DNA from: an uncultured Actinomycetes bacterium | GTDB taxonomy: Bacteria; Actinomycetota; Thermoleophilia; Gaiellales; JAICJC01 | DNA length: 64,000 bases | Direction of reading: 5' to 3' | Assembly (NCBI GenBank): GCA_963706075.1 | Contig: CAVPLP010000002.1 | Coordinates: 432,758-496,757 of the forward strand | In this document: piece by piece, positions 1 to 64,000 of the stretch | Layout of the letters: each line of letters starts with the position of its first letter | Numbering within the stretch: position 1 is the stretch's first letter | Program-made: the position numbers and the translations under genes | The notes under the pieces: generated by a model | Databases searched by the model: none | Told to the model about the DNA's origin: nothing | Seen by the model: only the letters and a program-made list of their open reading frames with translations

Positions 1-107
1 CGGTGTGCGTCCTGCACCGTCGTCGTGCGCCAGTGCTCGACGAGAGTTGGCCCGTCGTAGAGCCCCGCGACGGTCTGCGTGTTACCGGCGTCGAGCGCGA
101 GCAGCAT
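1..107 (-). CDS. coaX: Type III pantothenate kinase, N-terminal fragment (gene runs off left edge)
   Basis: Minus-strand ATG at 107 reads MLLALDAGNTQTVAGLYDGPTLVEHWRTTT. The DxGNT start is typical of CoaX. It begins 4 nt after the DUF2469 stop. Confidence 0.7.
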   Translation of the reverse strand, partial: MLLALDAGNTQTVAGLYDGPTLVEHWRTTTVQDAH

Positions 108-110
108 CGG

Positions 111-449
111 TCACTCGTCGGAGAGCTCGAACCCGGGCGGGAACGTGGTCGCGATCTCGCTCTCGGGCTTCAGCTCCTCGATGGTGACGTCCTGCGTCGT
201 GTGCACCTCGGCCCTCGGGATGATCCGGCTGGGCCGGTTCTTGTCCCACACCCACACGTCCTCCATCGTCAGGTGGACGAGCGGGTAGGCCGGCTGGTTC
301 GCGGTATCCATCTCGAGCCGGTTGCACAGGTACGTCGCCTCGGCCGTGAGGACGCAGTACTTGAAGAGGCCGAAGACGGTCGCGTACTCCTTCTTCAGGC
401 GCAGCTCCAGCTCGGCGTCGAACTCCTCGAGGTCTTCGATGTAGGCCAT
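111..449 (-). CDS. DUF2469-family conserved protein
   Basis: 112-aa ORF MAYIEDLEEFDAELELRLKKEY... with balanced composition, unlike the overlapping GC-artefact ORFs. A TAGACT box (456-461) lies 6 nt upstream of the ATG. Confidence 0.8.
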   Translation of the reverse strand: MAYIEDLEEFDAELELRLKKEYATVFGLFKYCVLTAEATYLCNRLEMDTANQPAYPLVHLTMEDVWVWDKNRPSRIIPRAEVHTTQDVTIEELKPESEIATTFPPGFELSDE

Positions 450-1444
450 GGGGACAGTCTAGATGGTTGATTCCTGGGTCCCGTGATGTCCTGGGAGGCG
501 AGAACCGAGCGTGGGGCAGGGAGCGGCGATATTGGCAATATCGGCGCGACCGAGGACGCGGCGAGGCGACGGTCGCAGCCGCAGCCCCACCACGGCGGGC
601 AGACACCCACGGGAGGGCGTCCAGGCTTGCGGAACCCAGGGATCAACCGTCGGAGAAGCCGGGTGCCGCGCACCGCCCAGGCGCGGGCGATCAGCCGTAT
701 CGAGCCGTCCGCCTCGACGGAGAGCGTCTCCCGAAGCCGCTCCCGGAGCGCCGTGCGGCGATCCTCGGGCAGTGAGACGCAGTAGCCGGGCGCCGGCCCC
801 TGGCCGCCCTCGAAGGGCTCCCAGTAGTCGTCGAAGCCGGCAAAGACGGTGGGCGCGTCGATCCCGAGCGTCTCGACCCCGGCCAGGCCGGCGCCCGAGA
901 AGAGCGCCTCGAGCGCGGGAGGGTTGCACCCCGCCATCCGCCGGCCCTCGTCGAGGTCGGCCGCAGCGGGGTCGAGCGCGACGGCGGCGTCCCAGAACCG
1001 GCGCATGAGCTGCATCTCGCCCGCGTAGTCCCACACGTATCCGGCGACGACGCCGCCGGGCCTGACGACGCGCGCCATCTCGGCGACGCCCCGCCCGGGG
1101 TCGGGGAGGAAGTTGAGGACGAGGCTGCTCGCGACGGCATCGAAGGACGCGTCGGCGTGGTCGAGGGCCTGCGCATCGCCGGCGGCGAACGACGCGCGGG
1201 GATCGGTCAGGCGCCCGGCCGCGTACGCGACGTACGCCTCCGACGTGTCGACGCCGACGACCGCGGCCGGCGCGGCCTGCGCGAGGAGGGTCTCGGTGAG
1301 CGCGCCGGAGCCGCAGCCGACGTCGAGCCAGCGGCCGCCCGGCGGCACCTCCAGCCAGTCGACGAACTCGCGCGCCACGAGCCGGCTCCACCGTCCGACG
1401 TAGCGCTCGAGGCGCTCGGCGTCGTCCCAGACGTCCGGAGTCAC
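395..1444 (-). CDS. Class I SAM-dependent methyltransferase (literal ORF; domain ends ~650 and the 3' tail is probably artefactual)
   Basis: Motif I LDVGCGSGALT, then DAVASSLVLNF and RPGGVV. After ARAWAVRG the frame becomes P/R/S-rich text and overlaps DUF2469 by 55 nt. A +1-frame TGA lies at 643-645. Confidence 0.8.
   Translation of the reverse strand: MTPDVWDDAERLERYVGRWSRLVAREFVDWLEVPPGGRWLDVGCGSGALTETLLAQAAPAAVVGVDTSEAYVAYAAGRLTDPRASFAAGDAQALDHADASFDAVASSLVLNFLPDPGRGVAEMARVVRPGGVVAGYVWDYAGEMQLMRRFWDAAVALDPAAADLDEGRRMAGCNPPALEALFSGAGLAGVETLGIDAPTVFAGFDDYWEPFEGGQGPAPGYCVSLPEDRRTALRERLRETLSVEADGSIRLIARAWAVRGTRLLRRLIPGFRKPGRPPVGVCPPWWGCGCDRRLAASSVAPILPISPLPAPRSVLASQDITGPRNQPSRLSPWPTSKTSRSSTPSWSCA
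527..543. promoter_or_regulatory. 17-nt AT-rich perfect palindrome CGATATTG-G-CAATATCG, candidate operator
   Basis: Read directly from the sequence. It lies ~80-95 nt upstream of the DUF2469 start, in what is probably true intergenic DNA. Confidence 0.25.
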
Positions 1445-1469
1445 CGGGCGAATCTAGACGATTGATGGT

Positions 1470-2129
1470 CTAAACGAGGCCGGGCAGGATCCGCTTGGTG
1501 CGGGCCGCGTAGTCCTCGTACGCCGGGAACTGGGCGCGGAGGTTCGACTCCTCGTAGTGCGTCCGCGCGATCTGGAGTCCCAGGCAGACGAGCCAGGCGC
1601 CGGCCGCGGCGACCGGGTGCCTCGACCCGATCACGATGCCGATCGCCGCCGTGAGCTCGCCGAGGTAGAGCGGATGGCGGACAAGGCGGTAGGGGCCGCG
1701 CACGACCAGGCCGCGGACGTCGGGCAGGATGCCGAAGCACCGCCCGAGGACGGCGACCGAGGCGAGCGAGAAGGCGAGCCCGGCGAAGAGCAGCGAGTCC
1801 GAGACCATGACGCGGATGCCGGCCCCGGCGTCGGCGCCGAAGAGGCCGACCGAGATCATCGTCAGCTGCGAGAGCAGGGCGACGGCCACGCCGACCGGGG
1901 CGCGGTCGCGACGGATCGGTGCCGGCCGGATGTTGATCAGCACCGTGAACATCACCCACAGAGCGCCGGAGAGGACGTGGAACGCCCCGCCCGAGACCGA
2001 CGTCGCCTGCATCGTCGCCTCGATCTGCACCACGACCATGACGGTGAAGAGGAGCGTCGGGATGGCGCGCGAGCCCAGCAGCGTGAGCACGTCCGGGATC
2101 GGGCCGGCGCGGGAGACGTATTCGGTCAC
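1470..2129 (-). CDS. Isoprenylcysteine carboxyl / phospholipid methyltransferase-family membrane protein
   Basis: 219-aa multi-TM ORF with C-terminal VRHPLYLGE...IARTHYEE, typical of the ICMT/PEMT family. Confidence 0.7.
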   Translation of the reverse strand: MTEYVSRAGPIPDVLTLLGSRAIPTLLFTVMVVVQIEATMQATSVSGGAFHVLSGALWVMFTVLINIRPAPIRRDRAPVGVAVALLSQLTMISVGLFGADAGAGIRVMVSDSLLFAGLAFSLASVAVLGRCFGILPDVRGLVVRGPYRLVRHPLYLGELTAAIGIVIGSRHPVAAAGAWLVCLGLQIARTHYEESNLRAQFPAYEDYAARTKRILPGLV

Positions 2130-2156
2130 ACTCAGTTCATCGGCGGGCGTGCCGCC

Positions 2157-2666
2157 CTACATGAGGGGAAGCCCGCCCGCAGGCTCGACGCCCTGCGGGT
2201 CGAGCGCCTCGAGCCAGGCACGCGCCGTCCGCCCCGACAGCACGAGGTCGGGAGCGATGTCGCACAGCGGCCGCAGCACGAACTCACGCTCGTGAGCCCG
2301 CGGGTGCGGGAGCGTGAGGCGGGCGTCGTCACGTGCGACGTCCTCGAACCAGATGAGGTCGAGGTCGAGCGTGCGAGGTCCCCAGCGCACCTCGCGCACG
2401 CGGCCGTGCGCCGCCTCGATGTCGAGCAGGACGCCGAGCAGCGCATCGGGATCGAGCTCGGTCTTGAGCGCCGCGACCGCGTTCAGGAACGGCGGCTGGT
2501 CGGTGACGCCGACCGGTTCGGAGCGGTAGATGGGCGAGGCGGCGACGATCCGGCCGCCCCGGCGGCCGAGCTCGACGACCGCCGTTCGCAGCGTGGAGGC
2601 AGGATCTCCCAGGTTGGCCCCGAATCCGACGTACGCCCGGCTCACCCGCTTGGGTGCATTTTCCAT
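2157..2666 (-). CDS. folK: 2-amino-4-hydroxy-6-hydroxymethyldihydropteridine diphosphokinase
   Basis: YVGFGANLGD...SPIYRSEPVG...DQPPFLNAV...GPRTLDLDLI...LPHPRAHEREFVLRPL. I chose the internal ATG at 2666 (MENAPKRVSRAYV) within ORF 2157..2783. Confidence 0.85.
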   Translation of the reverse strand: MENAPKRVSRAYVGFGANLGDPASTLRTAVVELGRRGGRIVAASPIYRSEPVGVTDQPPFLNAVAALKTELDPDALLGVLLDIEAAHGRVREVRWGPRTLDLDLIWFEDVARDDARLTLPHPRAHEREFVLRPLCDIAPDLVLSGRTARAWLEALDPQGVEPAGGLPLM

Positions 2667-2769
2667 ATATCCCCTTAACGAACCCCTCACATTTGCCGAT
2701 GTCCTGATCAGGGTACGGGTGATTCGCGTTGGCCGTATCCAGCTCCCGGCTCTGACCAAGGATGGTGCC

Positions 2770-3078
2770 ATGTCGACCCTCATGGAACTGACCGTCGTGC
2801 TCGTACTTTGCCCGGCCGCGCTTGCGATCTGGGCTGACGCGCGCTACCCCAACCTGCGCCCTCGCGAGATCCGGCGGACCACCGTCCATCTCGGCATCGG
2901 CGGCGTGCTTGCCTTCCTCGGCATGCGCCCGATCCTGGCCGCGATCGCGGCCGAGCTCTCCGGCCCGACCGGCAAGGCCACGGCGATCCTCGCCGCCTGC
3001 GCGGTCATCACCTACTGCCTGACCGTGTCCGTCTGGATCGTGCGCCTCGCGTCCGAGACGGTCCGCGAAGGCCGCTAG
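2770..3078 (+). CDS. Hypothetical small membrane protein
   Basis: In-frame ATG at 2770 within ORF 2530..3078. MSTLMELTVVLVLCPAALAIW... shows about three hydrophobic spans. Confidence 0.5.
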   Translation: MSTLMELTVVLVLCPAALAIWADARYPNLRPREIRRTTVHLGIGGVLAFLGMRPILAAIAAELSGPTGKATAILAACAVITYCLTVSVWIVRLASETVREGR

Positions 3079-3087
3079 CCCGGCAGA

Positions 3088-3741
3088 TCAGGCCATCACT
3101 TCGCGCAGGACGGCGGCCGCCTCTGCGCGGGTGCGCGCCTTGAGCTTGCGCAGGATCGCCTTCACGTGCCAGCGCACGGTCTCGGGCGAGAGGAAGAGCC
3201 GGTCCGCGATCTCGACGGTGGTCTCGCCCGCCGCGATGTGCTGGAGGATCTCGAGCTGGCGCGGCGTCAGGCGCTCGCGATGCGGCAGCTTCGACGCCAG
3301 GAGCATCCGGCGCTGCGACTCGCGCACGTCGTCGATGAGATGCGCCGCCATCGTCCGCGAGAGCGCGGCCTCGCCCGCGAGGACGCCGTTCAGCGCGACG
3401 GCCAGCCGTTCCGGCGGCTGGTCCTTGGTCAGGTAGCCGGCGGCGCCGGCGCGCAGGGCGGTCAGCATGTCGCCCGGGTCGCGAGACTCGGTGAGGATGA
3501 CCACGCGCGGCGGAGCTCCCTCCATGTCCGCCAGGCGGCGCACGAGGTCGACGCCGCTGCCGTCGGCCAGGCGCAGGTCGGCCACGACCAGGTCGGGCTG
3601 TGCCCGCGCGGCGACGTCCACCGCCTCGCGGACGCTCGAGGCCGCACCGACGACGGTGAGCCCGCCCGCCTCGAGAACGGCGATGAGGCCACGGCGGAAC
3701 AACGGCTGGTCGTCGACGACCAGGATGCGCACCTGCGGCAT
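3088..3741 (-). CDS. NarL/LuxR-family two-component response regulator
   Basis: MPQVRILVVDDQPLFRRGL...DLVVADLRLADGSG receiver domain plus C-terminal LTPRQLEILQHIAAGETTVEIADRLFLSPETVRWHVKAILRKL HTH. GGAAG lies 5 nt upstream of the ATG at 3741. Confidence 0.9.
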   Translation of the reverse strand: MPQVRILVVDDQPLFRRGLIAVLEAGGLTVVGAASSVREAVDVAARAQPDLVVADLRLADGSGVDLVRRLADMEGAPPRVVILTESRDPGDMLTALRAGAAGYLTKDQPPERLAVALNGVLAGEAALSRTMAAHLIDDVRESQRRMLLASKLPHRERLTPRQLEILQHIAAGETTVEIADRLFLSPETVRWHVKAILRKLKARTRAEAAAVLREVMA

Positions 3742-4130
3742 GCTTCCGTTATACGCCGGAATTCGGGTCCGGCGGAAGCCTCCGCGACGACCGCCACCTC
3801 GTCGAGGTCGTGCGGGATCGGGACATCGGGCTTCGCGACTCGCACCCTCGCGTGCACCACTCCGAACCTGGCGACGAGGTCGTCGGCGATCAGGGCGGCG
3901 AGCCGCTCCAGCAGACGATACGGCCCGCCCTGGGCCAGCTCCACGACGCGATCGCACACGGCGGCGTAGTTGACTGCGTCGGCGAGGTCGTCGGTCTCGT
4001 CGGCCCGCGAGGGCGTGCACTCGAGCCAGACGTCGAGGACGAACGTCTGCCCGTCCCGGCGCTCCTCCTCGAGCACGCCGTGGTAGGCGAACACCCGCAG
4101 GCCGCGGATCTCGATGCGGGCGCTCCTCAC
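3462..4130 (-). CDS. folB: Dihydroneopterin aldolase (literal open frame; the homologous part ends ~3745)
   Basis: GTG at 4130 overlaps the folP stop (GTGA). Reads VRSARIEIRGLRVFAYHGVLEEERRDGQTFVLDV...VRVAKPDVPIPHDLDEVAVV. There is no in-frame stop until 3462, which is 280 nt inside the response regulator gene. Confidence 0.8.
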   Translation of the reverse strand: MRSARIEIRGLRVFAYHGVLEEERRDGQTFVLDVWLECTPSRADETDDLADAVNYAAVCDRVVELAQGGPYRLLERLAALIADDLVARFGVVHARVRVAKPDVPIPHDLDEVAVVAEASAGPEFRRITEACRRCASWSSTTSRCSAVASSPFSRRAGSPSSVRPRASARRWTSPRGHSPTWSWPTCAWPTAAASTSCAAWRTWRELRRAWSSSPSLATRATC

Positions 4131-4957
4131 GGCGCCGCCTCGATCGCGCCCGCGACCGCCAGCGCCTCGCGCGTCTCGCGCACGTCGTGCACCCTGACCA
4201 TCCACGCCCCGCGCCGCACCGCCTCGACGTTCGCGGCCGCCGTCGCGACGGCCCTGGTGCGATCGGCGTCGCCGATGATCGAGCCCAGGAACCGCTTGCG
4301 CGACACCCCGACGACCACGGGCGGGCCGACCGCGACGATCGCATCGAGGTGCCGCAGGAGCGAGAGGTTGTGCTCGCCGGTCTTGCCGAACCCGATGCCG
4401 GGATCGATGCAGATCGCCTCGTCCGAGATGCCCGCGGACTTTGCCGCCTCGACACGCTCGGCCAGGAACGCCGCCACCTCCGCCACCACGTCGTCGTAGC
4501 GCGGGTCGTCCTGCATCGTCTTGGGATCCCCCCGCATGTGCATGAGGCACACCGGCACCCCGGCGCCCGCCACCACCTCGGCCATGCGCGGGTCGACCCG
4601 CATCGCCGACACGTCGTTCACAAACGATGCCCCCGCATCGATGGCCGCCTCGGCGACCACGGCCTTGGTCGTATCGATCGAGATCGGCACGTCGGTCGCC
4701 TCGCGCAGGCCGCGGATCACCGCCAGCACGCGGGCCAGCTCGACCTCGGCCGACACCGGGTCCGACCCCGGCCGGGTCGACTCGCCGCCGACGTCGAGCA
4801 CGTCGGCGCCCTCGGCGACGAGCGCGACGCCGCGGGCGATCGCTGTCCCGGGATCGAGGTACTCGCCGCCGTCCGAGAACGAGTCGGGCGTCACGTTGAT
4901 CACGCCCATAACCGCCGGAGGCGGGAACCGGTCAGGCAATCGGGCCACGGGCGGCAT
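4127..4957 (-). CDS. folP: Dihydropteroate synthase
   Basis: VMGVINVTPDSFSDGG...DVGGESTRPG...IDTTKAVVAEAA...VNDVS...IDPGIGFGKT...GVSRKRF. ATG at 4957 within ORF 4127..5308. Confidence 0.9.
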   Translation of the reverse strand: MPPVARLPDRFPPPAVMGVINVTPDSFSDGGEYLDPGTAIARGVALVAEGADVLDVGGESTRPGSDPVSAEVELARVLAVIRGLREATDVPISIDTTKAVVAEAAIDAGASFVNDVSAMRVDPRMAEVVAGAGVPVCLMHMRGDPKTMQDDPRYDDVVAEVAAFLAERVEAAKSAGISDEAICIDPGIGFGKTGEHNLSLLRHLDAIVAVGPPVVVGVSRKRFLGSIIGDADRTRAVATAAANVEAVRRGAWMVRVHDVRETREALAVAGAIEAAP

Positions 4958-4963
4958 CCTAGA

Positions 4964-5659
4964 ATGGCGCCGTCGACCACCCGCCGGAGAGGCGCGCTGC
5001 CGTTTCACACGTCGCACATCGAGGTTGAGGCCGGTCTGCTCCGGCAGGCTCTCGGCCCGAACGCAAGCGTGCTCGAGGCCGGCTGCGGCCGGACGACCCG
5101 CCTGGCCCGCTTTCGCGACCGGATCGACCGGCTGGTCGGCGTCGACCTCGACGAATCGGGCGGGCGGATGAACGAGTCGCTCGACGAGTTCGCCGTCGCC
5201 GACCTGTGCGGCACGCTGCCCTTCCCCGACGGGACGTTCGACCTCGTCTACTCGAACTTCGTCGTCGAGCACCTCGAGCGGCCACCGGCGGCGTTCGCCG
5301 AGTGGCACCGCGTGCTGCGCCCGGGAGGGTCGGTCGTCGTCGTCACGAGCAACCGGTCAAACCCGCTCATGGCGGCGGCGCGGGTGCTGCCACAGGGCCT
5401 GCGCACGGTGATCAAGGGGCGCGGGCCGGGCGCCGCGGCCCGTGACGTCTTCCCGGCCCGCTACCGCGCCAACACGCCCGAGGCGCTCACGAGCCAGCTC
5501 GGCCGGGCGGGCTTCAGTCCGGTCCAGGTCGTCCCCGTCGCGACGCTCCACCGCTACGCGGGCGAGCGGCGGGCGGCCGCCGCGGCCCTCCGCACCTTCG
5601 AGCGCGGCCTGCCGCCGCGCCTGCGCTCGACGATCGTCGCCTGGTACCGCCGGGACTAG
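4964..5659 (+). CDS. Class I SAM-dependent methyltransferase
   Basis: VLEAGCGRT motif I, FDLVYSNFVVEHL, and LRPGGSVVVVTSN. ATG at 4964 within ORF 4187..5659, only 6 nt from the divergent folP start. Confidence 0.8.
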   Translation: MAPSTTRRRGALPFHTSHIEVEAGLLRQALGPNASVLEAGCGRTTRLARFRDRIDRLVGVDLDESGGRMNESLDEFAVADLCGTLPFPDGTFDLVYSNFVVEHLERPPAAFAEWHRVLRPGGSVVVVTSNRSNPLMAAARVLPQGLRTVIKGRGPGAAARDVFPARYRANTPEALTSQLGRAGFSPVQVVPVATLHRYAGERRAAAAALRTFERGLPPRLRSTIVAWYRRD

Positions 5660-7003
5660 CCCCGGTAGGACAGTGAGGTGGCCGTCGGCAGGAGCCGCTC
5701 GTAGCCGTACCCGGTGATCGGGCGGTGGCCGGGCCGCCACAGCTCGGCGGAGTTGTTGTTGTCGAAGCCCATGGCATCGGTGGCGCCCATGTCGGCGAGG
5801 ACGTCGGCGAACTTCGGCATGGTGAGCCCCGTGCCGCCCTTGCCGCCGATCATGATCATCCAGGCCGAGTTGCCGGAGCGGACCAGCGCCGGGCGCCAGC
5901 AGCCCCCGCCGCACTCCCACTGCCACGGATCGATGGAGTCGGGCCGCGACGAGACCGCATGGCCGCCGGTCACGAGCATCGGCTTCCCGCCCGTGATGTC
6001 GGTGACGTTGCTCCACCCGGCGTCGTCGATCGCCGTGTCGACGGCGGGCGAGCCGGACCCGGCGAGCGCGGTGAGGCCGTCAGCGGCGATGTCGGTCACC
6101 GTGTCCGTCCTCGCGAGGAGCAGCACGCCGCCCACGGGGACGGTCACCTGCTCGGCCGGCTGGCAGACGTTCGTCACGCACGTCGAGGGGGTTGCGATCG
6201 GCATCGAGACGGGCTGCCGCTGGGCGGTCGACTCGGTGATGCGGAACGCCACCACGGACTCGGACTTGCTCAGGCCCTTCACGTTCTTGTAGTTGTCCTG
6301 GTGTCCGCGAAGCTGCGTGGCGAGGACGTCCGAGTCGAGCACGACGCCGACGGCGTTCGCCGGGATCGTCACGGTGTCGCCGGCGTGCGTGTACGCCGCG
6401 ACCTGGTCGCTCCGGATCGACGTCGCGAGGGCGGCGGGGCTGGGGTTGAACGCCCCGACCGTCGCCGACGTGCCGCCCGGGAAGTCGAGCTTCATCGGAC
6501 GGAGGATCGGGTGGCCCATGATGAACCGGCCGTTGGGCTTGTACCCGACCGCCAGGCTGCCGGTACCGAAGCGGAAGATCCGCCGGTCCTGGAGGAGTGG
6601 ATCCCGCTCGTCGTGCTCCTGGTGGGGCTCCAGCTCTGGTAGATCGAGTAGTCGCCGTTTATCGCGGCGATCATGCCCGGCGGCCCGCCCGCCGAAGCGA
6701 GATGCGAGACTCTGGTGGTCGGTGATCCACGTGCTCGAGTCGTCGTAGGCGCCGAGCAGCGACGAGTGAAGGCTCACGTGCTGGTTCCCGAACTTCCAGC
6801 TCAGCTTGTAGACCTCCTGGGCGCCGAAGACGCCGCGCACGGTGATGCGCGAGTGCACGAGCGTGACGCCCGGCTTCAGGGTCTTGCGCGAGATGACCCT
6901 CTTGGTGGTGATCGGGGCCCGCCCACGCAGCCGTGCTGCCGGAAAGGACGACGAGGCCCACGAGGCCGATCCCGAGCACACGGGAGAAGAGTTTGGATGA
7001 CAC
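5656..7003 (-). pseudogene. Secreted phosphodiester glycosidase (NAGPA/DUF2233-like) gene with several frame disruptions
   Basis: Signal peptide MSSKLFSRVLGIGLVGLVVLSGSTAAWAG (ORF 6671..7003) joins PITTKRVISRKTLKPGVTLVH...TWITDHQ (ORF 5656..6981). That joins MIAAINGDYSIYQ (ORF 6492..6674), then returns to DPLLQDRRIFRFGTGSLAVGYKPNGRF... ending at 5656. Shifts lie at ~6914-6925, ~6674-6690 and ~6600-6640. Confidence 0.6.
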
Positions 7004-7116
7004 GCCAGGAACCCCCTGCTGAAGCCGATGCGTAGGAGGGTTATCGGCGCGCGGGGGAACGCTTGCGCCCCCTTCAGGGGGAGGGTCCCCTACCCGAAGC
7101 GGTTATCCGCGGAGGT

Positions 7117-9079
<1,963 letters not shown>

Positions 9080-9232
9080 TGCGCGTTCGCCTGCTTCCCC
9101 AGGGAATTTACCGGCGGCATGTGGCCCGCGAGAATGCCCGGTGACCCGGGCTTGAACCTTACCACGGGGGTGCCGCCAGCCCCGGTATCGGCACCCGTGA
9201 GGCGGTTCTGTAGCCCATGCGAGGAATCGGCG

Positions 9233-9805
9233 TCAGTCGAGCGGCTCGGGCAGCTTCGACTCGTCGAGAGCGGCGACGTACGGCAGGCTCCGGTAGCGCT
9301 CGGCGTAGTCCAGCCCGTACCCGATCGCAAACCGGTTGGCGATCTCGAAGCCGACGTAGCGGCAGCGGATGTTGGCCTTGCGCCTGGCCGGCTTCGTGAG
9401 GAGGGCGCAGACCTCGAGCGAGGCGGGCTTGCGCGCCTCGAGGTTGCGGACGAGATACGAGAGGGTGAGCCCGGAGTCCACGATGTCCTCGACGATCAGG
9501 ACGTGCCGGCCCTCGATCACCGCGTCGAGGTCTTTCAGGATCCGGACGACGCCCGACGAGTCGGTGGTGTTGCCGTAGCTCGAGACGGCCATGAAGTCGA
9601 TCTCGCACGGCACCGTCAGCGTGCGCACGAGATCGGCGATGAAGAACACGGCGCCCTTGAGCACGCCGACCAGGACGGGGTCGAGCCCGGCGTAGTCGCG
9701 AGAGATCTCGGCGCCGAGCTCGACGACGCGGCCGCGCAGCTCCTCCTCCCCGACGAGCACCTCCGCGATCAGCGGGTCGTGATCGGCGGCGGTCGGGAAG
9801 TTCAT
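9233..9805 (-). CDS. hpt: Hypoxanthine phosphoribosyltransferase
   Basis: ATG at 9805 within ORF 9233..10627. [16 protein letters not shown]...[18 protein letters not shown] (PRPP motif)...[15 protein letters not shown]. Confidence 0.9.
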
Positions 9806-10740
9806 GGCTCGGCAGGATACCGGCTTCGCGACGGCGATCCGAAGACGAGGGTGCGCCGATCCCGGCACGCCTCGAGGTCGCGCCCGAGCGAGAGCCGCTC
9901 GACGCCCGCGGTCCGGCCCGCGAGCTCGACGAGCCTGTCGGTGAGGGCGCGCGGGAGGCGAAGCGGCCGGCCCGCGGCGCGCTCGGCCGCGGCCCGGAGC
10001 ACGATCGCCCGCAGCGGGCGCGGGAGCTCGGCCAGCCGGTCGAGGTCGAGGTCGGCCGTGACGTGCTCGTCGGCGAGGTCGTCGAGCAGCGCATCGAGCT
10101 CGGCCAGGAGCTCCGCGGTGCGAGCGATGTTCGCCTCGGCTCCGGGGTGGACGCGCCGCAGCGCCGGCATCACATCGTGGCGGATCAGGTTCCGGCGCAG
10201 GCGCGTGTCGGCGTTGGTGTCGTCGACCCGCGGGGCCAGCCCCGCCGCCCGGCACCACTCCCGCGTCTCGGATGCCGTCAGGCACAGAAGCGGCCGGGCC
10301 ACGTCGCCGGCACGAGGACGCATGCCCGACAGGGCGCGGACGCCGGACGAGCTGGCGAGCCGGTAGACGACGGTCTCGGCCTGGTCGGTCAGCGTGTGAC
10401 CGGTCGCCACGACCCGGCCGGCCGCGTGCTCGCGGGCGGCCGCATAGCGGGCCTCGCGGGCCCGCGCCTCGACGTTGGCACCGCCGTCGAGGTCGACCGG
10501 CACGACGGTTGCTCCCAGCCCGGCGCAGAACGCGGCGTCGTCGAGGCCCGCTTCGCCCCGCAGGCCGTGCTCGACGTGCAACGCCTCGACCGGATATCCG
10601 AGGTCGCGCAGGATCCCCCAGAGGCACAGCGAGTCGGCGCCGCCGGAGACCAGGGCGACCACCGGCTCGCCCGGTTCGAGCACACCGTGCTCGGCGACGA
10701 ATCCGGCTACGCGCTCAACGAGCTGCGAACCGGCGTGCAT
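9802..10740 (-). CDS. tilS: tRNA(Ile)-lysidine synthase
   Basis: ATG at 10740 within ORF 9802..11241. PP-loop [28 protein letters not shown], and VDDTNAD. 4-nt overlap with the hpt start. Confidence 0.9.
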
Positions 10741-11241
10741 AGCCCGTGCCGATCTCGATGTAGCGCGCGTGCGCCATCTGCGCGGCGTCGTCGTCCCCGG
10801 CCGCCTGCGCCCGCTCGATCTCGGCTCGCAGGTCGGCCAGCCGGCTCTCGAGGCGCAGGCCGAGGACGTCCTCCGGCGTGAGCTCGGACTCGCGGCCGAG
10901 CAGCCGAAGCGCCCGCGGCCGCCAGACATCCCGCAGCCGCCCGAGCGCCGGGTCGTCGCGAGGCCTCGAGCACCTCCCAGCCCCTCGTCGCCAGCGGCCG
11001 CAGCCGCCTCCCGCGCAACAACGGGGTCAGACCCCAATGTTGCGTCGCCGCCCGGGGCGATCCGCCCGCCGCAGGCGCACGGCTCGAGCAGCGGTGCGAC
11101 CTCGGACTCGATCCCCTCGCTCCCCAGCGTGAAGCCGTCCGCTCCGTTGAGCGCCAGGCGGACGAGTCCGACCTCGAGCGTGCGGGACGCCATGTCGTAC
11201 GCGGCGCCGCACGCCTCGCAGTGCCACGGATCCGCGGTCAC
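10715..11241 (-). CDS. Hypothetical CxxC...CxC protein with coiled-coil-like C-terminus (needs at least one frame change at ~10940-10975)
   Basis: MTADPWHCEACGAAYDM...EPCACGGRIAPGGD in the ORF 9802..11241 frame. A C-terminal part in another frame, DDPALGRLRDVWRPRALRLLGRESELTPEDVLGLRLESRLADLRAEIERAQ...YIEIGTGY, stops at 10715. It contains a palindromic-element copy at 11015-11043. Confidence 0.45.
11015..11043. repeat. Palindromic element copy 1 (GCAACAACGGGGTCAGACCCCAATGTTGC)
   Basis: Exact reverse complement of 34447-34475 (29/29). Lies inside the open frame of the hypothetical gene. Confidence 0.85.
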
Positions 11242-12056
11242 GCCGGCACCGACGCGCCGACGAACTCGGCAACCGCGACGCCGAACGAGTACGGCGCCTC
11301 GATCATCGGCATGTGGCCGACGCCGGGAAGCACGAGCTCCTCGCCGGCGAGCGCCTCGGCGAGGGCCGGCCCGTTCTCCCAGCCGCTGCGGTCGTGCTCG
11401 CCCCAGATGATGAGCGAGCGGGCGCTGACCCGCTCGATCAGCGCCGGCAGGTCGAGCGATGCGAGCGCGGGCAGCACGCCCGGGACGATCGGCGCGGCCT
11501 TGGCCGCCCCGCGCAGGAGGCGCCGCGCGGCGGGAACGTCGAGGCCCTCCGTGCGCGACATGCCGACGAACCAGCCGAAGACGAGCTTACGAGGCAGGCG
11601 GCGCGTCGCGGCCGGCTTCTCCCACAGACGCTCGGTCGCCGCGATCGCGCGGTGAAACGGCATGATGAAGCGTGCACGGCGCAGGCTGAACGGGGCCATC
11701 CCCACGGGCGACGCGAGCACCATCGCCGACACCGGCCGCTCGGCCGCCCAGGTGATCGCGAGCGGCGCGCCGAACGAGTGGCCCACGACGGCCGGCTGAT
11801 CGACGCCGATCTGGTCGATGGCCTCGCCCATGAGCCGCACGGCCTCGGTGAACGAGAACGGGTCGAGCACGTCCGAGTCGCCGTGGCCGGGCACGTCGAC
11901 GGCGATCACGCGGTGCGAGCGGCCCAGCCGCTCGGCGAACGGCGCCCAGTAGTCGAGCGAGCCCGTGAGCCCGTGCAGGAGCACCACCGGGTCGCCCGCA
12001 CCCCACTCGGCCACGTTGACACGGAGGCCGTCCACAGCGAGGGTTTGCGCATGCAT
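11238..12056 (-). CDS. Alpha/beta-fold hydrolase
   Basis: ATG at 12056 within ORF 11238..12701. VVLLHGLTGS, nucleophile elbow VGHSFGA, and C-terminal GVGHMPMIE. TAGTTT box (12064-12069) lies 7 nt upstream of the ATG. Confidence 0.85.
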   Translation of the reverse strand: MHAQTLAVDGLRVNVAEWGAGDPVVLLHGLTGSLDYWAPFAERLGRSHRVIAVDVPGHGDSDVLDPFSFTEAVRLMGEAIDQIGVDQPAVVGHSFGAPLAITWAAERPVSAMVLASPVGMAPFSLRRARFIMPFHRAIAATERLWEKPAATRRLPRKLVFGWFVGMSRTEGLDVPAARRLLRGAAKAAPIVPGVLPALASLDLPALIERVSARSLIIWGEHDRSGWENGPALAEALAGEELVLPGVGHMPMIEAPYSFGVAVAEFVGASVPA

Positions 12057-12920
12057 GGCACGGAAACTACCAGCCCCGGCGATGCCGACGAGTACCGTCG
12101 GCGCAGCTACAGAAATTGGCAGCACGCCGCCGCCGGGTGGGAGCGCGAGCGGGAGGCCCTGCAGGCGGCCATGGGGCCGCTGACCGACTGGATGATCGAG
12201 CGCCTGGCCCCCGAGCCCGGCCAGACCATCCTCGAGCTCGGAGCCGGCACCGCCGAGACGGGGCTGATCGCCGCAGGGCGCGTGTCGCCCGGCGGGCGGG
12301 TCATCGTGAGCGACCGCTCGACTGAGATGCTCTCCGCGGCAGAGCGCCGGGCAGCCGAGCTCGACCTGACCAACATCGAGCTCCGCGTGATCGACATCGA
12401 GGCGATCGACCTCCCTGACGCCGCCGTCGACGGCGTGATCTCGCGGATGGTGCTCATGCTCGTCCCCGACATCGCCGCCGCGCTCGGCGAGATCCACCGC
12501 GTCCTTCGCCCCGGCGCCCGGCTCTCTGCGGCGGTGTGGGACACGGTGGAACGAAACCCCTGGGCGCCGGTGTTGTGGGACGTGATCGAGCGGATGACCG
12601 ACATCCCTCAGGCGCGTCCGGGCGGCCCCGGCATGTTCACGCTGGCCGACGCCGGCCGGCTGCGCTCGCTCCTCGAGGCTGCCGGGTTCGGCGAGATCCA
12701 CATCGAGTCGATCCCCGTCGCCTGGAGCTACCCTGACTTCGAGACGTACTGGCGGACGCAGTCCTCCCTGAACGGAGCGATCACGCAGCTTCTCCCGACG
12801 CTGCCGGACGCCGATCGCAGGCGGATCGCCGATGCCGTCCGCCAGGCCGTCGAGCCCTTCCGGACGGGAAGCGGCTACAGCGCTCCGGGCTCGGCGCTGG
12901 GCATCGTCGCCACACGGTGA
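12051..12920 (+). CDS. Class I SAM-dependent methyltransferase
   Basis: ATG at 12051 within ORF 11313..12920. ILELGAGTAETG motif I, VDGVISRMVLMLV, and LRPGARL. Its start codon overlaps the divergent hydrolase start in the palindrome ATGCAT. Confidence 0.8.
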   Translation: MHGTETTSPGDADEYRRRSYRNWQHAAAGWEREREALQAAMGPLTDWMIERLAPEPGQTILELGAGTAETGLIAAGRVSPGGRVIVSDRSTEMLSAAERRAAELDLTNIELRVIDIEAIDLPDAAVDGVISRMVLMLVPDIAAALGEIHRVLRPGARLSAAVWDTVERNPWAPVLWDVIERMTDIPQARPGGPGMFTLADAGRLRSLLEAAGFGEIHIESIPVAWSYPDFETYWRTQSSLNGAITQLLPTLPDADRRRIADAVRQAVEPFRTGSGYSAPGSALGIVATR

Positions 12921-12940
12921 TCATCTAGAGTCTCGCGGCC

Positions 12941-13654
12941 GTGCCGATCCACCTGCGCGCAGAACCGGGCGACTACGCGCCCGCCGTCCTCCTCCCCGGA
13001 GATCCTCTTCGGGCCGAGCGGATCGCGCGGGAGTTCATCGACGACGCCCGCCAGGTGAACGGCGAGCGCGGCATGCTGGGCTACACGGGCACGCACCAGG
13101 GCCGGCCGGTGTCGGTGCAGGCGACCGGCATGGGCTGCCCGAGCGCCGCGATCGTGGTCGAGGAGCTGATCCAGCTCGGCGTCAAGCGGCTGATCCGCGT
13201 CGGCACGTGCGGCGGCCTCTCCCCGAAGCTTGCGATGGGCGATGTCGTCGTCGGCATCTCGGCCGTCCCCGCCGATCGCACCGCCCTGCACTACACGGGC
13301 GGCGAGCCGCACGCCCCGACCGCCGACTTCGGCGTCACCCACGGGATCGTCCACGCCGCCAAGGGCATGGACATCCGGCCGCACGTCGGCGCGATCGTCA
13401 GCTCCGACACGTTCTACGACCCCGACCCCGAGCGGCACCGCCGCTGGGCCGCCCGCGGCGTCCTGGCCGTCGAGATGGAGGCCGCCGTGCTCTTCACGAT
13501 CGCCGCTCTGCGCGGAGTCGAGGCCGCGTGCGTGCTGGTCGTCTCCGATCTGGTCGGCGGCGAGGAGTTCGTCCGCATCTCCGACGAGGAGCTCGCCGCG
13601 GCCGTGGAGCGGATGACGCGGCTGGCCCTCGCGGCCGCGGTGGACGACCATTAG
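12941..13654 (+). CDS. deoD: Purine/uridine nucleoside phosphorylase (PNP/UDP family 1, DeoD-like)
   Basis: 237-aa ORF: LLPGDPLRAERIA...GYTGTHQGRPVSVQATGMGCPSAAI...RVGTCGG...VEMEAAVLF. Confidence 0.85.
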   Translation: MPIHLRAEPGDYAPAVLLPGDPLRAERIAREFIDDARQVNGERGMLGYTGTHQGRPVSVQATGMGCPSAAIVVEELIQLGVKRLIRVGTCGGLSPKLAMGDVVVGISAVPADRTALHYTGGEPHAPTADFGVTHGIVHAAKGMDIRPHVGAIVSSDTFYDPDPERHRRWAARGVLAVEMEAAVLFTIAALRGVEAACVLVVSDLVGGEEFVRISDEELAAAVERMTRLALAAAVDDH

Positions 13655-13673
13655 CCACCCGGTCACCGGGGTC

Positions 13674-14582
13674 ATGGTCGTGAACCCGGCCTCCGCCAAC
13701 GGCCGCACCGCGCGCCGGTGGCCGGAGATCGCCCGCGCCGCCGCCGGGCGAGGCCTCGACCTCGACGTTCGCGCCACCGAAGCGGCCGGGCACGCGTCCG
13801 AGCTGACGCGCGCCGCCCTCCGTGAGGGCGCGGGTCTGATCGTGGCCGTCGGCGGCGACGGCACGGTGTCGGAGGTCGCAAACGGGTTCTTCGACGGCGA
13901 CGTGCCGATCAACCCCGAGGCGGAGCTGGCCGTGATCCCGCGCGGGTCGGGATGTGACTTCGTGAAGACGTTCGGGATCCCGAAGAAGGTCGACGGCGCC
14001 GTCGAGGCCGCCGCCGGGACGGCCGTGCGGACGATCGACCTCGGCCGCGTCCGGTTCACGGACTGGGACGGGCGGCCGGCGGCACGGATCTTCTGCAACG
14101 TCGCGAGCGCCGGGCTGACCGGCGTCGCCGCCGATCGGGTCAACAGGTCGGGCAAGCCGCTCGGGGCGACCGTCGCCTTCGCCTGGGGCACGATCGTGAC
14201 GTTCGTCGGCTACCGCAACAGCAGGTTCCGCGTGCAGATCGACGAGCGCGAGCTCGACCAGGTCTGCAACAACGTGATCGTCGCGAACTGCCGTTTCTAT
14301 GCGAGCGGGATGAAGATCATGCCGATGGCAGACCCCGGCGACGGCCTGCTCGACGTGCTGGTATGGGGCGACGTCGGCAAGGCCGACCTTGCCCGCAACC
14401 TGCACAGGCTCTACCGGGGCACGCACATCGGCCACCCCAAGGCCGACATCAGCCGCGCCCGCCGGGTGACCGTCGAGACCGACGTCACGCTGCCGATCGA
14501 GGCCGACGGCGAGACGCCGGGCGTCACGCCCGTCACGTTCGAGGTCGTACCCTCGGCGCTACGGCTGCGCGTTCCGGCCTAG
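13674..14582 (+). CDS. Diacylglycerol/lipid kinase family protein (YegS/BmrU-like)
   Basis: 302-aa ORF: VNPASANG...VAVGGDGTVSEVANG...IPRGSGCDF...EADGE. Confidence 0.85.
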   Translation: MVVNPASANGRTARRWPEIARAAAGRGLDLDVRATEAAGHASELTRAALREGAGLIVAVGGDGTVSEVANGFFDGDVPINPEAELAVIPRGSGCDFVKTFGIPKKVDGAVEAAAGTAVRTIDLGRVRFTDWDGRPAARIFCNVASAGLTGVAADRVNRSGKPLGATVAFAWGTIVTFVGYRNSRFRVQIDERELDQVCNNVIVANCRFYASGMKIMPMADPGDGLLDVLVWGDVGKADLARNLHRLYRGTHIGHPKADISRARRVTVETDVTLPIEADGETPGVTPVTFEVVPSALRLRVPA

Positions 14583-14887
14583 TCGCTGGGCGTCGGGGGC
14601 TTGGGAGCCCGCGTTCGCGCGCGCGGCTTGCTCTCGGGCAGGCGCTTGGTGAGGTCGTTGAGCGCGGCCTCGATCCGATCGAGCGACGCCTGGAGGCGGG
14701 CGACGTCCTCGCGCGTTGCCACCTGAAGCTGCGACACCGCCGCCTGCTGGGCGCGCTGGCGCATCGACGTGGCCCGCTCGCGGGTCGCGTTCACCACCGT
14801 GCTCTGTGACATTTCCTGCTGCACGCGGGCAACGGTGTCCTCGGTGGCGCCTGTGATCCGATCGATGATGCTCTTCCGGTCGTCCAT
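14579..14887 (-). CDS. Hypothetical coiled-coil protein (phasin-like composition)
   Basis: ATG at 14887 within ORF 14579..15586: MDDRKSIIDRITGATEDTVARVQQEM...LQASLDRIEAALNDLTKRL. TACATT box lies 7 nt upstream of the ATG. Confidence 0.55.
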   Translation of the reverse strand: MDDRKSIIDRITGATEDTVARVQQEMSQSTVVNATRERATSMRQRAQQAAVSQLQVATREDVARLQASLDRIEAALNDLTKRLPESKPRARTRAPKPPTPSD

Positions 14888-14938
14888 GAACCTCAATGTA
14901 CCAGCAGCATCGGACGGTTTTCCAGTACCCTCGCGGGG

Positions 14939-15346
14939 GTGATTCCCGCCGGGGCCCGCTGCACCGCCGTCCCTCTGCGAGTCCGCTTCGGCGAGACCGA
15001 CGCGATGGGCGTCGCCAACAACGCCGCATACCTCGGGTGGTTCGAGGTCGGACGCGTCGAGTACCTCCGCGAGCTCGGGCACAGCTACGCCGACGTCCAC
15101 GCCGGCGGAATGGACATGGTGGTGGTCGAGGCGCACGCCGAATATCTGCGCGCGCTCCGGTTCGACGACGAGTTCACAGTGCGCTGCGCCTGCACCGAGG
15201 TGCGCGGCGCGAGCTTCACGTTCGGCTACGAGCTCGTCCGCGGTGACGAGGTCGCCTGCCGCGGTTCGACGCGCCACGCCTGCGTCGACCGCGCGTCGAT
15301 GCGCCCGGTCCGCGTGCCCGAATGGCTGCGCGAAGTGGTCAGCTAG
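14939..15346 (+). CDS. Acyl-CoA thioesterase, 4HBT/YbgC-like hotdog fold
   Basis: 135-aa ORF: VRFGETDAMGVANNAAYLGWFEVGRVEYLRELG. TACCCT box (14926-14931) lies 7 nt upstream of the GTG. Confidence 0.8.
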   Translation: MIPAGARCTAVPLRVRFGETDAMGVANNAAYLGWFEVGRVEYLRELGHSYADVHAGGMDMVVVEAHAEYLRALRFDDEFTVRCACTEVRGASFTFGYELVRGDEVACRGSTRHACVDRASMRPVRVPEWLREVVS

Positions 15347-16167
15347 GCAGCTCCCACGTGACGCCGCCGTCGGCCGATCGCAGGAGCGTGTGGCCGGCCG
15401 CCGCGTAGCAGACGAGGTAGTTGCGCAGATCGAACGCGACGGCCGAGACGCCCTTGATGCGGGCCACCCGGCGAAACGTCTTGCCGGCGTTCGTCGAGAG
15501 GGCGAGGCCGTCCGCGTCGGCGACGAGGACGCGCAGATGGTCGTCCGTCGTGGTGGCGACGGCCGTGGCGTCCGGGCTCGCCGCAAGCCTGGTGAAGGAG
15601 GCGCCGAAGTCGGACGAGCGCCAGAGCCCGGCCCGGCCGCACGCGACGTAGACCACGTCGGCCTTCAACGGGTCGCCGCGCACCGCCGACAGCGCTCCGC
15701 AGCCCGACGGGAGCCCGGCCGCGCGCAGGGGAGCCCATCGCCGCCCGCCGCGGACCGAGAGCCACAGCCGCCCCTCCGGGTCGAGCCCGTACAGCCTGCT
15801 CGTGCGGTAGTACGGCGACGAGACGGCCACGATCGACCTCCCGGCCAGGCGCTCGGCCAGGCGGGTCGCACCGAAGCCGCCGACGCCGACGTGGGCGCCG
15901 TCGACGACGACGACGGCCTTTTCGAGGAACGCCACGCCGACTGCGCCCGTGTGGGCCACCCCGTGCCAGCTGTGGCCTCCGTCCCGCGAGCGGTAGACGT
16001 GGGAGCCCGCCGTCGCCCAGATCGTCCCCGCATAGTCCGGGGCGATCGCGAGCGCCGTGGCCCGGGCGGGGATTGCAACAGAAGGCTCACTCGCCTGCGC
16101 CGCAGGCGGTGGCAAGAACTGCAAAAATTGCAACAAACACAGATTTCCGCTCAACCATTTCCCGCAT
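15339..16167 (-). CDS. BNR/Ycf48-like beta-propeller lipoprotein (probable frame change at ~16085-16095)
   Basis: ORF 15339..16154 shows repeated SxDGGxSW/TW-type motifs (RSRDGGHSWHGV, SSDFGASF, STNAGKTF, RSADGGVTW). A convincing lipoprotein signal, MREMVERKSVFVAIFAVLATACGAGE, sits in another frame (end of ORF 16087..16383) and stops just before SEPSVAIP. Confidence 0.6.
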
Positions 16168-16234
16168 AGTCCCGAAAAACCTAGAGGACGGCCCTACACC
16201 CCGGCGCCAGCCCGGCCGATCCTTGCGTCGCACC

Positions 16235-17833
16235 ATGCCCGAGAACCCGTCCACAATCGACCGCCTTCGCGGCCTTCTCGAGGTCACCCGGCTCGTGCGA
16301 GCCGAGACCGAGCAGTCGGCCCTGCTCGACGCGATCGCGACGTCGATCGCGACGTCGCTCGGATTCCACACCGTCGTCATCAACCTCTACCGGCCCGCCT
16401 GGAACGACTTCGAGGTGACGACGGTCCACGGCTCCGACGATGCCCGCCGGGCGTTGCTGGGAGACACGCTCGACTGGGGCGCCTGGGAGCCGCTCCTCGA
16501 CAAGCGCTTCGAGCGCCGCGGCACCTACCTGATCCCTCACGGAGCCTTCGACTGGGAGAGCGACGTCGGCCGGCGATACGTGCCCGACTGGGAGCCGAGC
16601 GCAGCGCCCGACGCGTGGCACCCCGACGACGAGCTGTTCGTGCCGATGCTCCACTCCGACGGCCACATGCTGGGCATCCTGTCGGTCGGCGAGCCCTACA
16701 CCGGCCTGCGCCCCTCCGACGAGGAGCTCGAGGTGCTCGTGGCCGTCGCCGACCATGTCGCCCTCGCCCTCGAGAGCTTCCAGGAGGCGGCGGCTGCGGC
16801 CCACCACCGGATCGCGCTGCGCGAGCTGCTCCAGGTGTCGTCGCGCCTCGCCGAGACGCCGTCGGTCGAGGCGATCCTCCAGGCCACGTGCGACGGCATC
16901 ACGCATGCGCTCGGGTTCCGGAAGGTGGCGGTTCAGGTCCCCGATCCGCGGAGCGGGGTCTTCGTCACGCGCGCGACGACCGGGTGGACGCTCGACGAGC
17001 TGGGACAGAACGCGCCGCTCTCGATGTGGGAGCTGGCGCCGCTCCTCGACCCGCCGTTCGAGATCCAGGGCTGCTACCTGCTCACCCACGAGCAGGCGAT
17101 GTCGCGCCTGCCTGCGGGCCACCGCATGTACAGGTCGGTCATGAACGGCCGCGGCCCATGGGCCTGGGACCGCCACTGGCTCGTCGTGCCGCTCCTCGAC
17201 CGCGACGGCAAGGTCATCGCCGTGATCTGGGCGGACGACCCCGACGACCGGCTCGTCCCTTCCCGGCAGCTGATGCAGGCCCTGCGGGTGTTCGCCAACC
17301 AGGCCACGGCCGCACTCGACTCCGCCGGCCGCTTCGAGGAGGTCAGGTTCCTCGCCGAGCACGACACGCTCACCCGCCTCTTCAACCGCCACGCGTTCGC
17401 CGCCCGGCTCGAGCTCGAGATGACGCGATCGACCCGCTACGGCCGGCCGTTCACGCTCGTCGTCCTCGACGTCGACGGGTTCAAGTCGGTGAACGACCGC
17501 CACGGGCACCTCGCGGGCGACGCCGCCCTCGAGCAGTGCGGTCTGGTCCTGCGCGCCGGGCTGCGCGCTGCCGACACGGCATACCGGATCGGCGGCGACG
17601 AGTTCGCGCTGCTCCTCCCCGAGACGTCGGCCGCCGAGGCGCGCGCGGTCATCGAGCGCATCGCCGAGGATCTCGAGGCGACGGGCGACCGGGCGGGCAC
17701 TCCGCTCCGGGCGAGCTTCGGCGTGATCGTCGGCGACGCGGGGCTGACGGACGCCGAGCGGCTGCTGCGCGAAGCGGACGCCGCGATGTACGAAGCCAAG
17801 CGCACCGGCGCGCACATCCATTTCGTTGCATGA
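16235..17833 (+). CDS. Diguanylate cyclase with two GAF-like N-terminal domains (GAF-GAF-GGDEF)
   Basis: ATG at 16235 within ORF 16073..17833. C-terminal HDTLTRLFNRHAF...VLDVDGFKSVNDRHGHLAGD...RAADTAYRIGGDEFALLLP has an intact GGDEF and an RxxD I-site 5 residues upstream. Confidence 0.85.
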   Translation: MPENPSTIDRLRGLLEVTRLVRAETEQSALLDAIATSIATSLGFHTVVINLYRPAWNDFEVTTVHGSDDARRALLGDTLDWGAWEPLLDKRFERRGTYLIPHGAFDWESDVGRRYVPDWEPSAAPDAWHPDDELFVPMLHSDGHMLGILSVGEPYTGLRPSDEELEVLVAVADHVALALESFQEAAAAAHHRIALRELLQVSSRLAETPSVEAILQATCDGITHALGFRKVAVQVPDPRSGVFVTRATTGWTLDELGQNAPLSMWELAPLLDPPFEIQGCYLLTHEQAMSRLPAGHRMYRSVMNGRGPWAWDRHWLVVPLLDRDGKVIAVIWADDPDDRLVPSRQLMQALRVFANQATAALDSAGRFEEVRFLAEHDTLTRLFNRHAFAARLELEMTRSTRYGRPFTLVVLDVDGFKSVNDRHGHLAGDAALEQCGLVLRAGLRAADTAYRIGGDEFALLLPETSAAEARAVIERIAEDLEATGDRAGTPLRASFGVIVGDAGLTDAERLLREADAAMYEAKRTGAHIHFVA

Positions 17834-17849
17834 TTCGAGGACCACGGCA

Positions 17850-19441
17850 ATGACCCCTCACGATCCCGAAGCGCTCTCCCGGCTGCGCGGGTTCCTCGAA
17901 GTGACCCGCGTCGTGCGATCGGAGGAGGAGCTCGGAGGCCTGCTCGCGTCGATCGCCAAGTCGATCTCGGAGTCGCTCGGGTTCGCCACCGTGTGCGTGC
18001 ACCTCCACCGCCCCGCGTGGGACGACTTCGAGGTGACGACGGTGCAGGGGAGCCCCGAGGCCGCGAGCGCCTTCTGGGCGACGCGCGCGGACGCGACGTG
18101 TGGGAGCCGCTGCTCGACGCGCGCTTTGCCCGTCGCGGCGCCTACCACGTGCCGCACGGCGAGTTCGACTGGGAGACGCACGCGCCGGGCTCGTACGTCC
18201 CGCCGGTGGCCGCAGGATCGGCGCCCGACGACTGGCATCCGCTCGACGCGCTCTTCGTGCCGCTCCGGCACGCGGACGGCCACCTGATCGGCATCCTCTC
18301 AGTCGACGAGCCCGTGAGCGGCCGCATCCCGACCGACGAGGAGCTCGACGTGCTCGTCGCCATGGCCGACCACGCCGCCATCGCCGTCCAGAGCGCCCAG
18401 GAGGCGGAGCAGGCGGCCCGCCACCGCGCCGCGCTCGAGCAGCTCCTGCAGGTGTCGTCGCGCCTCACCGAGACGTTTGCGATCGACGAGATCCTCCAGT
18501 CGGTCTGCGAGGGCATCCACACGGCGCTCGGCTTCGAGAACGTCTGCATCGACCTGCCCGAGCCCGACACGGACGGCTTCCGGACGCGCGCGGCGCACGG
18601 GTGGGATCTCGGCGATCCGGCGGTGAGCTCCGCCATGCCGTTCGCCCAGATCGAGCGCCTGCTCGACCCGCAGTTCGAGGTCGAGGGCTGCTATCTGCTC
18701 GACCACCAGCAGGGCCTCGAGCGGGTCGCTCCCGAGCACCACACCTACGAGTCGGCGCGCAGCGGGCGCGGGCCGCTCGCGTGGCGCAACCACTGGCTCA
18801 TCGTCCCCCTCTGGAGCCGCACCGGCGAGGTCATGGGCGCGATCTGGGCCGACGACCCGACGGACCGGCTGATCCCGTCCGAGCGCAAGCTCCAGGCGCT
18901 GAGGGTGTTCGCCAACCAGGCGACGACGGCGCTCGACACGGCCGCCCAGTTCGAGGAGATGCAGTTTCTCGCCGAGCACGATCCGCTGACGCGCCTGCTC
19001 AACCGGCGCGCGTTCAACGACCGGCTCGAGCAGGAGGTGTCCCGGTCGGTGCGATACGGCCACCCCATGGCGCTCGTGCTCTGCGACCTGAACGGGTTCA
19101 AGGCGCTGAACGATCGAAACGGGCACGCCGCCGGCGACGAGGCGCTCGAGGTCGTGGGCGGCGTGCTCACGAGCGTGCTCCGCACCGCCGACGCCGCGTT
19201 TCGGATCGGCGGCGACGAGTTCGCCCTCATCCTGCCGGAGACCGGCGAGGAAGAGGCGAGGGCCGCGGTCGACCGCGTGAGCGCGGCGATGTCGGTGGCG
19301 TTCGCCGCCAGGGACGAGAACCTCGCGGCCGGCTTCGGGGTCGCGATCTGCCCGCGCGACGGCGACGATCCGCGGCCGCTCTTCCGCGCCGCAGACCGCG
19401 AGATGTACGCGGCGAAGCCGCGCGTGCCTCGCGAGGCCTGA
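17850..19441 (+). CDS. Diguanylate cyclase paralog, GAF-GAF-GGDEF (frame change at ~18063-18066)
   Basis: MTPHDPEALSRLRGFLEVTRVV...VQGSPEAA (ORF 17826..18287) continues as RLLGDARGRDVWEPLLDARF (ORF 17993..19441), judged by alignment to the upstream paralog. Contains RTADAAFRIGGDEFALILP. Confidence 0.85.
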
Positions 19442-19488
19442 ACCTCCCGTTAGGATGACCGCCGAATGGGGGCGGCGCGAGGAGGACC

Positions 19489-20649
19489 GTGGACTTCGAC
19501 CTGAACGACGAGCAACGCTCGATCCAGGAGACCGTGCGTGAGTTCGTCGACCGACGCATCCTGCCGGTGGCGCAGGAGAACGACATCAACCACCACCTCG
19601 ACATGGGCATCATCGAGGGCATGGCCGAGCTGGGGCTGCTCGGCGCGCCGATCCCGCCCGAGCACGGCGGGGCGGGGCTCGACTACGTATGCGAGGCGCT
19701 GATCTGCGAGGAGATCGAGCGGGGTGAGTCGGCCTTCCGCACGCTCATCTCGGTGCACGTCGGCCTGAACTCGCTGTCGCTCCTCAAGTTCGGGAGCGAC
19801 GACCAGCACAAGCGCTACCTCGAGCCGATGGCAAAGGGCGAGAAGCTCGGCTGCTTCGGGCTGACCGAGCCGGCCGCCGGCTCCGACGTCGCGGCGATGC
19901 TGACGACGGCCATCCGCCAGGACGACGGCACGTACCTCCTGAACGGCCAGAAGAACTGGATCTCCTACGCCACCGAGGCCGACTACGCGCTGGTCTTCGC
20001 CAAGAGCGACCCCTCCGCCGGCCACAGGGGGATCTCGGCGTTCGTCGTCGAGCGGGCCTGGGAGGGCGTCGAGGCGCGGCGGATCCCCAACAAGCTCGGG
20101 ATCTGGGCCGGCTCGACGGGCGAGCTCTTCTTCTCGAACGTCCAGGTGCCGGCCGAGAACCTCGTGGGTGCGGAGGGCGACGGCTTCAAGATCGCCATGC
20201 ATTCGCTCGACCAGGGCCGGTTCACGGTCGCGGCGGGCGCCGTGGGCGTGATCCGGGCCTGCCTGGAGGCGTCGGTCAAGTACGCCAACGAGCGCCAGAC
20301 GTTCGGCAAGCCCATCGGCAAGCACCAGTTCGTGCAGGACATGATCGCCGACATGGTGCTGGGCTACGAGACGTCGCGGCTGCTCGTCATGCAGGCCGCG
20401 GCCGCCAAGGACAAGGGCGTGCGAAACACGCGCGAGACGTCGCTCGCCAAGTGGCACGCCACCGAGAGCGCGTTCAACGCGGCGAACCTGGCGATCCAGG
20501 TGCACGGCGCCTATGGCTACTCGGCGGAGTACCCGGTCGAGCGCTACTTCCGGAACTCGCGCGCCCCGATCATCTACGAGGGGACGACGCAGATCCACAA
20601 GATGATGCAGGCCGAGCACGCGCTCGGCTACCGGAAGCTGAATGGCTGA
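19489..20649 (+). CDS. Acyl-CoA dehydrogenase
   Basis: 386-aa ORF: GCFGLTEPAAGSD...NGQKNWIS...FGKPIGKHQFVQ...IYEGTTQI. GAGGAGGA lies upstream of the GTG. Confidence 0.9.
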   Translation: MDFDLNDEQRSIQETVREFVDRRILPVAQENDINHHLDMGIIEGMAELGLLGAPIPPEHGGAGLDYVCEALICEEIERGESAFRTLISVHVGLNSLSLLKFGSDDQHKRYLEPMAKGEKLGCFGLTEPAAGSDVAAMLTTAIRQDDGTYLLNGQKNWISYATEADYALVFAKSDPSAGHRGISAFVVERAWEGVEARRIPNKLGIWAGSTGELFFSNVQVPAENLVGAEGDGFKIAMHSLDQGRFTVAAGAVGVIRACLEASVKYANERQTFGKPIGKHQFVQDMIADMVLGYETSRLLVMQAAAAKDKGVRNTRETSLAKWHATESAFNAANLAIQVHGAYGYSAEYPVERYFRNSRAPIIYEGTTQIHKMMQAEHALGYRKLNG

Positions 20650-21547
20650 CCACCCGGGCGAGGCACACCTGGTCGAGCTGGAGGACGGCGGCGTCCTGAA
20701 CGTCGTCGAGGTGGGGTCGGCGACCGGATACCCGCTGATGCTGCTCCACGGCGGCCCGGGGCTCGACCACCACGAGTTCCGGCCATGGCTCGACCCGCTG
20801 GCCGACATGGGCTTCCGGCTCGTCTACGTCGACGAGCGCGGCCAGGGGGCGTCGCCGCGGGTCGATCCGGCGTCGCTCACGCTCCAGGTCTTCTCGCACG
20901 ACATCGACCGGCTCGCGCGGGCGCTCGACCTCGAGGGCTACGGCGTCCTCGGCCACTCGTTCGGGGCGTTCATCGCCCTCTCGCACGCGCTTGAGCGAGG
21001 GACGGCCGACCAGTACGTGATCTCCTCGGGCGTCGCCTCAACGTCGGCGCTCATGGCCGACGTCGAGCGCGCGATCGACGCGTTCGAGCCGTCGTACCTC
21101 CGCGACCAGATCCGCAAGTCGTGGGACGACGAGCCGAAGCTGAAGACGGTCGAGCAGGCGCGCGAGGTGTCGGCCGCGCAGATGCCGTTTCACTTCTGGG
21201 AGATGGGCGACGCGTACAGCCGGTACATGCAGACCGACGACACGGTCTATGCACCCGAGGTGCTGGCCCACTTCGCCGCGAACGGCTACGGCAACTTCGA
21301 GTGGCTCGACCACCTGCGCTGGATCTCGAAGCCGATGCTCGTCATCACCGGCCGGGGCGACCGGGTGTGCACGGTCCCGAGGTCGGAGGAGATCCACCGC
21401 GAGGTCGACGGGTCGGAGCTGGTGGTCGTCGAGAAGGCCGCGCACATGACGTTCGTCGAGCAGCCCAAGATCTACCTCGACGCGGTGCGCCGCTGGTTCA
21501 TCCGGCAGGGCGCGATCCCCGACCCGAACGCCCCGCCTCCGGAATAG
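20642..21547 (+). CDS. Alpha/beta hydrolase (proline iminopeptidase-like)
   Basis: 301-aa ORF: LMLLHGGPGLDH, YVDERGQG, GHSFGAFIAL, and EKAAHMTFVEQP. Confidence 0.85.
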   Translation: MADHPGEAHLVELEDGGVLNVVEVGSATGYPLMLLHGGPGLDHHEFRPWLDPLADMGFRLVYVDERGQGASPRVDPASLTLQVFSHDIDRLARALDLEGYGVLGHSFGAFIALSHALERGTADQYVISSGVASTSALMADVERAIDAFEPSYLRDQIRKSWDDEPKLKTVEQAREVSAAQMPFHFWEMGDAYSRYMQTDDTVYAPEVLAHFAANGYGNFEWLDHLRWISKPMLVITGRGDRVCTVPRSEEIHREVDGSELVVVEKAAHMTFVEQPKIYLDAVRRWFIRQGAIPDPNAPPPE

Positions 21548-21548
21548 C

Positions 21549-21581
21549 CTGAAAAATCGGGGTCAGACCCCAATCTTTCAG
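21549..21581. repeat. Palindromic element copy 2 (CTGAAAAATCGGGGTCAGACCCCAATCTTTCAG)
   Basis: Fills the gap between the convergent stops at 21547 (+) and 21582 (-). A-run, GC core, T-run on both strands. Confidence 0.85.
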
Positions 21582-21797
21582 TCAGCGGCGGCGGGCGCGG
21601 CCGGCGCGCACCGACTTCTGGAAGACGCCCATGATGACCTCGGGCAGGCTCGATCCGGTCGCCGTGACCTCTTGGACGCCGCGGATCGCCACGGCGCGGG
21701 TTCCGCCTCGCTGGATTCGCACCTGCCAGCCGGCCAGCTGCATCATCGTGATGAGCAGGATCCCGCTCCCGGGCGCGTATGTCGTCATCGGGTCCAC
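21582..21797 (-). CDS. Hypothetical small protein
   Basis: 71-aa ORF directly downstream of the nitrilase-family gene on the same strand. No recognisable motif. Confidence 0.35.
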   Translation of the reverse strand: MDPMTTYAPGSGILLITMMQLAGWQVRIQRGGTRAVAIRGVQEVTATGSSLPEVIMGVFQKSVRAGRARRR

Positions 21798-21827
21798 GCG
21801 GGCGAGTATTCCCGACGCGGGTTAGCG

Positions 21828-22672
21828 TTATGTGTGAGCGGGGTGCGCGGTTTGGTAGAGATCGGGTCGTATGTGGAGAAGCGCCGGCAGCCGCTCACGA
21901 ATCGCCGTCTGCGCGTCGAGGTCGAGGTCGGCCACGATCACCCCGTCGCCCTCCGGCGACTGTGCGAGCACCGTGCCCCACGGGTCGATGATCATCGAGT
22001 GGCCGTAGCTCGGCTTGTCGAGGCCGCCCGGAGTCCCATGCTGGCCGGTGGCGAGCACGAAGGCCTGGTTCTCGATCGCCCGTGCCCGCAGGAGCACCTC
22101 CCAGTGCGCCATGCCCGTGTGGAGCGTGAAGTTCGACGGGATCGTGAGAATCCGCGCGCCGCGGTCGAGCGTGAGCGCCCGGTAGAGCTCGGGGAAGCGC
22201 AGGTCGTAGCAGACGGTCAGGCCGACCGAAACGCCGTCGAGCTCCGCCGTGACGAGGTCGCCGATCCGGGCGCGGTGCCGTCTGATTCGCGGTAGCTGAA
22301 TCCGCCGACGTCGACGTCGAACAGGTGGATCTTGGTGTAGGCGGCGATGCGCTCACCACGCCGGTCGAAGGCGAGCGAGACGTTGTGGACGGCGTCGTCG
22401 TCGGCGACGATCGCGATCGAGCCGCCGATGAGGTTGATGCCAAGGTCGCGCGCCCAGCCGGCCATCGCGTCGACCGTCTCGCCGCCGTCGATCCGCTCGG
22501 CCAGCGGACGCAGGCGCGGCCCGTCCATCCAGGCGTTCCACTTCTCGGGGAGGAGCACGACGTCGGCGCCGCGGCCGGCGGCCTCGGCGACGAGCGGCGC
22601 CATCAGCGCCACGTTCTCCGACTTGTCGGCCCGGGCCGAGAACTGGACGCAGGCTGCGCGGATCGTGCTCAC
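21828..22672 (-). CDS. Carbon-nitrogen hydrolase (nitrilase superfamily) protein (frame change at ~22258-22275)
   Basis: MSTIRAACVQFSARADK...VVLLPEKW...YTKIHLFD (ORF 22217..22672) continues, by my own translation upstream of ORF 21828..22112, as GDLVTAELDGVSVGLTVCYDLRFPELYR. That part carries the catalytic Cys, then AHWEVLLRARAIENQ. Confidence 0.8.
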
Positions 22673-23442
22673 GTGGGAAAGCCTACCGGCCGCGGCGGGG
22701 CGTCATCCTCGTCGAGCCACTGCATGAACGCGATCGAGCAGGCGGCGAAGAGGATGGCGGCCTGCTCGATGGCCATCCCGATCGCGCCGATCTGCTGATC
22801 CTCGAGCGGCGAGAGCCCCCAGAGCTTCGGCGCGTGCTTGTAGAAGTCGTACAGCGGCTGCGTGAAGGCGAGGGCGAAGGCGACCGGCGCGGCGGCGATG
22901 AACGCGGCGAAGAGGAAGAGCAGCCGGGCCTGCGCGCGCATGCGGCCGGGCGACATGACGGCCCACCAGAAGGCCAGGCCCGAGCCGAGGAAGGCGAGGT
23001 GCTCGAGCCCGAGCGCCCAGCGATGCTCCAGGGCGTAGCCGTAGACCGCCGGGACGTGCAGGACGTACCACGCGGCGAGCCAGAGGGTGAGGGCGACCGG
23101 GGGTGCCGTGACGGCCCGCACCCATCTCCTCCGCTCCGCGGCCGCCATCATCGCCGGCGTCAGGCCGAGCACGAGGAGCGGCGGCGCCCAGTCGGCCAGG
23201 ATCACGTTCTGGAGCAGGTGGGCCGCGAGGAGCGAGGTGAGCGCGATGTGCTCGAGCGGCGAGAGGAGGCCGATGGCGATGAGCGCGAGGCCGGTTGCGA
23301 ACGACGCCCGCCGCCAGGTCGGCGTCGGAGAGCCGCGCCGCTCGAACGTTCGGACGACAACGGCGTAGTCGACGGCGGCGACGATGATCGCCAGGGCCCA
23401 CTCGGGGTCGGCCTGGATCTGCCAGGGATCGACCGCGGCCAC
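22669..23442 (-). CDS. Cytochrome c oxidase assembly factor CtaG-like membrane protein
   Basis: GTG at 23442 within ORF 22669..23592. Polytopic: LSPLEHIALTSLLAAHLLQNVILADWAPPLLVLG...WYVLHVP...LEDQQIGAIGM. Confidence 0.65.
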   Translation of the reverse strand: MAAVDPWQIQADPEWALAIIVAAVDYAVVVRTFERRGSPTPTWRRASFATGLALIAIGLLSPLEHIALTSLLAAHLLQNVILADWAPPLLVLGLTPAMMAAAERRRWVRAVTAPPVALTLWLAAWYVLHVPAVYGYALEHRWALGLEHLAFLGSGLAFWWAVMSPGRMRAQARLLFLFAAFIAAAPVAFALAFTQPLYDFYKHAPKLWGLSPLEDQQIGAIGMAIEQAAILFAACSIAFMQWLDEDDAPPRPVGFPT

Positions 23443-23446
23443 CGGC

Positions 23447-23752
23447 TCAGCCCGCCGGCGAGAGCGGCGCCATCGTGAGCCCGAAGCCGACGAGCTGCTC
23501 CCAGTAGAGCTCGGCCCGCTCGCGCTCACCGGTCCAGACGACCGCCTTGCCCGTCTTGTGGATGCGGTTGGCCATCTCGATCCCGCGGTCAAACGTGACG
23601 CCCGGAATCGTGCGGGCCAGGGCGAACGCGACCCCGTCGAAGGTGTTGTGGTCGTCGTTCTTCACGATGACGAGCCACGGCCGGCCGGCTCCGGAGCCCG
23701 GCCCCGACTTGCGCGGCTTCTGCTTGCGGACGGGCGGGGCGACCGTCGACAT
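23447..23752 (-). CDS. clpS: ATP-dependent Clp protease adaptor ClpS
   Basis: ATG at 23752 within ORF 23447..24355: PWLVIVKNDDHNTFDGVAFALARTIPGV...ANRIHKTGKAVVWTGERERAELYWEQL. Confidence 0.85.
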   Translation of the reverse strand: MSTVAPPVRKQKPRKSGPGSGAGRPWLVIVKNDDHNTFDGVAFALARTIPGVTFDRGIEMANRIHKTGKAVVWTGERERAELYWEQLVGFGLTMAPLSPAG

Positions 23753-23772
23753 GCCTTCGAGTGTACCGACCC

Positions 23773-23808
23773 CTGAAAAATTGGTGCCTGGCACCGATTT
23801 TGCATCAG
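23773..23808. repeat. Palindromic element copy 3 (CTGAAAAATTGGTGCCTGGCACCGATTTTGCATCAG)
   Basis: Lies between the hyuB end and the clpS start. The hyuB C-terminal frame reads through it without a stop, directly into the clpS frame. Confidence 0.85.
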
Positions 23809-25295
23809 CGGGGCCCCAGCCGCCGCCGCCCGGGGTGCGGATCTCGAGGACGTCGCCGGCCTTGAGGTCGAGGCTGCACTTCGCCGGCAGCCGGCGGCCG
23901 TTCAGGCGGTTCTGGCCCGGTGCCCCGTCCTCGCCGCCTGCGGCGCCGCGCGGGCCGTGGCGGCGGCGCTCGGTCATGAGGCCCAGGCGGCAGTCGGCCA
24001 GCACGCGGTAGACGCGCACCACGCCGTCGCCGCCGCGATGCACGCCGGCGCCGCCCGTCCGCGGCCGCAGCGCGTAGCGCTCGATCCGCAGCGGATACTC
24101 GCGCTCGAGCGCCTCGATCGGCGTGTTCAGCGTGTTCGACATCGCGACGTGGACGGCGCTCGGCCCGGGCCCGGCCGGCCCGCCGCCCTGGCCGCCGCCG
24201 AGCGTCTCGTAGTAGGTGAACCCCGGCGTCCCGAACGTGACGTTGTTCATCGTCCCCTGGCCATGTGCGGGGACGGGCACGGCCTTGCCGAGCAGCCGAC
24301 ATGACGACGTCGACGATCCGGCTCGACGTCTCGGTGTTGCCGCCGACCACGGCACCCGGCGGCCTCGCGTTCACCAGGCAGCCCTCCGGCGCGACCACCT
24401 CGACCGGGACGAACGCGCCGCCCGACGCCGGGATGTCGGGGTCGCACACCGCCCGCACGCAGAAGTAGACGGCCGACCGCGTGACGGCGATCGGGCAGTT
24501 GACGTTCCCGGGCTGCTGCGGCGCCGTCCCCTCGAAGTCGGCGCGCACGCGGTCGCCCTTCACCGTCACTCGCACGCGGATCGGCACGTCGCGCGTGTGG
24601 GTGCCGTCGCCCTCGACCACGTCCTCGGCCTCGTACGACCCGTCGGGGATCCGCCTGATCCCGGCCCGGATCCGGCGCTCGCTGTAGGCGTGGAGCTCGT
24701 CCATGCCGGCGAGGAGCGTCCGCCGCCCGAACCGCTTCGCCAATTGGCGCAGGCGGTCAGCGCCAACTGCCATGCACGCCTCCTGCGCGCGGAGGTCGGC
24801 CAGGCGCTCGGCCGGCTTTCGCATGTTGGCGACGAGGAGGGCGCGCACATCGCCGGTCAGCCGAATGGGCGGGATCACGACGCCCTCCTGGAGGAGCTCC
24901 GTGGCCCCGGCGGGCATCGAAGCGGGCTGCATCCCGCCGACGTCTGCGTGGTGGGCCCTCGAGCAGACGATGCCGAGGTCGTCGACGACGGCGACGAGCG
25001 TGATGTCGGGCAGGTGCGTGCCGCCCGTGTACGGATCGTTGATCGCCCACACCTCGCCGCGGCGCGCTCCGCAGGCCAGCACGGCCGCCACCGCGTCGGG
25101 CATCGCGCCCAGGTGGACGGGGAGGTGCTCGGCCTGGGCGATCATCCGCCCGCCCGGGTCAAAGACGGCGGTCGAGCAGTCGCGCCGCTCCTTGATGTTG
25201 GCCGAATGGGCCGAGCGGACGAGCGCCGCGCCCATCTCCTCGGCCACGCCGCGGAGGGCCGCCGCCAGCACCTGAAGGCCCGCCGGGTCGATCAT
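23805..25295 (-). CDS. hyuB: Hydantoinase B / oxoprolinase family protein (internal out-of-frame block ~23812-24298)
   Basis: MIDPAGLQVLAAALRGVAEEMG...AINDPYTGGTHLPD...NTETSSRIVDVVMSA (ORF 23805..25637) continues as LGKAVPVPAHGQGTMNNVTFG...TPGGGGWG in the ORF 23447..24355 frame. ATGA overlap with the hyuA stop. Confidence 0.85.
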   Translation of the reverse strand: MIDPAGLQVLAAALRGVAEEMGAALVRSAHSANIKERRDCSTAVFDPGGRMIAQAEHLPVHLGAMPDAVAAVLACGARRGEVWAINDPYTGGTHLPDITLVAVVDDLGIVCSRAHHADVGGMQPASMPAGATELLQEGVVIPPIRLTGDVRALLVANMRKPAERLADLRAQEACMAVGADRLRQLAKRFGRRTLLAGMDELHAYSERRIRAGIRRIPDGSYEAEDVVEGDGTHTRDVPIRVRVTVKGDRVRADFEGTAPQQPGNVNCPIAVTRSAVYFCVRAVCDPDIPASGGAFVPVEVVAPEGCLVNARPPGAVVGGNTETSSRIVDVVMSAARQGRARPRTWPGDDEQRHVRDAGVHLLRDARRRPGRRAGRARAERRPRRDVEHAEHADRGARARVSAADRALRAAAADGRRRRASRRRRRGARLPRAGRLPPGPHDRAPPPRPARRRRRRGRGTGPEPPERPPAAGEVQPRPQGRRRPRDPHPGRRRLGPR

Positions 25296-27105
25296 CGCGC
25301 GATCCTCCACGCGCCGTCGGGCCGTCGCCGCGCCGTCCACCCCTCGCCGACCCACATCGTGGCGCCGCCGAGCGGCACCGATGCCGGGCCGCGGACAGGC
25401 GCCGTACGCGGCACGCGGGGAAGCTCGAGCTCTGGCCCGGCCGCCACGCTCGACACGCGGACGCTGACGACCTCGATCTCGCCGTCCGGATCGTCGAACC
25501 CGAACCGCTCGCGGTGGCGGGCGTGGAAACGCTGCGCAAGGCTCGCACGCGGCGCGACCGGCACGGTCAGCTCGTGGGCCTGGCCGCGGTAGCGAAGCTC
25601 GCACTCCGCCTCCCCTCGCAGCCGCCCCGGCCGCCAATCGACGCGAGAGGCTGCATCACGCTCTCGACGACGTCCGTGCGCCGGTCGCCCACGGCGATGC
25701 CGAGCGCCGAGAGCACGCCGCCGGCCGCAGGGACGGTGACCCGCCGCATCCCGAGCAGGTCGGCGACGTCGCAGGCGTGCAGCGGCCCGGCACCTCCGAA
25801 CGCGACCAGCTCGAGGCCGCGCGGGTCGTGCCCCTGCTCGACGCTCACCACACGGATGGCGCGCACCATCTCCTCGTTCGCGACGGCGATCACGCCCTCG
25901 GCGGCCGCGCGCAGCGACCGGAACGGCGCGCCGATCTGGCGGAGCGCCGTCCGTGCTGCCACCGCGTCGAGGCGCAGCCCACCGGCGATCGGCACCGCCG
26001 GGCTGAGCCGTCCCAGGAAGACGTTCGCGTCGGTCACCGTCGGCAGGCGGCCGCCACGGCCGTAGGCAGCCGGCCCGGGATCAGCCCCGGCGCTCTGCGG
26101 CCCGACCCGCAGCGCGCCGCCCTCGTCGAGCCACGCGATCGACCCGCCGCCCGCGCCGACCGTGTGGATATCGACGTGCGGCACGCGCACGGGGAGGCCG
26201 GCGACGATCCGGTGCGACGAGCGCCCCGCCTCGCCGTCGCGGATGAGGCAGACATCGGTCGACGTGCCGCCCATGTCGAAGCTCACGGCCTCGCGGGCGC
26301 CGAGGGCAGCGACCGCGGCGACGCCGCCGGCCGGGCCCGAGAGCAGGAGCCGCACCGGGTGCGCCGTCGCCTCGGCGAGCGCGCAGACGCCGCCGCTCGA
26401 CTGCATCACGTCCGGCTCTGGCAGGCCGCGCTCCGCGGCCGACCGCCCGAGCCGCCCCAGGTACCCGCCCGCGACCGGGCCCAGGTAGGCGTCGGCGACC
26501 GCGGTCGACGCTCGCTCGTACTCGCGGAACTCGGGCGCAACGTCGACCGACGCGACCACGTGGACGCCAGGAAGGGCGCGCCGCAGCCGGCGGGCCACCT
26601 CGCGCTCGTGCCGTGGGTGGGCGTAGGAGTGGAGCAGGCATACGGCGACGGCCTTCACGCCCGCCCTGCGGAGGCGGCGCGCCGCCGTCTCGACCGACTT
26701 CGGGTCGAGCCGCCGGAGGACGCCGTCGGGGCCCGTGCGCTCGTCGACCTCCGCGGTCACCGACGCGAGCGGCTTCGGCGGCGCCACCTCGAGCCGGTAG
26801 AGATGCGGCCGCGTCTGGCGGGCGAGCGTCAGCAGGTCGCCGAAGCCGGCGGTTGCGACCAGGGCCGTGCGCACGCCCCGCCGCTCGAGGAGGGCGTTCG
26901 TGGCCACGGTCGTCCCGTGACCGAGCCGTGCGACATCGCCGGCCTCGAGCCCTGCCTCCGCAAGCGCGAGCGCGACCCCCTCCACGACGCCGCGCGACTG
27001 GTCGTCAGTCGTGGTCGGCACCTTGGCGGTCGTGAGCCGGCCACCGGCGATCAGCGCGACGTCGGTGAACGTGCCGCCCACGTCCACTCCGACGATCGCA
27101 CGCAT
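25292..27105 (-). CDS. hyuA: Hydantoinase A / oxoprolinase family protein (frame change at ~25612-25640)
   Basis: MRAIVGVDVGGTFTDVAL...GHGTTVATNALLERRG...FDMGGTSTDV (ORF 25567..27105) is followed by the C-terminus ...AECELRYRGQAHELTVPVAP...RFGFDDPDGEIEVVSVRV (ORF 25292..25564 frame). Confidence 0.85.
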
Positions 27106-27127
27106 CGCGCAAGAATATGCTGCTCCG

Positions 27128-28217
27128 GTGACCGTTCACCGCCACCTGTCCACCGAGGCCACACCGGGCGACCGCGGCCGCGCGCTCGGGCTCGCCCAGC
27201 GCGACAGGATCGGGCTCGTCACGGACGTCTACGCGCGGCTCTTCTCCCTGAACGGCCTCGGCGCCGCCGACATCGCGCGCTTCGGGGGGCAGGCACTCGA
27301 CAGGATCGCCGCGTACTCACCCGAGCTGGGGACCGAGATCGAGGGCATCGCCGCGGGGTCGGGCCTCCCCGTCGAGACGATCGCCGCGCTGAACGCGCGC
27401 ACCGAGCTCCTGGCCGCGTCGGCGGGGGAGTGCTCGACCATCGCCTGCCTCGGCGCGATGACCGCGTCGGGCTCGGCGCTCGGGATCCAGACGTGGGACT
27501 GGCACAACGAGCTGGCCGACGGCTGGATCGTGTGGACGATCGAGCACCCCGACGGCCGCCGCGTCGAGACGCTGACCGAAGCCGGCATCGTCGGCAAGAT
27601 CGGGATGAACGACCGCGGCGTCGCGATCCTGCTCAACATCCTCGGCCACCGCGACGACGGCCCGCCGGTCGGCATTCCGGTCCACGTCCTCTGCCGGAGC
27701 GTGCTCGACCAGGCCGACGGGGCCGTCGACAGCGCTCGAGCTCATCGCCGCGGCCGACGTGTCGGCCTCGAGCGCGATCACCGTCGTGACCGACGAGGAC
27801 GGCGGCACGGTCTGCACGGTCGAGGTCTCGCCCGCGGGCCCGGGCTTCGTCACGCCCGACGACCGCGGCGTCCTCGTCCACACGAACCACTTCGTCGAGC
27901 ACCCCGGCCGCGACGGCGACACCGCCGTCCGCGAGGCGCCGGGCACGATCCTGCGGCTGGACCTGGCGAAGCGGCGGATGGCCGCGATGCGTCCGGGAGA
28001 GGTGACGCCCGCCGCCGTCCTCGCCGCCATGTCGTCACACCGCGGCGGGGCGAGCGCGATGTGCTGCCATCCAGAGCCCGGCGCCGCGCTCGGCGACCGG
28101 TGGACGACGCTCGCAACGGTGGTCGCCGAGCCCGCGCTGCGCGAGCTCGTCGTGTACCGCGGCGGGCCGTGTCAGATCGAGGCGGCCTCGACGACCGCCG
28201 CCGCCGCCAGGCAGTAG
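27128..28217 (+). CDS. Peptidase C45 / acyl-CoA:6-APA acyltransferase-like protein (frame change at ~27728-27736)
   Basis: GTG at 27128 with TATGCT 6 nt upstream. ...AGECSTIACLG...WDWHNELADGWIVW...GKIGMNDRGVAILLN (ORF 27011..28798) continues as LELIAAADVSASSAITVVTDEDGG...HTNHF (ORF 27759..28217). Confidence 0.7.
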
Positions 28218-29530
28218 CTCTCCTGCCACGGCAGCGAGGCCAGCTGGAGGCCGACCGGCATGTTCGCGTCGTCACGGCCCGAGGGCACGCTGATCGCCGG
28301 CCAGCCGAGGATGTTGAAGATCTGGGTCAGGCCGCACATCGCGAACGTGACGTCGAACGCCTCCTCGCCCGCGAACGGCACCTCGGTGACGCCGATGTGA
28401 GGCGGGGTGAACGCCTGCGCCGGCGTCGCGACGAGGTCAACCCCGGCCGAGACCAGCGCCTCGTGCATCCGGGCGCGGTACTCGAGCCGGTTCTGGGAGG
28501 TGATCGCCGAGTCGACCGCCAGCATCGGCTCGGCTGCGGCGAGGTCACGTTGCACGTCCCGGCCGAAGTCGGCCCGCCGCTCGGGCCAGAACTCCCAGAT
28601 GGTCGCCGCCTCCTCGGGCGTGAACGGATCGGCGATGCCGAGCTTGGTCGGCCACTGCATGTCGACCTCGACGATCCGCGCCCCGGCGTCGCGGAGGGCG
28701 TCGATGCCCCGTCGGGCCGATGCGGCGATGTCGGGGGCGGAGTGCTCGAAGAAGTAGCGCTCGGCCACGCCGACCGTCAGCCCCGCGACGCCCCGTGACA
28801 CAGCCTCCGTCCAGCGCTCGACCGGCACGGGCGTCGTCCGCGGGTCGCGCGGCGACTCGCCCGCCATCACCTCGAGCTGGAGCGCGCACTCGGCCACGGT
28901 CCTCGCCATGGGCCCGCAGTGGTCGAGCGTCGGGCAGAGCATCCGGATCCCCGCCAGGCTGACGCGCCCGAACGTCGGCTTCAGGCCGACGATGCCGCAG
29001 CACGACGCCGGGCAGCGGATCGAGCCGCCGGTGTCGGTCCCGGGCGCCGCCGCGACCATGCCCGACGCCAGCGCTGCTCCCGACCCCCCGCTCGAGCCGC
29101 CGGGCACGCGGGTCGGGTCGTGCGGGTTCTTGCACGAGCCGAAGTGCGGGTTCTGGTTGGTCGTCCCCCAGGCGAGCTCGTGGGTGGCGAGCTTGGCGAC
29201 GGTCACCGCGCCCGCCGCCGCGAACCGGGCGACGACGTCGGCGTCGCGGTCGGGGACGTGGTCGCGGAAGAGCGAGCTCCCGTACGTGGTGGTGATGCCG
29301 CCGGTGTCGATCAGATCCTTCCAGCCGACGGGAACGCCCGCCAGAGGGCCGGGGTCGCGACCCTCAGCCAGCGCGCGGTCGACCGCGGCGGCCTCGCGAC
29401 GGGCCCGCTCCTCGGTGACGCGCCAGACGGCTCCGAGCTCGTCGGCGGCGAGCTTCTCGAGATGCTCGTCGAGCACCTCGCTCGCCGTCCGCTCGCGCCC
29501 GCGGACCTGCTCGGCGATGACGAGGCTCAC
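28172..29530 (-). CDS. Amidase (amidase-signature family)
   Basis: 452-aa ORF: GVPVGWKDLIDTGGITTTYGS...GGSSGGSGAALASG...GTDTGGSIRCPAS. Its 3' end overlaps the convergent C45 gene by 46 nt. Confidence 0.9.
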   Translation of the reverse strand: MSLVIAEQVRGRERTASEVLDEHLEKLAADELGAVWRVTEERARREAAAVDRALAEGRDPGPLAGVPVGWKDLIDTGGITTTYGSSLFRDHVPDRDADVVARFAAAGAVTVAKLATHELAWGTTNQNPHFGSCKNPHDPTRVPGGSSGGSGAALASGMVAAAPGTDTGGSIRCPASCCGIVGLKPTFGRVSLAGIRMLCPTLDHCGPMARTVAECALQLEVMAGESPRDPRTTPVPVERWTEAVSRGVAGLTVGVAERYFFEHSAPDIAASARRGIDALRDAGARIVEVDMQWPTKLGIADPFTPEEAATIWEFWPERRADFGRDVQRDLAAAEPMLAVDSAITSQNRLEYRARMHEALVSAGVDLVATPAQAFTPPHIGVTEVPFAGEEAFDVTFAMCGLTQIFNILGWPAISVPSGRDDANMPVGLQLASLPWQESYCLAAAAVVEAASI

Positions 29531-30537
29531 GCCGGCGCCAGCCGGGACGCGCGGAACCGGTCGGCCTCGGGCGGAAGCGGCCGCCCCTGCGCCAGGTCGG
29601 CGATCAGCCTCCCGAGCAGGGGGCCGAACTTGAACGCATGCCCGCTGCAGCCGCCGCAGACGATCACGCCGTCGATCCTATCGAGGACGAAGTCGCCGTC
29701 GGGCGACATCGTGTAGAGGCAGGACTCCGAGTGCAGGGGACGCGGGTCGAGGCCGGGGAACATCCGCTTCACGTGCTCGGCGAGCCGGTCGGCGAGACGC
29801 TCGTCAACCGGCCGGTCGGAGCGGTCGGCGTCCCACGGGTCGGGCCGGGCGGCGTCCTCGCCGATCTTGTAGCCCGCGCCGGGCGCGATCAGGCCGTAGT
29901 GCAGGCGCCGATCGGGAGCGCCGTGGTCGATGACGCTCGGGCGGTCGTCGGGCGCCCCGGCGAAGTACGTGACCTGCTCGATCCGCGGCTGGAGCGGCAA
30001 GCCGAACATCGGCCCGAGCCACGAACCGGGGCACGCCACGATGACGTCGGCCTCGAGCTCGCGCGGATCGTCGACGAGCACGCCCTCGCGGACGTCGAGG
30101 CCCGAGGAGAGGGCCCGCAGCGCGTCGTCGGCCATGATCGCGCCGGCCTCGGCGTCCCACAGCGCCCGCTCCGGGAAGCGGGCTTCGGGGAAGCGCCGCT
30201 CGGCCTCGGCCGGCTCGAGCCACTCGTACGTCTCGCCGACCTCGTCCATCGCAGCGGCGTGCAGCTCGACGCCCTGGCCGTACTCCAGGAGCCCCGTCTG
30301 CCGCAGCGGGCACGGGTCGAGGCGGCGCCACTCCTCGATGGCGCGCAGCGAGAGGCGCAGGTAGTCGACCTCCCGGTAGCTGCGCCGGAAGATCCGCGAG
30401 CGGCCGTGCGACGACCCGAGCGGCGAGCCGGCCCGGTCGCGCTCGTAGACCGTCACGTCGAACCCGTCCTGGACGAGCGCGCGCGCGGCGCTCAGGCCGA
30501 TGACCCCCGCCCCGACGACGGCTGCGCGGTCAGGCAG
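29527..30537 (-). CDS. FAD-dependent oxidoreductase (sarcosine/D-amino-acid oxidase-like); start unresolved
   Basis: ORF 29527..30456 plus my in-frame upstream translation LPDRAAVVGAGVIGLSAARALVQDGFDVTVYE (the dinucleotide-binding GxGxxG). No ATG/GTG/TTG lies upstream of that motif, so 30537 is a CTG. Confidence 0.75.
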   Translation of the reverse strand: MPDRAAVVGAGVIGLSAARALVQDGFDVTVYERDRAGSPLGSSHGRSRIFRRSYREVDYLRLSLRAIEEWRRLDPCPLRQTGLLEYGQGVELHAAAMDEVGETYEWLEPAEAERRFPEARFPERALWDAEAGAIMADDALRALSSGLDVREGVLVDDPRELEADVIVACPGSWLGPMFGLPLQPRIEQVTYFAGAPDDRPSVIDHGAPDRRLHYGLIAPGAGYKIGEDAARPDPWDADRSDRPVDERLADRLAEHVKRMFPGLDPRPLHSESCLYTMSPDGDFVLDRIDGVIVCGGCSGHAFKFGPLLGRLIADLAQGRPLPPEADRFRASRLAPA

Positions 30538-30856
30538 CCGGCGCCACCATTCGGCCCAGCTCGCCCGTCTGGGCCAGCTCGGTCACGATGTCGCAGCCGC
30601 CGACGAGCTCGCCGTCCACGAAGAGCTGCGGGATGGTCGGCCAACCGGAGTGGGCCGAGAGCTGCTCGCGGATGCGCGGGTCGGGCAGGATGTCGATGGC
30701 CGCGAACTCGGCGCCGGCGGTGTGCAGGGCCTGGACAGTGCGGGCCGAGAACCCGCAGCGCGGGAAGTCCGGCGTGCCCTTCATGAAGAGCATCACGTGG
30801 TTCTGCGAGATCGCCTTCTGGATCTCCTCGCGAATCTGGTCGTCTGTGACGATCAT
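30530..30856 (-). CDS. grxD: Monothiol glutaredoxin (Grx4/GrxD family, CGFS)
   Basis: ATG at 30856 within ORF 30530..31087: VMLFMKGTPDFPRCGFSARTVQAL...WPTIPQLFVDGELVGGCDIV. Confidence 0.9.
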   Translation of the reverse strand: MIVTDDQIREEIQKAISQNHVMLFMKGTPDFPRCGFSARTVQALHTAGAEFAAIDILPDPRIREQLSAHSGWPTIPQLFVDGELVGGCDIVTELAQTGELGRMVAPAA

Positions 30857-31087
30857 GGCGCCTCCGTCTTGATCTGCAGTGCATGGATCGTGCCGTCGTC
30901 GAGCAGGTGCTGGACGGGCGCGTAGACCAGCTTGTGCTGGTCGATCAGCGACAGCCCGGAGAACCGGTCGGAGCGGATCCGCGTGGAGAGGTGGTCGTCG
31001 CCCGAGAAGGGCCACACCTCCACCTCGCTCGCCGGGGAACGCCTCCTCGAGGAGCCCGCGCACCTGGTCGGTCACTTGCACGCTCAA
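30853..31087 (-). CDS. bolA: BolA-family protein (frame change at ~31022-31032)
   Basis: MSVQVTDQVRGLLEEAFPG (ORF 30530..31087 frame), then my translation of the adjacent frame: ASEVEVWPFSGDDHLSTRIRSDRFSGLSLIDQHKLVYAPVQHLLDDGTIHALQIKTEAP. Its TGA overlaps the grx ATG (ATGA). Confidence 0.75.
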
Positions 31088-31177
31088 AGATTAGCGTCGT
31101 GTGTGTGCGGGCCTTCCGGGGCCCGCCCGTTCACGTAGTCTTCATGAGACCCAACCCAGGCCCGAAGGAGGGCCGAC

Positions 31178-31846
31178 ATGTACTACTGGTACATCCTGTT
31201 CGCAGTTCCGCCGCTCGTCCTCGGCCTCGCAGCGCAGGCATGGGTGAAGCGCGCGTTCGCCGAGGGCTCCAAGGTGGCGGCGTCGTCCGGGCTCACCGGC
31301 GCGCAGGTCAGCCGGCAGATGCTCGACTCCGGCGGACTCCAGAACGTGACCGTCGAGGGGATCGCCGGCCAGCTCTCAGACCACTACGACCCACGCGACA
31401 ACACGATGCGGCTCTCGGAGCCCGTCGGCAACTCCAACTCGGTCGCCGCGGTGGCGGTCGCCGCCCACGAGACCGGGCACGCGTTCCAGCATGCCCGCGG
31501 CGAGGCCGGCTTCCGGCTTCGCGGCTCGCTCGTGCCGGCCGCCGGGTTCGCGTCGCAGGCGTGGTTCCCGATCTTCCTGCTCGGGATCTTCATGCAGGCG
31601 TCGGGCCTCGCGCTCCTCGGCGTGGCGCTCTTCGCGGCGATCGTCCTGTTCCAGCTCGTGACGCTGCCGGTCGAGTTCGGCGCCAGCAGGAAGGCGATGG
31701 CGATGCTCTCCACCCAGGGCATCATCAGCCAGGCGCAGGTGCCGGTTGCCCGCAAGGTCCTGACCGCCGCCGCCCTGACCTACGTGGTCGGCGCCCTGGT
31801 CGCGATCTGGCAGCTCGCGCTGCTCTTCCTTCAGTCCCGCCGCTAG
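31178..31846 (+). CDS. Zinc metallopeptidase, YugP-like (Zn_peptidase_2) membrane protein
   Basis: 222-aa ORF: SDHYDPRDNTMRLSE...AVAAHETGHAFQH. GAAGGAGGG lies upstream. Confidence 0.8.
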   Translation: MYYWYILFAVPPLVLGLAAQAWVKRAFAEGSKVAASSGLTGAQVSRQMLDSGGLQNVTVEGIAGQLSDHYDPRDNTMRLSEPVGNSNSVAAVAVAAHETGHAFQHARGEAGFRLRGSLVPAAGFASQAWFPIFLLGIFMQASGLALLGVALFAAIVLFQLVTLPVEFGASRKAMAMLSTQGIISQAQVPVARKVLTAAALTYVVGALVAIWQLALLFLQSRR

Positions 31847-31857
31847 ACTCGCGGCCG

Positions 31858-32802
31858 ATGCCGCTTCCGCTCTCGCCCCCGGTCCTGCCGCAGCTCGCGC
31901 GGCCGGGGGCGGAGCTACCCGAGGGCGACGGATGGCTCTACGAGCCGAAGTGGGACGGCTTCCGGGCCATCGCCTTCGTCGACGGGGACGACGTCCACGT
32001 CCAGTCGCGAAACGGCAAGGCGCTCGGTCGCTACTTCCCCGAGCTGCGCTTTCCCGAGGGCCGCTACGTCCTCGACGGGGAGCTCGTCATCCGCACGCCG
32101 GAGGGCGGCGAGGACTTCGAGGCGCTCCAGGAGCGCATCCATCCGGCGGCCTCCCGAGTGGCGATGCTGGCCGAGAAGACGCCGGCCACATTCGTGGCGT
32201 TCGACATCCTCGCGCTCGATGACGAGTCGCTGCTCGAGCGGCCGTTCTCCGAGCGACGGCAGGTGCTCGAGCAGCACGTCTCGGACCCGGTTGAGCTGAC
32301 GCCGGCGACCGACTCGCCCGACGAGGCCCAGAAGTGGCTGCACGGCGCCGAGGGCGTCGTCGCCAAGCAGACCGGGGCGCCGTACCTGCCAGGCGAGCGC
32401 AAGGGCATGGTCAAGGTGCGGCGCACGCGCACGATCGACTGCGTCGTCATGGGCTGGCGGCCCGGAAAGGCAGAGGGCACGGTCGGCTCGCTGATCCTGG
32501 CGCTCTACGACGGCGACCAGCTGCGGCCGGTCGGCCACACATCCGGCTTCACCGCGGCCAGAGCACGCGAGCTGGTCGGCGTCGTGACGCCGTACGAGAC
32601 CGGCGAGCACGGGGCCAACGAGCCGAACCGCTGGAGCGCCGGCAAGGACGACCGTGAGTGGCGCGGCCTTCGCCCGGAGCTGGTCGTCGAGGTGACGTTC
32701 GACCACGTGAGCGGCCGCCGCATCCGCCACGGCACGCGCCTCGTCCGCTTCCGCGACGACAAGCCGCCGTCGGAGTGCCTGATCGCGCAGCTCGACTCCT
32801 AG
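31858..32802 (+). CDS. ATP-dependent DNA ligase (short LigC-like form)
   Basis: ATG at 31858 within ORF 30883..32802. Adenylation motif I YEPKWDGFRA, then LDGELV, FVAFDIL, EGVVAK, and MVKVRR. Confidence 0.9.
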   Translation: MPLPLSPPVLPQLARPGAELPEGDGWLYEPKWDGFRAIAFVDGDDVHVQSRNGKALGRYFPELRFPEGRYVLDGELVIRTPEGGEDFEALQERIHPAASRVAMLAEKTPATFVAFDILALDDESLLERPFSERRQVLEQHVSDPVELTPATDSPDEAQKWLHGAEGVVAKQTGAPYLPGERKGMVKVRRTRTIDCVVMGWRPGKAEGTVGSLILALYDGDQLRPVGHTSGFTAARARELVGVVTPYETGEHGANEPNRWSAGKDDREWRGLRPELVVEVTFDHVSGRRIRHGTRLVRFRDDKPPSECLIAQLDS

Positions 32803-32839
32803 CTGAAAAAACGGTGCCAGGCACCAATTTTCACCTCAG
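32803..32839. repeat. Palindromic element copy 4 (CTGAAAAAACGGTGCCAGGCACCAATTTTCACCTCAG)
   Basis: Starts 1 nt after the ligase stop and overlaps the convergent proS stop (32836-32838). Confidence 0.85.
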
Positions 32840-34260
32840 TAGGCCTGACCCCAGGTGGCCAGCTCCGTGCCGCGTTGGCCGCACACGGGGCAGGGGCCGC
32901 CGGGATCCTCCGGTTCGAGGGTCAGGCAGCGGATCGTGGCTGACGTCTGGGCCTTGACCGCTGACTCGCACTCGGCCGAGCCGCACCAGGCTGTGACGGC
33001 GAACCCTTGCGCCTCGGAGAGGAACTCCATCATCTCCTCGCGCTCGGCGATCCGCCGCGTGTGACGGTCGCGGAAGCTCCGCGCATCGGCCAGGAGGCCG
33101 ACCTGAATGTCGCGCAGCACGTCGTCGATCCGTGCGGGCACCGCGTCGCGTGGCACCTCCTCTCGGACATCGCCGTCGCGTCGCACCAGCGTGACATGGC
33201 CGCCGGCCAGGTCGCGGGCGCCGACCTCCAGCCGCACCGGCGCGCCCTTCAGCTCCCACTCGAAGAACTTGGCCCCGGGGCGCACGTGCTGCCGCTCGTC
33301 GAGCTTGACCCGCACGCCGGCATCGCGCAGCTCCGCGGCCATCGCGGCAGCAGCCTCTGCCACCTCTGAGCGCTCGGGGGTGATCGGCACGATCACGACC
33401 TGATGGGGCGCGACGGCGGGTGGGAGCTTCAGTCCGCGGCTGTCGCCGTGAGACATGACCACGCCGCCGACGAGTCGTGAGCTGGCGCCCCACGAGGCGG
33501 CGAAGGGATGGTGCTGCGCGCCGTCGCGACCGGTGTACGAGACGCCGTAGGCCCGCGCGAACTCGTCGCCGAGGTAGTGCGACGTGGCCGCCTGCAGGGC
33601 CTTTCGGTCGCGCATCATCGCTTCGGTGGTGAACGTCTCCCGGGCGCCGGGGAACCGCTCACGTGCGCTCTTGCGCCCGGGTAGCACCGGCATCGCCAGC
33701 ACCGACTCCTGCACGTCGACATACACCCGATGCAGGATCGTCAGGGACTCTGCGATCGCCTCGGCGGCAGTCTCGTGCGCGGTGTGGCCCTCCTGCCAGA
33801 GGAACTCGGTCGTGCGCAGGAAGAGCCGGGGCCGCAGCTCCCACCGCACCGCGTTGGCCCACTGGTTGTAGAGCAGGGGCAGATCGCGGTAGGACTGGAT
33901 CCAGCGCGCATACGTGCTCCAGATGGTTGCCTCGGACGTGGGCCGAACCACGAGAGGCTCGTCGAGCACCGATCCGCCCGCCTCGGTCACGACCGCGACC
34001 TCCGGCGCGAACCCCTCGACGAGGTCGCCCTCTCTGGCGAGCACCGACTGTGGAATCAGCAGCGGGAAGTAGACGTTCTCGTGGCCGGTGGCCTTGATCC
34101 GGTCGTCGAGCTCGCGCTGGAGGAGCTCCCAGATCGCATACCCGTACGGCCTGATCACCATCGAGCCGCGGACGGCGGAGTGCTCGGCGAGCTCCGCGCG
34201 GCGGACGACGTCCGAATACCAGGCGGGAAAGTCCAGTTCGAATGAGGCGAGCGTGTTCAT
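32836..34260 (-). CDS. proS: Proline--tRNA ligase (archaeal/eukaryote-like short type)
   Basis: 474-aa ORF: FPAWYSDVVRRAELAEHSAVRGSMVIRPYGYAIWE...RPTSEATI...FLRTTEFLWQEGHTAH...C-terminal zinc-ribbon-like CGSAECE...CPVCG. Confidence 0.95.
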   Translation of the reverse strand: MNTLASFELDFPAWYSDVVRRAELAEHSAVRGSMVIRPYGYAIWELLQRELDDRIKATGHENVYFPLLIPQSVLAREGDLVEGFAPEVAVVTEAGGSVLDEPLVVRPTSEATIWSTYARWIQSYRDLPLLYNQWANAVRWELRPRLFLRTTEFLWQEGHTAHETAAEAIAESLTILHRVYVDVQESVLAMPVLPGRKSARERFPGARETFTTEAMMRDRKALQAATSHYLGDEFARAYGVSYTGRDGAQHHPFAASWGASSRLVGGVVMSHGDSRGLKLPPAVAPHQVVIVPITPERSEVAEAAAAMAAELRDAGVRVKLDERQHVRPGAKFFEWELKGAPVRLEVGARDLAGGHVTLVRRDGDVREEVPRDAVPARIDDVLRDIQVGLLADARSFRDRHTRRIAEREEMMEFLSEAQGFAVTAWCGSAECESAVKAQTSATIRCLTLEPEDPGGPCPVCGQRGTELATWGQAY

Positions 34261-34446
34261 GGCGCATCCAGTTCTCGGCGTTGACGAAGGGCGTCGTTCG
34301 TCACGGCGTTCCGGGCGGTGTGCCGGGAACGCCTACGCCGGGATGCGCGGCAGCACGAGGGCGACAGGGCCACGAGTGTGGGTGGTGTCGCGTCGAGCAA
34401 GCATGCGACGGAGGCTAGCAAACAGGGCTCGGCCCTCCGAAGCCGC

Positions 34447-34475
34447 GCAACATTGGGGTCTGACCCCGTTGTTGC
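34447..34475. repeat. Palindromic element copy 5 (GCAACATTGGGGTCTGACCCCGTTGTTGC)
   Basis: Exact inverted copy of 11015-11043. Lies in the divergent region between proS and the TPP riboswitch. Confidence 0.85.
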
Positions 34476-34489
34476 ACTAAACTGCCGTC

Positions 34490-34588
34490 GAGCGTTTGCC
34501 GGGGAGCCCCGCAGGGGCTGAGAGGGTGCCGCAGAGGCGCCGACCCGCGAACCTGATCTGGGTAATGCCAGCGAAGGGATGCACGCAA
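34490..34588 (+). promoter_or_regulatory. TPP (THI-box) riboswitch
   Basis: GGGGAGCCCCGCAGGGGCUGAGAGGGUGCCGCAGAGGCGCCGACCCGCGAACCUGAUCUGGGUAAUGCCAGCGAAGGGA carries the hallmark CUGAGA, ACCUGAUCUGG-UAAU-CCAGCG and AGGGA blocks. It is followed directly by an ABC importer operon. Confidence 0.85.
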
Positions 34589-35294
34589 GTGAGCGAGGTC
34601 GTCGTCACCGACGTGACGAAGAGCTACGGGCCTGTCGAGGCGCTGGGCGGCGTGAGCCTCCGCGCCGGCGCGGGCGAGACCGTCGGGCTCGTGGGGCGCA
34701 GCGGCTGCGGGAAGTCGACGCTGCTTCGCATGATCGCGGGCCTCGACGCCACGGACGTCGGCCGGATCACGGTCGGCGGAGCCGACGACGAGCGCGGCCG
34801 CCTGGAGCACTGTGCCCTCATGCCGCAGGCCGACCTCCTGATGCCCTGGCGCGACGCTGTCGGGAACGCGTCGATCCCGCTCGAGAACGCGGGCGTCGAC
34901 CGGAGCGAGGCACGCCGGCGGGCGGCGGAGCTCTTCGCTGAGCTCGGGCTCGACGGCTTCGAGCGGGCACGATCGTGGGAGCTCTCGGGCGGGATGCGCC
35001 AGCGGGTCGCGTTCGCGCGCACGCTCCTCGCCGAGAAGCCCGTGCTCCTCCTCGACGAGCCCTTCGGCGCGCTCGACGCCATCACGCGCACCGAGATGCA
35101 GGAGTGGCTCGCCGGCGCGCTCCACGCCCGGCCGCGAACAACCGTCCTCGTGACCCACGACCTGGACGAGGCGCTGCGATTGTGTGACCGCGTGGTCGTC
35201 CTGACCGCCCGGCCCGGCCGCGTCGCCTGCGAGCTCGACGGCGCCGGGCCCGGCCGAGTCCGCCCGCGAGCAGGCCCTGGAGACGCTTCGATGA
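34589..35294 (+). CDS. ABC transporter ATP-binding protein, ThiZ-like (frame change at ~35236-35255)
   Basis: GTG at 34589. Walker A GRSGCGKST, signature LSGGMRQR, Walker B LLLDEP. In the +1 frame the end reads ...PAESAREQALETLR with its TGA overlapping the permease ATG (ATGA at 35291-35294). Confidence 0.85.
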
Positions 35295-36040
35295 GCCGCC
35301 CGCGAATCGGCTGGGCTGTCGCCCTCCTCGCGATCCTGGCCGCCTGGCAGGCCTGGGTGCGCCTGCGCGATGTGCCCGACTACCTGCTGCCCGCCCCGAC
35401 CGACATCCTGAACGCCCTGTGGGACGACCGGAGCAGGCTCGCAACCGACGCCGCGCACACCGCGGGCGAGATGCTCGCCGGCTTCGCCGCGGCGGTCGGG
35501 TTCGGCCTCGTGTCCGCCGCCGCCCTGCACTTCTCGGCGACGCTCCGCCGAGCCGTCTACCCCCTCCTCGTCGCCTCGCAGAGCGTGCCTGTCGTGGCGA
35601 TCGCGCCGGTCCTCGTCATCTACCTCGGCTTCGGGCTCGCGCCCAAGGTCGTGATCGTGGCGCTGGTCTGCTTCTTCCCGGTGACGGTGAACGCGCTCGA
35701 CGGCCTGCGCTCGGTCGACCCCGAATACCTGCGCGTGATGCGCACTCTGCGGGCCTCGCGGGCGGCGACCTTCCGCCGCGTCGAGGTGCCGTGGGCGCTG
35801 CCGTCCGCGTTCTCGGGCGCCCGCGTGGCGGCGTCCTACGCCGCCGTCGCAGCCCTCTTCGCCGAGTACGCGGGAGGCTCGTCGGGCCTCGGCGAGACCA
35901 TGCAGACCGCAACCGCGCAGCTCGACGCTCCTCTGGTCGGCGCGGCGGTCGTCGTGCTCGCGGCGCTGGCGCTCGCGCTCTTCGCGGCCGTCTCGATCGC
36001 CGAGCGAGTGGCGATCCCCTGGGCGAGGCGGGGAGCGTGA
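35291..36040 (+). CDS. ABC transporter permease, ThiX-like
   Basis: MSRPRIGWAVALLAILAAW... polytopic with an EAA-like loop (RTLRASRAATFRRVEVPWALP). GTGA overlap with the next gene. Confidence 0.85.
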   Translation: MSRPRIGWAVALLAILAAWQAWVRLRDVPDYLLPAPTDILNALWDDRSRLATDAAHTAGEMLAGFAAAVGFGLVSAAALHFSATLRRAVYPLLVASQSVPVVAIAPVLVIYLGFGLAPKVVIVALVCFFPVTVNALDGLRSVDPEYLRVMRTLRASRAATFRRVEVPWALPSAFSGARVAASYAAVAALFAEYAGGSSGLGETMQTATAQLDAPLVGAAVVVLAALALALFAAVSIAERVAIPWARRGA

Positions 36041-36999
36041 GGCTCCGCGCCGTGGCGGTCGCGACCCTGCTCCTCGCCGCTGCCTGCGGCGGGTCGTCGC
36101 CACCGAACGCGTCGCCACGCGAGGACGTGACGCTCGTGCTCGACTGGGTCCCGAACCCCGACCACGTGGGGATCTACGCGGCGATGGACAAGGGCTTCTT
36201 CGCGCGAAACGGCCTCACGGTCACGCCGCGGCCGCCGTCAGGCGTGTCGGACGCGCTGACGCTCGTGGGGGCCGGCCGGGCCGACGTGGGCATCTCGTAC
36301 GAGCCGGAGCTCTTCTTCGCGCAGGAGCACCACGCGCCCGTCGCGGCGGTCGCCACCGTCGTGCCGACTGCGCTCGCCTCGATCATCGCCGCCGGATCGA
36401 GCGGCATCCGCACGCCGGCCGACCTGCGCGGGAAGACGATCGGCGTGGACGGCACCCAGAGCACCGCCGCCTTCGTCGACAAGGTGCTCGCGAGCGCCGG
36501 CCTCGGCGCCGGCGACGTCCATCTCGTCGACGTCAAGTTCAACCAGGTCCCGGCACTCCTCGGCCACAAGGTCGATGCGGTCGCCGGCGTGTTCCAGAAC
36601 ATCGAAGGAGTGCTCTTCGCCATGCGCGGCCTGCACCCGGTCGTCTTCCCGTACGACCGCTACGGCGTGCCGCCATACGACGAGCTGGTGGTCGTCGCGA
36701 ACGCCGACCGGCTGCGCGACGACACGGCCTACCGCGCCACGGTGCGGCGGTTCGTCGCCGGCCTCGCCGCCGGCACGGACTGGGCCAAGGCCCACCCCGA
36801 TGCCGCGGTCGCGGTGATGCGCGGACATTCCGCCGACGACTACCGGAACGTCCTCGAGCAGAGCGTCCCCGCCACCCTCCGCCTGCTCGGCACCGGCCCG
36901 CCGCCCGAGGTCGCGTGGGCCCGGTTCGGCGCGTGGATGTTCAGGTCGGGTCTGCTGGACGCCAGGCCGGACGCGGCGGCTCTCATAGCCCAGCCCTAG
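36037..36999 (+). CDS. ABC substrate-binding lipoprotein, NMT1/THI5-like (ThiY-like)
   Basis: GTG at 36037 within ORF 35419..36999. Lipobox LLLAAACGG, then TLVLDWVPNPDHVGIYAAMDKGFFARNGL. Confidence 0.85.
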   Translation: MRLRAVAVATLLLAAACGGSSPPNASPREDVTLVLDWVPNPDHVGIYAAMDKGFFARNGLTVTPRPPSGVSDALTLVGAGRADVGISYEPELFFAQEHHAPVAAVATVVPTALASIIAAGSSGIRTPADLRGKTIGVDGTQSTAAFVDKVLASAGLGAGDVHLVDVKFNQVPALLGHKVDAVAGVFQNIEGVLFAMRGLHPVVFPYDRYGVPPYDELVVVANADRLRDDTAYRATVRRFVAGLAAGTDWAKAHPDAAVAVMRGHSADDYRNVLEQSVPATLRLLGTGPPPEVAWARFGAWMFRSGLLDARPDAAALIAQP

Positions 37000-37010
37000 A
37001 CTTCGGGCAG

Positions 37011-37550
37011 ATGGATTCGCTCAAGGGCCAGCTCCTGATCGCCGCGCCGATGCTCGTCGATCCGAACTTCCACCGCACCGTGGTGCTGATCATGGAGCAC
37101 ACCGACGAGGGCGCGCTCGGCGTGGTGCTGAACCGCCCGACCGAGCTCCCGGTCGGCGAGGCCGTGCCCGACCTCGCGGAGCTCGCCGACGGCGATCCGG
37201 TGTTCGCGGGCGGCCCGGTGCAGCCTCAGGCCGTGATCGCCCTCGCCGAGCACACCGGCCCGGTCGGCGAGGAGGCCGTGTGCGGCCCGATCGCCCCCAT
37301 ACAGGTGTCGGACGACATCGACGACATCGGAGGCCACGTCGCCCGCGTCCGCGTGTTCGCCGGCTACGCGGGCTGGGGCGAGGGACAGCTCGACGACGAG
37401 CTCGCCGAGGAGGCCTGGTTCACCGAGCCGGCACTCCCCGGAGACATCTTCGCGGGCGACACCGACGGCCTCTGGCGACGCGTCCTCGAGCGCAAGGGCG
37501 GCGAGTTCACGCTCGTGGCGCGGATGCCGCCCGACCCGTCGCAGAACTAG
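37011..37550 (+). CDS. YqgE/AlgH-family protein (UPF0301)
   Basis: ATG at 37011 within ORF 36915..37550: LKGQLLIAAPMLVDPNFHRTVVLIMEHTDEGALGVVLNRP...GYAGWGEGQLDDE. Confidence 0.85.
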   Translation: MDSLKGQLLIAAPMLVDPNFHRTVVLIMEHTDEGALGVVLNRPTELPVGEAVPDLAELADGDPVFAGGPVQPQAVIALAEHTGPVGEEAVCGPIAPIQVSDDIDDIGGHVARVRVFAGYAGWGEGQLDDELAEEAWFTEPALPGDIFAGDTDGLWRRVLERKGGEFTLVARMPPDPSQN

Positions 37551-37580
37551 CGGCCGCAACCGTTCGAAAGGGGTCGGCGG

Positions 37581-38396
37581 TTGGCGGAGCCCGGTGAGCG
37601 GCGGCTACGATCCGCCCGTTCCGTGGCAACGATCGCCGACATTGACGAGCTCCATCTGACGTCTCCGGCCATGGACGGCCCGCAGGTGCGGCGGGCGCAG
37701 CGGGCGCTCCTGCACAACCCGTACGGGACGTTCGACCCCGGCCCGCTCGACGGCGTGTACGGCGAGAGGACAGCCGCAGCGGTGCGCCGGGCGAAGTACT
37801 GGATGGGCTTCCCCGAGCAGAAGATCGACCAGGTGTGCGGGTCGGACCTGCTCACGCTGCTCGCCGAGGAGTCGCCGCTCTCGTCGTCGCTCAAGTCGAT
37901 GCGGACGCGCCGGCTGAGGCGGGCCGAGGATGCCCAGCTGTGGGGCGCTGCCTACGATGCCGCGGTCTCGTGCGTCGGCGACCGCGAGGAGCCGCCGGGC
38001 AGCCATCGGTGCGACTTCACCGAGTGGTACGGGGTTCCCGGGCCGTGGTGCGCGATGTTCGTGTCGTGGTGCTTCGTCCAGGCCGGCTCGACGGCGTTCG
38101 AGCCCGGGCGTCACTACTCGTACGTCCCACACCTGATGAACGACGCCCAGCGCGGCGCCAACTCGCTCTCGATCACGCGCACGCCGCTCAACGCCGATCT
38201 GGCCGTCTTCGACCTCGACGGCGACGGCGTGCCCGACCACATCGGGATGTTCGACCGCTGGCTCGACGCGGGCGAGACCCGCTACCAGACCGTCGAGGGC
38301 AACGTCTCGCTCTCGGGCGAGCCGAACGGCGGCCGGGTGCTCCAGCGCGAGCGCCACCGGGCCCAGACGTTCGCGTTCGTGCACGTGCGCGGCTGA
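37581..38396 (+). CDS. Peptidoglycan-binding domain + CHAP-domain cell-wall hydrolase
   Basis: 271-aa ORF with a PG_binding_1-like part (GPQVRRAQRALL...DGVYGERTAAAVRRAKYWMGF). The CHAP-like part has Cys in PGPWCAMFVSWCF and His in VPDHIGMF. Start (TTG 37581 or GTG 37623) is uncertain. Confidence 0.75.
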   Translation: MAEPGERRLRSARSVATIADIDELHLTSPAMDGPQVRRAQRALLHNPYGTFDPGPLDGVYGERTAAAVRRAKYWMGFPEQKIDQVCGSDLLTLLAEESPLSSSLKSMRTRRLRRAEDAQLWGAAYDAAVSCVGDREEPPGSHRCDFTEWYGVPGPWCAMFVSWCFVQAGSTAFEPGRHYSYVPHLMNDAQRGANSLSITRTPLNADLAVFDLDGDGVPDHIGMFDRWLDAGETRYQTVEGNVSLSGEPNGGRVLQRERHRAQTFAFVHVRG

Positions 38397-38406
38397 CCGC
38401 CGGCGA

Positions 38407-39087
38407 TCACGAGACGTGGTGGAAGTACCGGCGGGCCGCGTGCCCGACCCTGTGCGTCGACCACATGTTGTAGCCCGCGGCGATCCCGATCCCGACGATC
38501 GGCACCTCACGGCCGAGGAGCACGTACGCACGCCGCCTGGCGATCTTGGCAACCACGACCGCGGCCAGCCGGCGCGAGATGGGCCTGGCCAGCCTGGCGC
38601 CGGCCTCGTCGGCCAGCTCGCCGTCGCGGTGGATCCGCCCCATGACGCGGACAACGCCGTTCTTGCGCAGGTCGACGACACCCGCCTCGACGCCCATGGC
38701 CATGAGGACGTCCAGCTTTCGGGCCTCCACGTCCGTGATCGGCCTGCCGTGGAGGTGGGCGACCAGCAGCACGAGCTCCGTCTGGGCGACGGTGAGGAGC
38801 GAGGCATCACCCACCGCCGCGCCGACCTCGGCGACCGTGCCGAACCCGGGTATCACCGCCGGCAGGGCGCTCACGGCACCCGTGCCGGCGACCCGCTTGC
38901 TGCTCTGTGCGATCGCGTGGCGCGAGATCTCCGAGGGCGACCATCCCGGATGCGCGGCCTGAAGACGCTCCGCGGCGCGAACGACGGCCGGGCCGCGGCG
39001 TTCGACCACGGCCGTGATCGCGCGCTCGGTGGTGCCGGCCAGGCGGTCGGAGAGCGCGTCGAGTGCCAGGTTGGATGCGAAACCCAT
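38407..39087 (-). CDS. Hypothetical protein, EcsC-like
   Basis: 226-aa ORF: ...GAVSALPAVIPGFGTVAEVGAAVGDASLLTVAQTELVLLVAHLHG. TACAAT box (39095-39100) lies 7 nt upstream of the ATG. Family assignment is tentative. Confidence 0.5.
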   Translation of the reverse strand: MGFASNLALDALSDRLAGTTERAITAVVERRGPAVVRAAERLQAAHPGWSPSEISRHAIAQSSKRVAGTGAVSALPAVIPGFGTVAEVGAAVGDASLLTVAQTELVLLVAHLHGRPITDVEARKLDVLMAMGVEAGVVDLRKNGVVRVMGRIHRDGELADEAGARLARPISRRLAAVVVAKIARRRAYVLLGREVPIVGIGIAAGYNMWSTHRVGHAARRYFHHVS

Positions 39088-39139
39088 CGCACCGATTGTA
39101 TGGGCGGGCCGCAGCTACCCTGACGCTGCGAATGCCACG

Positions 39140-40229
39140 ATGACGGATCACGCGCTGACACCGCGCGAGCGCCGCCTGCGCCGCGGGCTCGTTGCGCTCG
39201 CGATGGTGTGCGCTCTCCTGGCACTCCTCGTCGTCGCCGTTCTGGTCTACTGGCGGCTCTACCTCCTCGGACCGTCGGGCGACCCGTTCACCCGCGGGCC
39301 GTTCGTGATCAGGCTCAGCACAACCGAGGCGACGCTGGCGTGGTCGGTCGAGGGCGGGCGCCGCGTCGAGCTCACCGCGACCGGCCCCGGGCGGAACCGT
39401 GACCGGTGCCGGCGGCCGGCTGACCGGGCTCCAGCCGGGGACGCGGTATGTCTGGACGGCGTCCGTGGGGGGCATCGGTCGCGCGTCCGGCTCGTTCCGG
39501 ACCGCGCCGCTCGACCTGCGGGAGCCGGTCCGCTTCGCCGTGATCGGCGACTACGGCTCCGGGAACGACCACGAGTGGGCGGTCGGCCGCACACTCGCCG
39601 CGGAACGGCCCGACTTCGTGACGACGGCCGGCGACAACAGCTACCTCGTCGGGGCGCCCCAGGTGCTCGACCGCAACATCTTCGACCCGCTGCACGACGT
39701 CATGCTGGGCGCCCCTCTGTGGGCGACCGAGGGGGAGCACGACCTGATCTACTCGGGCGGAGCCGCGGTGACGTCGGCGCTCCACCTCCCCGGGCCGCGC
39801 GGGCGCTACGCCGTCCGGTACGGGCCGGTGCAGCTCGTCCTGCTCGGCCTCGAGGCGGGCGCCTCCGAGATCGCCTTCGCCCGCAGGGAGCTCGCCGTGC
39901 CGGGGCCGCTCGTGCGCTTCGTCGTCGTCCACAGACCGGTGCAGCCCGGGAATCCCATCCTGCCGCTTCTGCGCCGGTCGGGCGTCGCAGCCATCCTCGC
40001 AGGGCACCTGCACCGCTACGAGCGGCGAACGGTCGGCGGCATCCCCGAGTTCACGGTCGGGACGAGCGGCGAGGGGCCGGGAGCTGCGGAGTTCACGAAG
40101 GCCACGCCGGGCGCCGCCGTATCGCTCCTCGACTACGGGTCGCTACTGGTCGAGGTGTCGAGCGGCGGGATCGCCTACACGTTCGTCGACGAGCGCGGGC
40201 GCGTTCTGGACAGCTGGTCGGAGCGATGA
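39140..40229 (+). CDS. Membrane-anchored metallophosphoesterase (purple-acid-phosphatase-like) (frame change at ~39383-39397)
   Basis: MTDHALTPRERRLRRGLVALAMVCALLALLVVAV...VELTATGPG (ORF 39014..40567 frame) continues as TVTGAGGRLTGLQPGTRYVW...FAVIGDYGSG...AGDNSY...GEHD...AGHLHRYER (ORF 39399..40229). Confidence 0.75.
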
Positions 40230-40567
40230 GATGGCCCCGTGTGGCGCTCGGGCTCGTCGGAGCGATCGCGACGGCGGCCGCCCTGCTCGTGCCTGAGCCG
40301 CAGGTGTTCGCGATCACGGGCATCGCCGGCATCGTCGCCGTCGTGCTCGCCGCCGGCTGCCTCGCGGCCGACTCGATCCCCTACAGACCGGCCCACGCGG
40401 CGGCCGCGGCGCTCTCGATCGTCGATGCCGTGGTGCTGGCCGTCGGCGGGCGGGCCGTCGGGATCCCCGTGCTCGTGCCCGCCGTCGTCCTCCTGCTGCT
40501 CCAACTGGCACCGGCGGCCAACGCCAGGTGGCTCAGGCGCGGGCCTCGACCTGGTTTCGGATCGTGA
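40226..40567 (+). CDS. Hypothetical membrane protein
   Basis: ATG at 40226 (ATGA overlap with the previous stop): MRWPRVALGLVGAIATAAALLV... with 3-4 hydrophobic spans. Confidence 0.5.
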   Translation: MRWPRVALGLVGAIATAAALLVPEPQVFAITGIAGIVAVVLAAGCLAADSIPYRPAHAAAAALSIVDAVVLAVGGRAVGIPVLVPAVVLLLLQLAPAANARWLRRGPRPGFGS

Positions 40568-40586
40568 CAGCAGACCAGCGTCGCCC

Positions 40587-40910
40587 TTACGCGTTCCCCG
40601 GATGCGCCGGGCAGGTGATCTTCACCTTGCCGGACGCGGACACCACCAGGCTGAAGCCCGTCGAAGACGCGACGCCGTTCCCGGGCTTCGGCACGAAGCC
40701 GCCGCCCGCCGGCCGGCCGTTTCGCGTCACGCAGACGATCTTGTCGCCGACGTGCACCCGGCCGCCGAGGTGGAACGTGTAGTGCCCCGGCTTGAGGCGG
40801 ATCGTCTTCTTCGCATGGTTGGGGTGGTTGACCACGGAACCGTCGGAGGCGGAGACCCAGCACGCCATTCCGACGACCGCGACGATCGCGAGTGTTCGGA
40901 TGTGTCTCAT
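40587..40910 (-). CDS. Hypothetical secreted protein
   Basis: ATG at 40910 within ORF 40587..41558: MRHIRTLAIVAVVGMACWVSASDGS signal-like N-terminus. 107 aa. Confidence 0.5.
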   Translation of the reverse strand: MRHIRTLAIVAVVGMACWVSASDGSVVNHPNHAKKTIRLKPGHYTFHLGGRVHVGDKIVCVTRNGRPAGGGFVPKPGNGVASSTGFSLVVSASGKVKITCPAHPGNA

Positions 40911-40915
40911 GCCAC

Positions 40916-41413
40916 TCAGACGGTGGCGGCGCGCGTTCTGTTCCCGCGGGGATCGCCGACCCGGAACCAGATCGTCACCGCGCCGGCCGGCCCGGCCAGC
41001 TTTCGAAGGTGGACGCGCCACGTCCCCTCCGGCATCGGGCACCCTTCCTCGCCCACGGTGCAGACGACGCGTCGTCCATGTCGACCGCACGAGCTGCTCG
41101 GCCCGGTGCGCGACGTGCGGATGAGGAGCGGCACCGTGGTGTTGGGCAGCTGCGTGGTGCCCTCGACCCTCGTCCCCGCCGGGGCGCTGAGCCGGTAGAG
41201 CAGGATCATGCCGGCCGGCTCGTGCAGCGCGAAGCCGACCGACTGGCGGCCCTCGCCGAACCGCACCGTCGCCGAGTGCCTCGAGAGCCCGACCGGCGGG
41301 TGGCCGGCCACGGCGTGCATCGCCGGCGCGACGGCGTGCTCGGCGATCGACGCCGAGCCGCATCCTCCGGCCATGGCCGCGGCAACGAGCAGCGCGCCGA
41401 GCCGCCAAGCCAT
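40916..41413 (-). CDS. Hypothetical lipoprotein
   Basis: ATG at 41413 within ORF 40916..41959: MAWRLGALLVAAAMAGGCGSAS lipobox. 165 aa. Confidence 0.55.
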   Translation of the reverse strand: MAWRLGALLVAAAMAGGCGSASIAEHAVAPAMHAVAGHPPVGLSRHSATVRFGEGRQSVGFALHEPAGMILLYRLSAPAGTRVEGTTQLPNTTVPLLIRTSRTGPSSSCGRHGRRVVCTVGEEGCPMPEGTWRVHLRKLAGPAGAVTIWFRVGDPRGNRTRAATV

Positions 41414-41596
41414 GCGGGGGACGATGGTCACTGCGGTGTGTACGCGCGACGCCGCAACGTGCGTCCCAGGCGGAGTCACGCCGCCACCGTAACGCACTGT
41501 GAGCGAAAACCCGACCTGATTCCGCGAGCGCGATTCGCCGGGACCACCCACGGACCACGCTTGTGCGGGCCGACCGAACCAGGAGGGAGAGGCTGT

Positions 41597-42040
41597 ATGA
41601 GCGTGAAGAGCGACTTCGACGGGGCTGAATGGGATCTGGTGGCCGAGGGGCCCGTCACCGCCGGGATGATCGTGCTCACCGCCGACAGCGGCGGGACGTT
41701 TCGCGAGACGCTGGCGCTGGCGCGCTCCTACACGGACGCTCGCAAAGAGCACGGGCAGAGCGAGCTGCTCGACGAGATCGTCTCGGCCAAGCCCGAGTTC
41801 GACCGGCACCGCTACCACTCGACCCGCGAGCTGCACGACGCTGGCCTCGAGCGGATCGCCGAAGCAGCCGCGGTCGTCGGCCGGAAGGGCACACCGGAAG
41901 AGCTCAACGACTACCGCAAGTTCGTCGTGACCCTCGCGTCGACAGTGGCGGCCGCCCACAAGGAGGAGGGACAGCAGGTGAGCACCGCCGAGCAGGCGGC
42001 GCTGAACGAGATTCGCGACCGGCTGCAGGCGTCCGCCTGA
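41597..42040 (+). CDS. Hypothetical protein
   Basis: ATG at 41597 with AGGAGGGAG upstream: MSVKSDFDGAEWDLVAEGPVTAGMIVL...NDYRKFVVTLASTVAAAHKEEG. Balanced composition. Confidence 0.6.
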   Translation: MSVKSDFDGAEWDLVAEGPVTAGMIVLTADSGGTFRETLALARSYTDARKEHGQSELLDEIVSAKPEFDRHRYHSTRELHDAGLERIAEAAAVVGRKGTPEELNDYRKFVVTLASTVAAAHKEEGQQVSTAEQAALNEIRDRLQASA

Positions 42041-42111
42041 CGAGCTCCCGGCCGTCAGGGAAGCTGCGATCGAACGGCTCTCCAGACCACCGGCAGACCA
42101 CGCGGCCGTGA

Positions 42112-42142
42112 AGAGCTATCGGGGCGCCGAGATTTGAACTCG
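42112..42142. repeat. att-like direct repeat (distal copy): AGAGCTATCGGGGCGCCGAGATTTGAACTCG
   Basis: Identical to 43104-43134. Four further bases (GCCG) match 3 nt upstream in both copies. No 5' half of a tRNA is present here. Confidence 0.85.
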
Positions 42143-42237
42143 TCCGGGTGCCCTCGACGCGCGCCGACGCGGGACAGCCGGATCCGCGTCGCCTGGGCTG
42201 GAGGTTTGCTCTGGGTGGGGGCGTAGGATGACCGGCG

Positions 42238-42882
42238 ATGACTGGGTCGAGGAAGCCCCGCAAGGCGTCCTGGCGCGAGCTGCCGCCTGCCGAGATGGCC
42301 GCTCACCTACTCGCCACTCCCACGATCAGCGACGGCGCCTGGACGTCGGAGCCTCGCCTGGCCGGCGAGGCGCGCTCGGCCTTCGTGCGCCGCGTCCTGC
42401 TCGGCGAGACGCCGGAGTCCGAGCCGGAGACGCCCGAGGCCGAGGCCGCACAGCCGGCCGGCCTGAAGCGCGGGTACTACCTTCTGAATACTGACGGGGG
42501 CAACTCCGGGGACCGCTTTGGCCGCGCGGCGATTGGTGCGCTCTTGCGCGCGCGGGCGCGCCGTCTGGTCACAGTGGATCAGATCTCGAAGGAGATCGGT
42601 CCTGCCACCCACAACGTGGCGGAGTACCGAGCGTTGATCGAGGGATTGAAGGTTGCGCGCGGTCACGGCATCCAGCGAATCCGCGTCTACATGGACTCTG
42701 AGCTCGTCGTGGACCAAGTAAATGGTGTCGCCGCGGTGAAGCAAGAACATCTAAAAGAACTGCACAAGGATGCGACCACTCTCGTCGCTCTGTTCAAGAA
42801 CATCCGCATCTCCTGGGTGCCTCGGGAAATGAACGCCGAGGCAGACCAACTCGTGAGGGATGCACTCGGCCGCCGCGACTAG
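42238..42882 (+). CDS. RNase H type-1 domain protein with ~85-aa N-terminal extension
   Basis: 214-aa ORF. C-terminal LLNTDGG...THNVAEYRALIEGLKVA...VYMDSELVVDQVNG...REMNAEADQLV carries the D-E-D-D catalytic pattern. Many A/T-ending codons appear from ~42470 on. Confidence 0.75.
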   Translation: MTGSRKPRKASWRELPPAEMAAHLLATPTISDGAWTSEPRLAGEARSAFVRRVLLGETPESEPETPEAEAAQPAGLKRGYYLLNTDGGNSGDRFGRAAIGALLRARARRLVTVDQISKEIGPATHNVAEYRALIEGLKVARGHGIQRIRVYMDSELVVDQVNGVAAVKQEHLKELHKDATTLVALFKNIRISWVPREMNAEADQLVRDALGRRD

Positions 42883-42918
42883 GCGGCGGGCCGCTCTCGT
42901 CGATGCGGCGACCCAACT

Positions 42919-43020
42919 CGCGTCCAGGCCGAGCTCGGCCACTCGGCTCCGGCGTTCACGCTCCGCGTCTACGGCCATCTCTGGCCAGACGAGATCGAGA
43001 TCGGCCGCGCGGCGCTCGAC
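42919..43020 (+). pseudogene. Tyrosine recombinase (phage-type integrase) C-terminal fragment
   Basis: My translation of the frame opening at the RNase H TAG: RVQAELGHSAPAFTLRVYGHLWPDEIEIGRAALD. This is the box II LGHxxxxxTxxxYxHL region with the catalytic Tyr. No upstream integrase sequence is present. Confidence 0.65.
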
Positions 43021-43103
43021 GCGCGTTCTCGGCGAGCGCGTTGGACGAACTATGGACGACGCCGCCGCCCGAATGGCGGCGGCGTCGCATGGTTAGGCCG
43101 ATT

Positions 43104-43134
43104 AGAGCTATCGGGGCGCCGAGATTTGAACTCG
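43104..43134. repeat. att-like direct repeat (tRNA-proximal copy)
   Basis: Covers the T-arm and acceptor 3' strand of tRNA-Pro plus 7 nt beyond its 3' end. Identical to 42112-42142. Confidence 0.85.
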
Positions 43135-43184
43135 GGACCTCACCGACCCGAACGGTGCGCGCTACCAGGCTGCGCCACGCCCCG
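43111..43184 (-). tRNA. tRNA-Pro (anticodon CGG)
   Basis: Hand-folded cloverleaf, 74 nt: CGGGGCG-TG-GCGC-AGCCTGGTA-GCGC-G-CACCG-TTCGGGT-CGGTG-AGGTC-CCGAG-TTCAAAT-CTCGG-CGCCCCG-A. C1-G72 is typical of bacterial tRNA-Pro. No encoded CCA. Confidence 0.9.
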
Positions 43185-43194
43185 GAAGCCGGGA

Positions 43195-43455
43195 TTATCG
43201 CAGGCGCGAGTCGCGCCGCGCGCAATACGCGTCGAATGCGACCAGCCTGCGGATCCAGGCCGCCATGGCCTCGACCTCGACGTCGTAGAGCAGGCGATCG
43301 GTCTCGAAGATCTCGATCGTGGCGTCGATGCGGCGCTGGATGCGGGCGCGCAACGTGTCGCTGCCCGTGCGCTCGAACGCCTCGCGGCGCACGCGACCGC
43401 GGCCTGGGCGAACGTGCCCGGCCAGGCGGTCGTCAAGCGAGACCCTCTCCGCCAT
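43195..43455 (-). CDS. Hypothetical small protein (possible ribbon-helix-helix N-terminus)
   Basis: ATG at 43455 within ORF 43195..44265: MAERVSLDDRLAGHV...IDATIEIFETDRLLYDVEVEAMAAWIRRL. It is antisense to a long stop-free frame, so the call is weak. Confidence 0.35.
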   Translation of the reverse strand: MAERVSLDDRLAGHVRPGRGRVRREAFERTGSDTLRARIQRRIDATIEIFETDRLLYDVEVEAMAAWIRRLVAFDAYCARRDSRLR

Positions 43456-43536
43456 ACCGCCAGATTCGCGGACGGAGGCCCCCGGCGCAAGTGGGTGGGG
43501 TGGCAGGACCACCCGTTTGGAGGGTACGGTTGGACC

Positions 43537-44295
43537 GTGGCCCGCCGGGACGAGATCGTCGCATTCCTCGACGACCACCTCGACGCCGGGGGCTATCCAG
43601 ACGCGCTCCCCGTCGGCCTCCAGGTGGTCGGCGCCCCCGAGGTGCGGAGGGTCGCGACGGGTGTCAGCGCGTCGCTCGAGCTCTTCGAGCGCGCCGCCGA
43701 CGACGGCGCCCAGATGCTGATCGTCCACCACGGCCTCTTCTGGAGCTCGGAGCCGCGCCGGATCGGCGAGCGCGAGCGGGCCCGCCTGCGCTGCCTCTTC
43801 GACCACGACCTGTCGCTCGTCGCGTACCACCTCGCCCTCGACGCCCACCCGGAGGTCGGGAACAACGCCCTCATCTGCCGCGCCCTGGGGCTCGTCGATC
43901 CGGTCGGCTTCGGTGTGCACGGCGACCGCACGATCGGGTTCCTCGCCACCGCGGACCCGCCGCTCCCGCTCGCCGGCCTCCTCGACCGCGTGCGGGCCGA
44001 GATCAACCCCGCGCCGCTCGTCTTCGACGCAGGGCCCGCGTCGATCCGGCGCGTCGCCGTCATCTCGGGCGCCGCCGCGCAGGACGTCCTCCCGGCCGCC
44101 GACGCGGGCGCAGACTGCTTCCTGACGGGCGAGCCGCGCGAGCCCGTGATGGCGCAGGCCCGCGAGGCCGGGATCCACTTCGTGGCTGCCGGCCACTACG
44201 CCACGGAGGTCTTCGGAGTGCGCGCGCTCGGGGAGCTTCTGGCCCAGCGGTTCGGGGTCGAGCACTCGTTCATCGACGTCCCAAACCCGATCTGA
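43537..44295 (+). CDS. Nif3-like dinuclear metal centre protein (YbgI/GTP cyclohydrolase 1 type 2 homolog)
   Basis: GTG at 43537 with TACGGT 6 nt upstream: ...LIVHHGLFW...LVAYHLALDAHPEVGNN...AAGHYATE. Confidence 0.85.
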   Translation: MARRDEIVAFLDDHLDAGGYPDALPVGLQVVGAPEVRRVATGVSASLELFERAADDGAQMLIVHHGLFWSSEPRRIGERERARLRCLFDHDLSLVAYHLALDAHPEVGNNALICRALGLVDPVGFGVHGDRTIGFLATADPPLPLAGLLDRVRAEINPAPLVFDAGPASIRRVAVISGAAAQDVLPAADAGADCFLTGEPREPVMAQAREAGIHFVAAGHYATEVFGVRALGELLAQRFGVEHSFIDVPNPI

Positions 44296-44325
44296 GGGGG
44301 CAACGGCAGATCCCCCGGCGGATTG

Positions 44326-44354
44326 TTGACGCAGTCCGGATGCCTGGGTATGGT
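44326..44354 (+). promoter_or_regulatory. Sigma-70-type promoter: TTGACG - 17 nt - TATGGT
   Basis: -35 at 44326-44331 and -10 at 44349-44354. An ATG follows 6 nt after the -10 box (44361), the same layout seen at several other gene starts here. Confidence 0.5.
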
Positions 44355-44360
44355 GTGAGC

Positions 44361-44387
44361 ATGGACAGCCGATCGGAGCGGGCCTAG
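44361..44387 (+). other. Leaderless 8-codon mini-ORF (MDSRSERA) inside the leader/small-RNA unit
   Basis: ATG GAC AGC CGA TCG GAG CGG GCC TAG, read directly. Its position relative to the -10 box matches the leaderless pattern. Translation is unproven. Confidence 0.25.
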
Positions 44388-44425
44388 CTTGTCCGCCCTC
44401 CGCAAAACCTAGTTCGACCTCTCAG

Positions 44426-44457
44426 CCCATCGAGCGAAGCCGCTCGGTGGGTTTTCT
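44426..44457 (+). terminator. Intrinsic terminator
   Basis: CCCATCGAGCG-AAGC-CGCTCGGTGGG forms an 11-bp stem with one G-U, followed by TTTTCTCGTT. Confidence 0.7.
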
Positions 44458-44482
44458 CGTTCAGCGACCGAAGGGAGCACGA

Positions 44483-44644
44483 ATGGCCAACCATCTGACG
44501 CCGGATGAGCTGTCGAAGGAATACGGCATGAAGCGTGAGGAAGTCATCCGGCTCTGCCACGAGCAGTCCGTCCCGATCTACCACGGAAAGATCGACAAGA
44601 GCCTGTTCCAGGCCGTGCAAGAGGAGTTGAGCCCGTCCAGGTGA
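44483..44644 (+). CDS. Small HTH-like protein (53 aa)
   Basis: ATG at 44483 with GAAGGGAG upstream: MANHLTPDELSKEYGMKREEVIRLCHEQSVPIYHGKIDKSLFQAVQEEL. Resembles excisionase/MerR-type short HTH proteins. Locally lower GC. Confidence 0.5.
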   Translation: MANHLTPDELSKEYGMKREEVIRLCHEQSVPIYHGKIDKSLFQAVQEELSPSR

Positions 44645-44675
44645 CCCGGACGCGGGCGGCGGCCGTAGCCTCTCG

Positions 44676-48540
<3,865 letters not shown>

Positions 48541-48543
48541 ATC

Positions 48544-49713
48544 ATGGCTGACCGGACGGGCCGGGCGCTCCCCGGCCCGCTCCTGGCCGGCTTCGCATTC
48601 AGCGCGATCGGCGGGCCACTCGCTCTCACCGCGCTCCTGATCCCCGACGCCGCCGGCGCGCAGGGGATCTCGTCGATCGGGCTCATCACGGCCGCCGGGG
48701 TCGCGCTCTTCGCCGCCCCGATGTTCGTGTGGTGGCGCTACTCGGGCGAGATCGCGTCGTCCGGCGGCCTCTACACGTTCGTCGAGCGCGCGGCCGGCCG
48801 GCGGATCGCGCTCGCGCACGGCGCGGCATGGATCCTGAGCTACTTCCTCTACCTGCCGTTCACGGTCACCGACCTCGTGTACGACCAGATCCCGGAGTCG
48901 TTCCCGGGCATCAGGGGCCACCAGGCCGTCGTCGAGATCGCCGTGCCGTTCGCCGTTGTCGCCGCCGTGATCCTCGCCGAGCGGGGTGTCATGGGCCTCA
49001 TGCTCGTGAGCGCCGTCGTCCAGCTCGGTCTCGTGCTCGCGCTCGGCGCGATCGTGCTTCACCACTCGGGGGCCGGCACGAGCGCGTTTCGGTCGCACGC
49101 ACCCGCCCGACCGCTGGCACGTGGTGCCGCCAACGTGTCGCTGCTCTTCCTGTGCGCGAGCCTCCCCCTGTATCTGGGCGGCGAGGTGCGCGGCGGCGGC
49201 CGCGTCCTGCGGCGGACGATGCTGATCGCAGTCGCCGCCGTCGGCGTCTTCGCCATCCTGGGGGCGTTCCCGTACGCGACGCTGAGCCCGTCCCTGGCCG
49301 CCTCAGAGGTGCCGGGATACGACGTCGCCCGGGCCTATGAGGGGGACGGCTTCGCCGCGCTGATCGCCGTCGGCGGCATCGCGAGCGTCGCCGGCCTCAT
49401 CTTCGCCGAGTACATCGCGCTCATCCGGCTCGTGCCGGCGATGTTCGGGGTGCCGCGGATGCGGACGGCGCTCCTGATCGGCGCGGCGTTCGTGGGGGGA
49501 TGCCTCGTCAGCCTGATCGACCCCGGAAAGGCGTACGAGTATGCACTCACGCCCGCCTTGTCGGCGCTCTACATCTCGCAGGCGTTCGTGTTCGTCGCCT
49601 ACCTGCGGTTCAGGCGCCGGCCGTCGGTGGTCGACTGGACGGCGGCCGTCGTCGCGACGGCGCTCATGGGATTCGGCCTCTGGGTCGTGATCTCGCAGCA
49701 GCCGTACACCTGA
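48544..49713 (+). CDS. APC-superfamily permease-like membrane protein
   Basis: 389-aa ORF with ~11-12 hydrophobic spans. Substrate unknown. Confidence 0.7.
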   Translation: MADRTGRALPGPLLAGFAFSAIGGPLALTALLIPDAAGAQGISSIGLITAAGVALFAAPMFVWWRYSGEIASSGGLYTFVERAAGRRIALAHGAAWILSYFLYLPFTVTDLVYDQIPESFPGIRGHQAVVEIAVPFAVVAAVILAERGVMGLMLVSAVVQLGLVLALGAIVLHHSGAGTSAFRSHAPARPLARGAANVSLLFLCASLPLYLGGEVRGGGRVLRRTMLIAVAAVGVFAILGAFPYATLSPSLAASEVPGYDVARAYEGDGFAALIAVGGIASVAGLIFAEYIALIRLVPAMFGVPRMRTALLIGAAFVGGCLVSLIDPGKAYEYALTPALSALYISQAFVFVAYLRFRRRPSVVDWTAAVVATALMGFGLWVVISQQPYT

Positions 49714-49732
49714 GATCCACTATCCTCGGCCC

Positions 49733-50635
49733 GTGGATGCGGTCACCGGGGCGTTCTCGTACACGGGCTCGGCGATCGCGTACGAGCTCCTCGCCCGTGA
49801 CCGCTCGGTGCGGACGCTGGTGCGCTCGCCGGCGCCGGCCGGGCACCCCCTGGAGGGCAGCGTCGACGTCGCTCCGCTCGCACTCGACGACGAGACGGCT
49901 CTCACGAGCGCGCTCGACGGGATCGAGGTGCTCTACAACACGTTCTGGATCAGGTTTCCGCGCGGCCCATCGACGTTCGAGTGGGCGATCGCCGCGTCGG
50001 CTCGCCTCTTCCGGGCTGCGGCCGCGGCCGGCGTCGAGCGGATCGTGCACATCTCGGTCACGCGGCCGTCCGTCTCGTCGCCCTATGCCTACTTCCGCGC
50101 CAAGGCGGCCGTCGACGAGCTGGCGCTGGGCGGCCCGGTGCCCGCCGTGAGCGTCCGCCCGTCACTCGTGTTCGGCGGCCGGCAGGAGATCCTGGTCAAC
50201 AACATCGCCTGGTTCCTGCGGCGCTCGCCGGTGTTCGCAGTCCCGCGCCGGCCCTGCCGGGTGCAGCCGGTGCACGTCGAGGACGTCGCCCGGATCGCGG
50301 CCGACGCCGTCGAGCCCGGCATCGTCGACGCCGTCGGGCCCGAGACCTTCACGTATCGCGAGCTCGTCTCGGACGTCGGCGCGGCTGTCGGCTCGCGGGC
50401 CCGGCTCGTGCCGCTTCCGGAGCGGGCGGTCGCGGCGCTCGGTCGCGCAGCCGGTGTGCCCCTGCACGACACCATCGTGACCGCGGAGGAGCTCGGCGCG
50501 CTCACGGCAAGCCTGCTCACGTCCGACGAGCCGCCCCGCGGCACGCTGCGGTTCTCGGACTGGCTCCCGGGCCAGGCGGACTGGCTCGGCCGCGACTACC
50601 ACTCGGAGCTCGACCGGCACTGGGGCGGCACCTGA
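49733..50635 (+). CDS. NAD(P)-binding NmrA/epimerase-like protein
   Basis: GTG at 49733 with TATCCT (49721-49726) 6 nt upstream. VTGAFSYTGSAIA Rossmann start, then YFRAKAAVDE. Confidence 0.75.
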   Translation: MDAVTGAFSYTGSAIAYELLARDRSVRTLVRSPAPAGHPLEGSVDVAPLALDDETALTSALDGIEVLYNTFWIRFPRGPSTFEWAIAASARLFRAAAAAGVERIVHISVTRPSVSSPYAYFRAKAAVDELALGGPVPAVSVRPSLVFGGRQEILVNNIAWFLRRSPVFAVPRRPCRVQPVHVEDVARIAADAVEPGIVDAVGPETFTYRELVSDVGAAVGSRARLVPLPERAVAALGRAAGVPLHDTIVTAEELGALTASLLTSDEPPRGTLRFSDWLPGQADWLGRDYHSELDRHWGGT

Positions 50636-50653
50636 CGCCTGTATCGTGCGGGG

Positions 50654-51139
50654 ATGGAGTACACCATCCCGGCCGGCACGAAGATCGGCCACGTCCACCT
50701 GAAGGTGTCCGACCTCGACCGCGCCGAGGCGTTCTATCGCGACGTGCTCGGGTTCGAGGTGCAGCAGCACTACGACTCGTCGGCGGCGTTCCTGTCGGCC
50801 GGCGGATATCACCACCACATCGGCCTGAACATCTGGCAGAGCCGCGGCGGCCCGCCGCCGGCGCCCGGCACGACCGGGCTCTTCCACCTCGCCATCCTGT
50901 ACCCCACCCGCGCCGACCTGGCGACGGCGGTGAAGCGCGTGCTCGAGCACGGCGTCCAGCTGACGGGCGCGTCAGACCACGGCGTCTCCGAGGCGATCTA
51001 CCTGCATGACCCCGACGGGAACGGCATCGAGCTCTACCGCGACCGCGACGAGTCCGAGTGGCCGCGCGACGCCGACGGCACGGTGGCGATGGTGACCGAC
51101 CCGCTCGACATGGCCGGCCTCCTGGCCGAGGCGCGCTAG
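50654..51139 (+). CDS. VOC/glyoxalase-family protein (extradiol dioxygenase-like)
   Basis: 161-aa ORF: IGHVHLKVSDLDRAEAFYRDVLGFEV...FHLAI...YLHDPDGNGIELY. TATCGT (50642-50647) lies 6 nt upstream of the ATG. Confidence 0.85.
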   Translation: MEYTIPAGTKIGHVHLKVSDLDRAEAFYRDVLGFEVQQHYDSSAAFLSAGGYHHHIGLNIWQSRGGPPPAPGTTGLFHLAILYPTRADLATAVKRVLEHGVQLTGASDHGVSEAIYLHDPDGNGIELYRDRDESEWPRDADGTVAMVTDPLDMAGLLAEAR

Positions 51140-52029
51140 GGCCCGACCGAGAGGCGGAAGACGTCCGGCCGGTGGTAGTGGCCGGCGGGGTCGAAGCGCT
51201 GCCGCTCCTCGTCGAGGCGGGCCGGATCGAGCGTCGCCGTGAGGATGCCCGGCTCGTCCCACAGCGGGCCGGCGAGGTAGCTGCCGTCCGGGCCGAGGAT
51301 GGCCGACCCTCCGCGGTTCATCAGGTCGGCGCCGTCGGCCAGCGGGACGTCCTCGGGGTGCGACGAGGCCCGCTGGAAGACCTCGGCCGTCATGACGTAG
51401 GCGCGCGCCTCGCGGGCGATGTGGCGCATCGAATCGTGCCAGGCCTCCGAGTCGTCCGCGGTCGGTGCGAGCAGGATCTCGAGCCCGTCCTGGTAGAGCG
51501 CGAATCGGGCCAGCGGCATGTTCGTCTCCCAGCAGATCAGCCCGCCGACTCGCCCGAAGCCGGCGTCGACGGTGTGCAGGCTCGATCCGTCGCCCATGCC
51601 CCACACCAGCCGTTCGTGGTTGGTCGGCATGAGCTTTCGGTGATGGCGGCGAAGCTCGCCGTCGGGCCCGTGGACGAGGAGCGAGTTGTAGAGCGTCCCG
51701 CCGGAGCGCTCGTTGACTCCCACGGCGAGCCAGACGCCATGATGCTTCGCGATCTCGCCGAGGCGATCGCATGCCGGACCGGGCACCTCGACGGCCTCGC
51801 GCATGAGACGCGCGAAGGTCGCCCGGGCGGCGGGGTCCGCCCCGGCGGCGAGGAACCGCACCCAGCGGTTCGACGGGTAGCCGGGGATGAAGGCCTCGGG
51901 GAAGAGGACGAGCTCGGCCCCGGTCGCCGACGCCTCCGCCGTGAGCTCGTCGAGGCGCTCGAACGTCGCGGCCTGGTCGAGGATCGCGGGCTCGGCCTGC
52001 ACGCACGCGACGGTGACGGGGCTCCTCAC
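51136..52029 (-). CDS. Nitrilase (nitrilase-superfamily branch 1-like)
   Basis: GTG at 52029 (GTGA overlap with the GFA stop): VACVQAEP...LVLFPEAFIPGYP...HRKLMPT...GGLICWETNMPLAR, giving the E-K-C triad context. Confidence 0.85.
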   Translation of the reverse strand: MRSPVTVACVQAEPAILDQAATFERLDELTAEASATGAELVLFPEAFIPGYPSNRWVRFLAAGADPAARATFARLMREAVEVPGPACDRLGEIAKHHGVWLAVGVNERSGGTLYNSLLVHGPDGELRRHHRKLMPTNHERLVWGMGDGSSLHTVDAGFGRVGGLICWETNMPLARFALYQDGLEILLAPTADDSEAWHDSMRHIAREARAYVMTAEVFQRASSHPEDVPLADGADLMNRGGSAILGPDGSYLAGPLWDEPGILTATLDPARLDEERQRFDPAGHYHRPDVFRLSVGP

Positions 52030-52508
52030 GTGCGCGAGGCCTGCGAGCTCATGACCGCCGACAACCGCTCGAGGCTGGCGGACGGCCACTGCGTCTTCGT
52101 GTCGTAGTACACGCCGAACGCCGGCACAGCCTCTGGGATCGTGACCCAGGGCAGCTTGGACCTCGTGAAGATGTGGACGTCGGGCCTGGCCAGCGACGGG
52201 TCGTCAAGCGTGCCGCCGCGGACGAATCGCACCTCCGGCCGGCTGTACAGGCTGTAGACCGCCACCTGGCACGTGGGGCACCGGAAGATGCGCTGGGTCG
52301 AGCCGTCGTCGCGGGGCACATCGACCGGCTGCGGATCACCCGCGACGAGCTCGACCCGGTCGGCCTCGATCAACAGGTTGATCGCGTAGGCGCTTCCCGT
52401 CTGCCGCTGGCAGCTCAGACAGTGGCAGCAGTGCGTGAACATCGGCTCGGACGTGAGCCGGTAGCGCACCGCTCCGCACGAGCAGCCACCCTCGGTCGGA
52501 TACGACAT
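52026..52508 (-). CDS. GFA-family (glutathione-dependent formaldehyde-activating/CENP-V-like) zinc protein
   Basis: 160-aa ORF: GGCSCGAVRY...THCCHCLSCQRQTGSAY...FRCPTCQ. Confidence 0.85.
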   Translation of the reverse strand: MSYPTEGGCSCGAVRYRLTSEPMFTHCCHCLSCQRQTGSAYAINLLIEADRVELVAGDPQPVDVPRDDGSTQRIFRCPTCQVAVYSLYSRPEVRFVRGGTLDDPSLARPDVHIFTRSKLPWVTIPEAVPAFGVYYDTKTQWPSASLERLSAVMSSQASRT

Positions 52509-52526
52509 GGCGCAAGCGTACTCGGC

Positions 52527-54279
52527 TCACGCCGGCTGGAGGGGCCGAGCACCGAGCGCGCTCGCCATCGAGCGATGCGCGGCTCCGGTGCCGACGAGCA
52601 CCGAGCGGGACGGGTCGACGCCGTGGGCCCGCGCGAACGCGAGCGGAAGGCCCGGAAGCGGCGGCCGGCACCAGCAGCGCGGCGGTCCGGCGGCGTGCGG
52701 GCAGAGCGCGGCCTCAATCGGCCCTGAGACCACCGCGGCAAGACGGCGGGTCGCGCCGTCGAGCGCGGTGCGGTCGCCGTCCGGGTTCCAGTCGAAGACC
52801 AGGTGCGGCGCGTCGGCCGTGGCCCCGGCGAGGGCGTGCTCCCACCCGTCGCGATGGAGCGCCGCCGCCGCGACGAACACGCCCGCCACCGTTCCCTCCG
52901 GGTTCGGCGCGCGCGCGAACGCTCGCCGTTCGACGCTCGCGAAGCCCTCGTCATCCCCGGGCGGCTCGAGCTCGCGAACGGTGCGCATCTGCGACGTCGG
53001 CGTGAGCAGGCCGGGCTCGCGCCGGGCCAGCTCGCGCAGCGTGGCGGGATCCGGGAGCGAGCCGCAGCGGTCGAGGAGGCGCTCGACGAGGTTGATCTGG
53101 GCCTGCGCGAGCGGCGTGTCCAGCCAGATGCAGCGCGCCGAGGCGCCGTGCCGGCCCGCGATCTCGACGACCTCGTTGCGTGCGGCCCGGGTGAGGTACG
53201 TGTTGTCGAGGACGATCTGCCGCGTGCCCGCGGCCAGCGCGTCGTCGAGGGCACCTGCGACGTCGCGCAGCGAGCCGCCGCGCTCGTCGCGGTTCAGGCG
53301 CAGGTAGCCGCGGGCGACGTGCTCGTCCGCGATCCGGCTCTTGCCCGCGCCGGGGATGCCCATGACGATCACGATGTCGGCAGACGCTGCCGTGCGCGAG
53401 CGCTTCGCCCGGGCGGGATCTGACAGCCCGAGTGCGCGACCGACCGCGGCGCGCTGCTCGGCGTCGAGCCGAAGCCCGGCGGCCGCCGCAGCGGAGCGGG
53501 CCGTCTCGGGGCGCCGCGCACCGGGGATCGCCACCACCACAGGCGACAGGCCGAGCAGCCACGCGAGCGCGACCTCGGCCGGGCTCGCGGCGAGAGCGCC
53601 CGCAACGGCGACGAGCGCGCCGTTCCGTCCCAGGCGCCCGGCGCGCTTCGGGCCGCCCAGCGGCGAATGGGCGATGACGGCGATCCCGGCCTCGGCACAT
53701 CGATCGAGCACCCCGCCCCGCACGGCGCGGTCGTCGAACGGGCTGAGACCCACCTGGACGGCTGCGATCGGCGCGAGCTCGAGCGCCTCGTCGAGCTGGC
53801 GGCGGTTGACGTTGCAGACGCCGACCCGCCGCGCCAGTCCCTCCTCGCCGATCCGGGCCAGCGCCCGCAACGACGTGCGCCACGGCGTCCGCGGATCGGG
53901 TGCGTGGAGGAGGTAGGCGTCGATCTCGAGGCCGTCCAGCGCGACGAGGCTCGCCTCGCATCCGGCCAGGATGGCCTTCGCTCGACCGTCCGGGACCCAC
54001 GCTCCTCGGGTTCGGGCCATGCCACCCTTCGTCACGATCCGCGCGCGTCGCTTCGGCGCCCGACCGGCGCAGGGCGCCGGCCAGCAGGCGCTCGTTGTGC
54101 CCGAGCTCGCCTTCGTCGCGGCCGTAGGCGTGGGCGGTGTCGAAGACCGTTACGCCCGCCGCCGCCGCGGCCGCGATCGTCTCGAGCGCGACCCCCTCGT
54201 CGCGTCCGTCGTCGGTCGAGAGGCGCATGCAGCCGAGGCCGATCCGAAGCTCCGATGCTTCGAGCCACCCGGGCTCCAT
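52527..54279 (-). CDS. Fusion protein: aldo/keto reductase + P-loop (PNK/AAA_33-like) kinase + degenerate HAD-like phosphatase domain (frame change at ~54036-54046)
   Basis: MEPGWLEASELRIGLGCMRLS...FDTAHAYG...NERLLG (ORF 52951..55716 frame) joins RIVTKGG...LLHAPD...AIPGARRPE (ORF 52527..54035). Next come VIVMGIPGAGKS...LDNTY, then CPHAAGPPRCWCRPPLPGL...VLVGTG. The expected DxDGT is replaced by VAAAAL. Confidence 0.7.
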
Positions 54280-54284
54280 GCGGC

Positions 54285-55058
54285 CTACCCGAGCTGCCAG
54301 CGGGCGATCTCCTCGAGGGCTCCCGCGCTCGTCAGGTCGAGGTGGATCGGCGTGACGGCGATCTTGCCCTCGGCGACCGCTCGGAAGTCGGTGTCGGGCT
54401 CGTCGTGGTAGGACGGGTCGTCGCCGTAGATGCGGTAGCGGCGGCGGCCGGCGTCGTCCGACTCGAGGTCGAGGCGGTCGCGGTAGATGCGGCGGCCGAG
54501 CCGGGCCACCTCGACCCCCTGCACCGGAGGCGGCGGAGCGTTGACGTTGAGGATCGTCCCGGCGGGGAGGCCATGCTCGGCGATCTGCCGGACCAGCGCG
54601 GCCAGGATGCCGGCGGCCGGCGAGAAGTCGTACCGGCGCTGGCGGCGGAAGTGCAGCCCCGCCTCCTGCGACTGCTGCGAGACGGCGATGGCGGGGATGC
54701 CGAGCACGATCCCCTCGAACGCGGCGGCGACGGTGCCCGAGTACGTGACGTCGTCGCCCAGGTTCACGCCGTAGTTGATGCCGGCCACGATCAGGTCCGG
54801 GCGCTCGCCGACGAGCCCGAGCTCGGCGAAGCGCACGCAGTCGACGGGCGTTCCGTCGGTGGCGAAGCCGCGCGTCCCATCGCGCAGCTCCACCTCGGTC
54901 ACGGTCAGCGCCCGGTCGATCGTGATGCCGCGGCCGACGGCGCTCCGATTCGAGTCGGGCGCGATCACCGAGACGGTGCCGACCTCGTCGAGCGCCTCCT
55001 TCGCGGCGAACAGGCCGCGGGAGGTGATGCCGTCGTCGTTCGTAAGGAGGATGCGCAT
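54285..55058 (-). CDS. surE: 5'/3'-nucleotidase SurE
   Basis: 257-aa ORF: MRILLTNDDGITSRGL...APDSNRSAVG...GINYGVNLGDDVTYSGTVAAA. Confidence 0.9.
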   Translation of the reverse strand: MRILLTNDDGITSRGLFAAKEALDEVGTVSVIAPDSNRSAVGRGITIDRALTVTEVELRDGTRGFATDGTPVDCVRFAELGLVGERPDLIVAGINYGVNLGDDVTYSGTVAAAFEGIVLGIPAIAVSQQSQEAGLHFRRQRRYDFSPAAGILAALVRQIAEHGLPAGTILNVNAPPPPVQGVEVARLGRRIYRDRLDLESDDAGRRRYRIYGDDPSYHDEPDTDFRAVAEGKIAVTPIHLDLTSAGALEEIARWQLG

Positions 55059-55698
55059 GCCAGGCGAAGGTTACGAGGCTCGCCGGTATCGTGCCCGGGT
55101 GCCGTCCCGCGGGCCCGCATACCGGATCGTCACGAGGCGCCTCGTGGTCCGCTGCTGGGAGCCGCGCGACGCCCCGCTCCTCAAGGACGCGATCGATTCG
55201 AGCCTCGACCATCTCCGCGCGTGGATGCCGTGGGCGCAGCACGAGCCCCAGACGCTCGCCGAGAAGGTCGAGCTTCTGCGCGAGTTCCGGGGGCAGTTCG
55301 ACCTCGGCGCCAACTCCGTCTACGCGATCTTCGACGCCGCTGAGGAGCGCGTGCTGGGCGGCACCGGCCTCCACCCGCGGATCGGCCCCGGCGCGCTCGA
55401 GATCGGCTACTGGATCCGGGCCGACGCCACCGGCCGGGGCTACGCGACCGAGTCGACGGCCGCGCTCACGCGGGTGGCGTTCGAGGTGGCCGACGTGGAC
55501 CGGGTCGAGATCCGGTGCGCGCCTGCGAACCTCGCGAGCGCCGCCATCCCGCAGAAGCTCGGATATGCGCTTGTTGAGTCGGGCGAGGATCTGATCTTCG
55601 CCATCGCGAAGGGCGACTTCCCCGGGAGCCCGTCGGCGGCGACGCCGCTCGCCGCCTACGACGTCGTGGGGGCGGCGTTGGTCGACGGCCTGGGGTGA
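55057..55698 (+). CDS. GNAT-family N-acetyltransferase (RimJ/RimL-like)
   Basis: ATG at 55057 with AAGGAGG 6 nt upstream, within ORF 54775..55698: TRRLVVRCWEPRDAP...IGYWIRADATGRGYATEST. Its start overlaps the divergent surE start (CATG). Confidence 0.8.
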   Translation: MPGEGYEARRYRARVPSRGPAYRIVTRRLVVRCWEPRDAPLLKDAIDSSLDHLRAWMPWAQHEPQTLAEKVELLREFRGQFDLGANSVYAIFDAAEERVLGGTGLHPRIGPGALEIGYWIRADATGRGYATESTAALTRVAFEVADVDRVEIRCAPANLASAAIPQKLGYALVESGEDLIFAIAKGDFPGSPSAATPLAAYDVVGAALVDGLG

Positions 55699-55727
55699 AA
55701 CATTGGCATCAGGCACCGCTGTTTCAG
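55695..55727. repeat. Palindromic element copy 6a (GTGAAACATTGGCATCAGGCACCGCTGTTTCAG)
   Basis: Overlaps the GNAT stop codon. First unit of a head-to-tail dimer. Confidence 0.8.
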
Positions 55728-55760
55728 GTGAAACATTGGTACCTGGTACAGGTGTTTCAC
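55728..55760. repeat. Palindromic element copy 6b (GTGAAACATTGGTACCTGGTACAGGTGTTTCAC)
   Basis: Second 33-nt unit. It ends 2 nt before the convergent truA stop (55763). Confidence 0.8.
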
Positions 55761-55762
55761 GG

Positions 55763-56464
55763 TCAGTAGGTGACGGACTCGAGGGTCAGGCCGTGCGGCG
55801 GGGCCGTGCGGCCTGCGTCGGAGCGGGGCCGCCCGGCCAGGAGGGCCGCGAGGTACTCGGGATCCGGCCGGTCGAGCATCGTCCCCACCAGCACGCGCAC
55901 CATGTGGCGCAGGAAGGCGTCCGCGGTGATGTGGAACTCGAGGCGCTCGCCGTCGGCGCGCCAGCCGGCGGCGGTGACGGTGCGGCCGAAGTGGACGTGC
56001 TCGGTCTCGGTGCGTGTGAACGCCGTGAAGTCATGGGTGCCGACGAGGGCCGAGGCGCACGCGTCGAGGGCGGCTCTCTCCAGGGAACGGGGGTGATGGA
56101 GCTCGTAGCGGCCGCGCAGCGGATCGCGGCTCGGGCCCGTGTTCAGGCGGTAGACATAGCTGCGGGCGCGGGCATCCCTGCGGGCGTCGAACGAGTCGGC
56201 CGCCGGGGCGGCCGCGAGGACGGCGACGTCGGCCGGAAGGCGGTCGTTCAGCGCGACGGCAGGGAGCAGGCGGCCGGCGGCCAGCGAGACGACGTTCGCC
56301 CCGGCGTGGACGCCGGTGTCGGTGCGCCCGGCGACCGTCAGCTCGCGCGGCTCGAGCTCCAGGGCCCGGGCGAGCTCGCCGGCGACCGTGCGAAGGCCCG
56401 GCTGGGGCGCCCAGCCGTGGAAGTCGGTGCCGTCGTACGCGACGGTCAGCCGGTATGTCGGCAC
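55763..56464 (-). CDS. truA: tRNA pseudouridine(38-40) synthase
   Basis: GTG at 56464 within ORF 55763..56764: YRLTVAYDGTDFHGW...VAGRTDTGVHA...YRL...GTHDF. Confidence 0.9.
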   Translation of the reverse strand: MPTYRLTVAYDGTDFHGWAPQPGLRTVAGELARALELEPRELTVAGRTDTGVHAGANVVSLAAGRLLPAVALNDRLPADVAVLAAAPAADSFDARRDARARSYVYRLNTGPSRDPLRGRYELHHPRSLERAALDACASALVGTHDFTAFTRTETEHVHFGRTVTAAGWRADGERLEFHITADAFLRHMVRVLVGTMLDRPDPEYLAALLAGRPRSDAGRTAPPHGLTLESVTY

Positions 56465-56466
56465 CG

Positions 56467-56835
56467 TTAGGGCTGGTGGTCGACGAGCTCGAGGTACGCC
56501 ATCGGTGCGGCGTCCCCGGGGCGCGGGCCGAGCTTCACGATGCGCGTGTAGCCGCCCGGCCGCTCGGTGAACCGCGGCCCGACCTGGTGGAACAGGTCGT
56601 GGACGGCGTCCTTCGACCGCAGGAACGCGACCGCGTGGCGCTGGGCTGCCACGTCGGTCGGGTCCTTGCGTGCGAGGGTGATCAGCTTCTCGGCGATCGG
56701 CCGCAGCTCCTTCGCCTTGGCCTCGGTCGTCTGGATCCGGCCATGGTGGAACAGGGCGCCGCACATGTTCGAGTGAAGCGCCTTGCGGTGGGCCGGATCA
56801 CGGCCCAGCTTGCGACCCTTGCGCTGGTGCCTCAC
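56467..56835 (-). CDS. rplQ: 50S ribosomal protein L17
   Basis: 122-aa ORF: [20 protein letters not shown]...[14 protein letters not shown]...GGYTRI. Confidence 0.95.
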
Positions 56836-57779
56836 TCGGCTCCCCGCAGGTTCAGGCCGTGCGCCTGGAGCGTCTCCTTCACCTCTTCGATCGACTTCTT
56901 GCCGAAGTTCGGGATCGCGGCCAGCTCGGCCTCGGTCTTGGAGATCAGATCGCCGATCGTCTCGATGCCGACGCGCTTCAGGCAGTTGTACGAGCGCACG
57001 CCCAGCTCGAGCTCCTCGATCAGGATGTTCTCCATCCCATGGGCCGAAGGCGCTGCCGCCTCGGCCGCCGCGCCGTCCTGCCGGATCGCCAGGTCGGCCG
57101 CGTCGATGTCGGTGAAGATGCTGAGGTAGCGGATGAGGATCTCGGCGGCGTCCTTGACGGCGTCCTTCGGCGTCATGGAGCCGTTGGTGGTCACCTCGAG
57201 CTTCAGCTTGTCGAAGTCGGTGCGCTGGCCGACGCGGGCTGCGTCGACGTCGTACGACACGCGCCGGACGGGCGAGAAGATCGAGTCGACGGGAATGACC
57301 CCGATCGTCGTCTCCGGGCCCTTGTTGCCCTCTGCCGGCACGTAGCCGCGCCCACGGGCGATGGTGAGCGTCATCTCGAACCGGGCCTTCTCGGCCAGGT
57401 GGCAGATGATCAGGTCAGGGTTCAGGATCTCGAGGTCGGATGGCGCCTCGATGTCGGCCGCGGTCACCTTGCCGGGGCCGTCCTTCTGCACCTGCACCTC
57501 GACCTCGCCGGACTCGCCGTGGAGCCGGCAGATGAGGTTCTTGAGATTGAGGATGACATCGGTCACATCCTCACGGACGCCCGGCACCGACGTGAACTCG
57601 TGGGCGACGCCCTCGATCTTCACGGAGGTGACGGCGGCTCCCTCGAGCGACGAGAGGAGCACGCGGCGGAGGCTGTTGCCGAACGTGTAGCCGAACCCGC
57701 GGTCGAGCGGCTCGACGACGAACGTGCCAAGCGTCTCGCCGATGTCTTCGGACGTGATCTTCGGAATGTTTTCGAGCAT
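56832..57779 (-). CDS. rpoA: DNA-directed RNA polymerase subunit alpha
   Basis: 315-aa ORF: [39 protein letters not shown]...VRSYNCLKR...IGDL. Confidence 0.95.
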
Positions 57780-57786
57780 GCGGTCC

Positions 57787-58407
57787 TTACTTCGAATAGA
57801 ACTCGACGATCAACTGCTCCTGGACCGGCGTGTCGATGTCCGCTCGGTCGGGGAGGCGTAGAACCGTCCCCTGCAGGTTGTCGTGGTCGGCCTGGAGCCA
57901 CGGGGCGACCGACGCGGTCAGATCGGTTGCGTCGGTCACTGCCGCCTTGGCGCCGGATCCCTGACGAAGGGAGACGACGTCGTCGGCGGAGACCTGGAAG
58001 GACGGGATGTTGACCTTCCTACCGTTGACGGTGAAATGGTTGTGCCGGACGAGCTGGCGGGCCTGCGATCGCGACGCCGCGAAGCCGAGCCGGTAGACGA
58101 CGTTGTCGAGGCGCAGCTCGAGCATCCGCAGGAAGTTCTCGCCCGTGATGCCGGACTTGCGGCTGGCCTTCTCGTAGTAGGTGCGAAACTGCGACTCGAG
58201 CACGCCGTAGTAGCGGCGCATCTTCTGCTTCTCGCGCAGCTGGAGCAGGTACTCGGACTGCTTGATCCGGCCGCGGCCGTGCTCGCCCGGCGGGTACGCG
58301 CGCCGCTCGATCGCGCACTTCTCGGTGAGGCAGCGCTCGCCCTTGAGAAAGAGCTTCATGTTCTCGCGGCGGCACTGCTTGCACTTGGGGCCGATCATGC
58401 GGGCCAT
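57787..58407 (-). CDS. rpsD: 30S ribosomal protein S4
   Basis: 206-aa ORF: [15 protein letters not shown]...YGVLESQFR...[12 protein letters not shown]. Confidence 0.95.
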
Positions 58408-58814
58408 TAGACGCGCCTCCGCTTGCGCGGGCGGACGCCGTTGTGTGCCTGCGGGCTCACGTCCTTGACGCCGAGGATCTCGAGGCCGGCCGCCTGGAGC
58501 GACCGGATGGCCGTCTCGCGGCCGGAGCCGGGGCCCTTCACGAACACCTCGACCTTCTGGAGGCCGTGCTCCATGCCTTCGCGCGCGGCGGCGTCGGCCG
58601 TCACCTGGGCGGCGAACGGCGTCGACTTGCGCGACCCCTTGAACCCGACCGCGCCGGCGCTCTTCCAGACGATCACCGCGCCGTCCTTGTCGGTCAGCGC
58701 GACGAGCGTGTTGTTGAACGACGTCTTGATGTGCGCCTGGCCGATGGCGATGTTCTTACGGGCCTTTCGGCGGACACGACCACGCGTGCCGCCTCTACGG
58801 GGTGCTGGGGGCAA
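58407..58814 (-). CDS. rpsK: 30S ribosomal protein S11
   Basis: 135-aa ORF: [18 protein letters not shown]...[14 protein letters not shown]...[12 protein letters not shown] overlap with rpsD. Confidence 0.95.
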
Positions 58815-59186
58815 TTACTTCTTCCTCTGCTTGCCGACGGTCTTCTTGGGGCCCTTGCGGGTGCGCGCGTTCGTGCGCGTGCGCTGGCCGTCGACCGGAA
58901 GGCCGCGGCGGTGCCGCAGGCCGCGGTAGCAGCCGATCTCCATCAGGCGCTTCACGTTCTGCGAGCGCTCGCGGCGCAGGTCGCCCTCGACCGTGAGGCC
59001 CTGGTCGATGTGCGCGCGCAGCCGCCCGACCTCCTCTTCGGTGAGGTCGCGGACCTTCGTGTCGGGGCTCAGGCCGAGCTCGGCGAGCACCTTGAGCGAG
59101 GTCGACCGGCCGATCCCGTAGATGTACGTGAGACCGACCTCGACCCGCTTCTCACGGGGAATGTTCACGCCCGCTATCCGGGCCAT
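58815..59186 (-). CDS. rpsM: 30S ribosomal protein S13
   Basis: ATG at 59186 within ORF 58815..59261: [26 protein letters not shown]...[18 protein letters not shown]. Confidence 0.95.
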
Positions 59187-59299
59187 CAGCCTTGCCTCTG
59201 CTTGTGGCGGGGATTCGAGCAGATGACCAGCACGTTGCCGTGCCGGCGGATAACGCGGCACTTCTCACACATCGGGCGGACGCTGGGTCTGACCTTCAC
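59186..59299 (-). CDS. rpmJ: 50S ribosomal protein L36
   Basis: GTG at 59299 with GGAGGA upstream: [42 protein letters not shown] overlap with rpsM. Confidence 0.9.
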
Positions 59300-59375
59300 A
59301 GGGAATCCTCCAGGGGGACGGGGGCCCGCTCGGCGGGCAGGCGCAGGCACGCCGCACGAGCGACCCTGAAGTCTA

Positions 59376-60149
59376 TCACCGGGCCTCGCCCGGTCCCTTC
59401 GGTTCACGGTGCGTGAGGATGCGCGGTTCGCTCGCGGTGACCGCCACGGTGTGCTCGCAGTGCGCTGCGAGGCTGCCGTCGCGGGTGAAGACGGCCCAGC
59501 CGTCGGGGCCGCCCTCCACGTCGTAGCCGCCGGCCGTGATCATGGGCTCGATGGCAAACACCATGCCCGCCGCGAGCTTCGGGCCGCGGCCGGGCGGCCC
59601 GTAGTTCGGGATCTGCGGGTCCTCGTGCATGCTGCGCCCCACCCCGTGCCCGACGAGGCTCCGGACGACGCCGAAGCCGCGCGCCTCGACGACCTCCTGC
59701 ACCGCGTGGCTGACGTCGCCGAGCCGGTTCCCCTCCCGGCACTGCTCGATCGCCGCCTTCAGGCCGAGATTGCACGCGTCGATCAGCTCGGCGGCCTCGG
59801 GCGTGGGGTCGCCGATCGTGACGGTGATCGCCGAGTCGGCGACGTACCCGTCGAGCGTGACGCCCACGTCGATCGAGAGCAGGTCGCCGTCAGACAGCGG
59901 GTAGGGGCCGGGGATGCCGTGCACGACCATCGCGTTCGGAGACGCGCAGATCGACCCCGGGAAGCCGCGGTAGCCCTTGAACGTCGGCACGCCGCCACGG
60001 GCGGTGATGAACTCCTCGGCCATGCGGTCGAGGTCGGCCGTCGTCACCCCGGGCTTCGCCTCCCGCTCGAGCATGTCGAGCGTCTCGGCGACGACCTTGC
60101 CCGCGCGTGCCATCGTCTCGAGCTCGGCCTCGGTCTTGCGCACGATCAT
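59376..60149 (-). CDS. map: Type I methionine aminopeptidase
   Basis: ATG at 60149 within ORF 59376..60284: [16 protein letters not shown]...HGIP...DVG...VGHGVG...FAIEPM...EHTV. Confidence 0.95.
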
Positions 60150-60814
60150 GTGCGCCCGTCCAGGCCGTCGATGAGCGCGTCGACGCTGCGGGCCACGTCC
60201 TCGCGAGGGACGGACGCGTCGATGCGGGCGACGAGCCCCTGGCCGGTGTAGTAGTCGAGCACCGGTGTCGCGGCCGCCACCCACTGCTTCTCGTACCGCG
60301 CGCGGATGACGTCCTCACGATCGTCGTCGCGCTGGTAGAGCTCCGAGCCGTCGATGTCGCAGACCCCCTCGACGGCCGGCGGGTGGAACTCGACGTGGTA
60401 GACGTGGTCGGCGGCGCGGCACACCCGGCGCCCGGACAGCCGCCGGATGAGCTCGTCGAGGCCGACCTCCAGGACGACGACGGACGCGATCTTGCGACCG
60501 AGGCCGTCGAGCATGCCGTCCAGCGCCTCGGCCTGTGCGCTCGTCCGCGGGAACCCGTCGAGAAGCACACCGGGCTCGGTGTCGGGAGCCCCGAGGCGCT
60601 CGCGGAACATCGCGATGATGAGGTCGTCCGAGACGAGGTCGCCGCGCGCCATGATCGCCTTCGCCTCGAGCCCGAGCGGCGTGCCGTCGCGGACGGCGGC
60701 CCGCAGCATGTCGCCGGTCGCGATGTGGGCGAGGCCGCGATCCGACGCGATGCGCGCTGCCTGCGTGCCCTTGCCGGCGCCCGGCGGGCCCATCAGGATC
60801 AGGTCGAGTGACAT
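60146..60814 (-). CDS. adk: Adenylate kinase
   Basis: ATG at 60814 within ORF 60146..61588: LILMGPPGAGKGTQA...ATGDMLR...LLDGFPRT...RLSGRR. Confidence 0.95.
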   Translation of the reverse strand: MSLDLILMGPPGAGKGTQAARIASDRGLAHIATGDMLRAAVRDGTPLGLEAKAIMARGDLVSDDLIIAMFRERLGAPDTEPGVLLDGFPRTSAQAEALDGMLDGLGRKIASVVVLEVGLDELIRRLSGRRVCRAADHVYHVEFHPPAVEGVCDIDGSELYQRDDDREDVIRARYEKQWVAAATPVLDYYTGQGLVARIDASVPREDVARSVDALIDGLDGRT

Positions 60815-60816
60815 GG

Positions 60817-62094
60817 CTACTTCAGGAAGCCCTTGTAGGAGCGCATCGACAGCTGCGACTCGATCTGGCGCATCGTGTCGATGGCGACCCCGACGACGAT
60901 CAGCACGGACGTGCCGCCCAGGGCCCGCGCGGTGGCGGTCGAGAACCCGCCGTACTTGATGAAGAGCGACGGCAGGACGGCCACGGCCGCGAGGAAGAGC
61001 CCGCCCGCGACCGTGAGCCGCACGAGCACCTTCTCGAGGTACTGCGCGGTCGGCCTCCCCGGTCGCACGCCGGGCACGAACCCGCCGTACTTCTTGAGGT
61101 TCTCGGCCTGCTCGATCGAGTTGAAGACGACGGCGACGTAGAAGAACGTGAAGCCGAAGATCAGCACCGCCTCGCCGATCAGGAACGGCCAGCCGCCGGG
61201 CGTGAAGAACTGTGCCATGTCCTTGGCGAACTGCCACGGGAGGAGCGATCCCACGGTCGGCGGGAACGCCATGATCGCCGCCGCGAAGATGACCGGGATG
61301 ACGCCGGCCATGTTGACGCGAAGCGGAAGGTAGGTCGAGCCGCCCGAGGTCATCCTTCGCCCGACCATCCGCTTGGCGTACTGGATCGGGATCTTGCGGA
61401 TGCCCTCCTGCACGTAGACGACCGCCACGATCACCAGGAAGACGACGACCGGCAGCGACAGCTTCTCGAAGGTCGAGCCCTGCCACCAGGCCGAGATGCC
61501 GGCCGGGGCCGACGTCAGGATCGAGGCGAAGATCAGGAGCGACATGCCGTTGCCGACGCCGCGCTGGGTGATCAGCTCGCCGATCCACATGAGGAGCGTC
61601 GCGCCCGCCGTCAGCGTGACGACGATCAGGATCACGTTGCCGAGGTTGAAGCTCACGAGGTTCCCGGTCGCGGCCGAGCCGAGGGCGTTCGAGTGGAACG
61701 CGTACGTGTAGCCGAGCGCCTGGAGGCTGGCGAGGAGGACGGTGAGATAGCGCGTGTACTGCGTGATCCGGCGCTGCCCGAGCTCGCCCTCCTTCTGGAG
61801 CGCCTGGAGCGACGGGAACACCGGCGTCATGACCTGGAGGATGATCGAGGCCGTGATGTACGGCATGATCCCGAGCGCGAAGACTCCGAGGCGCGCGAGC
61901 CCGCCGCCCGAGAACACCGACAGGAGGCCGAAGATGCCGCCCTGGTTCTTGAGCGCCTCGGACAGCGCGTCGGAGTTCACGCCCGGCGCCGGGAGGTACG
62001 ACCCGAACCGGTAGATCGCGAGCATGGCCGCGGTGAAGAGGAGCTTCTTGCGGAGCTCCGGGGACTTCCAGGCGTTCAGGAGGTTCTGGAGCAC
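60817..62094 (-). CDS. secY: Preprotein translocase subunit SecY
   Basis: 425-aa polytopic ORF: ...FALGIMPYITASIILQ...GGFVPGVRPG.... Confidence 0.95.
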   Translation of the reverse strand: MLQNLLNAWKSPELRKKLLFTAAMLAIYRFGSYLPAPGVNSDALSEALKNQGGIFGLLSVFSGGGLARLGVFALGIMPYITASIILQVMTPVFPSLQALQKEGELGQRRITQYTRYLTVLLASLQALGYTYAFHSNALGSAATGNLVSFNLGNVILIVVTLTAGATLLMWIGELITQRGVGNGMSLLIFASILTSAPAGISAWWQGSTFEKLSLPVVVFLVIVAVVYVQEGIRKIPIQYAKRMVGRRMTSGGSTYLPLRVNMAGVIPVIFAAAIMAFPPTVGSLLPWQFAKDMAQFFTPGGWPFLIGEAVLIFGFTFFYVAVVFNSIEQAENLKKYGGFVPGVRPGRPTAQYLEKVLVRLTVAGGLFLAAVAVLPSLFIKYGGFSTATARALGGTSVLIVVGVAIDTMRQIESQLSMRSYKGFLK

Positions 62095-62096
62095 GC

Positions 62097-62729
62097 CTAC
62101 TCCTCGGCGTCGGCCTCGGGCTCAGCCTCGGCCTCGGCTTCGACCTCGGCTGCCTCGGGCTCCGGCTCGGCCTCCGCCTTGGGCGCGGGCTTCTTGGCCT
62201 TGGGCTTCGCCTTGGGAGGCTCCGGCACCGCGGGCGTGCCGTCGACCCGCACGGCCTTGCCGCCGGCCGCCTCGATCAGCTCGACCGCGCGCTTCGAGAA
62301 CGCGTGCGCGGTGACGGTGAGGCTGGTCGTGAGCTCGCCCTTCCCGAGGATCTTGATCGGATGCTTGAGGCTGCGGACGACGCCGGCCGAGCGGAGCAGC
62401 TCGGGCGTCACCTCGACGCCCGCGTCGAAGCGCTCGAGCGACGCCACGTTGACCGGCGTGGTGTGCGTCCGGAACGGCCCCATGGGCATCGACTTCTTGT
62501 GGTTCGGGCCGCGCAGCTTGCCCAGGCGCATGTAGAGCGGCATCTGGCCGCCCTCGAACCCGGGGCGCATGCTGTGGCTGCCCGACCGCGACTTCTGGCC
62601 CTTCTGGCCGCGCCCGGCGGTCTTGCCGCTTCCGGAGCCGTGACCGCGGCCGATCCGCTTGCGCTCGCGGTGGCTCCCTTCGGCCGGCTTCAGCTCGTGC
62701 AGGGTGAGTCCGGGGGTCGCGTCAGCCAT
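62097..62729 (-). CDS. rplO: 50S ribosomal protein L15 with ~60-aa Lys/Pro then Glu/Ala/Pro-rich C-terminal extension
   Basis: 210-aa ORF: LHELKPAEGSHRERKRIGRGHGSGSGKTAGRGQKGQKSR... is typical L15. The tail is PEPPKAKPKAKKPAPKAEAEPEPEAAEVEAEAEAEPEADAEE. Confidence 0.9.
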   Translation of the reverse strand: MADATPGLTLHELKPAEGSHRERKRIGRGHGSGSGKTAGRGQKGQKSRSGSHSMRPGFEGGQMPLYMRLGKLRGPNHKKSMPMGPFRTHTTPVNVASLERFDAGVEVTPELLRSAGVVRSLKHPIKILGKGELTTSLTVTAHAFSKRAVELIEAAGGKAVRVDGTPAVPEPPKAKPKAKKPAPKAEAEPEPEAAEVEAEAEAEPEADAEE

Positions 62730-62907
62730 CGATCTCCTCCACGCGAACCAGGTGGTCCACCTTTCGCAGCATGCCTCGGATCACCGGCGAGTCGTCGCGC
62801 TCGGTCGAAGCGTTGATCTTGCGCAGGCCGAGGGCCCGCATCGTGCCCTTGTGCTCGGGCTTCGTGCGGATCGTGCTCCGGACCTGTGTGATCTTGAGGC
62901 GCGCCAT
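62722..62907 (-). CDS. rpmD: 50S ribosomal protein L30
   Basis: 61-aa ORF: [32 protein letters not shown]. Confidence 0.9.
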   Translation of the reverse strand: MARLKITQVRSTIRTKPEHKGTMRALGLRKINASTERDDSPVIRGMLRKVDHLVRVEEIDG

Positions 62908-63761
62908 CAGGACTCCTCGGCCTCCTCAGCCGGGGTCGGCCTCGGGCTCAGGCTCGGGCTCCGGGGCCGCCTCGGGCTCGGCTGCCGCTTCGGGCTCCGG
63001 CTCGGGCTCGGGTGCGGCTCAGGCTCGGGTGCGGGCTCCGGCTCGGCTGCCGCCTCGGGCGGCGCCTCGGCGGCGGCTTCGGCCTTGGCACGGGCCTTCT
63101 TCGACGGCCGCTTGGTCTTCACGGGAGGCGCCTTTGCGGCAGGCGCGGGCGCGGCCTCGACGACCTCCGCCTCGGCCTCGACGGCAGCGGCGGCAGCGGC
63201 CGCCTCGGCGAGCGTCTCGGAGTGGGGCTTCACGACCTCCCGGATCTCCTTGCCGCGGAGCTTGGCGACGTCCTCGGGGCGCTTCAGGCTCTTCAGCCCG
63301 TCGACCGTGGCCATGAGCAGGTTGATCGGGTTCGCGGTCCCGAGCGACTTGGCGAGGATGTCGCGCACGCCGCCCAGTTCGAGCACGGCGCGGACGCCCG
63401 CGCCCGCGATGACACCCGTCCCCTCGGAGGCGGGCTTCAACATGACGCGGCCGGCGCCGTAGCGGCCGACGATCTGGTGCGTGATGGTCGTCTTGTACTT
63501 GGGCACCTGGAAGAGGTTCTTCTTCGCGTCCTCGACGGCCTTCGCGATCGCCGACGGCACCTCGTTCGCCTTGCCGTAGCCCACGCCGACGTGGTCCACC
63601 TCGTCGCCGACGACGACGAGCGCCGTGAACGAGAACCGGCGGCCGCCCTTGACGACCTTGGCGACGCGGTTGATCTTGACCACGCGCTCCTGGAGCTCGC
63701 GGCCGGGCACCTCCGAGCCGCGGGCGGCGGGGTTTCGGGACTGACGTGGCGCGTACGACAT
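62907..63761 (-). CDS. rpsE: 30S ribosomal protein S5 with ~110-aa Ala/Glu/Pro-rich C-terminal extension (possible frame change at ~63010-63020)
   Basis: ATG at 63761 within ORF 62907..63923: [27 protein letters not shown]...[12 protein letters not shown]. The tail is [28 protein letters not shown].... The last ~35 aa switch style, and an alternative frame gives [28 protein letters not shown] with a TGA at 62926-62928. Confidence 0.9.
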
Positions 63762-63768
63762 ACGGGGG

Positions 63769-64000
63769 CTAGAACTCCAATCCGTTCTCGCGGGCGGCGT
63801 CGGCCAGCGCCTTGACTCGCCCGTGGTACAGGTAGCCGCCGCGGTCGAACACGACGGAGGTGATCCCCGCCTTGCCGGCCCGCTCGGCGACGAGCTTGCC
63901 GACGGCGGCGGGCGTCTCGGCACGGGCCTTCTTCGCCAGCGACTTGTCCTGGCTCGAGGCGGCCGCGACCGTCCGCCCGGCGACGTCGTCGATCAGCTGC
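63769..64000 (-). CDS. rplR: 50S ribosomal protein L18, C-terminal part (5' end beyond right edge)
   Basis: My translation: ...[57 protein letters not shown], with a TAG at 63769-63771. Confidence 0.85.

Follow-up and report, generated by a model that had tools for sequence, protein, structure and literature searches.

Seven short palindromes in a 64-kb stretch of DNA from an uncultured soil bacterium of the order Gaiellales (the window, meaning the whole stretch analysed) are very probably REPs of one RAYT/REP family. We also consider likely the wider statement that they represent a REPtron family of Gaiellales/Thermoleophilia, spread by a transposase that recognises one strand of the hairpin and secondarily serving as terminators. 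The family is new, of a kind already known, and differs from the two described REP super-families by the missing GTAG/CGTC tag.

The first-pass annotation had reported seven copies with a common layout, and all of them were verified in the window sequence:

c1, 11015..11043, minus strand: probable REP copy of the GCAAC-armed subtype, GCAACATTGGGGTCTGACCCCGTTGTTGC on the minus strand
c2, 21549..21581, minus strand: probable REP copy, GAAA-armed, core GGGGTC/GACCCC
c3, 23773..23808, plus strand: probable REP copy, core GGTGCC/GGCACC, in the gap that separates the hyuB end from the clpS start, two minus-strand genes
c4, 32803..32839, minus strand: probable REP copy, core GGTGCC/GGCACC, overlapping the proS stop
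c5, 34447..34475, plus strand: probable REP copy, GCAAC-armed, equal to c1 in the opposite orientation
c6, 55695..55727, plus strand: probable REP copy, GAAAC-armed, degenerate core GGCATC A GGCACC
c7, 55728..55760, plus strand: probable REP copy, GAAAC-armed, core GGTACC/GGTACA

A profile built from these copies recovered exactly the same seven loci from the window, with E values of 1e-9 to 2e-8 and the next match at E=4. The pattern ATTGG-N4-W-N4-CCG had six exact matches there against 0.31 expected, a number reached in none of 100 shuffles. The copies are 29-37 nt long and mostly single, and c1 and c5 are identical 29-mers. They had been called the most AT-rich short tracts visible; they are indeed AT-rich, with 16-17 A or T in 30 nt where the mean is 8.5 +/- 2.3, but positions 16117-16146 reach 21 of 30. 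Related DNA contributed 98 copies in 574 kb, at loci picked because they contain one; most Gaiellales copies behind the statistics were gathered via a pattern including ATTGG...CCG, and some are mutually orthologous. In 87 aligned copies, the bases outside T5/G6...C34/A35 are variable, and none carries a GTAG or CGTC tag at the palindrome end, which makes the family an "untagged" variant. Rfam scanning of the window at the gathering threshold matched a TPP riboswitch and tRNA only, leaving the elements unmatched, and permissive scanning of the c2/c3 surroundings and of proteobacterial clusters gave sub-threshold generic hairpins only. The family was not found in Rfam or in the searchable literature.

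Read in the orientation of the ATTGG strand, every copy folds into a 14-16-bp hairpin with an invariant foot, ATTGG/CCG, and an apical C-W-G. The proposal that covariation preserves this hairpin was borne out: core and arm halves remain complementary, with six stem pairs covarying among 87 distinct relatives, 86.1% of cells paired against 76.8 +/- 0.7 after shuffling (0/500), and a covariation score of 0.256 against 0.115 in shuffles (0/500) and 0.02-0.09 for slid partners, although part of this signal is subfamilies of a repeat. A T.G wobble (82/87 copies) and a T.T mismatch (63/87) are conserved in the stem without compensation. The T.G is also present in 20 of 25 copies outside the search-pattern selection, the remaining five having C-G and none T-A, so the asymmetry between ATTGG and CCG noted earlier is genuine. 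By analogy, it is better read as a feature for strand-specific recognition by a transposase than as an RNA feature. Strand-specific activity of TnpA_REP requires conserved stem mismatches (PMC8266576), and G.T pairs and conserved stem irregularities are likewise a property of REP/BIME elements, the analogue being the bulge of the E. coli REP (PMC8266576).

The window contains no RAYT gene. The suggested search for a RAYT/IS200-like transposase succeeded in two close relatives (L045 and L131), whose genomes align colinearly with the window (86-89% nucleotide identity) and carry elements at the c2 and c3 slots. In L045, the ORF at 6988-7689 (233 aa) matches Pfam Y1_Tnp with 40.6 bits (cut-off 23) and has the REP-associated tyrosine transposase NF047646 as its best NCBIfam model (77.2 bits, model positions 8-146 of 146); its sole PDB match is E. 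coli TnpA_REP, 4ER8. NF047646 is the top model for all five RAYT proteins, with L052 (88.2 bits) and L132 (85.2) passing the cut-off of 80 and L045 and L131 (76.1) just under it. The HUH histidines H60 and H62 and the catalytic tyrosine Y119 are invariant in the RAYT alignment. The L045 gene lies between two inverted family elements, its TGA stop being inside the arm of the right-hand element, and L131 has the same layout with an 89% identical RAYT. This arrangement, seen in the relatives and not in the window, is that of known REPtrons, in which a pair of inverted REPs always encloses the rayt gene, often directly following the stop (PMC2817692); the HUH and tyrosine motifs and the match to 4ER8 agree as well. 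Unlike the known REPtrons, the family RAYT has a C-terminal HTH-like extension (Pfam HTH_23, sub-threshold).

Furthermore, a MAG whose ProS is 95% identical to that of the window contains the remnant of a RAYT, with a GGTGCC-type element at its end. From these relatives, a RAYT is presumably present in the genome of the window itself, and by analogy it would act on the family hairpins. The RAYT of the closest relative (L110) appears rearranged, and the system may thus be decaying in the lineage of the window. MAGs of Clostridia (L052) and Bryobacterales (L079, Acidobacteria) contain RAYT homologues that lie between inverted hairpins whose core is the same or related, an arrangement that fits a cross-phylum spread of the core.

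The elements had been described as sitting exactly at gene ends. This holds for c2, c3, c4, c6 and c7, which adjoin stops, but neither for c5, in a divergent promoter region, nor for c1, which is intragenic. The three convergent gaps said to be filled are filled: c2 lies between 21547 and 21582, c4 between 32802 and 32836, and c6 with c7 between 55698 and 55763. Among 80 classifiable copies, 42 are convergent, 28 tandem and 10 divergent; convergent gaps make up 13% of the intergenic length. Most copies lie no more than 10 nt from a stop, with a like tendency in other phyla. Where the neighbouring genes are in tandem, the stable strand runs antisense to them by 20:8, which fits counter-selection of strong terminators inside operons and argues against a general role as terminator for the upstream gene. 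Eight of the 11 convergent pairs of the window overlap or abut, and the other three are spaced by exactly one or two elements.

Comparison of orthologous slots among relatives revealed polymorphism in both core and copy number. At c2, where an alpha/beta-hydrolase gene (stop 21545-21547) and a small ORF (stop 21582-21584) converge, an orthologous copy was found in L013. At c3, whose stable strand is antisense to hyuB and clpS, the hyuB TGA stop lies immediately 5' of the element in L116, and L094 has a GGGGTC core and a second degenerate unit. The c4 slot, where an ATP-dependent DNA ligase gene (stop 32800-32802) converges with proS (stop 32836-32838), has an identical core in L116 (ProS 99%) and ATCGGGGTCTGACCCGG instead in L117 and L118 (ProS 95%), with almost unchanged flanks. 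The c5 copy, in the region separating proS from a TPP-riboswitch-controlled ABC transporter operon and 14 nt upstream of the riboswitch, is an identical 29-mer in L116, L117 and L118, whereas neighbouring intergenic bases differ. Behind the rpoA-rplQ-truA operon, the arm of c6 provides the TGA stop (55696-55698) of a GNAT acetyltransferase gene, and the adjoining c7 ends 2 nt short of the truA stop (55763-55765). The c6 copy is also present in L001, L002 and L004; c7 is missing from L001 and L002 and replaced in L004 by another second unit (GGCGTC/GGCGCC); in L003, the palindromes of this gap are unrelated.

The c1 copy lies in frame within the linker of a conserved 175-aa Gaiellales-specific gene (ORF175) upstream of tilS-hpt-ftsH. 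In relatives L125-L127, the ORF is intact and reads ...P(A/E)(T/K/Q)LGSDPV(V/F)AR... through the element. The c1 arms vary between near-identical strains, and distant orthologues have such hairpins in other numbers and orientations. Every clade retains hairpins in the linker, and a T-A pair has changed to A-T in a compensatory swap. In being translated in frame within a protein linker (LGSDPV, or RGLTP...FGVRPR), c1 and its orthologues resemble Rickettsia palindromic elements (RPE) and intra-ORF REPs (Di Nocera 2013). Unlike RPE, which are 100-150 bp long and Rickettsia-specific, the c1 insert has 33 nt (11 codons) and belongs to the extragenic family.

The elements had further been proposed to be bidirectional terminators, a reading that stays plausible for one direction in three copies. 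A run of at least five U right after the G/C stem-loop is present on the ATTGG strands of c2 (minus), c3 (plus) and c4 (minus), and not in c1, c5, c6, c7 or on any reverse strand. These three are the window members of a U-tract-bearing subtype, TGAAAAATTGG...CCGTTTTTTCA. Only the ATTGG strand has a 6-7-bp apical stem with the U-tract directly after it; the reverse strand is much weaker, with C.A and A.A mismatches, a stem of only 5 bp and a 2-nt gap before the U-run, unlike that of a bidirectional terminator. For c2, the predicted fold is -20.3 kcal/mol on the minus strand, where the hairpin is followed by UUUUUCAG, versus -12.6 on the plus strand. The c6 hairpin is weak on either strand (-8.4/-9.8 kcal/mol), and U-tracts are absent from both strands of c6 and c7. 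With a G/C stem, a short loop, 5-6 U straight after the stem, an A-run on the opposite side and a position 0-5 nt past stop codons, c2, c3 and c4 do look like Rho-independent terminators. The family supplies three of about four plausible canonical terminators in the window, and it is in the U-tract subtype (9:2) that orientation is most biased relative to transcription. Judged from sequence, the U-tract subtypes could plausibly terminate transcription in a single orientation, and a second function as gene-end terminators is probable for some copies. For a host function at the RNA level in general, we see the chances as evenly balanced.

The first-pass annotation had also listed REP/MITE-like mobile palindromes and protein-binding sites as options. 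A family whose RAYT is flanked by the same hairpins answers to REPs; the MITE variant is not supported, as the palindrome is the entire element and flanking direct repeats, as expected of target-site duplications, occur at control level (11/87 vs 9.7). Like the REP/BIME and RAYT systems of E. coli, Pseudomonas and Stenotrophomonas, the family consists of 29-37-nt imperfect palindromes in many copies, chiefly just 3' of ORFs in convergent and unidirectional gaps, whose termini may provide a stop codon and which are occasionally intragenic. It differs from them in its ends (TGAAA.../TGCAAC... without the tag), in its host, a deep-branching actinobacterium and not a proteobacterium, in having one subtype with a true U-tract and, with its mostly single copies in the window, from BIME/REPIN doublets. 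Bordetella "Bor" repeats and cyanobacterial very small mobile repeats (Elhai 2008), compared by description only, are similar in length (about 25-35 nt), in being highly repeated, in their hairpin potential and in lacking GTAG; the descriptions consulted report no cognate RAYT flanked by the repeat.

Could these be REP/RAYT elements without any host function, selfish or neutral, that are merely tolerated at gene ends in a compact (84% coding) genome and resemble terminators incidentally? We regard this as possible but on balance doubtful. It would account for the intragenic c1 and the promoter-region c5, for the four of seven copies without a U-tract, for convergent pairs that abut or overlap (8/11) or are set apart by exactly one or two elements (3/11), as if the gap were the insertion, and for copy numbers that differ among near-identical strains. 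It sits poorly with the c5 29-mer that stays constant across 95% relatives while adjoining bases change, with the linker hairpins kept in all ORF175 clades through a compensatory swap, with the orientation bias peaking in the U-tract subtype and with the family's share of the canonical terminators.

Ordinary bidirectional intrinsic terminators evolved in situ, alike through convergent selection and not through descent or mobility, would also have a GC stem between an A-run and a T-run, lie in convergent gaps and maintain the stem by paired changes. However, the members are alike in sequence and not merely in shape: identical 29-mers recur at unrelated loci, and there are invariant non-structural positions as well as the kept T.G/T.T irregularity, which weakens one strand. 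Copies inside a gene and in a promoter, away from 3' ends, the short-stemmed reverse strand and the copies without a U-tract are at odds with such an origin too, and the presence in four lineages of a dedicated Y1 transposase gene with this same sequence on either side largely refutes it, making it very improbable. Still more remote is a double-stranded binding site for a dimeric protein, or a DNA-uptake signal, with the hairpin as a by-product of dyad symmetry. The 13-bp dyad, whose outer GG/CC and central C-W-G are conserved, would suit it, and DUS/USS pairs are known to form terminator stems (PMC1852404); in Neisseria and Pasteurellaceae, a dispersed conserved oligomer likewise builds gene-end hairpin stems (Kingsford 2007). 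Uptake sequences, however, occur scattered singly, whereas the family half-sites never do and the unit is tied to a transposase: the 8-9-mer half-sites ATTGGGGTC, TTGGGGTC, ATTGGTGCC and TTGGTGCC are confined to the elements (0 outside), with 6-7-mers at or below expectation. We know of no link of the family to competence. Moreover, the arms covary instead of being conserved, the asymmetry is strand-specific, and no candidate binding protein recurs beside the copies.

For the RAYT/REP family that we favour, the following mechanism can be proposed. The ATTGG strand, as single-stranded DNA, would fold into the hairpin with its invariant foot, apical C-W-G and T.G and T.T irregularity, which a host-encoded Y1 HUH RAYT would recognise specifically, cleave and rejoin, as E. 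coli TnpA_REP does. Cleavage and rejoining would let copies spread, duplicate and reshuffle, and those at low-harm sites would survive: directly past stops, in convergent gaps or, now and then, in a protein linker that tolerates them. As part of a transcribed 3' UTR, the U-tract subtype would take the canonical form of an intrinsic terminator when read in the ATTGG direction and form a weaker hairpin the other way, while c1, c5, c6 and c7 would be at most 3' hairpins or pause sites.

On the widest reading, the apex of the shared hairpin is near-invariant, AT[TC]GGGGTC-W-GACCCC[GA]AT or GGTGCC-W-GGCACC, and the same hairpin is multi-copy in Burkholderiales, Massilia and Allosphingosinicella. 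We tentatively suggest, as less probable than the converse, that one RAYT clade (Y1 with an HTH-like tail) and an untagged REP hairpin are common to at least Actinomycetota, Bacillota and Acidobacteriota, and that the family supplies most canonical intrinsic terminators in compact high-GC genomes. If so, the sharing across phyla would mean either horizontal spread of the transposase-hairpin pair or extreme conservation of the recognition code, and a domesticated transposase would seed the terminator repertoire.

A check of the sequence bore out the seven hairpin repeats described by the first-pass annotation. A profile built from them recovered exactly these seven loci in the window (E-values of 1e-9 to 2e-8), no other hit rising above noise, and the pattern ATTGG-N4-W-N4-CCG, expected 0.31 times, matched exactly six times, a number reached by none of 100 shuffles. 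Neighboring genes were taken from Pfam and from a simple codon-position G+C gene caller validated on Pfam-identified genes.

Copies of the hairpin repeat and their gene context
c1, 11015-11043 (-), inside a gene (ORF175, of 175 aa)
c2, 21549-21581 (-), fills a convergent gap
c3, 23773-23808 (+), after hyuB and before clpS, both on one strand
c4, 32803-32839 (-), fills a convergent gap and overlaps the proS stop
c5, 34447-34475 (+), between divergent genes, 14 nt before a TPP riboswitch
c6, 55695-55727 (+), and c7, 55728-55760 (+), fill a convergent gap; the TGA of c6's arm is the GNAT stop

Once oriented on the strand reading ATTGG...CCG (the ATTGG strand), all copies form a gap-free alignment with the consensus T-G-(A/C)-A-A-(A/C)-A-T-T-G-G-(G/T)-G-(T/C)-C-(T/A)-G-(A/G)-C-(C/A)-C-C-G-(T/A)-T-(T/G)-T-T-(T/G)-C-A; c1 and c5 are the same 29-mer in opposite orientations. 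Exactly two pairs distinguish the arm types TGAAAAA.../...TTTTTCA and TGCAACA.../...TGTTGCA, and both intermediates were found with matching partners. The proposed covariation preserving a hairpin was confirmed in 87 distinct copies from the lineage, which is Gaiellales as judged by ProS homologues: 86.1% of cells were paired as opposed to 76.8 ± 0.7% after shuffling (0/500), and the covariation score was 0.256 as opposed to 0.115 for shuffled (0/500) and 0.02-0.09 for slid partners. Two-sided switches occur at pairs 7/33 (CG 41, AU 30), 10/30 (CG 44, AU 27), 16/24 (GC 64, UA 14), 18/22 (UA 62, CG 14) and 5/35 (UA 48, CG 15).

The stem is irregular, with pair 13/27 being T.G in 82 of the 87 copies and pair 12/28 a T.T mismatch in 63. 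Because the pattern used to collect these copies contained ATTGG...CCG, we recounted the former pair in 25 copies not chosen by pattern and obtained T.G 20 times, C-G five times and T-A never. The irregularity is therefore a kept trait, as had been claimed for the ATTGG...CCG asymmetry, and owing to it the ATTGG strand folds into the more stable RNA hairpin in six of the seven window copies (c2, -20.3 vs -12.6 kcal/mol; c1/c5, -17.1 vs -14.5 kcal/mol). The center base (T or A) was dropped as a second orientation mark, being split merely 15:10 in unselected copies. In a window with 71.7% G+C, the elements are indeed AT-rich (16-17 of 30 nt, as opposed to 8.5 ± 2.3 typically), but they are not the richest tracts as first described. 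The AT-richest tract, 16117-16146 in a divergent gap (21/30 nt, AACTGCAAAAATTGCAACAAACACAGATTT), holds the arm-like words TGCAAAAATTG and GCAACA without a palindrome.

A look-up for a RAYT (REP-associated tyrosine transposase) or IS200-like gene had been proposed. By searching for loci with two inverted copies 0.6-2.2 kb apart, we found such genes in relatives, flanked by family elements; no rayt gene lies within the 64-kb window. The gene in the Thermoleophilia MAG locus L045 (6988-7689) encodes a Y1 transposase (Pfam PF01797, 40.6 bits, cut-off 23) with an HUH motif (PNHYHLLVE) and a tyrosine motif (VVRYLAANPV). Its best NCBIfam model is the REP-associated tyrosine transposase NF047646, covered at positions 8-146 of 146 with 77.2 bits, below the cut-off of 80, and its sole PDB relative is Escherichia coli TnpA_REP (4ER8). 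One family element stands about 70 nt upstream in inverted orientation, and the other overlaps the TGA stop. A second MAG (L131) has an 89% identical protein in the same layout. Both MAGs have further contigs colinear with the window over 6-7 kb (86-89% nucleotide identity), and these stretches take in the slots of c2 and c3. The MAG closest to the window, with a ProS 95% identical to that of the window, holds a RAYT remnant that terminates in a GGTGCC-type element. In this MAG (L110:5286-5800), the C-terminal half of the RAYT is intact and the N-terminal part is inverted beside a partial element; either the gene is decaying or the assembly went wrong at the repeat.

Related arrangements extend to other phyla. 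A Clostridia MAG (L052) carries a RAYT (NF047646, 88.2 bits) between inverted GAT(C/T)GGGGTC-W-GACCCCGATC hairpins, its stop being the central TGA of the hairpin core, and a Bryobacterales MAG (L079) carries one between inverted ATTAAATTGG(T/C)GC...GCACCA hairpins. The inverted repeats flanking a 46% homologue (L132) contain GGGGTC / AGACCCCAAT. The HUH histidines and the tyrosine are invariant in the RAYT alignment; the protein family is large, and JGI has already given it the RayT label. The published defining features of RAYT/REP systems match those found here (PMC2817692), and in E. coli TnpA_REP conserved stem mismatches are required for strand-specific activity (PMC8266576).

With a RAYT flanked by inverted elements in relatives supporting the REP-like option among the earlier readings, there is good support for identifying the repeats as the REP (repetitive extragenic palindrome) family of a RAYT system, which we judge highly probable. 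We infer hundreds of dispersed copies. Nearly all characterization of REP/RAYT systems comes from Proteobacteria, where a GTAG tag defines them, whereas the Gaiellales hairpin is untagged but shares the inverted-flank architecture. The family is new: it is without the GTAG/CGTC tag, lies outside Rfam, scans of which returned no family for the repeats, and is not mentioned in the searchable literature as far as we found, although a paper may still exist.

In a species-level genome collection, a degenerate 21-nt core pattern matched more than 111 stretches among the matches listed. Among these, it was multi-copy in Gaiellales, Thermoleophilia and 'Actinomycetes' MAGs as well as in Burkholderiales, the isolate Massilia sp. 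TS11 and Allosphingosinicella. Hits in Clostridia, Shapirobacteria, Heyndrickxia and others were single, and their basal arms are unrelated yet complementary. The proteobacterial unit, a hairpin of roughly 23 nt, frequently forms inverted or tandem clusters and again favors gene 3' ends. Clustered arrays are seen in Allosphingosinicella (L076:878-1935, five units with a period of about 259 nt) and Massilia sp. TS11 (L038:5676-6017, seven units with a 55-nt period); the window copies are mostly single. There was no match in 72,556 plasmids and one in 2.9 million viral contigs. In two Burkholderiales loci (L005 and L030), no transposase lies between the inverted copies, which sit in convergent gaps among ordinary genes. 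A screen for a recurring neighbor protein family across 111 loci returned common metabolic families only; being present in few loci, the RAYTs escaped this screen. The association of the core with one RAYT clade probably accounts for its spread across phyla.

Among the other readings of the repeats, a MITE-like one is countered by the absence of target duplications and a DUS-like one by the absence of single half-sites. The c6/c7 junction (55720-55735) reads TGTTTCAGGTGAAACA and shares 15 of 16 positions with the parS consensus TGTTNCACGTGAAACA, GAAAC-type arms being parS half-sites in swapped order, and c3 contains at 23789-23804 TGGCACCGATTTTGCA (TGGCAC-N5-TTGCA), whose spacing and bases are those of a sigma-54 -24/-12 promoter. 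We treat the parS likeness as a coincidence of arm and core sequences, and the sigma-54 likeness probably as another, because Actinobacteria are, to our knowledge, not known to have RpoN.

The bidirectional terminator reading holds in part: c2, c3 and c4 have the canonical form in one direction, whereas c1, c5, c6 and c7 are without a U-tract. The former three may act as terminators, and they make up three of about four plausible ones in the window. The only other plausible canonical terminator, at 44427-44450 (+), has a 9-bp stem followed by GTTTTCTCGT and is unrelated to the family. A further non-family hairpin of the 'I-shaped' kind (43056-43088), G/C-rich with 13 of 14 pairs and without a U-tract, follows a tRNA gene (43111-43184, -) at a distance of 23 nt.

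The placement exactly at gene ends holds for c2, c3, c4, c6 and c7, but not for the divergent c5 or the intragenic c1. Eight of the 11 convergent gene pairs in the window overlap or lie no more than 19 nt from each other, and the three with gaps of 34-64 nt are exactly those holding elements, consistent with the claim that the elements fill such gaps. Across 574 kb of related DNA, 98 copies comprise 42 convergent, 28 tandem, 10 divergent (four of them one orthologous site), eight 'genic' and 10 at locus edges, while convergent gaps make up merely 13% of intergenic length; copies for these statistics came mostly from loci picked for holding one, and include some orthologues of one another. A stop codon lies within 10 nt of 26 of 35 GAAA-armed copies, and copies with GCAAC arms are more scattered. 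Where the flanking genes are in tandem, the stable strand runs antisense to them by 20:8 (nominal one-sided binomial 0.018, orthologous sites included) and by 9:2 for the U-tract subtype. Such a bias points to an avoidance of strong orientations within operons. We regard a host function at the RNA level as an even call.

Next to c5 stands the TPP riboswitch (34490-34597, +; Rfam 63.2 bits), followed by an ABC ATPase and permease ORF and an NMT1/THI5-like binding protein (34589-36999). A -10-like TAAACT (34478-34483) lies between c5 and the riboswitch, and c5 therefore occupies the -35/spacer region of the riboswitch operon promoter.

Orthologous slots vary in content. In syntenic contigs, c5 is unaltered in 99% and 95% relatives although adjacent bases differ, and c3 occurs together with a proper hyuB stop; c2 was compared via one locus only (L013). 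In 95% relatives, the c4 slot holds an other-core unit, ATCGGGGTCTGACCCGG replacing ATTGGTGCCTGGCACCG, with six changes in 17 nt, four of which make two compensated pairs, between almost identical flanks. The truA/GNAT gap in strains with 100% identical RpoA holds one unit, two units with differing second cores, or unrelated palindromes. One such gap (L003:5070-5250) has TGGACCTGGTCCA twice plus CTGAACCAGG...CCTGGTTCAC, which suggests that several REP-like families occupy the same slots. In a slot orthologous to c3 (L094:1737-2064), a second, degenerate unit CTGCAATTCCGGGGTCAGGCACGCAATTGCAG is separated from the canonical copy by about 250 extra bases.

ORF175, which holds c1, belongs to a Gaiellales-only family of 175-197 aa with a CxxC...CxCGG N-terminus, a helical C-terminus and no Pfam hit.

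ORF175 family members, between an alpha/beta-hydrolase gene and tilS-hpt-ftsH
Window, 10715 to about 11240 (-)
L126:2564-3091
L128:6001-6594
L129:6001-6570

In three relatives (L125, L126 and L127), where an intact ORF of 175 aa separates tilS from the hydrolase gene, the element is read in frame as ...PATLGSDPVVAR... or ...PEKLGSDPVFAR..., ruling out that c1 is a 29-nt insertion that breaks a gene and whose removal restores the frame. The arm type at this slot differs among near-identical strains. All close members contain LGSDPV; some distant ones have PPFGVRPRF, which is how the element reads in the opposite orientation and a different codon phase, and the rest have neither. GGGG-N5-CCCC palindromes occur in the variable linker of every clade, varying in number, orientation and codon phase. 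The L128 linker holds an exact 20-nt inverted doublet at the DNA level, and the change from GGGGTCTGACCCC there to GGGGACTGTCCCC in L129 is a compensated T-A to A-T swap. The frame break of ORF175 in the window (10715-11240) stems from two 1-nt indels relative to L126, downstream of c1. Similarly, hyuB is shifted in frame near 24290 and misses 7 nt before c3 (about 23815) relative to L116, and the CN-hydrolase gene 21828-22672 is split into two ORFs. These breaks are probably long-read indel errors, or else mark pseudogenes.

The findings place the REP/RAYT architecture in an uncultured, deep-branching actinobacterial order. The constant parts of the hairpin, namely the ATTGG/CCG foot, the T.G and T.T irregularity and the C-W-G apex, offer a ready hypothesis for how this clade of RAYTs reads its substrate. 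Recognizing the family explains spurious peptides (…LGSDP…, …GVRPRF…) and aids the setting of gene ends in Thermoleophilia MAGs. The repeats shape a compact genome by supplying stop codons and terminator-shaped hairpins and by filling every sizeable convergent gap in the window, and the element translated inside a protein linker represents another way in which they do so.

Follow-up and report, generated by a model that had tools for sequence, protein, structure and literature searches.

The stretch of DNA analysed here (the window) is 64 kb long and has a G+C content of 71.7%. Its minus strand carries a gene for a conserved uncharacterised protein, and inside this gene lies a 29-nt palindrome, GCAACAACGGGGTCAGACCCCAATGTTGC (11015-11043, plus strand), the exact reverse complement of which is found at 34447-34475. 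A sequence-only reading of the window had drawn attention to this 29/29-nt inverted match. The match is indeed exact, and a repeat finder extends the inverted identity to 30/30 (11015-11044 versus 34446-34475). With up to three mismatches allowed, GCAACAACGGGGTCAGACCCCAATGTTGC has two matches in the window, compared with 0.00 expected from 100 dinucleotide shuffles. The flanks of the two copies bear no relationship to one another, as that reading had also stated, and its placement of the second copy was correct: this copy sits between the start of proS (recognised by Pfam ProRS domains) and a TPP riboswitch (34490-34597). The gene downstream of the 11015 copy encodes a PP-loop (TilS-type) ATPase. 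In-frame translation of the 11015 copy on the minus strand gives ..GGDATLGSDPVVAREA.., again as claimed, and its sense-strand RNA is predicted to fold at -22.9 kcal/mol (z = -3.8).

These two sites belong to a family of hairpin repeats (Table 1). The unit is 29-33 nt long. Its outer stem of 6-8 bp is rich in A/T and is followed inwards by a 2x2 mismatch and then by a palindromic core of 13 nt (GGGGTCWGACCCC or GGTGCCWGGCACC). There are seven copies in the window, six of them intergenic, the 11015 copy being the exception, and the existence of differing copies, noted earlier, is borne out by five of the seven. Four of the six intergenic copies occupy the space between two convergent genes, directly behind their stop codons, and in some cases the outer stem itself supplies the stop codon through its TGA/TCA. 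In the TGAAAA/TTTTCA class the core is bracketed by an A-tract and a T-tract, which are missing from the GCAACA class, to which the 11015 copy belongs. Single units fold at -10 to -23 kcal/mol (z -2.1 to -4.0) and the tandem pair 55697/55730 at -32.5 kcal/mol (z = -4.7). These folds are 3.6-4.7 sd better than shuffles, except for that of the 32804 copy, which is weaker (z = -2.1). A scan for structure only, which set no condition beyond a 6+1+6 palindrome inside a 6-bp outer stem, is unspecific (67 matches versus 57 in shuffles), and it is the requirement for a perfect A/T-rich outer stem that makes the window scan specific.

Table 1. Hairpin repeats, their host gene and its frame-breaking bases in the 64-kb window.
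Feature	Position	Strand	Description
Host gene, conserved uncharacterised protein	10715..11241	-	CxxC...CxC N-terminal domain and helical C-terminal domain; 174 aa after removal of two extra bases
Second frame-breaking extra base	10958..10960	-	After ..LEAS
First frame-breaking extra base	11004..11005	-	One C of a plus-strand CC, after ..AREA
Intragenic hairpin repeat	11015..11044		GCAACA/TGTTGC outer stem, 2x2 mismatch, core GGGGTC-A-GACCCC (GGGGTCWGACCCC); minus strand A-T-L-G-S-D-P-V-V-A
Family copy	21549..21581		CTGAAA/TTTCAG outer stem, core GGGGTCAGACCCC (GGGGTCWGACCCC); fills a convergent-gene gap; orthologous site kept in L002 and L024
Family copy	23773..23808		CTGAAA-type stem, alternative core GGTGCC-T-GGCACC (GGTGCCWGGCACC); between two minus-strand genes
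Family copy	32804..32833		TGAAAA-AAC-GGTGCCAGGCACC-AA-TTTTCA; CTGAAA-type, core GGTGCCWGGCACC; the DNA ligase gene and proS converge on it and it fills their gap
Intergenic copy, identical to the intragenic one and inverted	34446..34475		GCAACA/TGTTGC stem, core GGGGTCWGACCCC; gap between proS start and TPP riboswitch
Variant copy, first of tandem pair	55697..55725		GAAACA-TT-GGCATCAGGCACC-GC-TGTTTC; between convergent genes
Variant copy, second of tandem pair	55730..55758		GAAACA-TT-GGTACCTGGTACA-GG-TGTTTC; between convergent genes

The host gene is not intact in the window. Judged by third-position G+C, its minus strand is coding in three successive frames, from 11241 to ~11050, over the next ~45 nt and from ~10960 to the stop at 10715 (frame 2, then frame 0, then frame 1). 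A single frame change ~50 nt beyond the palindrome had been noticed before. The break is there, but relative to intact orthologs it consists of two 1-nt insertions (at 11004/11005 and ~10958-10960). A protein search with the joined product finds 172 relatives, the best of which are 174-175 aa long with 100% query coverage and come from Gaiellales-type MAGs and soil metagenomes. In the alignment these relatives read without interruption ..GGDATLGSDPVVAREA(V/L)RPLATRGW(D/E)VLEASDDPALGRL.., and the window encodes the same residues, the 15 between the two extra bases being readable in a third frame. The protein matched no Pfam family. AlphaFold2, run on the ortholog alignment, models it with a mean pLDDT of 90.7. 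In this model the stretch encoded by the element (residues 67-76) forms a coil that links a strand to a helix. Block 61-70 is the least confident internal block of the model (pLDDT 77).

Two explanations of the broken frame would make the palindrome responsible for it. According to the sequence-only reading, the gene might really be two ORFs separated by an inserted element. This is rejected because the relatives encode one 174-175 aa protein in a single ORF that spans both halves, and because the C-terminal part offers no separate start codon before its last ~20 codons. The other explanation is that the element truly broke the host gene and left a pseudogene (or two genes). The two frame-breaking bases are at most 60 nt from the element, and removal of exactly 29 nt also restores the C-terminal frame. 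However, the element is retained in intact orthologs, and just those two single bases set the window apart from them, so the 29-nt frame arithmetic is a 1-in-3 coincidence and the element was dropped as the cause of the break. In addition, the window has frame breaks at 22256 and 25641, where two independent related assemblies have intact ORFs. Because other genes of the window are broken likewise, the two frameshifts beside the 11015 element are probably assembly (consensus indel) errors, and a true pseudogene is unlikely. For annotation, this means that the frameshifted 'fusion' ORF 9802-11241 is not to be taken at face value.

The orthologs are also informative about the element itself. Twelve close metagenome orthologs have it at the same codon positions, and it occurs there in two forms. 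One is GAC GCA ACA TTG GGG TCT GAC CCC GTT GTT GCG (ATLGSDPVVA) and the other is CCT GAA AAA TTG GGG TCT GAC CCC GTT TTT TCA (PEKLGSDPVFS), which belongs to the other stem class and is changed on both arms. Since close orthologs have retained the element, in frame and at an unchanged position, the intragenic copy at 11015 is old. Its codons are unusual. A/T-ending codons make up 47% of the element versus 7.9% of the rest of the gene, and where codons specify the same residue their third positions are 92% identical in the element versus 73% elsewhere. Both measures point to the DNA, rather than the protein, as the level at which constraint acts.

Comparing the orthologs in pairs reveals a second peculiarity. 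Between L122 and L125, identity is 97% outside the element but 70% inside it. The corresponding values are 94% and 79% for the window and L119, and 94% and 76% for L118 and L124. For other pairs the relationship is reversed, with 78% outside and 97% inside for the window and L160, and 80% outside and 97% inside for L119 and L125. In other words, stem class is uncoupled from gene relatedness, and at least three block replacements are needed to account for its distribution. Such swaps of stem class between nearly identical genes indicate concerted evolution.

None of the orthologs has an empty site exactly 29-30 nt shorter. The more distant, element-free orthologs have a linker of the same length, with 25 residues between CGGR and RGW, and because the nearest element-free orthologs have this equal-length linker, the comparison gives no sign of a simple insertion of 29-30 nt. 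The same linker carries other palindromes in other lineages: two GGGGTCAGACCCC cores in other frames (GQTP, GVRP) in L152 and L161, GGGGACAGTCCCC in L132 and GGTGCCWGGCACC in L134, L137 and L146. Longer linkers with other palindromes exist in other lineages.

Turnover is also seen at intergenic sites. At window position 23771, the orthologous locus L002 has an extra 34-nt copy, GCAACATCGGGGTCTGACCCCGTTGTTGCGCCGG, which the window and L024 are without. The sequence-only reading had suggested looking for a target-site duplication around the 29 nt at 11015. No direct duplication is seen in the comparison of filled and empty sites at 23771. The adjoining orthologous copy has a GGTGCC core in the window and L024 and a GGGGTC core (GGGGTCTGACCCC) in L002, a swap that amounts to two compensated base-pair changes.

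The family extends well beyond the window. A scan of one genome per species for the exact 17-mer CGGGGTCAGACCCCAAT, which makes all copy numbers lower bounds, found it at no fewer than 116 loci in several phyla. Among the matches listed are Gaiellales, Thermoleophilia and 'Actinomycetes' MAGs, with several copies per genome (again lower bounds), as well as Burkholderiales (including Massilia isolates), Acidobacteriota, Gemmatimonadota, Verrucomicrobiota and Clostridia. The flanks of the core vary by lineage yet stay self-complementary. Across 128 distinct copies, covariation in the outer-stem columns, which lie outside the search pattern, is 0.242 versus 0.109 in shuffles (0 of 500 reach 0.242), and with slid partners it is 0.07-0.12. 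Neither the 128 aligned copies nor those of the window have a conserved tetranucleotide beside the stem, and the canonical REP tag GT[AG]G is absent. Most copies are singletons. Doublets occur at 55697/55730 and in the L002 tandem, and inverted pairs in some proteobacterial loci. A full-text literature search with the core sequence found no relevant paper.

Genes other than the host gene contain in-frame copies too, for example that for the lysine 5,6-aminomutase alpha subunit in L102. L102 and L019 had been candidates for orthologous loci, since their flanks resemble those of the window, but tblastn with the host protein found nothing there. For annotation, short 'GSDP/GQTP/GVRP' peptides in these genomes mark copies of the repeat.

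The exact 29-mer GCAACAACGGGGTCAGACCCCAATGTTGC occurs 16 times in the DNA that was fetched, and in at least six other species-level genomes, and it is the family consensus. Because of this, the identity of the 11015 and 34447 copies is no proof of a recent transfer. The sequence-only reading had taken the perfect identity over 23 kb to suggest recent copying, by mobility or gene conversion. Recent copying between the two sites is not supported, given the consensus nature of the 29-mer and an intragenic copy that occupies the same codons in orthologs that are 78-88% identical in nucleotide sequence elsewhere in the gene. The kind of process that was proposed is right, on account of the gain, loss and overwriting of family copies, of the swaps of stem class and core at orthologous sites and of family copies that flank a Y1 transposase gene.

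No transposase gene was found in the 64-kb window, and so the link with a transposase rests on relatives. The closest reference genome, Thermoleophilia bin GZL_HY_2_bin.89 (locus L085), is ~87% identical in nucleotide sequence to the window and syntenic with its 19.9-26.6 kb region. It encodes a 233-aa protein that matches Pfam Y1_Tnp (40.5 bits) and scores just under the cut-off for NCBIfam REP_Tyr_transpos (77.3 bits, cut-off 80). This gene has one family copy ~80 nt upstream of it and another, inverted, that overlaps the stop codon. The neighbourhood of L085, namely amidohydrolase, transposase, TPR protein and ThiF, recurs in four more orthologous loci (L169-L172). In all five loci, which are from assemblies of related soil actinobacteria (Gaiellales/Thermoleophilia), the transposase gene is single-copy and has a family copy on each side at equal positions. 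The left and right copies change class together: they are of the TGAAAA class in L085 and L169, are the exact GCAACA 29-mer in L171 and L172 and have a GGTGCC-like core in L170. Five more loci, from other phyla, have a homologous transposase gene within 0.5 kb of the core.

These transposases are 231-279 aa long and have the motifs NH[YVFI]H, FQ/WE and Y..(L/A)NP followed by a C-terminal HTH. Examples are NHYH, FQ and YLAANP in L085, NHVH, FE and YIELNP in L064, and NHIH, FQ and YIHLNP in L095. The HTH is recognised as Bac_DnaA_C in L095 (41 bits, cut-off 31.5) and as HTH_23 in L085 (19 bits, below the cut-off), and homologs carry PF13384 and PF13936. A protein search with the L085 transposase returns thousands of homologs, many of them named RayT by JGI, and a sequence search of the Protein Data Bank returns nothing at E <= 0.001. 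Three motifs define TnpAY1 subclass 2.1, namely NHVH or NH[YF]H, W[EQ] or FQ, and YIELNP or Y[IV]HLNP (Y---NP) (PMC6006769, Table 1), and its members are ~238 aa long with a C-terminal HTH-like domain (Bac_DnaA_C, HTH_23 or HTH_28) (PMC6006769). Judged by their motifs and C-terminal HTH, the transposases found here carry the subclass 2.1 signature. Quentin et al. (2018) equate this subclass with the TIRYTs of Di Nocera et al. (PMC6006769), and the inverted repeats that flank TIRYTs share GGGGWSAS (Di Nocera et al., 2013, PMC3733652). The transposase-gene flanks here contain GGGGTCAG / CTGACCCC, which fit GGGGWSAS, and the core of the hairpin holds this motif on both strands.

It is clear that the family is multi-copy, that its outer stem covaries, that copies are gained and lost without target duplication, that fixed sites are overwritten and that both sides of the transposase gene are occupied in five loci. 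The explanation we favour, and consider very probable, is that the 29-nt palindrome at 11015 is a copy of a REP-like hairpin repeat, cognate to a domesticated, single-copy Y1/HUH transposase of the RAYT/TIRYT type (TnpAY1 subclass 2.1), and that it is in frame, tolerated and maintained at the DNA level. By analogy with the chemistry of Y1/HUH enzymes, IS200/IS605 and E. coli TnpA-REP, the transposase would recognise the hairpin in single-stranded DNA, cut it and rejoin it, and its activity may both spread and homogenise the copies. The 11015 copy would have entered, or arisen in, the interdomain loop of a conserved protein in an ancestor of the clade. It could be tolerated there, and translated as ATLGSDPVVA, because it is only 10 codons long and open in the host frame. 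Its sequence would then be held at the family consensus by DNA-level processes and not by selection on the protein.

What if selection acts on the peptide only? The palindrome would then be part of an ordinary ancient coding sequence, and its identity with an intergenic sequence would be incidental. The sequence-only reading had itself proposed that orthologs with the same peptide, diverged at synonymous sites, would show an ancient coding sequence, and orthologs do share the peptide at the same place. However, the shared element is constrained or homogenised as DNA, which is not the behaviour of ordinary coding sequence. Rare codons that end in A/T make up six of its ten, in a gene whose third positions are ~92% G/C, and its synonymous sites are more conserved than the rest of the gene. 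Nor would selection on a peptide be expected to produce a block flip to EKLGSDPVFS through complementary changes on both arms, or the recurrence of an identical 29-mer at dispersed sites in several genomes and on the flanks of a transposase gene. Selection on the peptide alone is therefore extremely improbable. Only slightly less remote is the idea that the palindrome is an operator for a dimeric DNA-binding protein, bound as double-stranded DNA in a regulon or at nucleoid-organising sites. In its favour are the perfect palindromy of the 13-bp core and the symmetry of its flanks, the location of one copy in a promoter-bearing divergent region and the HTH domain of the associated transposases. 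What makes an operator very doubtful is that the outer stem varies freely yet stays self-complementary, which is a sign of intramolecular pairing and unlike base-specific recognition of a duplex. Moreover, most copies are at the 3' ends of genes, and the core is replaced by a different palindrome at orthologous sites.

A stronger contender is a role in RNA, with the hairpins primarily serving as bidirectional terminators or 3'-end stabilisers that are kept by selection on transcripts, and the transposase association being secondary. This would fit the position of most intergenic copies right after the stop codons of convergent genes, the stable folds and the layout of the TGAAAA.../...TTTTCA class, in which each strand can supply an A-tract, a G+C hairpin and a U-tract. 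Such action has been reported for REPs of other bacteria (PMC3733652). However, a generic terminator needs no 13-nt core common to several phyla, and the GCAACA class is without a U-tract. Copies inside genes and upstream of proS in a divergent region are also hard to reconcile with it, as is a transposase gene flanked in five of five orthologous loci. As the primary function of the family, an RNA role is thus quite unlikely. It is the sole rival left, and it is plausible, and compatible with the favoured hairpin-repeat explanation, that intergenic copies acquired such a role as a side function. Four other kinds of element were dropped because their defining length, arrangement or motifs are missing, namely integron attC sites, CRISPR repeats, parS and the inverted-repeat ends of the Tn3 family (GGGGTCTGAC...).

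Two bolder readings go further, and we give them about an even chance. In the first, fixed sites would be actively homogenised, through exchange by the transposase or gene conversion, and in the host gene a DNA element would dictate ~10 residues of a conserved protein, with a block flip between ATLGSDPVVA and EKLGSDPVFS. The linker would be a recurrent landing pad for such palindromes in several lineages. In the second, subclass 2.1/TIRYT genes would have a cognate compact hairpin, with the 13-nt core in at least five phyla.

REP/RAYT systems, TIRYT-flanking repeats with GGGGWSAS and in-frame intragenic REPs/RPEs have all been published (PMC3733652, PMC6006769, PMC3116915). The closest known system is that of the TIRYTs and TIRtrons (PMC3733652), which correspond to TnpAY1 subclass 2.1 (PMC6006769) and to Bertels' RAYT group 1. 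The likeness includes a Y1/HUH protein of ~235 aa with NH[VYF]H, FQ/W[EQ] and Y..LNP-type motifs and a C-terminal HTH, encoded by a single-copy, syntenic gene between inverted repeats with GGGGWSAS. As here, the repeats of that system may be self-complementary, and they make up dispersed families of moderate abundance. In contrast to that system, the flanking repeat here is a compact 29-33 nt hairpin with GGGGWSAS on both strands of its apex, it is dispersed (seven copies in 64 kb) and found inside genes as well, and Gaiellales/Thermoleophilia are not among the described lineages. Quentin et al. did not find REP-like sequences adjoining subclass 2.1 genes (PMC6006769), whereas a hairpin repeat is present here. 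This matters because it ties a compact, dispersed hairpin to TIRYT/subclass 2.1 transposases, for which typical REPs were reported missing.

A related system is the canonical REP/REPIN-RAYT system of E. coli and Pseudomonas (Nunvar, 2010; Bertels and Rainey, 2011, PMC3116915; Ton-Hoang, 2012; Messing, 2012, PMC3479197). It too has imperfect palindromes of 20-40 nt in many copies, mostly just downstream of genes, with several sub-types per genome, no target-site duplication and a domesticated Y1 transposase gene between inverted copies. However, the 5' GT[AG]G tag is absent here, the doublets are tandem rather than the inverted pair of a REPIN, and the transposase is of a different subclass. 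With the present findings, REP/RAYT-type systems extend to the Gaiellales/Thermoleophilia, an actinobacterial lineage that is uncultured and very rich in G+C.

The intragenic copy has counterparts as well. Palindromic elements of Rickettsia were reportedly described by Ogata et al. in 2000. Like these elements and the intragenic REPs (PMC3733652), including those in frame inside tnpA-REP genes (PMC6006769), the 11015 element is an in-frame palindrome in a loop or linker of a conserved protein that remains intact. It is much shorter than RPE-1, at 10 codons. Unlike intragenic REPs and RPEs, its site has been repeatedly overwritten by family variants in close relatives, and the same linker carries other palindromes in other lineages. 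Unlike intragenic palindromic elements generally, its element-free homologs are not shorter. A coding site that is repeatedly overwritten in this way is a clean natural case for studying repeat homogenisation. What is distinct here, compared with the known systems, is therefore the lineage, the absent GT[AG]G tag, the compact hairpin that goes with subclass 2.1 and the repeated overwriting of one coding site.

The outer stem of the repeat ((G/C)TGAAA...) carries a TGA with which flanking genes terminate, both in the window and at L085, the locus from the closest reference genome. At L085 the Y1 transposase gene is itself among the genes that end in this way. Family copies also lie inside genes, where they are translated in frame. 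Apart from the copy in the host gene, such copies occur in unrelated genes from both related and unrelated genomes. One is in the gene for the lysine 5,6-aminomutase alpha subunit at L102, where it is read as ..AGDATLGSDPDVAPEA.., and another is in the neighbouring gene, where it is read as ..RGQTPMVQ..

Coordinates of the features discussed
Sequence	Position	Feature
Window	9802-11241 (-)	479-aa spurious fusion ORF
Window	16261-19276	adjoining ~1.6-kb segments
Window	22256, 24294, 25641, 27729	extra 1-2 nt
Window	55696-55698, 55760-55762	TGA stop codons from the repeat
Window	55720-55735	tandem-pair junction; GNAT acetyltransferase and pseudouridine synthase genes on either side
Window	62093-63088	short direct repeats
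L085	7687-7689	TGA stop codon from the repeat
L102	6563, 7559	in-frame copies
L029	4497	in-frame copy
L063	4326	in-frame copy
L110	272	in-frame copy
L064, L048, L095, L081, L032		core beside Y1 transposase gene
L049	4242-4334	half-motif array
L050, L097, L116		half-motif arrays

In Betaproteobacteria, Clostridia, Opitutae and another actinobacterial MAG, homologous Y1 transposase genes have the 13-nt core of the repeat beside them. This may reflect horizontal spread or a conserved recognition motif. At some non-actinobacterial loci, unlike the hairpin singletons found elsewhere, the half-motif CAGACCCCAAT forms direct tandem arrays, one of which, in a Spirochaetes MAG, has a 38-nt period.

Compared with both relatives (L002 and L024), the window has four short insertions, and those at 22256 and 25641 break ORFs that are uninterrupted in the relatives. 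This comparison of sequences suggests an assembly prone to indels. Because of frameshifts in the host gene, its first reading frame meets no stop codon before it enters the TilS-type gene, producing the spurious fusion.

A repeat search returned two further regions. The ~1.6-kb segments share 71-76% identity and their starts lie 1617 nt apart; they look like two paralogous genes in tandem. The other region consists of degenerate G+C-rich CGGCCTCGGGCTC-type repeats (periods 12-18 nt) within minus-strand coding sequence, probably a low-complexity acidic/Pro-Ala-rich protein region.

Finally, where the two GAAACA-stem units of the tandem pair meet, the sequence is TGTTTCAGGTGAAACA, one mismatch from the parS consensus, TGTTNCACGTGAAACA. 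The outer ends of the pair, GTGAAACA and TGTTTCAC, look like parS half-sites.

Follow-up and report, generated by a model that had tools for sequence, protein, structure and literature searches.

Integrase, excisionase and primase-helicase genes occur together in small islands, such as P4-like satellites or genomic islands. Both temperate phages and AICEs (actinomycete integrative and conjugative elements, the class of pSAM2) use att identity segments overlapping the 3′ ends of tRNA genes for integration; systems of the pSAM2 type use a Pro-tRNA for this purpose, and both AICE remnants and an island with 43-bp repeats at a Pro-tRNA have been described (PMC2440964). Elements that have no integration or transfer genes but are still bounded by att repeats are defined as CIMEs (cis-mobilizable elements; PMC5704250).

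Here we analyze a locus of this general kind in a 64-kb stretch of DNA (the window). Positions 42112–43134 very probably represent the decayed remnant of a small integrative element in the 3′ end of a tRNA-Pro(CGG) gene, and the remnant is an ordinary, well-understood kind of genomic scar. Of the features expected of a tRNA-targeting integrative element, those found are repeats at the 3′ end of an intact tRNA, an integrase (as a pseudogene stub), and, in relatives, an empty site and an intact counterpart. The coordinates are collected in Table 1.

Table 1. Features of the remnant and its tRNA target, in window coordinates
Feature	Position	Strand	Basis or remark
Distal att core	42112..42142	-	Exact repeat; outer side truncated, the original att identity having been at least 49 bp long
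Arm z, on the element side of the distal core	42143..42177	.	Alignment A3, BLAST extents
Upstream region of the RNase H block	42178..42237	+	Conserved; -10-like TAGGAT at 42224-42229
Intact RNase H-like gene, 214 aa	42238..42882	+	Pfam, homologues, PDB 3hst, dN/dS
3′ tail of the RNase H block	42883..42919	+	Runs up to the deletion that joins it to the integrase stub
Tyrosine-integrase pseudogene stub	42920..43096	+	Corresponds to aa ~306-366 of an intact relative; tblastn, alignment A4
GC hairpin of 13 bp, closing the integrase remnant	43057..43087	.	24 nt from the tRNA 3′ end
Segment y, outer 18 nt of the original att identity	43086..43103	.	Overlaps the last integrase codons and the stop
Proximal att core	43104..43134	-	Overlaps the tRNA 3′ end
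Intact tRNA-Pro(CGG), integration target	43111..43184	-	ARAGORN, Rfam RF00005, cloverleaf fold

The repeat, its tRNA target and the integrase stub

The 64-kb window contains exactly two copies of the 31-mer AGAGCTATCGGGGCGCCGAGATTTGAACTCG, both on the same strand; they are the two att cores of Table 1. In 100 dinucleotide-preserving shuffles the 31-mer has no match, even with 3 mismatches allowed. Similarity between the two sites reaches 36 of 39 positions (42104–42142 versus 43096–43134; family D8), and a search of the window at up to 9 mismatches finds no third, degenerate att copy. The sole tRNA that ARAGORN predicts in the whole window is the tRNA-Pro(CGG), which folds into a cloverleaf and is supported by Rfam (59.4 bits, E = 8.7e-12) as the only match of that scan. 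The proximal repeat consists of the last 24 nt of this tRNA and 7 nt downstream, its tRNA part comprising the T-arm without its first base, the 3′ acceptor strand, and the discriminator. The distal copy is without any 5′ tRNA half. An earlier note on this DNA had described a perfect 31-nt repeat covering the T-arm, the 3′ acceptor strand and 7 nt beyond an intact tRNA-Pro(CGG), with only the 3′ segment at the second site; apart from the first base of the T-arm, that description is accurate.

Downstream of the RNase H ORF, and co-directional with it, lies a fragment that reads VQAELGHSAPAFTLRVYGHLWPDE. It belongs to a stub of ~58 codons, which tblastn aligns to aa 306–343 of P0144, an intact 366-aa PF00589 integrase (82% over 38 aa, E = 2.4e-14). 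The stub also matches the PF00589 fragments of two further loci, at 80% over 35 aa (L078b, of L078) and 75% (L074b, of L074), with E about 1e-14. Against phage genomes, tblastn matched 150 records, the best of them from actinophages (best E = 4e-3); among the best 20 of the 150 phage matches listed, an integrase is annotated under the match in all 19 annotated records. The catalytic Tyr codon, TAC, is kept at 42970–42972, and the original integrase stop, TAG, stands at 43094–43096, 8 nt before the repeat. Alignment with the orthologous stubs places a +1 frameshift near 43025. The earlier note had seen here a 34-aa integrase stub. As to the integrase, it was right, since P0144, other PF00589 proteins and actinophage integrases all align; as to size, the stub is larger than was thought.

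Pfam gives no match on the stub, which is too short to score, and tblastn of the stub against plasmids was uninformative. No other homologue of its integrase family is present in the 64-kb window. The remnant ends in a GC hairpin (−26.3 kcal/mol on folding, z = −7.3) that is probably a terminator or an arm structure. A scan for consensus terminators returned no match.

One alternative is that the tRNA 3′ end was duplicated by chance or for structural reasons, without any part played by mobile DNA. This we regard as having practically no probability, and the comparison with relatives refutes it: no matches are expected by chance, an integrase remnant is adjacent, and empty and fully occupied homologous sites both exist (see below).

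The locus in related genomes

A genome scan with the RNase H alignment yielded 68 loci, of which only one (L065) is syntenic with the window. A metagenome scan with the 31-mer returned two loci (L072 and L073), and a search with the stub of L065 retrieved short ORFs only (67–136 aa), several of them with PF00589 matches, on contigs that include L075, L076/L077, and L078. All these relatives are MAGs from Thermoleophilia (Solirubrobacterales/Gaiellales) and do not belong to the classical actinomycetes.

Three Gaiellales loci (L079–L081), from more distant relatives, preserve an intact element. Directly beside tRNA-Pro(CGG) they encode a tyrosine integrase of 366 aa, an HTH_17 excisionase, an ORF of 87 aa, and a primase-helicase-like Toprim/AAA protein of 620 aa; then come the small ORF, NIF3, and S13-peptidase genes that the window also has. 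Positions 42919–45932 of the window align to L079 8328–11361 at 77%; the stub therefore corresponds to the last 177 nt of an intact integrase gene. A distal repeat was not found for L079, whose contig ends 7.4 kb away, a point counted against the decayed-relic reading, nor within the contig sequence searched for L074, L078, L069, L003, and L019. Related integrases lie at tRNA-Leu(TAA) in L082 and L083, and the former is bounded by 26-nt repeats 8.6 kb apart.

Between the intact element and the empty site there is a range of decayed states. L078 has a near-complete but disrupted integrase adjoining tRNA-Pro(CGG). L065, a Thermoleophilia MAG locus, matches the window over 36001–40518 and 42920–47973 at 82%–85%; its stub is longer (~85 aa) and includes the HxLRH box, its RNase H survives as three degraded remnants, and it has no distal core. 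At 13% divergence, L076/L077 carry a stub of ~85 aa that starts at about the same point as that of L065, with a Cys codon in place of the Tyr codon, a distal core that has decayed to 25/31 (L076), and no RNase H. A closer relative, L075 (flank divergence 1.2%), has two cores 1428 nt apart in the order left flank, x, y, core, z, the 5′ part and 3′ tail of RNase H, ~860 nt, a stub of ~80 aa, core, and tRNA; the middle of its RNase H gene has been lost. The empty sites, L072 and L073, have a right flank 97% identical to that of the window and are without window positions 42112–43085, the order being left flank (to 42111), 15 nt (x), 18 nt (y), a single core, and tRNA-Pro. The earlier note had suggested comparing the locus in related genomes and had read the repeats as the attL/attR signature of integration into a tRNA 3′ end; the empty sites L072/L073 and the intact element of L079–L081 bear out that reading.

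A neighbor-joining tree of 848 nt of the right flank groups the window with L075 (1.2%), then with L072/L073 (2.6%–3%), and places L065 and L076/L077 at 13%. Because the tree nests L072/L073 among occupied lineages, occupation of the site is ancestral and the empty sites are precise secondary losses through the repeats. The possibility that L072 is a never-occupied ancestral site was rejected, since the outgroups are occupied and share the stub breakpoint.

The relatives also indicate how long the att identity once was. Window positions 43086–43134 match the distal copy of L075 (5766–5814) at 100% over 49 nt, and y is also found in the empty sites. Between left flank and core, L075 and L072 carry x and y (33 nt), whereas the window does not. 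Since the L075 distal copy is 49/49 and the empty sites have the arrangement x-y-core, the original att identity is, on these alignments, at least 49 bp, with 24 nt in the tRNA and 25 nt downstream. The distal att of the window has, by the same comparison, lost 18 bp of that identity (y) and 15 bp of flank (x), in a 33-nt deletion. The statement in the earlier note that both att copies remain perfect thus holds for the 31-nt cores, which are identical, but not for the longer identity. A deletion at GGCCG microhomology was considered as the origin of the clipped distal att and rejected, since the junction sequence does not fit. Arm z is common to the window and L075 only; its first 4 nt also occur in L076.

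Taking the intact family as a guide, we suggest the following course of insertion. The tyrosine integrase gene would have run into the original attP identity, stopping 8 nt short of what is now the 31-nt core. Recombination of attP with attB would have restored the tRNA, with a second copy of the att identity remaining at the opposite end of the element. As the comparison shows, the insertion is older than the split of the lineages that are now ~13% apart in the flank, and its decay then differed by lineage. On the way to the window, a deletion of ~940 nt (relative to L075) joined the 3′ tail of the RNase H block to the integrase gene at codon ~306; there is CG microhomology at the junction (42919–42920). 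A frameshift arose in the stub, and the 33-nt deletion removed x and y, clipping the outer side of the distal att. On the way to L072/L073, the whole remnant was lost precisely by recombination between the repeats, whether by an integrase or by general recombination. The ancestor that the window shares with L065 already had the RNase H cargo to the left of its integrase. In the window this gene alone has come through the decay intact, and it is best read as the retained cargo of a unit that is now non-autonomous.

The flank of the tRNA shows two further features. First, the distal core is still 31/31 despite its inferred age; with the stub as a neutral yardstick, the probability of this is roughly 0.1 (an estimate and not a formal test), and we count it against the decayed relic. 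Second, positions 40568–42111, outside the distal core, themselves vary between genomes, and this too is counted against that reading. Because of this variability, the locus has more than one layer of history, that is, a multi-layer variable tRNA-Pro flank.

A mobile RNase H block

The gene between the repeats, which the earlier note had recognized as RNase H-like, is an intact 214-aa ORF that matches PF13456 (RVT_3) over profile positions 1–123 of 123 (86.1 bits versus a cut-off of 21.6, E = 2.4e-24). Its product consists of an N-terminal domain of ~60 aa without a Pfam match, a TPESEPE-type linker, and an RVT_3/type-1 RNase H domain (aa 84–209). In 20 homologues, the carboxylates D86, E129, and D153 are invariant, and D203 is conserved in at least 90%; these residues were assigned to the DEDD motif by motif inspection. 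BLASTP against E. coli RNase HI gives no alignment. The nearest solved structures are 3hst (1e-19), 3u3g, 4e19, and 2ehg; these are the RNase H domain of Rv2228c and RNases HI of the LC11/archaeal type. The dN/dS of the catalytic domain is 0.18–0.3, and the gene is under purifying selection. GC content is 0.60–0.63 over the catalytic half, compared with ~0.72 nearby.

We found 942 homologues of this protein, in Solirubrobacterales, Gaiellaceae, and Conexibacter-type MAGs, with identities of 72%–87% among the best 120 of the 942 listed. One protein (P0001) is identical to that of the window, and an exact-protein look-up gave no record. PADLOC reports no match to a defence system, and there are no relatives in IMG/VR viral contigs, which gives no support for carriage by phages.

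The neighbors of the gene are not conserved between genomes, and the limits of the homologous block recur in every context, from ~30–60 nt upstream of the ATG to 0–38 nt past the stop. In L069, the block stands beside tRNA-Thr, with homology to the window running to 42920; in L070 and L071, it lies inside a run of small genes with integrase/excisionase. The 60 nt upstream of the gene are conserved in about nine of 10 unrelated contexts. Because of this conservation, and because TAGGAT stands 8 nt before the ATG, we propose a promoter of its own and a leaderless mRNA; a scan for consensus sigma-70 promoters returned no match. The pattern suggests that the block is a self-contained unit, and it is best read as independently shuffled, moron-like cargo and not as a core gene of the element. 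The earlier note had treated RNase H as a gene of the element; it does lie between the repeats, but as cargo of this shuffled kind. Intact members of the integrase family (L079–L081) are without it, which is counted against the decayed-relic reading.

Two other interpretations of the gene were rejected. It is not a conserved host gene beside a tRNA, since its neighbors differ in nearly every genome. Nor does the tRNA 3′ copy that lies in antisense ahead of an RVT_3 gene serve as the primer-binding site of a retroelement, since there is no reverse transcriptase and since the tRNA part is sense-oriented in other loci.

Another reading is that the ~1-kb unit is itself still mobile, as a non-autonomous mini-element (a CIME or cassette) moved in trans by a related integrase from another part of the genome or from an incoming element, so that its presence or absence among close relatives would reflect site-specific excision or insertion. 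Several observations point this way. The loss in L072/L073 is exact at the repeats, and both element-side arms have been kept (z on one side, the stub and hairpin on the other). RNase H units of 0.78–0.84 kb lie between partial tRNA copies elsewhere (L025 7804–8698, L026 6448–7273, and L049 7857–8683), and short RNase H blocks are 96%–98.6% identical across species at different tRNAs. There are also arrays of integrase-less, att-flanked units in L026, with five to seven copies of a ~150-nt repeat made of the conserved arm and a tRNA-Met 3′ half, and in L041, with the tRNA and five partial tRNA-Pro(GGG) copies of ~50 nt. Set against these, the distal att of the window has lost 18 bp of the identity segment, there is no related integrase in the 64-kb window, and the window, L075, L065, and L076 differ by unrelated deletions, which is the pattern of decay and not that of a conserved transposing unit. 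Precise loss between repeats of 31–49 bp can also come from RecA or replication slippage. We therefore regard a unit that still moves in trans as quite improbable.

The same RNase H units between partial tRNA copies, the near-identical blocks across species, and the att-repeat arrays are the reason for a broader conjecture. In Solirubrobacterales/Gaiellales, integrase-less units with tRNA-derived att repeats might be trans-mobilized cassettes in integron-like arrays at tRNAs, and an RNase H with a previously undescribed accessory domain of ~45 aa, common to several nucleases, might be a favored and actively exchanged cassette; the 1-kb unit of the window would then be such a cassette and not mere debris. 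We consider this unlikely. An integron gene cassette in the strict sense, considered for the arrays of the relatives, was rejected: There is no attC, IntI, or attI, and the repeats are tRNA 3′ halves with an arm of ~110 nt. The integron-integrase-like scores of the stub family are weak and far below the cut-off.

A further possibility is that two insertions are superimposed, an old integrase relic at the tRNA and a later RNase H cassette at or beside the old att (tandem accretion), in which case the distal core would be younger than the stub. The perfect distal core agrees with this, as do the occurrence of the RNase H block as a discrete module in many unrelated contexts, the intact family members without RNase H, and L076/L077, which have a stub and a decayed core and no RNase H. 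But only two cores are present, and no additional att separates RNase H from the stub; remnants of RNase H already lie to the left of the stub in L065, which is 13% divergent; and comparison with L075 shows the junction of RNase H and stub to be an illegitimate deletion and no att site. Two layers of this kind are very unlikely, and a single decayed element remains our preferred reading.

Comparison with known systems

Read as a single decayed element, the remnant is a case of textbook tRNA-directed integration, and what it adds is mainly that tRNA-Pro(CGG) is a hot spot of integration in an uncultured lineage of Thermoleophilia. It also offers a clean allelic series at one locus (an intact element, a 1.4-kb relic, a 1.0-kb relic, a decayed relic, and a precise empty site), which documents the erosion of an element while a useful cargo gene stays. 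A modest side lead is the mobile RNase H block with its accessory domain, found recurrently beside tRNA/att and nearly identical across species. With the type-1 RNases H (RVT_3, Rv2228c N-domain, LC11, and archaeal), the protein of the window shares the full-length RVT_3 domain and the DEDD-type carboxylates; it differs in its extra N-terminal domain of ~60 aa and acidic repeat linker, and in being encoded by a mobile, moron-like block and not by a fixed housekeeping gene.

With AICEs such as pSAM2 of Streptomyces and the SCO6806 island at a Pro-tRNA, the locus shares a tyrosine integrase gene beside a tRNA, an att that covers the tRNA 3′ end, and a tRNA that stays intact; AICEs have direct repeats of about 43–58 bp, and decayed remnants of them are common. 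Unlike AICEs, neither 42112–43134 nor the gene lists of L079–L083 contain a replication module (RepSA, RepAM, or Prim-pol), L079–L083 having a Toprim/AAA_25 protein, and FtsK/SpoIIIE-like transfer (Tra), Kor, and Nudix genes are likewise absent from the relic and the Pfam lists of L079–L083, the L079 element being cut by the contig end. Here, the integrase family of the stub comes only from Thermoleophilia-type MAGs. Because no AICE replication or transfer genes are seen, membership in the AICEs is not supported, and the comparison with pSAM2 appears to be one of mechanism, by analogy only. Of the likeness to AICEs drawn in the earlier note, what stands is the target, a Pro-tRNA being used by pSAM2-type systems (PMC2440964); the likeness does not extend to genes for replication and transfer.

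The intact relatives L079–L083 resemble P4-like satellites or islands in their Toprim/AAA_25 protein, HTH_17 excisionase, and integrase abutting a tRNA, a comparison that may be one of analogy; they differ in that no capsid-piracy or phage genes were identified in them. The remnant itself can be compared with a CIME, a decayed ICE/IME with attL and attR. One att of the window is already clipped, the distal copy being without 18 bp, which sets it apart from a CIME proper. In having only an integrase stub between identical 31-nt cores, and in the tandem arrays of its relatives, which are typical of accretion, it agrees with one, and by gene content and att repeats it can be called CIME-like.

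RNase H blocks and neighbouring tRNAs

Short-form RNase H blocks of ~570 nt, taken from different species-representative MAGs, share 96-98.6% identity, and the loci around them show little or no other similarity. The tRNAs that lie beside them also differ, being Ser-TGA, Ser-GGA, Met, Asp, and Pro-GGG. This combination of high identity, unshared surroundings, and different tRNAs suggests that a block the size of one gene has recently moved horizontally.

Of 63 RNase H loci (from L001-L071, together with the window), 20 have a tRNA, or a fragment of one (T-arm-like motif), no more than 450 bp from the RNase H domain. Intact tRNAs are found within 500 bp in eight of 59 loci, compared with 3.5 expected (P = 0.02).

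Coordinates of features in the window and in other loci (L) or proteins (P)
Feature	Locus or protein	Positions
Short-form RNase H block	L020	7924-8494
Short-form RNase H block	L026	6514-7084
Short-form RNase H block	L024	7924-8503
Short-form RNase H block	L049	7924-8494
First 60 RNase H codons	window	42238-42417
~45-aa motif	window	42238-42420
~45-aa motif	L067	7464-8153
~45-aa motif	L015	7926-8729
~45-aa motif	L064	7542-8156
~45-aa motif	L066	2486-2773
Linker repeat	window	42405-42455
Linker repeat	P0109, P0065, L011, L004, L012	
4.3-kb insert	L075	1403-5702
65-aa ORF	window	44447-44644
~1160-aa protein	L019	4402-6186
~1160-aa protein	L036	1200-4685
~1160-aa protein	L047	3610-7176
IS256-family gene	L079	3425-4696
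IS256-family gene	L080	3217-3549
Integron-like array, units without integrase	L026	4789-13400
Integron-like array, units without integrase	L041	6284-15400

N-terminal part and linker of the RNase H

The 5′ part of the window RNase H gene is unusual. Relative to L069 (beside tRNA-Thr), L070 (in a run of small genes that includes an integrase and an excisionase), and L001, dS in the first 60 codons is 0.02-0.06, against 0.30-0.37 in the catalytic domain, and the GC content of these codons is 0.75, compared with 0.60-0.63 in the catalytic part. Candidate explanations are that the 5′ part was recently exchanged, that codon usage is biased, or that the sequence is constrained at the nucleotide level.

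This N-terminal region carries a ~45-aa motif, WRxLPPAEMAAHLLATPTIxD..W..E.R..GE.R..F..R.L, which has no Pfam match and recurs at the C terminus of a classical PF00075 RNase H, another RVT_3 protein, and an HNH-like protein. Possibly the motif represents an accessory domain of Thermoleophilia nucleases that has so far escaped recognition. In P0002 and P0059 the N-terminal domain is present twice. The coding sequence of the TPESEPE-type linker that follows is a short DNA repeat prone to slippage. The number of repeat copies differs among homologues, and several copies of the gene are frameshifted or truncated exactly at the linker.

The tRNA-Pro flank and other genes

The flank of tRNA-Pro is mosaic throughout. 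The occupied close relative L075 carries a 4.3-kb insert (HtrA-like protease, hydrolase, and BTAD genes), starting 23 nt past the stop of a 147-aa gene; the window has no insert at this point (42063/42064). Left of 40588, an ArsR/HTH_20-like gene in the empty-site relative L072 stands in place of the metallophosphoesterase/TM genes of the window.

A 65-aa ORF in the second GC dip of the window (0.61) has no match in Pfam, NCBIfam, or PADLOC, and its product looks like a small DNA-binding protein; its counterpart in L076, L077, and L079 is a 53-aa gene between NIF3 and S13 peptidase. The intact tRNA-Pro element contains an IS256-family (Transposase_mut) gene, of which L079 has the full length and L080 a truncated version. 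Near several RNase H loci we also note a ~1160-aa protein that, by eye, looks to have E1-like, JAB-like, and patatin-like features; if these hold, it would be defence-like.

Integrase-less arrays

The units of the L026 array, ~0.8-2.1 kb each, are separated by ~150-nt repeats, which consist of a conserved ~110-nt arm and the anticodon-loop-to-3′ end of tRNA-Met; compensatory changes distinguish the T-stems of the repeat copies. L041 has tRNA-Pro(GGG) and five partial copies of ~50 nt each. Both arrays are integron-like, with units that lack an integrase.

Follow-up and report, generated by a model that had tools for sequence, protein, structure and literature searches.

A conserved leader of promoter, short reading frames and terminator before a small winged-helix-like gene in Gaiellales: a possible ribosome-dependent attenuator

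Background

At the pyrE attenuator the rph frame reportedly reaches the foot of the terminator, a finding attributed to Bonekamp and colleagues in 1984. Occlusion by the ribosome is described for the pyrBI attenuator in PMC5021804 with reference to Roland et al. 1988, and at the Escherichia coli terminator tR2 a stop codon placed 5 instead of 28 bp upstream reduced termination from ~90% to <10%, only if the open reading frame (ORF) was translated (PMC4824070). Mycobacterial RNA polymerase terminates at hairpins with U-tracts (PMC3993855), and in Mycobacterium tuberculosis leaderless upstream ORFs (uORFs) and NUGA overlaps of the termination-reinitiation type are common (10.1101/2022.06.01.494293). 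Attenuator-derived RNAs and leader peptides can also act in trans in other bacteria, as described for rnTrpL and peTrpL (PMC6614838, PMC7298713).

Gaiellales are a poorly studied but very abundant lineage of soil bacteria, for which the literature searched contained no leader of the kind described here. The present analysis concerns such a leader in a 64-kb stretch of DNA from this order (the window) and in related loci. An initial annotation of the window had proposed a stand-alone small RNA (sRNA) or else a leader under the control of either a uORF or a ligand.

Results and discussion

Conservation of the leader unit

The unit has a constant order, namely a promoter, a uORF of 8-11 codons (uORF1), its stop codon in a hairpin loop, a terminator, and the Shine-Dalgarno (SD) sequence and ATG of a small gene (Table 1). 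This order is kept in all 80 scorable related loci (Gaiellales/Thermoleophilia) and, by inspection, in a further one, L070. A covariance model (clades B/C), a search that the initial annotation had proposed, located the element as expected in nearly all loci and at 44361-44460 of the window (20.4 bits), and both the stem and uORF1 are conserved in relatives. Within 531 kb of related DNA the leader element was never found apart from the small ORF. Conservation of the whole unit across 80 other species is the decisive support for the unit being real. Many of the loci are related to each other, and the locus counts given here therefore overstate the number of independent events.

Table 1 Features of the leader, the small gene and dacB in the window
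Feature	Position	Strand	Basis or remark
-35 hexamer TTGACG	44326..44331	+	sequence match
-10 hexamer TATGGT (TAnnnT)	44349..44354	+	17-nt spacer from -35
uORF1, 8 codons + stop, putatively leaderless	44361..44387	+	ATG 6 nt past -10; ATG GAC AGC CGA TCG GAG CGG GCC TAG, MDSRSERA*
Leader hairpin	44363..44415	+	minimum-energy fold
P1	44363-44368 with 44409-44415	+	minimum-energy fold
P2	44374-44383 with 44391-44402	+	minimum-energy fold
Candidate SD of uORF2, GGAG inside uORF1	44375-44378	+	SD-like core
Apical loop CUAGCUU	44384-44390	+	uORF1 stop and first two bases of next start codon
uORF2 candidate, LSALRKT*	44389..44412	+	TTG TCC GCC CTC CGC AAA ACC TAG
Intrinsic terminator	44424..44463	+	stem 44424-44436 with 44441-44453, loop AAGC
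U-rich tail TTCTCGTTCA	44454-44463	+	directly past terminator stem
SD of small gene, GAAGGGAG	44470..44477	+	sequence
Small gene, 53 aa, MANHLTPDEL...PIYHGKIDKSLF...	44483..44644	+	ATG 44483, conserved ORF
dacB (PBP4)	44676..45935, predicted start	+	Peptidase_S13 2.4e-76; TIGR00666

Promoter and predicted transcript start

The promoter, rated the best of the window in the initial annotation, is the sole sigma-70-like match (TTGACG-17-TATGGT) on both strands of the 64 kb; in shuffled sequences promoter-like matches averaged 0.1-0.6 per scanned stretch. Across the relatives the -35 hexamer is kept as TTGAC(G/T) or TTGCG/TTGCC with a spacer of 17-18 nt in 79 of 80 loci and 16 nt in one, and a TAnnnT -10 hexamer was found in every locus, with the first ATG or GTG 5-10 nt downstream. 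The distance from the -10 to this start is 6-7 nt in 64 loci, 5 or 8 nt in four, and 9-10 nt in twelve, which comprise clade D and a few others. From this spacing the transcript would be expected to start at the uORF1 ATG, which was annotated from the outset together with its frame (MDSRSERA-stop), and an RNA that begins at or near AUG/GUG makes leaderless ribosome loading possible. In the twelve loci with the longest distance the RNA may carry a leader of 2-3 nt. The promoter spacer itself contains a conserved motif (GCGTCCG / CATCCGTCA).

The run of T residues that follows the terminator stem lies 16-75 nt from the main ATG across loci, which leaves no room for a separate promoter of the small gene. 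An internal promoter arising from the TTGAC-like loop motif was considered and rejected; in the sequences inspected by eye TAnnnT was absent 16-18 nt downstream of the motif, and the whole window has a single promoter-like site.

uORF1 and the leader hairpin

The first frame starts with ATG in 66 loci and GTG in 14, never with another codon, and it is 8-11 codons long in all 80 (24, 27, 30 or 33 nt), its length changing in multiples of three. What is conserved is the start, frame, length and stop position, whereas the peptide is not: different clades encode MDSRSERA, MDVCEERA, MITEAETA, MSLAASGGGE, VTEALERRAA and MSTVRTRWGE. No amino acid or codon was enriched in uORF1 across clades, and cysteine occurs at most once, in a single clade (MDVCEERA). 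Third codon positions of uORF1 are no more variable than first and second ones (entropy per position 0.87/0.93/0.61, 0.80/1.12/1.04 and 1.05/1.31/1.20), in comparison with the strong codon periodicity of the main ORF (0.33/0.16/0.86). Judged from these substitution patterns the uORF1 peptide is not under selection; a functional micropeptide was rejected for the lack of peptide conservation and the missing third-position pattern.

In the leader hairpin uORF1 makes up the 5' arm, and its stop codon falls within the apical loop. The uORF1 stop is enclosed by 13 or more pairs in 90% of loci, as opposed to 33% for dinucleotide shuffles, and it is inside a hairpin loop in 65% of loci and 15% of the shuffles. 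At the centre of the hairpin the stop codon is unpaired with a mean probability of 0.83; where in the loop it sits depends on the clade. Compensatory changes were seen at all five modelled P2 pairs and 97% of cells were paired, in an alignment that had been fitted to the model. Hairpin stability is barely beyond that of shuffles (mean z = -0.68 across loci) and is weak evidence alone; the 105-nt RNA of the window folds modestly better than its shuffles (z = -2.11). Although unpaired, the loop triplet has an invariant U and G, the loop and spacer being otherwise variable except for the stop and restart triplets, and no internal loops or bulges of the hairpin are conserved across loci.

MAFFT alignment of the whole leader followed by RNAalifold recovered the terminator alone (57 sequences, and likewise 31 clade-A sequences), and in clades B/C the 5-bp P2 in addition. 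The covariance model and folds of individual loci with shuffled controls were therefore used instead. In the 143-nt fold of the window there was also a hint that the spacer pairs with the main SD, an anti-SD candidate that was dropped since its conservation was not apparent by eye.

A second short frame

The initial annotation overlooked both uORF2 (TTG 44389 to TAG 44412) and the place of uORF1 in the hairpin arm. In all 80 loci the uORF1 stop has a TTG, GTG or ATG, never CTG, in the range -1 to +5. As evidence this carries little weight, because the background in these GC-rich loci is high, with an NTG in that range at 58.5% of all stop triplets. The restart codon is UUG in 59 of the 80, a start that is inefficient and seldom used in Actinobacteria; as an RNA or DNA motif, the shared UUG(A)C could serve another purpose. 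When uORF1 ends in TAA or TAG, or in TGA after C, a separate NTG follows 2-5 nt downstream. An SD-like core is found 4-14 nt upstream of the uORF2 start in 58 loci (72%, with a background of 13.8%), though any SD role of the GGAG is confounded with structure, since these bases also contribute to the conserved stem.

The stops that abut the terminator stem are in the uORF2 frame in 42 loci and in other frames in 4; counting lineages instead of loci gives some 12 in frame and 4 out of frame (binomial P of ~8e-4). Measured back from the stem, the last uORF stop is at 1-5 nt in 39 loci and at 13-14 nt in 4, one of them the window; in the other 37 it lies past the terminator, and in none of the 80 is it further upstream. 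Early stops are absent from the uORF2 frame (frame 0) and occur in 8 and 2 loci in the other two frames. The position of the uORF2 stop varies between clades, and in the window, where the frame ends 11-12 nt before the stem, the distance is at the edge of ribosome coverage (10-15 nt according to PMC4824070). From these patterns uORF1 and uORF2 are both predicted to be translated.

The terminator and the search for an alternative structure

The terminator has the AAGC loop and the T-rich tail first described for it, but the stem is longer than the 11 bp initially given, with 12-13 pairs in a hairpin at 44424-44453 (-22.9 kcal/mol). A stem of 13 pairs is the longest in the window, where other terminator-like sites have 5-7; by count alone, terminators are not above chance (one found in a 5-kb region, 1.3 expected from shuffles). 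All 80 loci have a terminator of -15 to -26 kcal/mol with a T-run and compensatory changes in the stem, and it is kept in clades with very different upstream neighbours.

In a search for an antiterminator, the duplex energies of upstream segments with both terminator arms were equal to those of shuffles (mean z +0.48 to -0.28). An attenuator based on alternative structures was rejected, as neither the uORF1 region nor the 3' arm and spacer have excess complementarity to the terminator arms. The sequences read had no obvious U-rich tract ahead of the terminator. Rfam 15 gave no match in the leader region when the whole window was searched at the gathering threshold, in agreement with the initial failure to recognise any riboswitch class, and at E <= 10 the interval 44200-44700 yielded only SorX (11.8 bits, E 6.1), a chance match on the minus strand inside an ORF.

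The small gene and dacB

Downstream of the terminator the SD, the ATG of the 53-aa ORF and then dacB follow in the places given to them initially. An SD core precedes the main ATG in 67 of 80 loci by the criterion applied to uORF2. The small protein has 53-59 aa across loci (MANHLTP...PIYHGKID) and 535 relatives in the database, with 20 invariant residues; relatives occur in at least 577 genome stretches, and for the exact protein sequence of the window the contig collection lists 346 blocks. The contigs that encode the protein are long genomic ones only, and no transcript-like contig ends were found among them.

Neither Pfam nor NCBIfam gave a match to the small protein at E <= 0.01, and a PDB profile search yielded weak matches only (E >= 0.028), sigma-factor HTH segments included. 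The AlphaFold2 model (pLDDT 88.8) has the secondary structure EE-H-H-EE-H, and the best Foldseek matches in the PDB were RacA, BldC, Tn916 Xis and the pSK1 Par DNA-binding domain (TM 0.53-0.72, E 0.25-1; TM 0.63-0.72 to 5i44 and 6amk); the Foldseek E-values within the BldC/RacA/Xis comparison, 0.25-2.5, are not significant alone for so small a domain. The description as HTH-like in the initial annotation holds at this level of the predicted fold. The small gene is thus predicted to encode a winged HTH similar to BldC, RacA and Xis, with putative DNA-binding function, and from the model the near-invariant, unannotated 53-aa protein is a probable regulator.

The gap between the small ORF and dacB is 31 nt and contains no terminator-like site, and dacB is probably co-transcribed with the small gene in the window. 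This arrangement, with dacB behind the small ORF, is restricted to the clade of the window (L001-L036); in other clades dacB is absent and a convergent gene lies after the small ORF instead, with the leader retained. The leader therefore belongs to the small gene, and the initial suggestion that it gates dacB fails where dacB is missing. As a general regulated target dacB was rejected on the same grounds.

A ribosome-dependent attenuator as the favoured reading

Because the unit occurs in at least 80 Gaiellales species, always before one small gene, the most likely reading is an on/off leader that senses translation, of a general kind that is known and a specific one that is undescribed. Between the two controls proposed in the initial annotation, the uORF is favoured by the constant fusion to the small ORF and by a start, frame, length and stop position that are kept while the peptide is not; the ligand is disfavoured by the lack of a match in Rfam and of conserved internal loops in the hairpin. 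More specifically, and with a confidence that stays a little short of even, we propose a cis-acting, ribosome-dependent transcription attenuator without an antiterminator, leading the BldC/Xis-like winged-HTH gene of Gaiellales.

In such an attenuator, the strong sigma-70-type promoter would start an RNA at, or a few nt from, the AUG/GUG, and ribosomes would load without a leader and translate the 8-11 codons of uORF1. The restart codon would be presented in the apical loop, either as a NUGA overlap or as UUG/GUG/AUG 3-5 nt past the stop; translation of uORF1 would open the hairpin and deliver the ribosome to uORF2, possibly with the help of the SD-like GGAG within uORF1. Since uORF2 extends to the terminator foot or across it, a ribosome close behind RNA polymerase could mask the 5' arm of the terminator, allowing read-through into the small gene and, in the window's clade, on into dacB. 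If translation were absent, slow or uncoupled, the terminator hairpin would form and an RNA of ~95 nt would be released. With no alternative antiterminator helix, the only control encoded in cis would be physical cover by the ribosome. Translation would thus promote read-through, and the signal would probably be the general status of translation or coupling rather than one amino acid. We know of no demonstration that transcription and translation are tightly coupled in this phylum.

A narrower version, which we regard as possible but doubtful, is that the two or three frames form a relay that links ribosome loading at the 5' end to passage of the terminator and so reports the capacity for leaderless translation or the state of coupling. 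Such a relay would be order-wide in Gaiellales, dedicated to a BldC-like regulator and linked to PBP4 in one clade.

Alternative readings

It is possible, although unlikely, that the unit is an abundant, stand-alone trans-acting sRNA of ~95-100 nt or a dual-function RNA encoding one or two micropeptides, with the HTH gene expressed only by incidental read-through. A terminated RNA of ~95 nt must arise anyway, and the strongest promoter-like and the strongest terminator-like sites of the window lie 70 nt apart; trans action is also known for rnTrpL and peTrpL in other bacteria. No unpaired seed segment, however, is conserved in sequence across clades, the peptides are unconserved and without coding-type selection, and the element is always tied to the small ORF, at a distance from its ATG into which a separate promoter would not fit.

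One could also regard the terminator as a constitutive damper or insulator against incoming transcription, e.g. from NIF3 upstream, with the leader hairpin as a 5' stabiliser and the frames as by-products of a structured, GC-rich RNA with AUG at its start, a reading that we consider rather unlikely. The lack of an antiterminator, the unconserved uORF peptides and the high background of restart codons are all consistent with a damper, and open frames are the default in GC-rich DNA, where early stops would be expected in only ~18% of cases by our estimate. By-products would not be expected to have ATG or GTG as the first codon in every locus, or a uORF1 stop that is always in the apical loop despite varying length and loop position. 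The bias of stem-abutting stops towards one frame (42 to 4), the excess of SD-like cores before uORF2 (72% vs 14%) and the retention of the terminator behind differing upstream neighbours also argue against this reading.

Very unlikely is a classical stalling attenuator of the trp/his/ilv or whiB7/erm type, in which a ribosome stalled by uncharged tRNA or an antibiotic would allow an antiterminator to form: the layout of uORF, Rho-independent terminator and small transcription factor gene is like that of the mycobacterial whiB7 leader (PMC10274678), but complementarity to either terminator arm is not beyond chance, no residue or codon is enriched across clades, and an 8-codon ORF with its stop in the loop leaves hardly any room for position-specific stalling.

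Small regulators are often autoregulated, and the invariant U and G of the loop triplet as well as the conserved promoter-spacer motif could point to a switch dependent on a factor or ligand: termination would change when the leader hairpin or its UUGA(C)/UGA..UUG loop is bound by a metabolite or by a protein, perhaps the small HTH itself, or else the protein would bind the spacer motif as DNA; we consider this highly improbable, given the absence of an Rfam match, a hairpin without conserved internal loops or bulges whose stems vary freely by compensation, a predicted fold that resembles DNA-binding and not RNA-binding proteins, and a loop motif whose position in the loop depends on the clade.

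Implications

If the ribosome-dependent attenuator is confirmed, the leader would be a compact (<100 nt) and deeply conserved case of leaderless translation as a regulatory input, a natural example of termination-reinitiation between micro-ORFs, and an instance of terminator occlusion by the ribosome beyond the enterobacterial pyr operons. It also bears on whether coupling in Actinobacteria is tight enough for ribosomal control of intrinsic terminators. Should the attenuator reading be wrong, the element would still represent a new conserved leader or sRNA family that can be added to RNA-family databases.

Comparison with known systems

In organisation the Gaiellales leader is closest to pyrBI and pyrE. 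An intrinsic terminator lies between the promoter and the structural gene with no antiterminator helix, a leader frame, here of predicted translation, extends up to the terminator foot (as in rph) or through it (as in pyrL), and by analogy read-through would result from a ribosome physically blocking the hairpin. Unlike in the pyr operons, the downstream gene is a regulator and not a pyrimidine enzyme, there is no sequence homology, and there are two tandem frames, the first putatively leaderless and embedded in a hairpin. UTP sensing is not indicated either, given that the leader lacks an evident U-rich pause region.

The whiB7 leader (PMC10274678) belongs to the same phylum and shares the series of promoter, uORF, Rho-independent terminator and small transcription factor, as well as a uORF peptide that varies between species. 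It is a long leader with an Ala-rich uORF and an antiterminator, in contrast to the Gaiellales leader of <100 nt without Ala enrichment or antiterminator, and efficient translation of the whiB7 uORF causes termination, opposite to the direction predicted here. The downstream protein is a predicted winged HTH and not a member of the WhiB family. The mycobacterial Cys "ribulon" (10.1101/834739) resembles the predicted Gaiellales leader in having an unannotated short ORF at the 5' end of the mRNA and control by ribosome position, but its sORFs are polycysteine, with a helix that sequesters the ribosome-binding site, and act on translation, whereas the Gaiellales element has a terminator and no polycysteine.

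The 4-nt NUGA stop/start overlaps that are interpreted as signs of termination-reinitiation in M. tuberculosis (10.1101/2022.06.01.494293) are present here too; M. tuberculosis has few canonical terminators and its second ORF rarely starts with UUG, in contrast to the dominance of UUG in the Gaiellales leader. A leader-peptide ORF followed by a terminator is also common to the trpL, hisL and ilvB leaders and the Corynebacterium ilvB-II motif (PMC10272879), and by analogy with trp hairpin 1:2 the uORF1 hairpin could keep ribosome and polymerase in step by acting as a pause hairpin. Regulatory codon runs, a 2:3 antiterminator and a downstream biosynthetic operon, as in the trp, his, ilv and leu attenuators, are absent here. 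The small protein, for its part, resembles BldC (6amk, 6ama), RacA (5i44) and Xis in size and in the beta-alpha-alpha-beta-beta-alpha topology of its predicted fold, at a sequence identity of only 10-23%.

Anatomy of the leader

The leader consists of a promoter, an 8-codon ORF (uORF1), a hairpin, a candidate second short frame (uORF2) and an intrinsic terminator, all 5' of a 53-aa ORF. Its promoter, named in the initial annotation as the best of the window, is the sole sigma-70-like match in a consensus scan of both strands of the whole 64 kb, and the ATG 6 nt past the -10 that opens MDSRSERA-stop, like the SD, the 53-aa ORF and dacB (PBP4) behind it, was found in the claimed place. The terminator hairpin and its AAGC loop are present too, with 13 pairs instead of the claimed 11-bp stem, whereas terminator-like sites elsewhere in the window have 5-7 pairs each. 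The 105-nt leader RNA folds with -40.1 kcal/mol (z = -2.11). In isolation these components are only modestly unusual, and the solidity of the unit comes from cross-genome comparison.

Features of the leader and its surroundings (window positions)
Feature	Position	Strand	Remarks
TPP riboswitch aptamer RF00059	34490-34597	+	Rfam, 63.2 bits vs. gathering score 54.3
RNase H-like gene	42238-42882	+	
tRNA-Pro (CGG)	43111-43184	-	between RNase H-like gene and NIF3 gene
-35 TTGACG	44326-44331	+	17-nt spacer to -10
-10 TATGGT	44349-44354	+	consensus scan
uORF1	44361-44387	+	MDSRSERA-TAG; ATG 6 nt past -10
uORF2 (candidate)	TTG 44389 to TAG 44412	+	LSALRKT-stop; stop 11-12 nt 5' of terminator stem
Terminator hairpin	44424-44453	+	13 pairs, loop AAGC, then TTCTCGTTCA
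SD GAAGGGAG	44470-44477	+	5' of ATG 44483
Small ORF, 53 aa	44483-44644	+	ATG start
dacB (Peptidase_S13/PBP4)	44676-45935	+	family match

Rfam detects no structured cis-regulatory RNA in the window except the TPP riboswitch. A mechanical 389-aa ORF from 43126 overlaps tRNA-Pro; its NIF3 domain starts only at residue ~140, and the real NIF3 start therefore lies further downstream. The genes dacB and ligA (NAD-dependent DNA ligase, minus strand, ending at 45932) converge with a 4-nt overlap (45932-45935), and no terminator-like site lies between them at this junction.

The small gene and the conservation of its leader

The 53-aa ORF is a real, very conserved gene, with strong third-position variability (entropy by codon position 0.33/0.16/0.86), 535 database relatives of 53-59 aa and 20 invariant residues (MANHLTP..E...R...C.E...PIYHGK.DK.LF). 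The protein has no Pfam or NCBIfam match. Its AlphaFold2 model (pLDDT 88.8) has the topology beta-alpha-alpha-beta-beta-alpha and best matches RacA, BldC, Tn916 Xis and the pSK1 Par DNA-binding domain (TM 0.53-0.72), with the poor E-values usual for so small a domain; the HTH-like nature claimed initially is thus upheld only as far as the predicted fold goes, as a probable BldC/Xis-like winged HTH. At least 577 stretches of the species-representative genomes scanned encode a relative, the 80 best all being Gaiellales/Thermoleophilia MAGs. The exact 53-aa sequence occurs in 346 blocks of a public contig collection, many of them Danish soil metagenome assemblies (MFD, ERZ250395xx), which makes the organism a common one in soils.

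The promoter, short ORF and terminator lie directly 5' of the small ORF in all 80 scorable loci, so that stem and uORF are both kept in relatives; a further locus, L070, has the same unit by inspection. The -35 is TTGAC/TTGCG, with a spacer of 17-18 nt in 79 loci (16 nt in the remaining one), and every locus has a TAnnnT -10. uORF1 has 8-11 codons, starts with ATG (66 loci) or GTG (14) and lies 6-7 nt past the -10 in 64 of the 80 (overall range 5-10 nt). The terminator hairpin (-15 to -26 kcal/mol) is followed by a T-run, and the SD and ATG of the main gene come 16-75 nt after it. A covariance model built from clades B/C only recovers the leader where it should be in almost every locus, including the window (44361-44460, 20.4 bits, E 0.03 in 531 kb searched); the remaining matches are almost all on the minus strand over the same leader terminators.

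NIF3, dacB and ligA are neighbours of the leader and small ORF in no clade but that of the window (L001-L036), while elsewhere a convergent gene lies 3' of the small ORF. The leader therefore belongs to the small gene, with dacB as a clade-specific passenger; of the HTH-ORF/dacB unit that it was initially thought to gate, the small gene stands and dacB falls away as a target. In 11 loci (L037, L040, L043, L049, L050, L052, L054, L059, L063, L071 and L079) the convergent gene is ~20-160 nt past the small ORF, and its C-terminus on the other strand has, judged by eye only, a Ku-like look (...DLMEALRASVAAAKKK). A stand-alone or dual-function sRNA is rather unlikely: the terminated RNA is certainly made and the promoter is strong, but the element is never found away from the small gene and has no conserved unpaired seed.

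Directly past the -35 (window 44331-44339), the promoter spacer carries a conserved GCGTCCG / CATCCGTCA (GCAGTCCGG in the window), a motif also seen in L007-L036, L037, L047, L052, L056, L059, L063, L065, L074 and L076; in one clade GATCGAT stands just 5' of the -10. The spacer motif may be an operator, e.g. one through which the small HTH protein regulates its own gene.

The two short frames

The uORF1 peptide varies freely between clades (MDSRSERA, MDVCEERA, MD[AT]RSE[TQ]A, MITEAETA, MDVSAERAL, VTEALERRAA, MSLAASGGGE, MSTVRTRWGE) and, by entropy per codon position, its third positions show no excess variability, which rules out a micropeptide gene. What is kept is the start codon, the frame (24, 27, 30 or 33 nt) and the position of the stop, unpaired (mean probability 0.83) and central in the long hairpin to which uORF1 itself contributes the 5' arm. 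Because the peptide varies while start, frame and stop site are kept, uORF1 is no codon-specific sensor either; what matters is either the act of translation or the RNA itself. In 90% of loci, vs. 33% of dinucleotide shuffles, the stop is enclosed by 13 or more pairs, and it falls within the hairpin loop in 65% vs. 15%. The inner helix (P2) has compensatory changes at 5/5 modelled pairs and 97% of cells paired, in an alignment fitted to the model that hence favours pairing. Fold energy alone is unremarkable (mean z = -0.68).

In every locus TTG, GTG or ATG, never CTG, lies at or adjoining the uORF1 stop, overlapping it as NTGA in 43 loci and following it by 3-5 nt in the other 37, which include all loci with a stop TAA, TAG or C-preceded TGA; L070 has UGAUG. 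This is only suggestive of uORF2, because the measured background of an NTG-type start near any stop triplet is 58.5% and the restart codon is predominantly UUG, unusual as a start codon. Three other features are stronger evidence. In 58/80 loci the restart codon is preceded at 4-14 nt by an SD-like core (GGAG, GAGG or AGGA), a feature of 13.8% of all NTGs and of the main gene's start in 67/80. The stop triplet that abuts the terminator stem in 46 loci is in the uORF2 frame in 42 and out of it in 4 (roughly 12 to 4 by lineage). Tracing the frames to their final stop places it 1-5 nt short of the stem in 39 loci, 13-14 nt short in 4 and past the terminator in 37, of which 35 extend to the main SD or start; in none of the 80 is it more than 14 nt upstream, and early stops are absent from frame 0 vs. 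8 and 2 loci in the other two frames. A constitutive damper or insulator with accidental short frames is unlikely given this frame bias and SD enrichment, the ATG or GTG start of uORF1 in 80/80 loci, and a stop that stays in the loop despite changes in uORF1 length.

Among contigs with exactly this 53-aa protein the leader comes in two haplotypes. In the window type, uORF2 is closed in frame by TAG at codon 8 (44410-44412) and TCA stands at the terminator foot (44421-44423); the L001 type has CAG, AAG or GAG at the first site and an open frame to a TGA abutting the stem, and the two changes always occur together (L081-L090). In one clade (L060, L062, L064, L067, L068, L075, L078 and L080) uORF2 closes on another overlapping ATGA/GTGA about 7-10 nt 5' of the stem, where a third frame opens that crosses the terminator as far as the main SD or start, suggestive of a three-step relay.

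Proposed mechanism

No complementarity beyond chance was found between upstream segments and either terminator arm, and a classical two-structure switch is therefore not supported. The terminator-to-gene gap leaves no room for a separate promoter, so that the small gene depends on read-through, and the ribosome itself is the only cis-encoded modulator that fits the anatomy. It would load on the 5'-terminal AUG of uORF1, unzip the hairpin (which, like the trp leader, may also pause polymerase), terminate in the loop, restart on uORF2 and arrive at the terminator behind polymerase, blocking hairpin formation. The anatomy and its conservation are plain, and from them ribosome-dependent attenuation of the small gene could quite possibly explain the whole, an account we hold tentatively and just short of an even bet; we infer the transcription start, the translation, the direction of control and the signal. 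A protein- or ligand-dependent switch would suit the invariant loop U and G and the conserved spacer motif but is very improbable, as the leader lacks conserved internal loops and matches no Rfam family, in keeping with the initial failure to recognise a riboswitch class. A stalling-type attenuator, with neither antiterminator nor enriched codon, is equally improbable. Demonstration of the proposed ribosome-occlusion relay would raise the interest of the leader.

Comparison with known systems

The E. coli pyrE attenuator works by ribosome occlusion of the terminator, the mode proposed for the Gaiellales leader. In E. coli pyrBI, likewise, a ribosome behind polymerase prevents the terminator hairpin (PMC5021804), and at tR2 termination fell from ~90% to <10% once a stop codon lying 28 bp upstream was shifted to 5 bp, only with the ORF translated (PMC4824070). 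M. tuberculosis has many leaderless uORFs and many NUGA overlaps (10.1101/2022.06.01.494293), and in M. smegmatis operons are under the control of leaderless sORFs (10.1101/834739). Ribosome-dependent transcription attenuators and actinobacterial leaderless uORFs are thus already known. In our literature search we met no account of a leader of this type, in which an apparently leaderless uORF forms a hairpin arm, the loop holds both the stop and the restart codon, and a second frame reaches the terminator, with no antiterminator, to serve a BldC-like gene throughout a whole order. The whiB7 leader has the same general layout before a small transcription factor, but differs in its antiterminator and opposite logic (PMC10274678).
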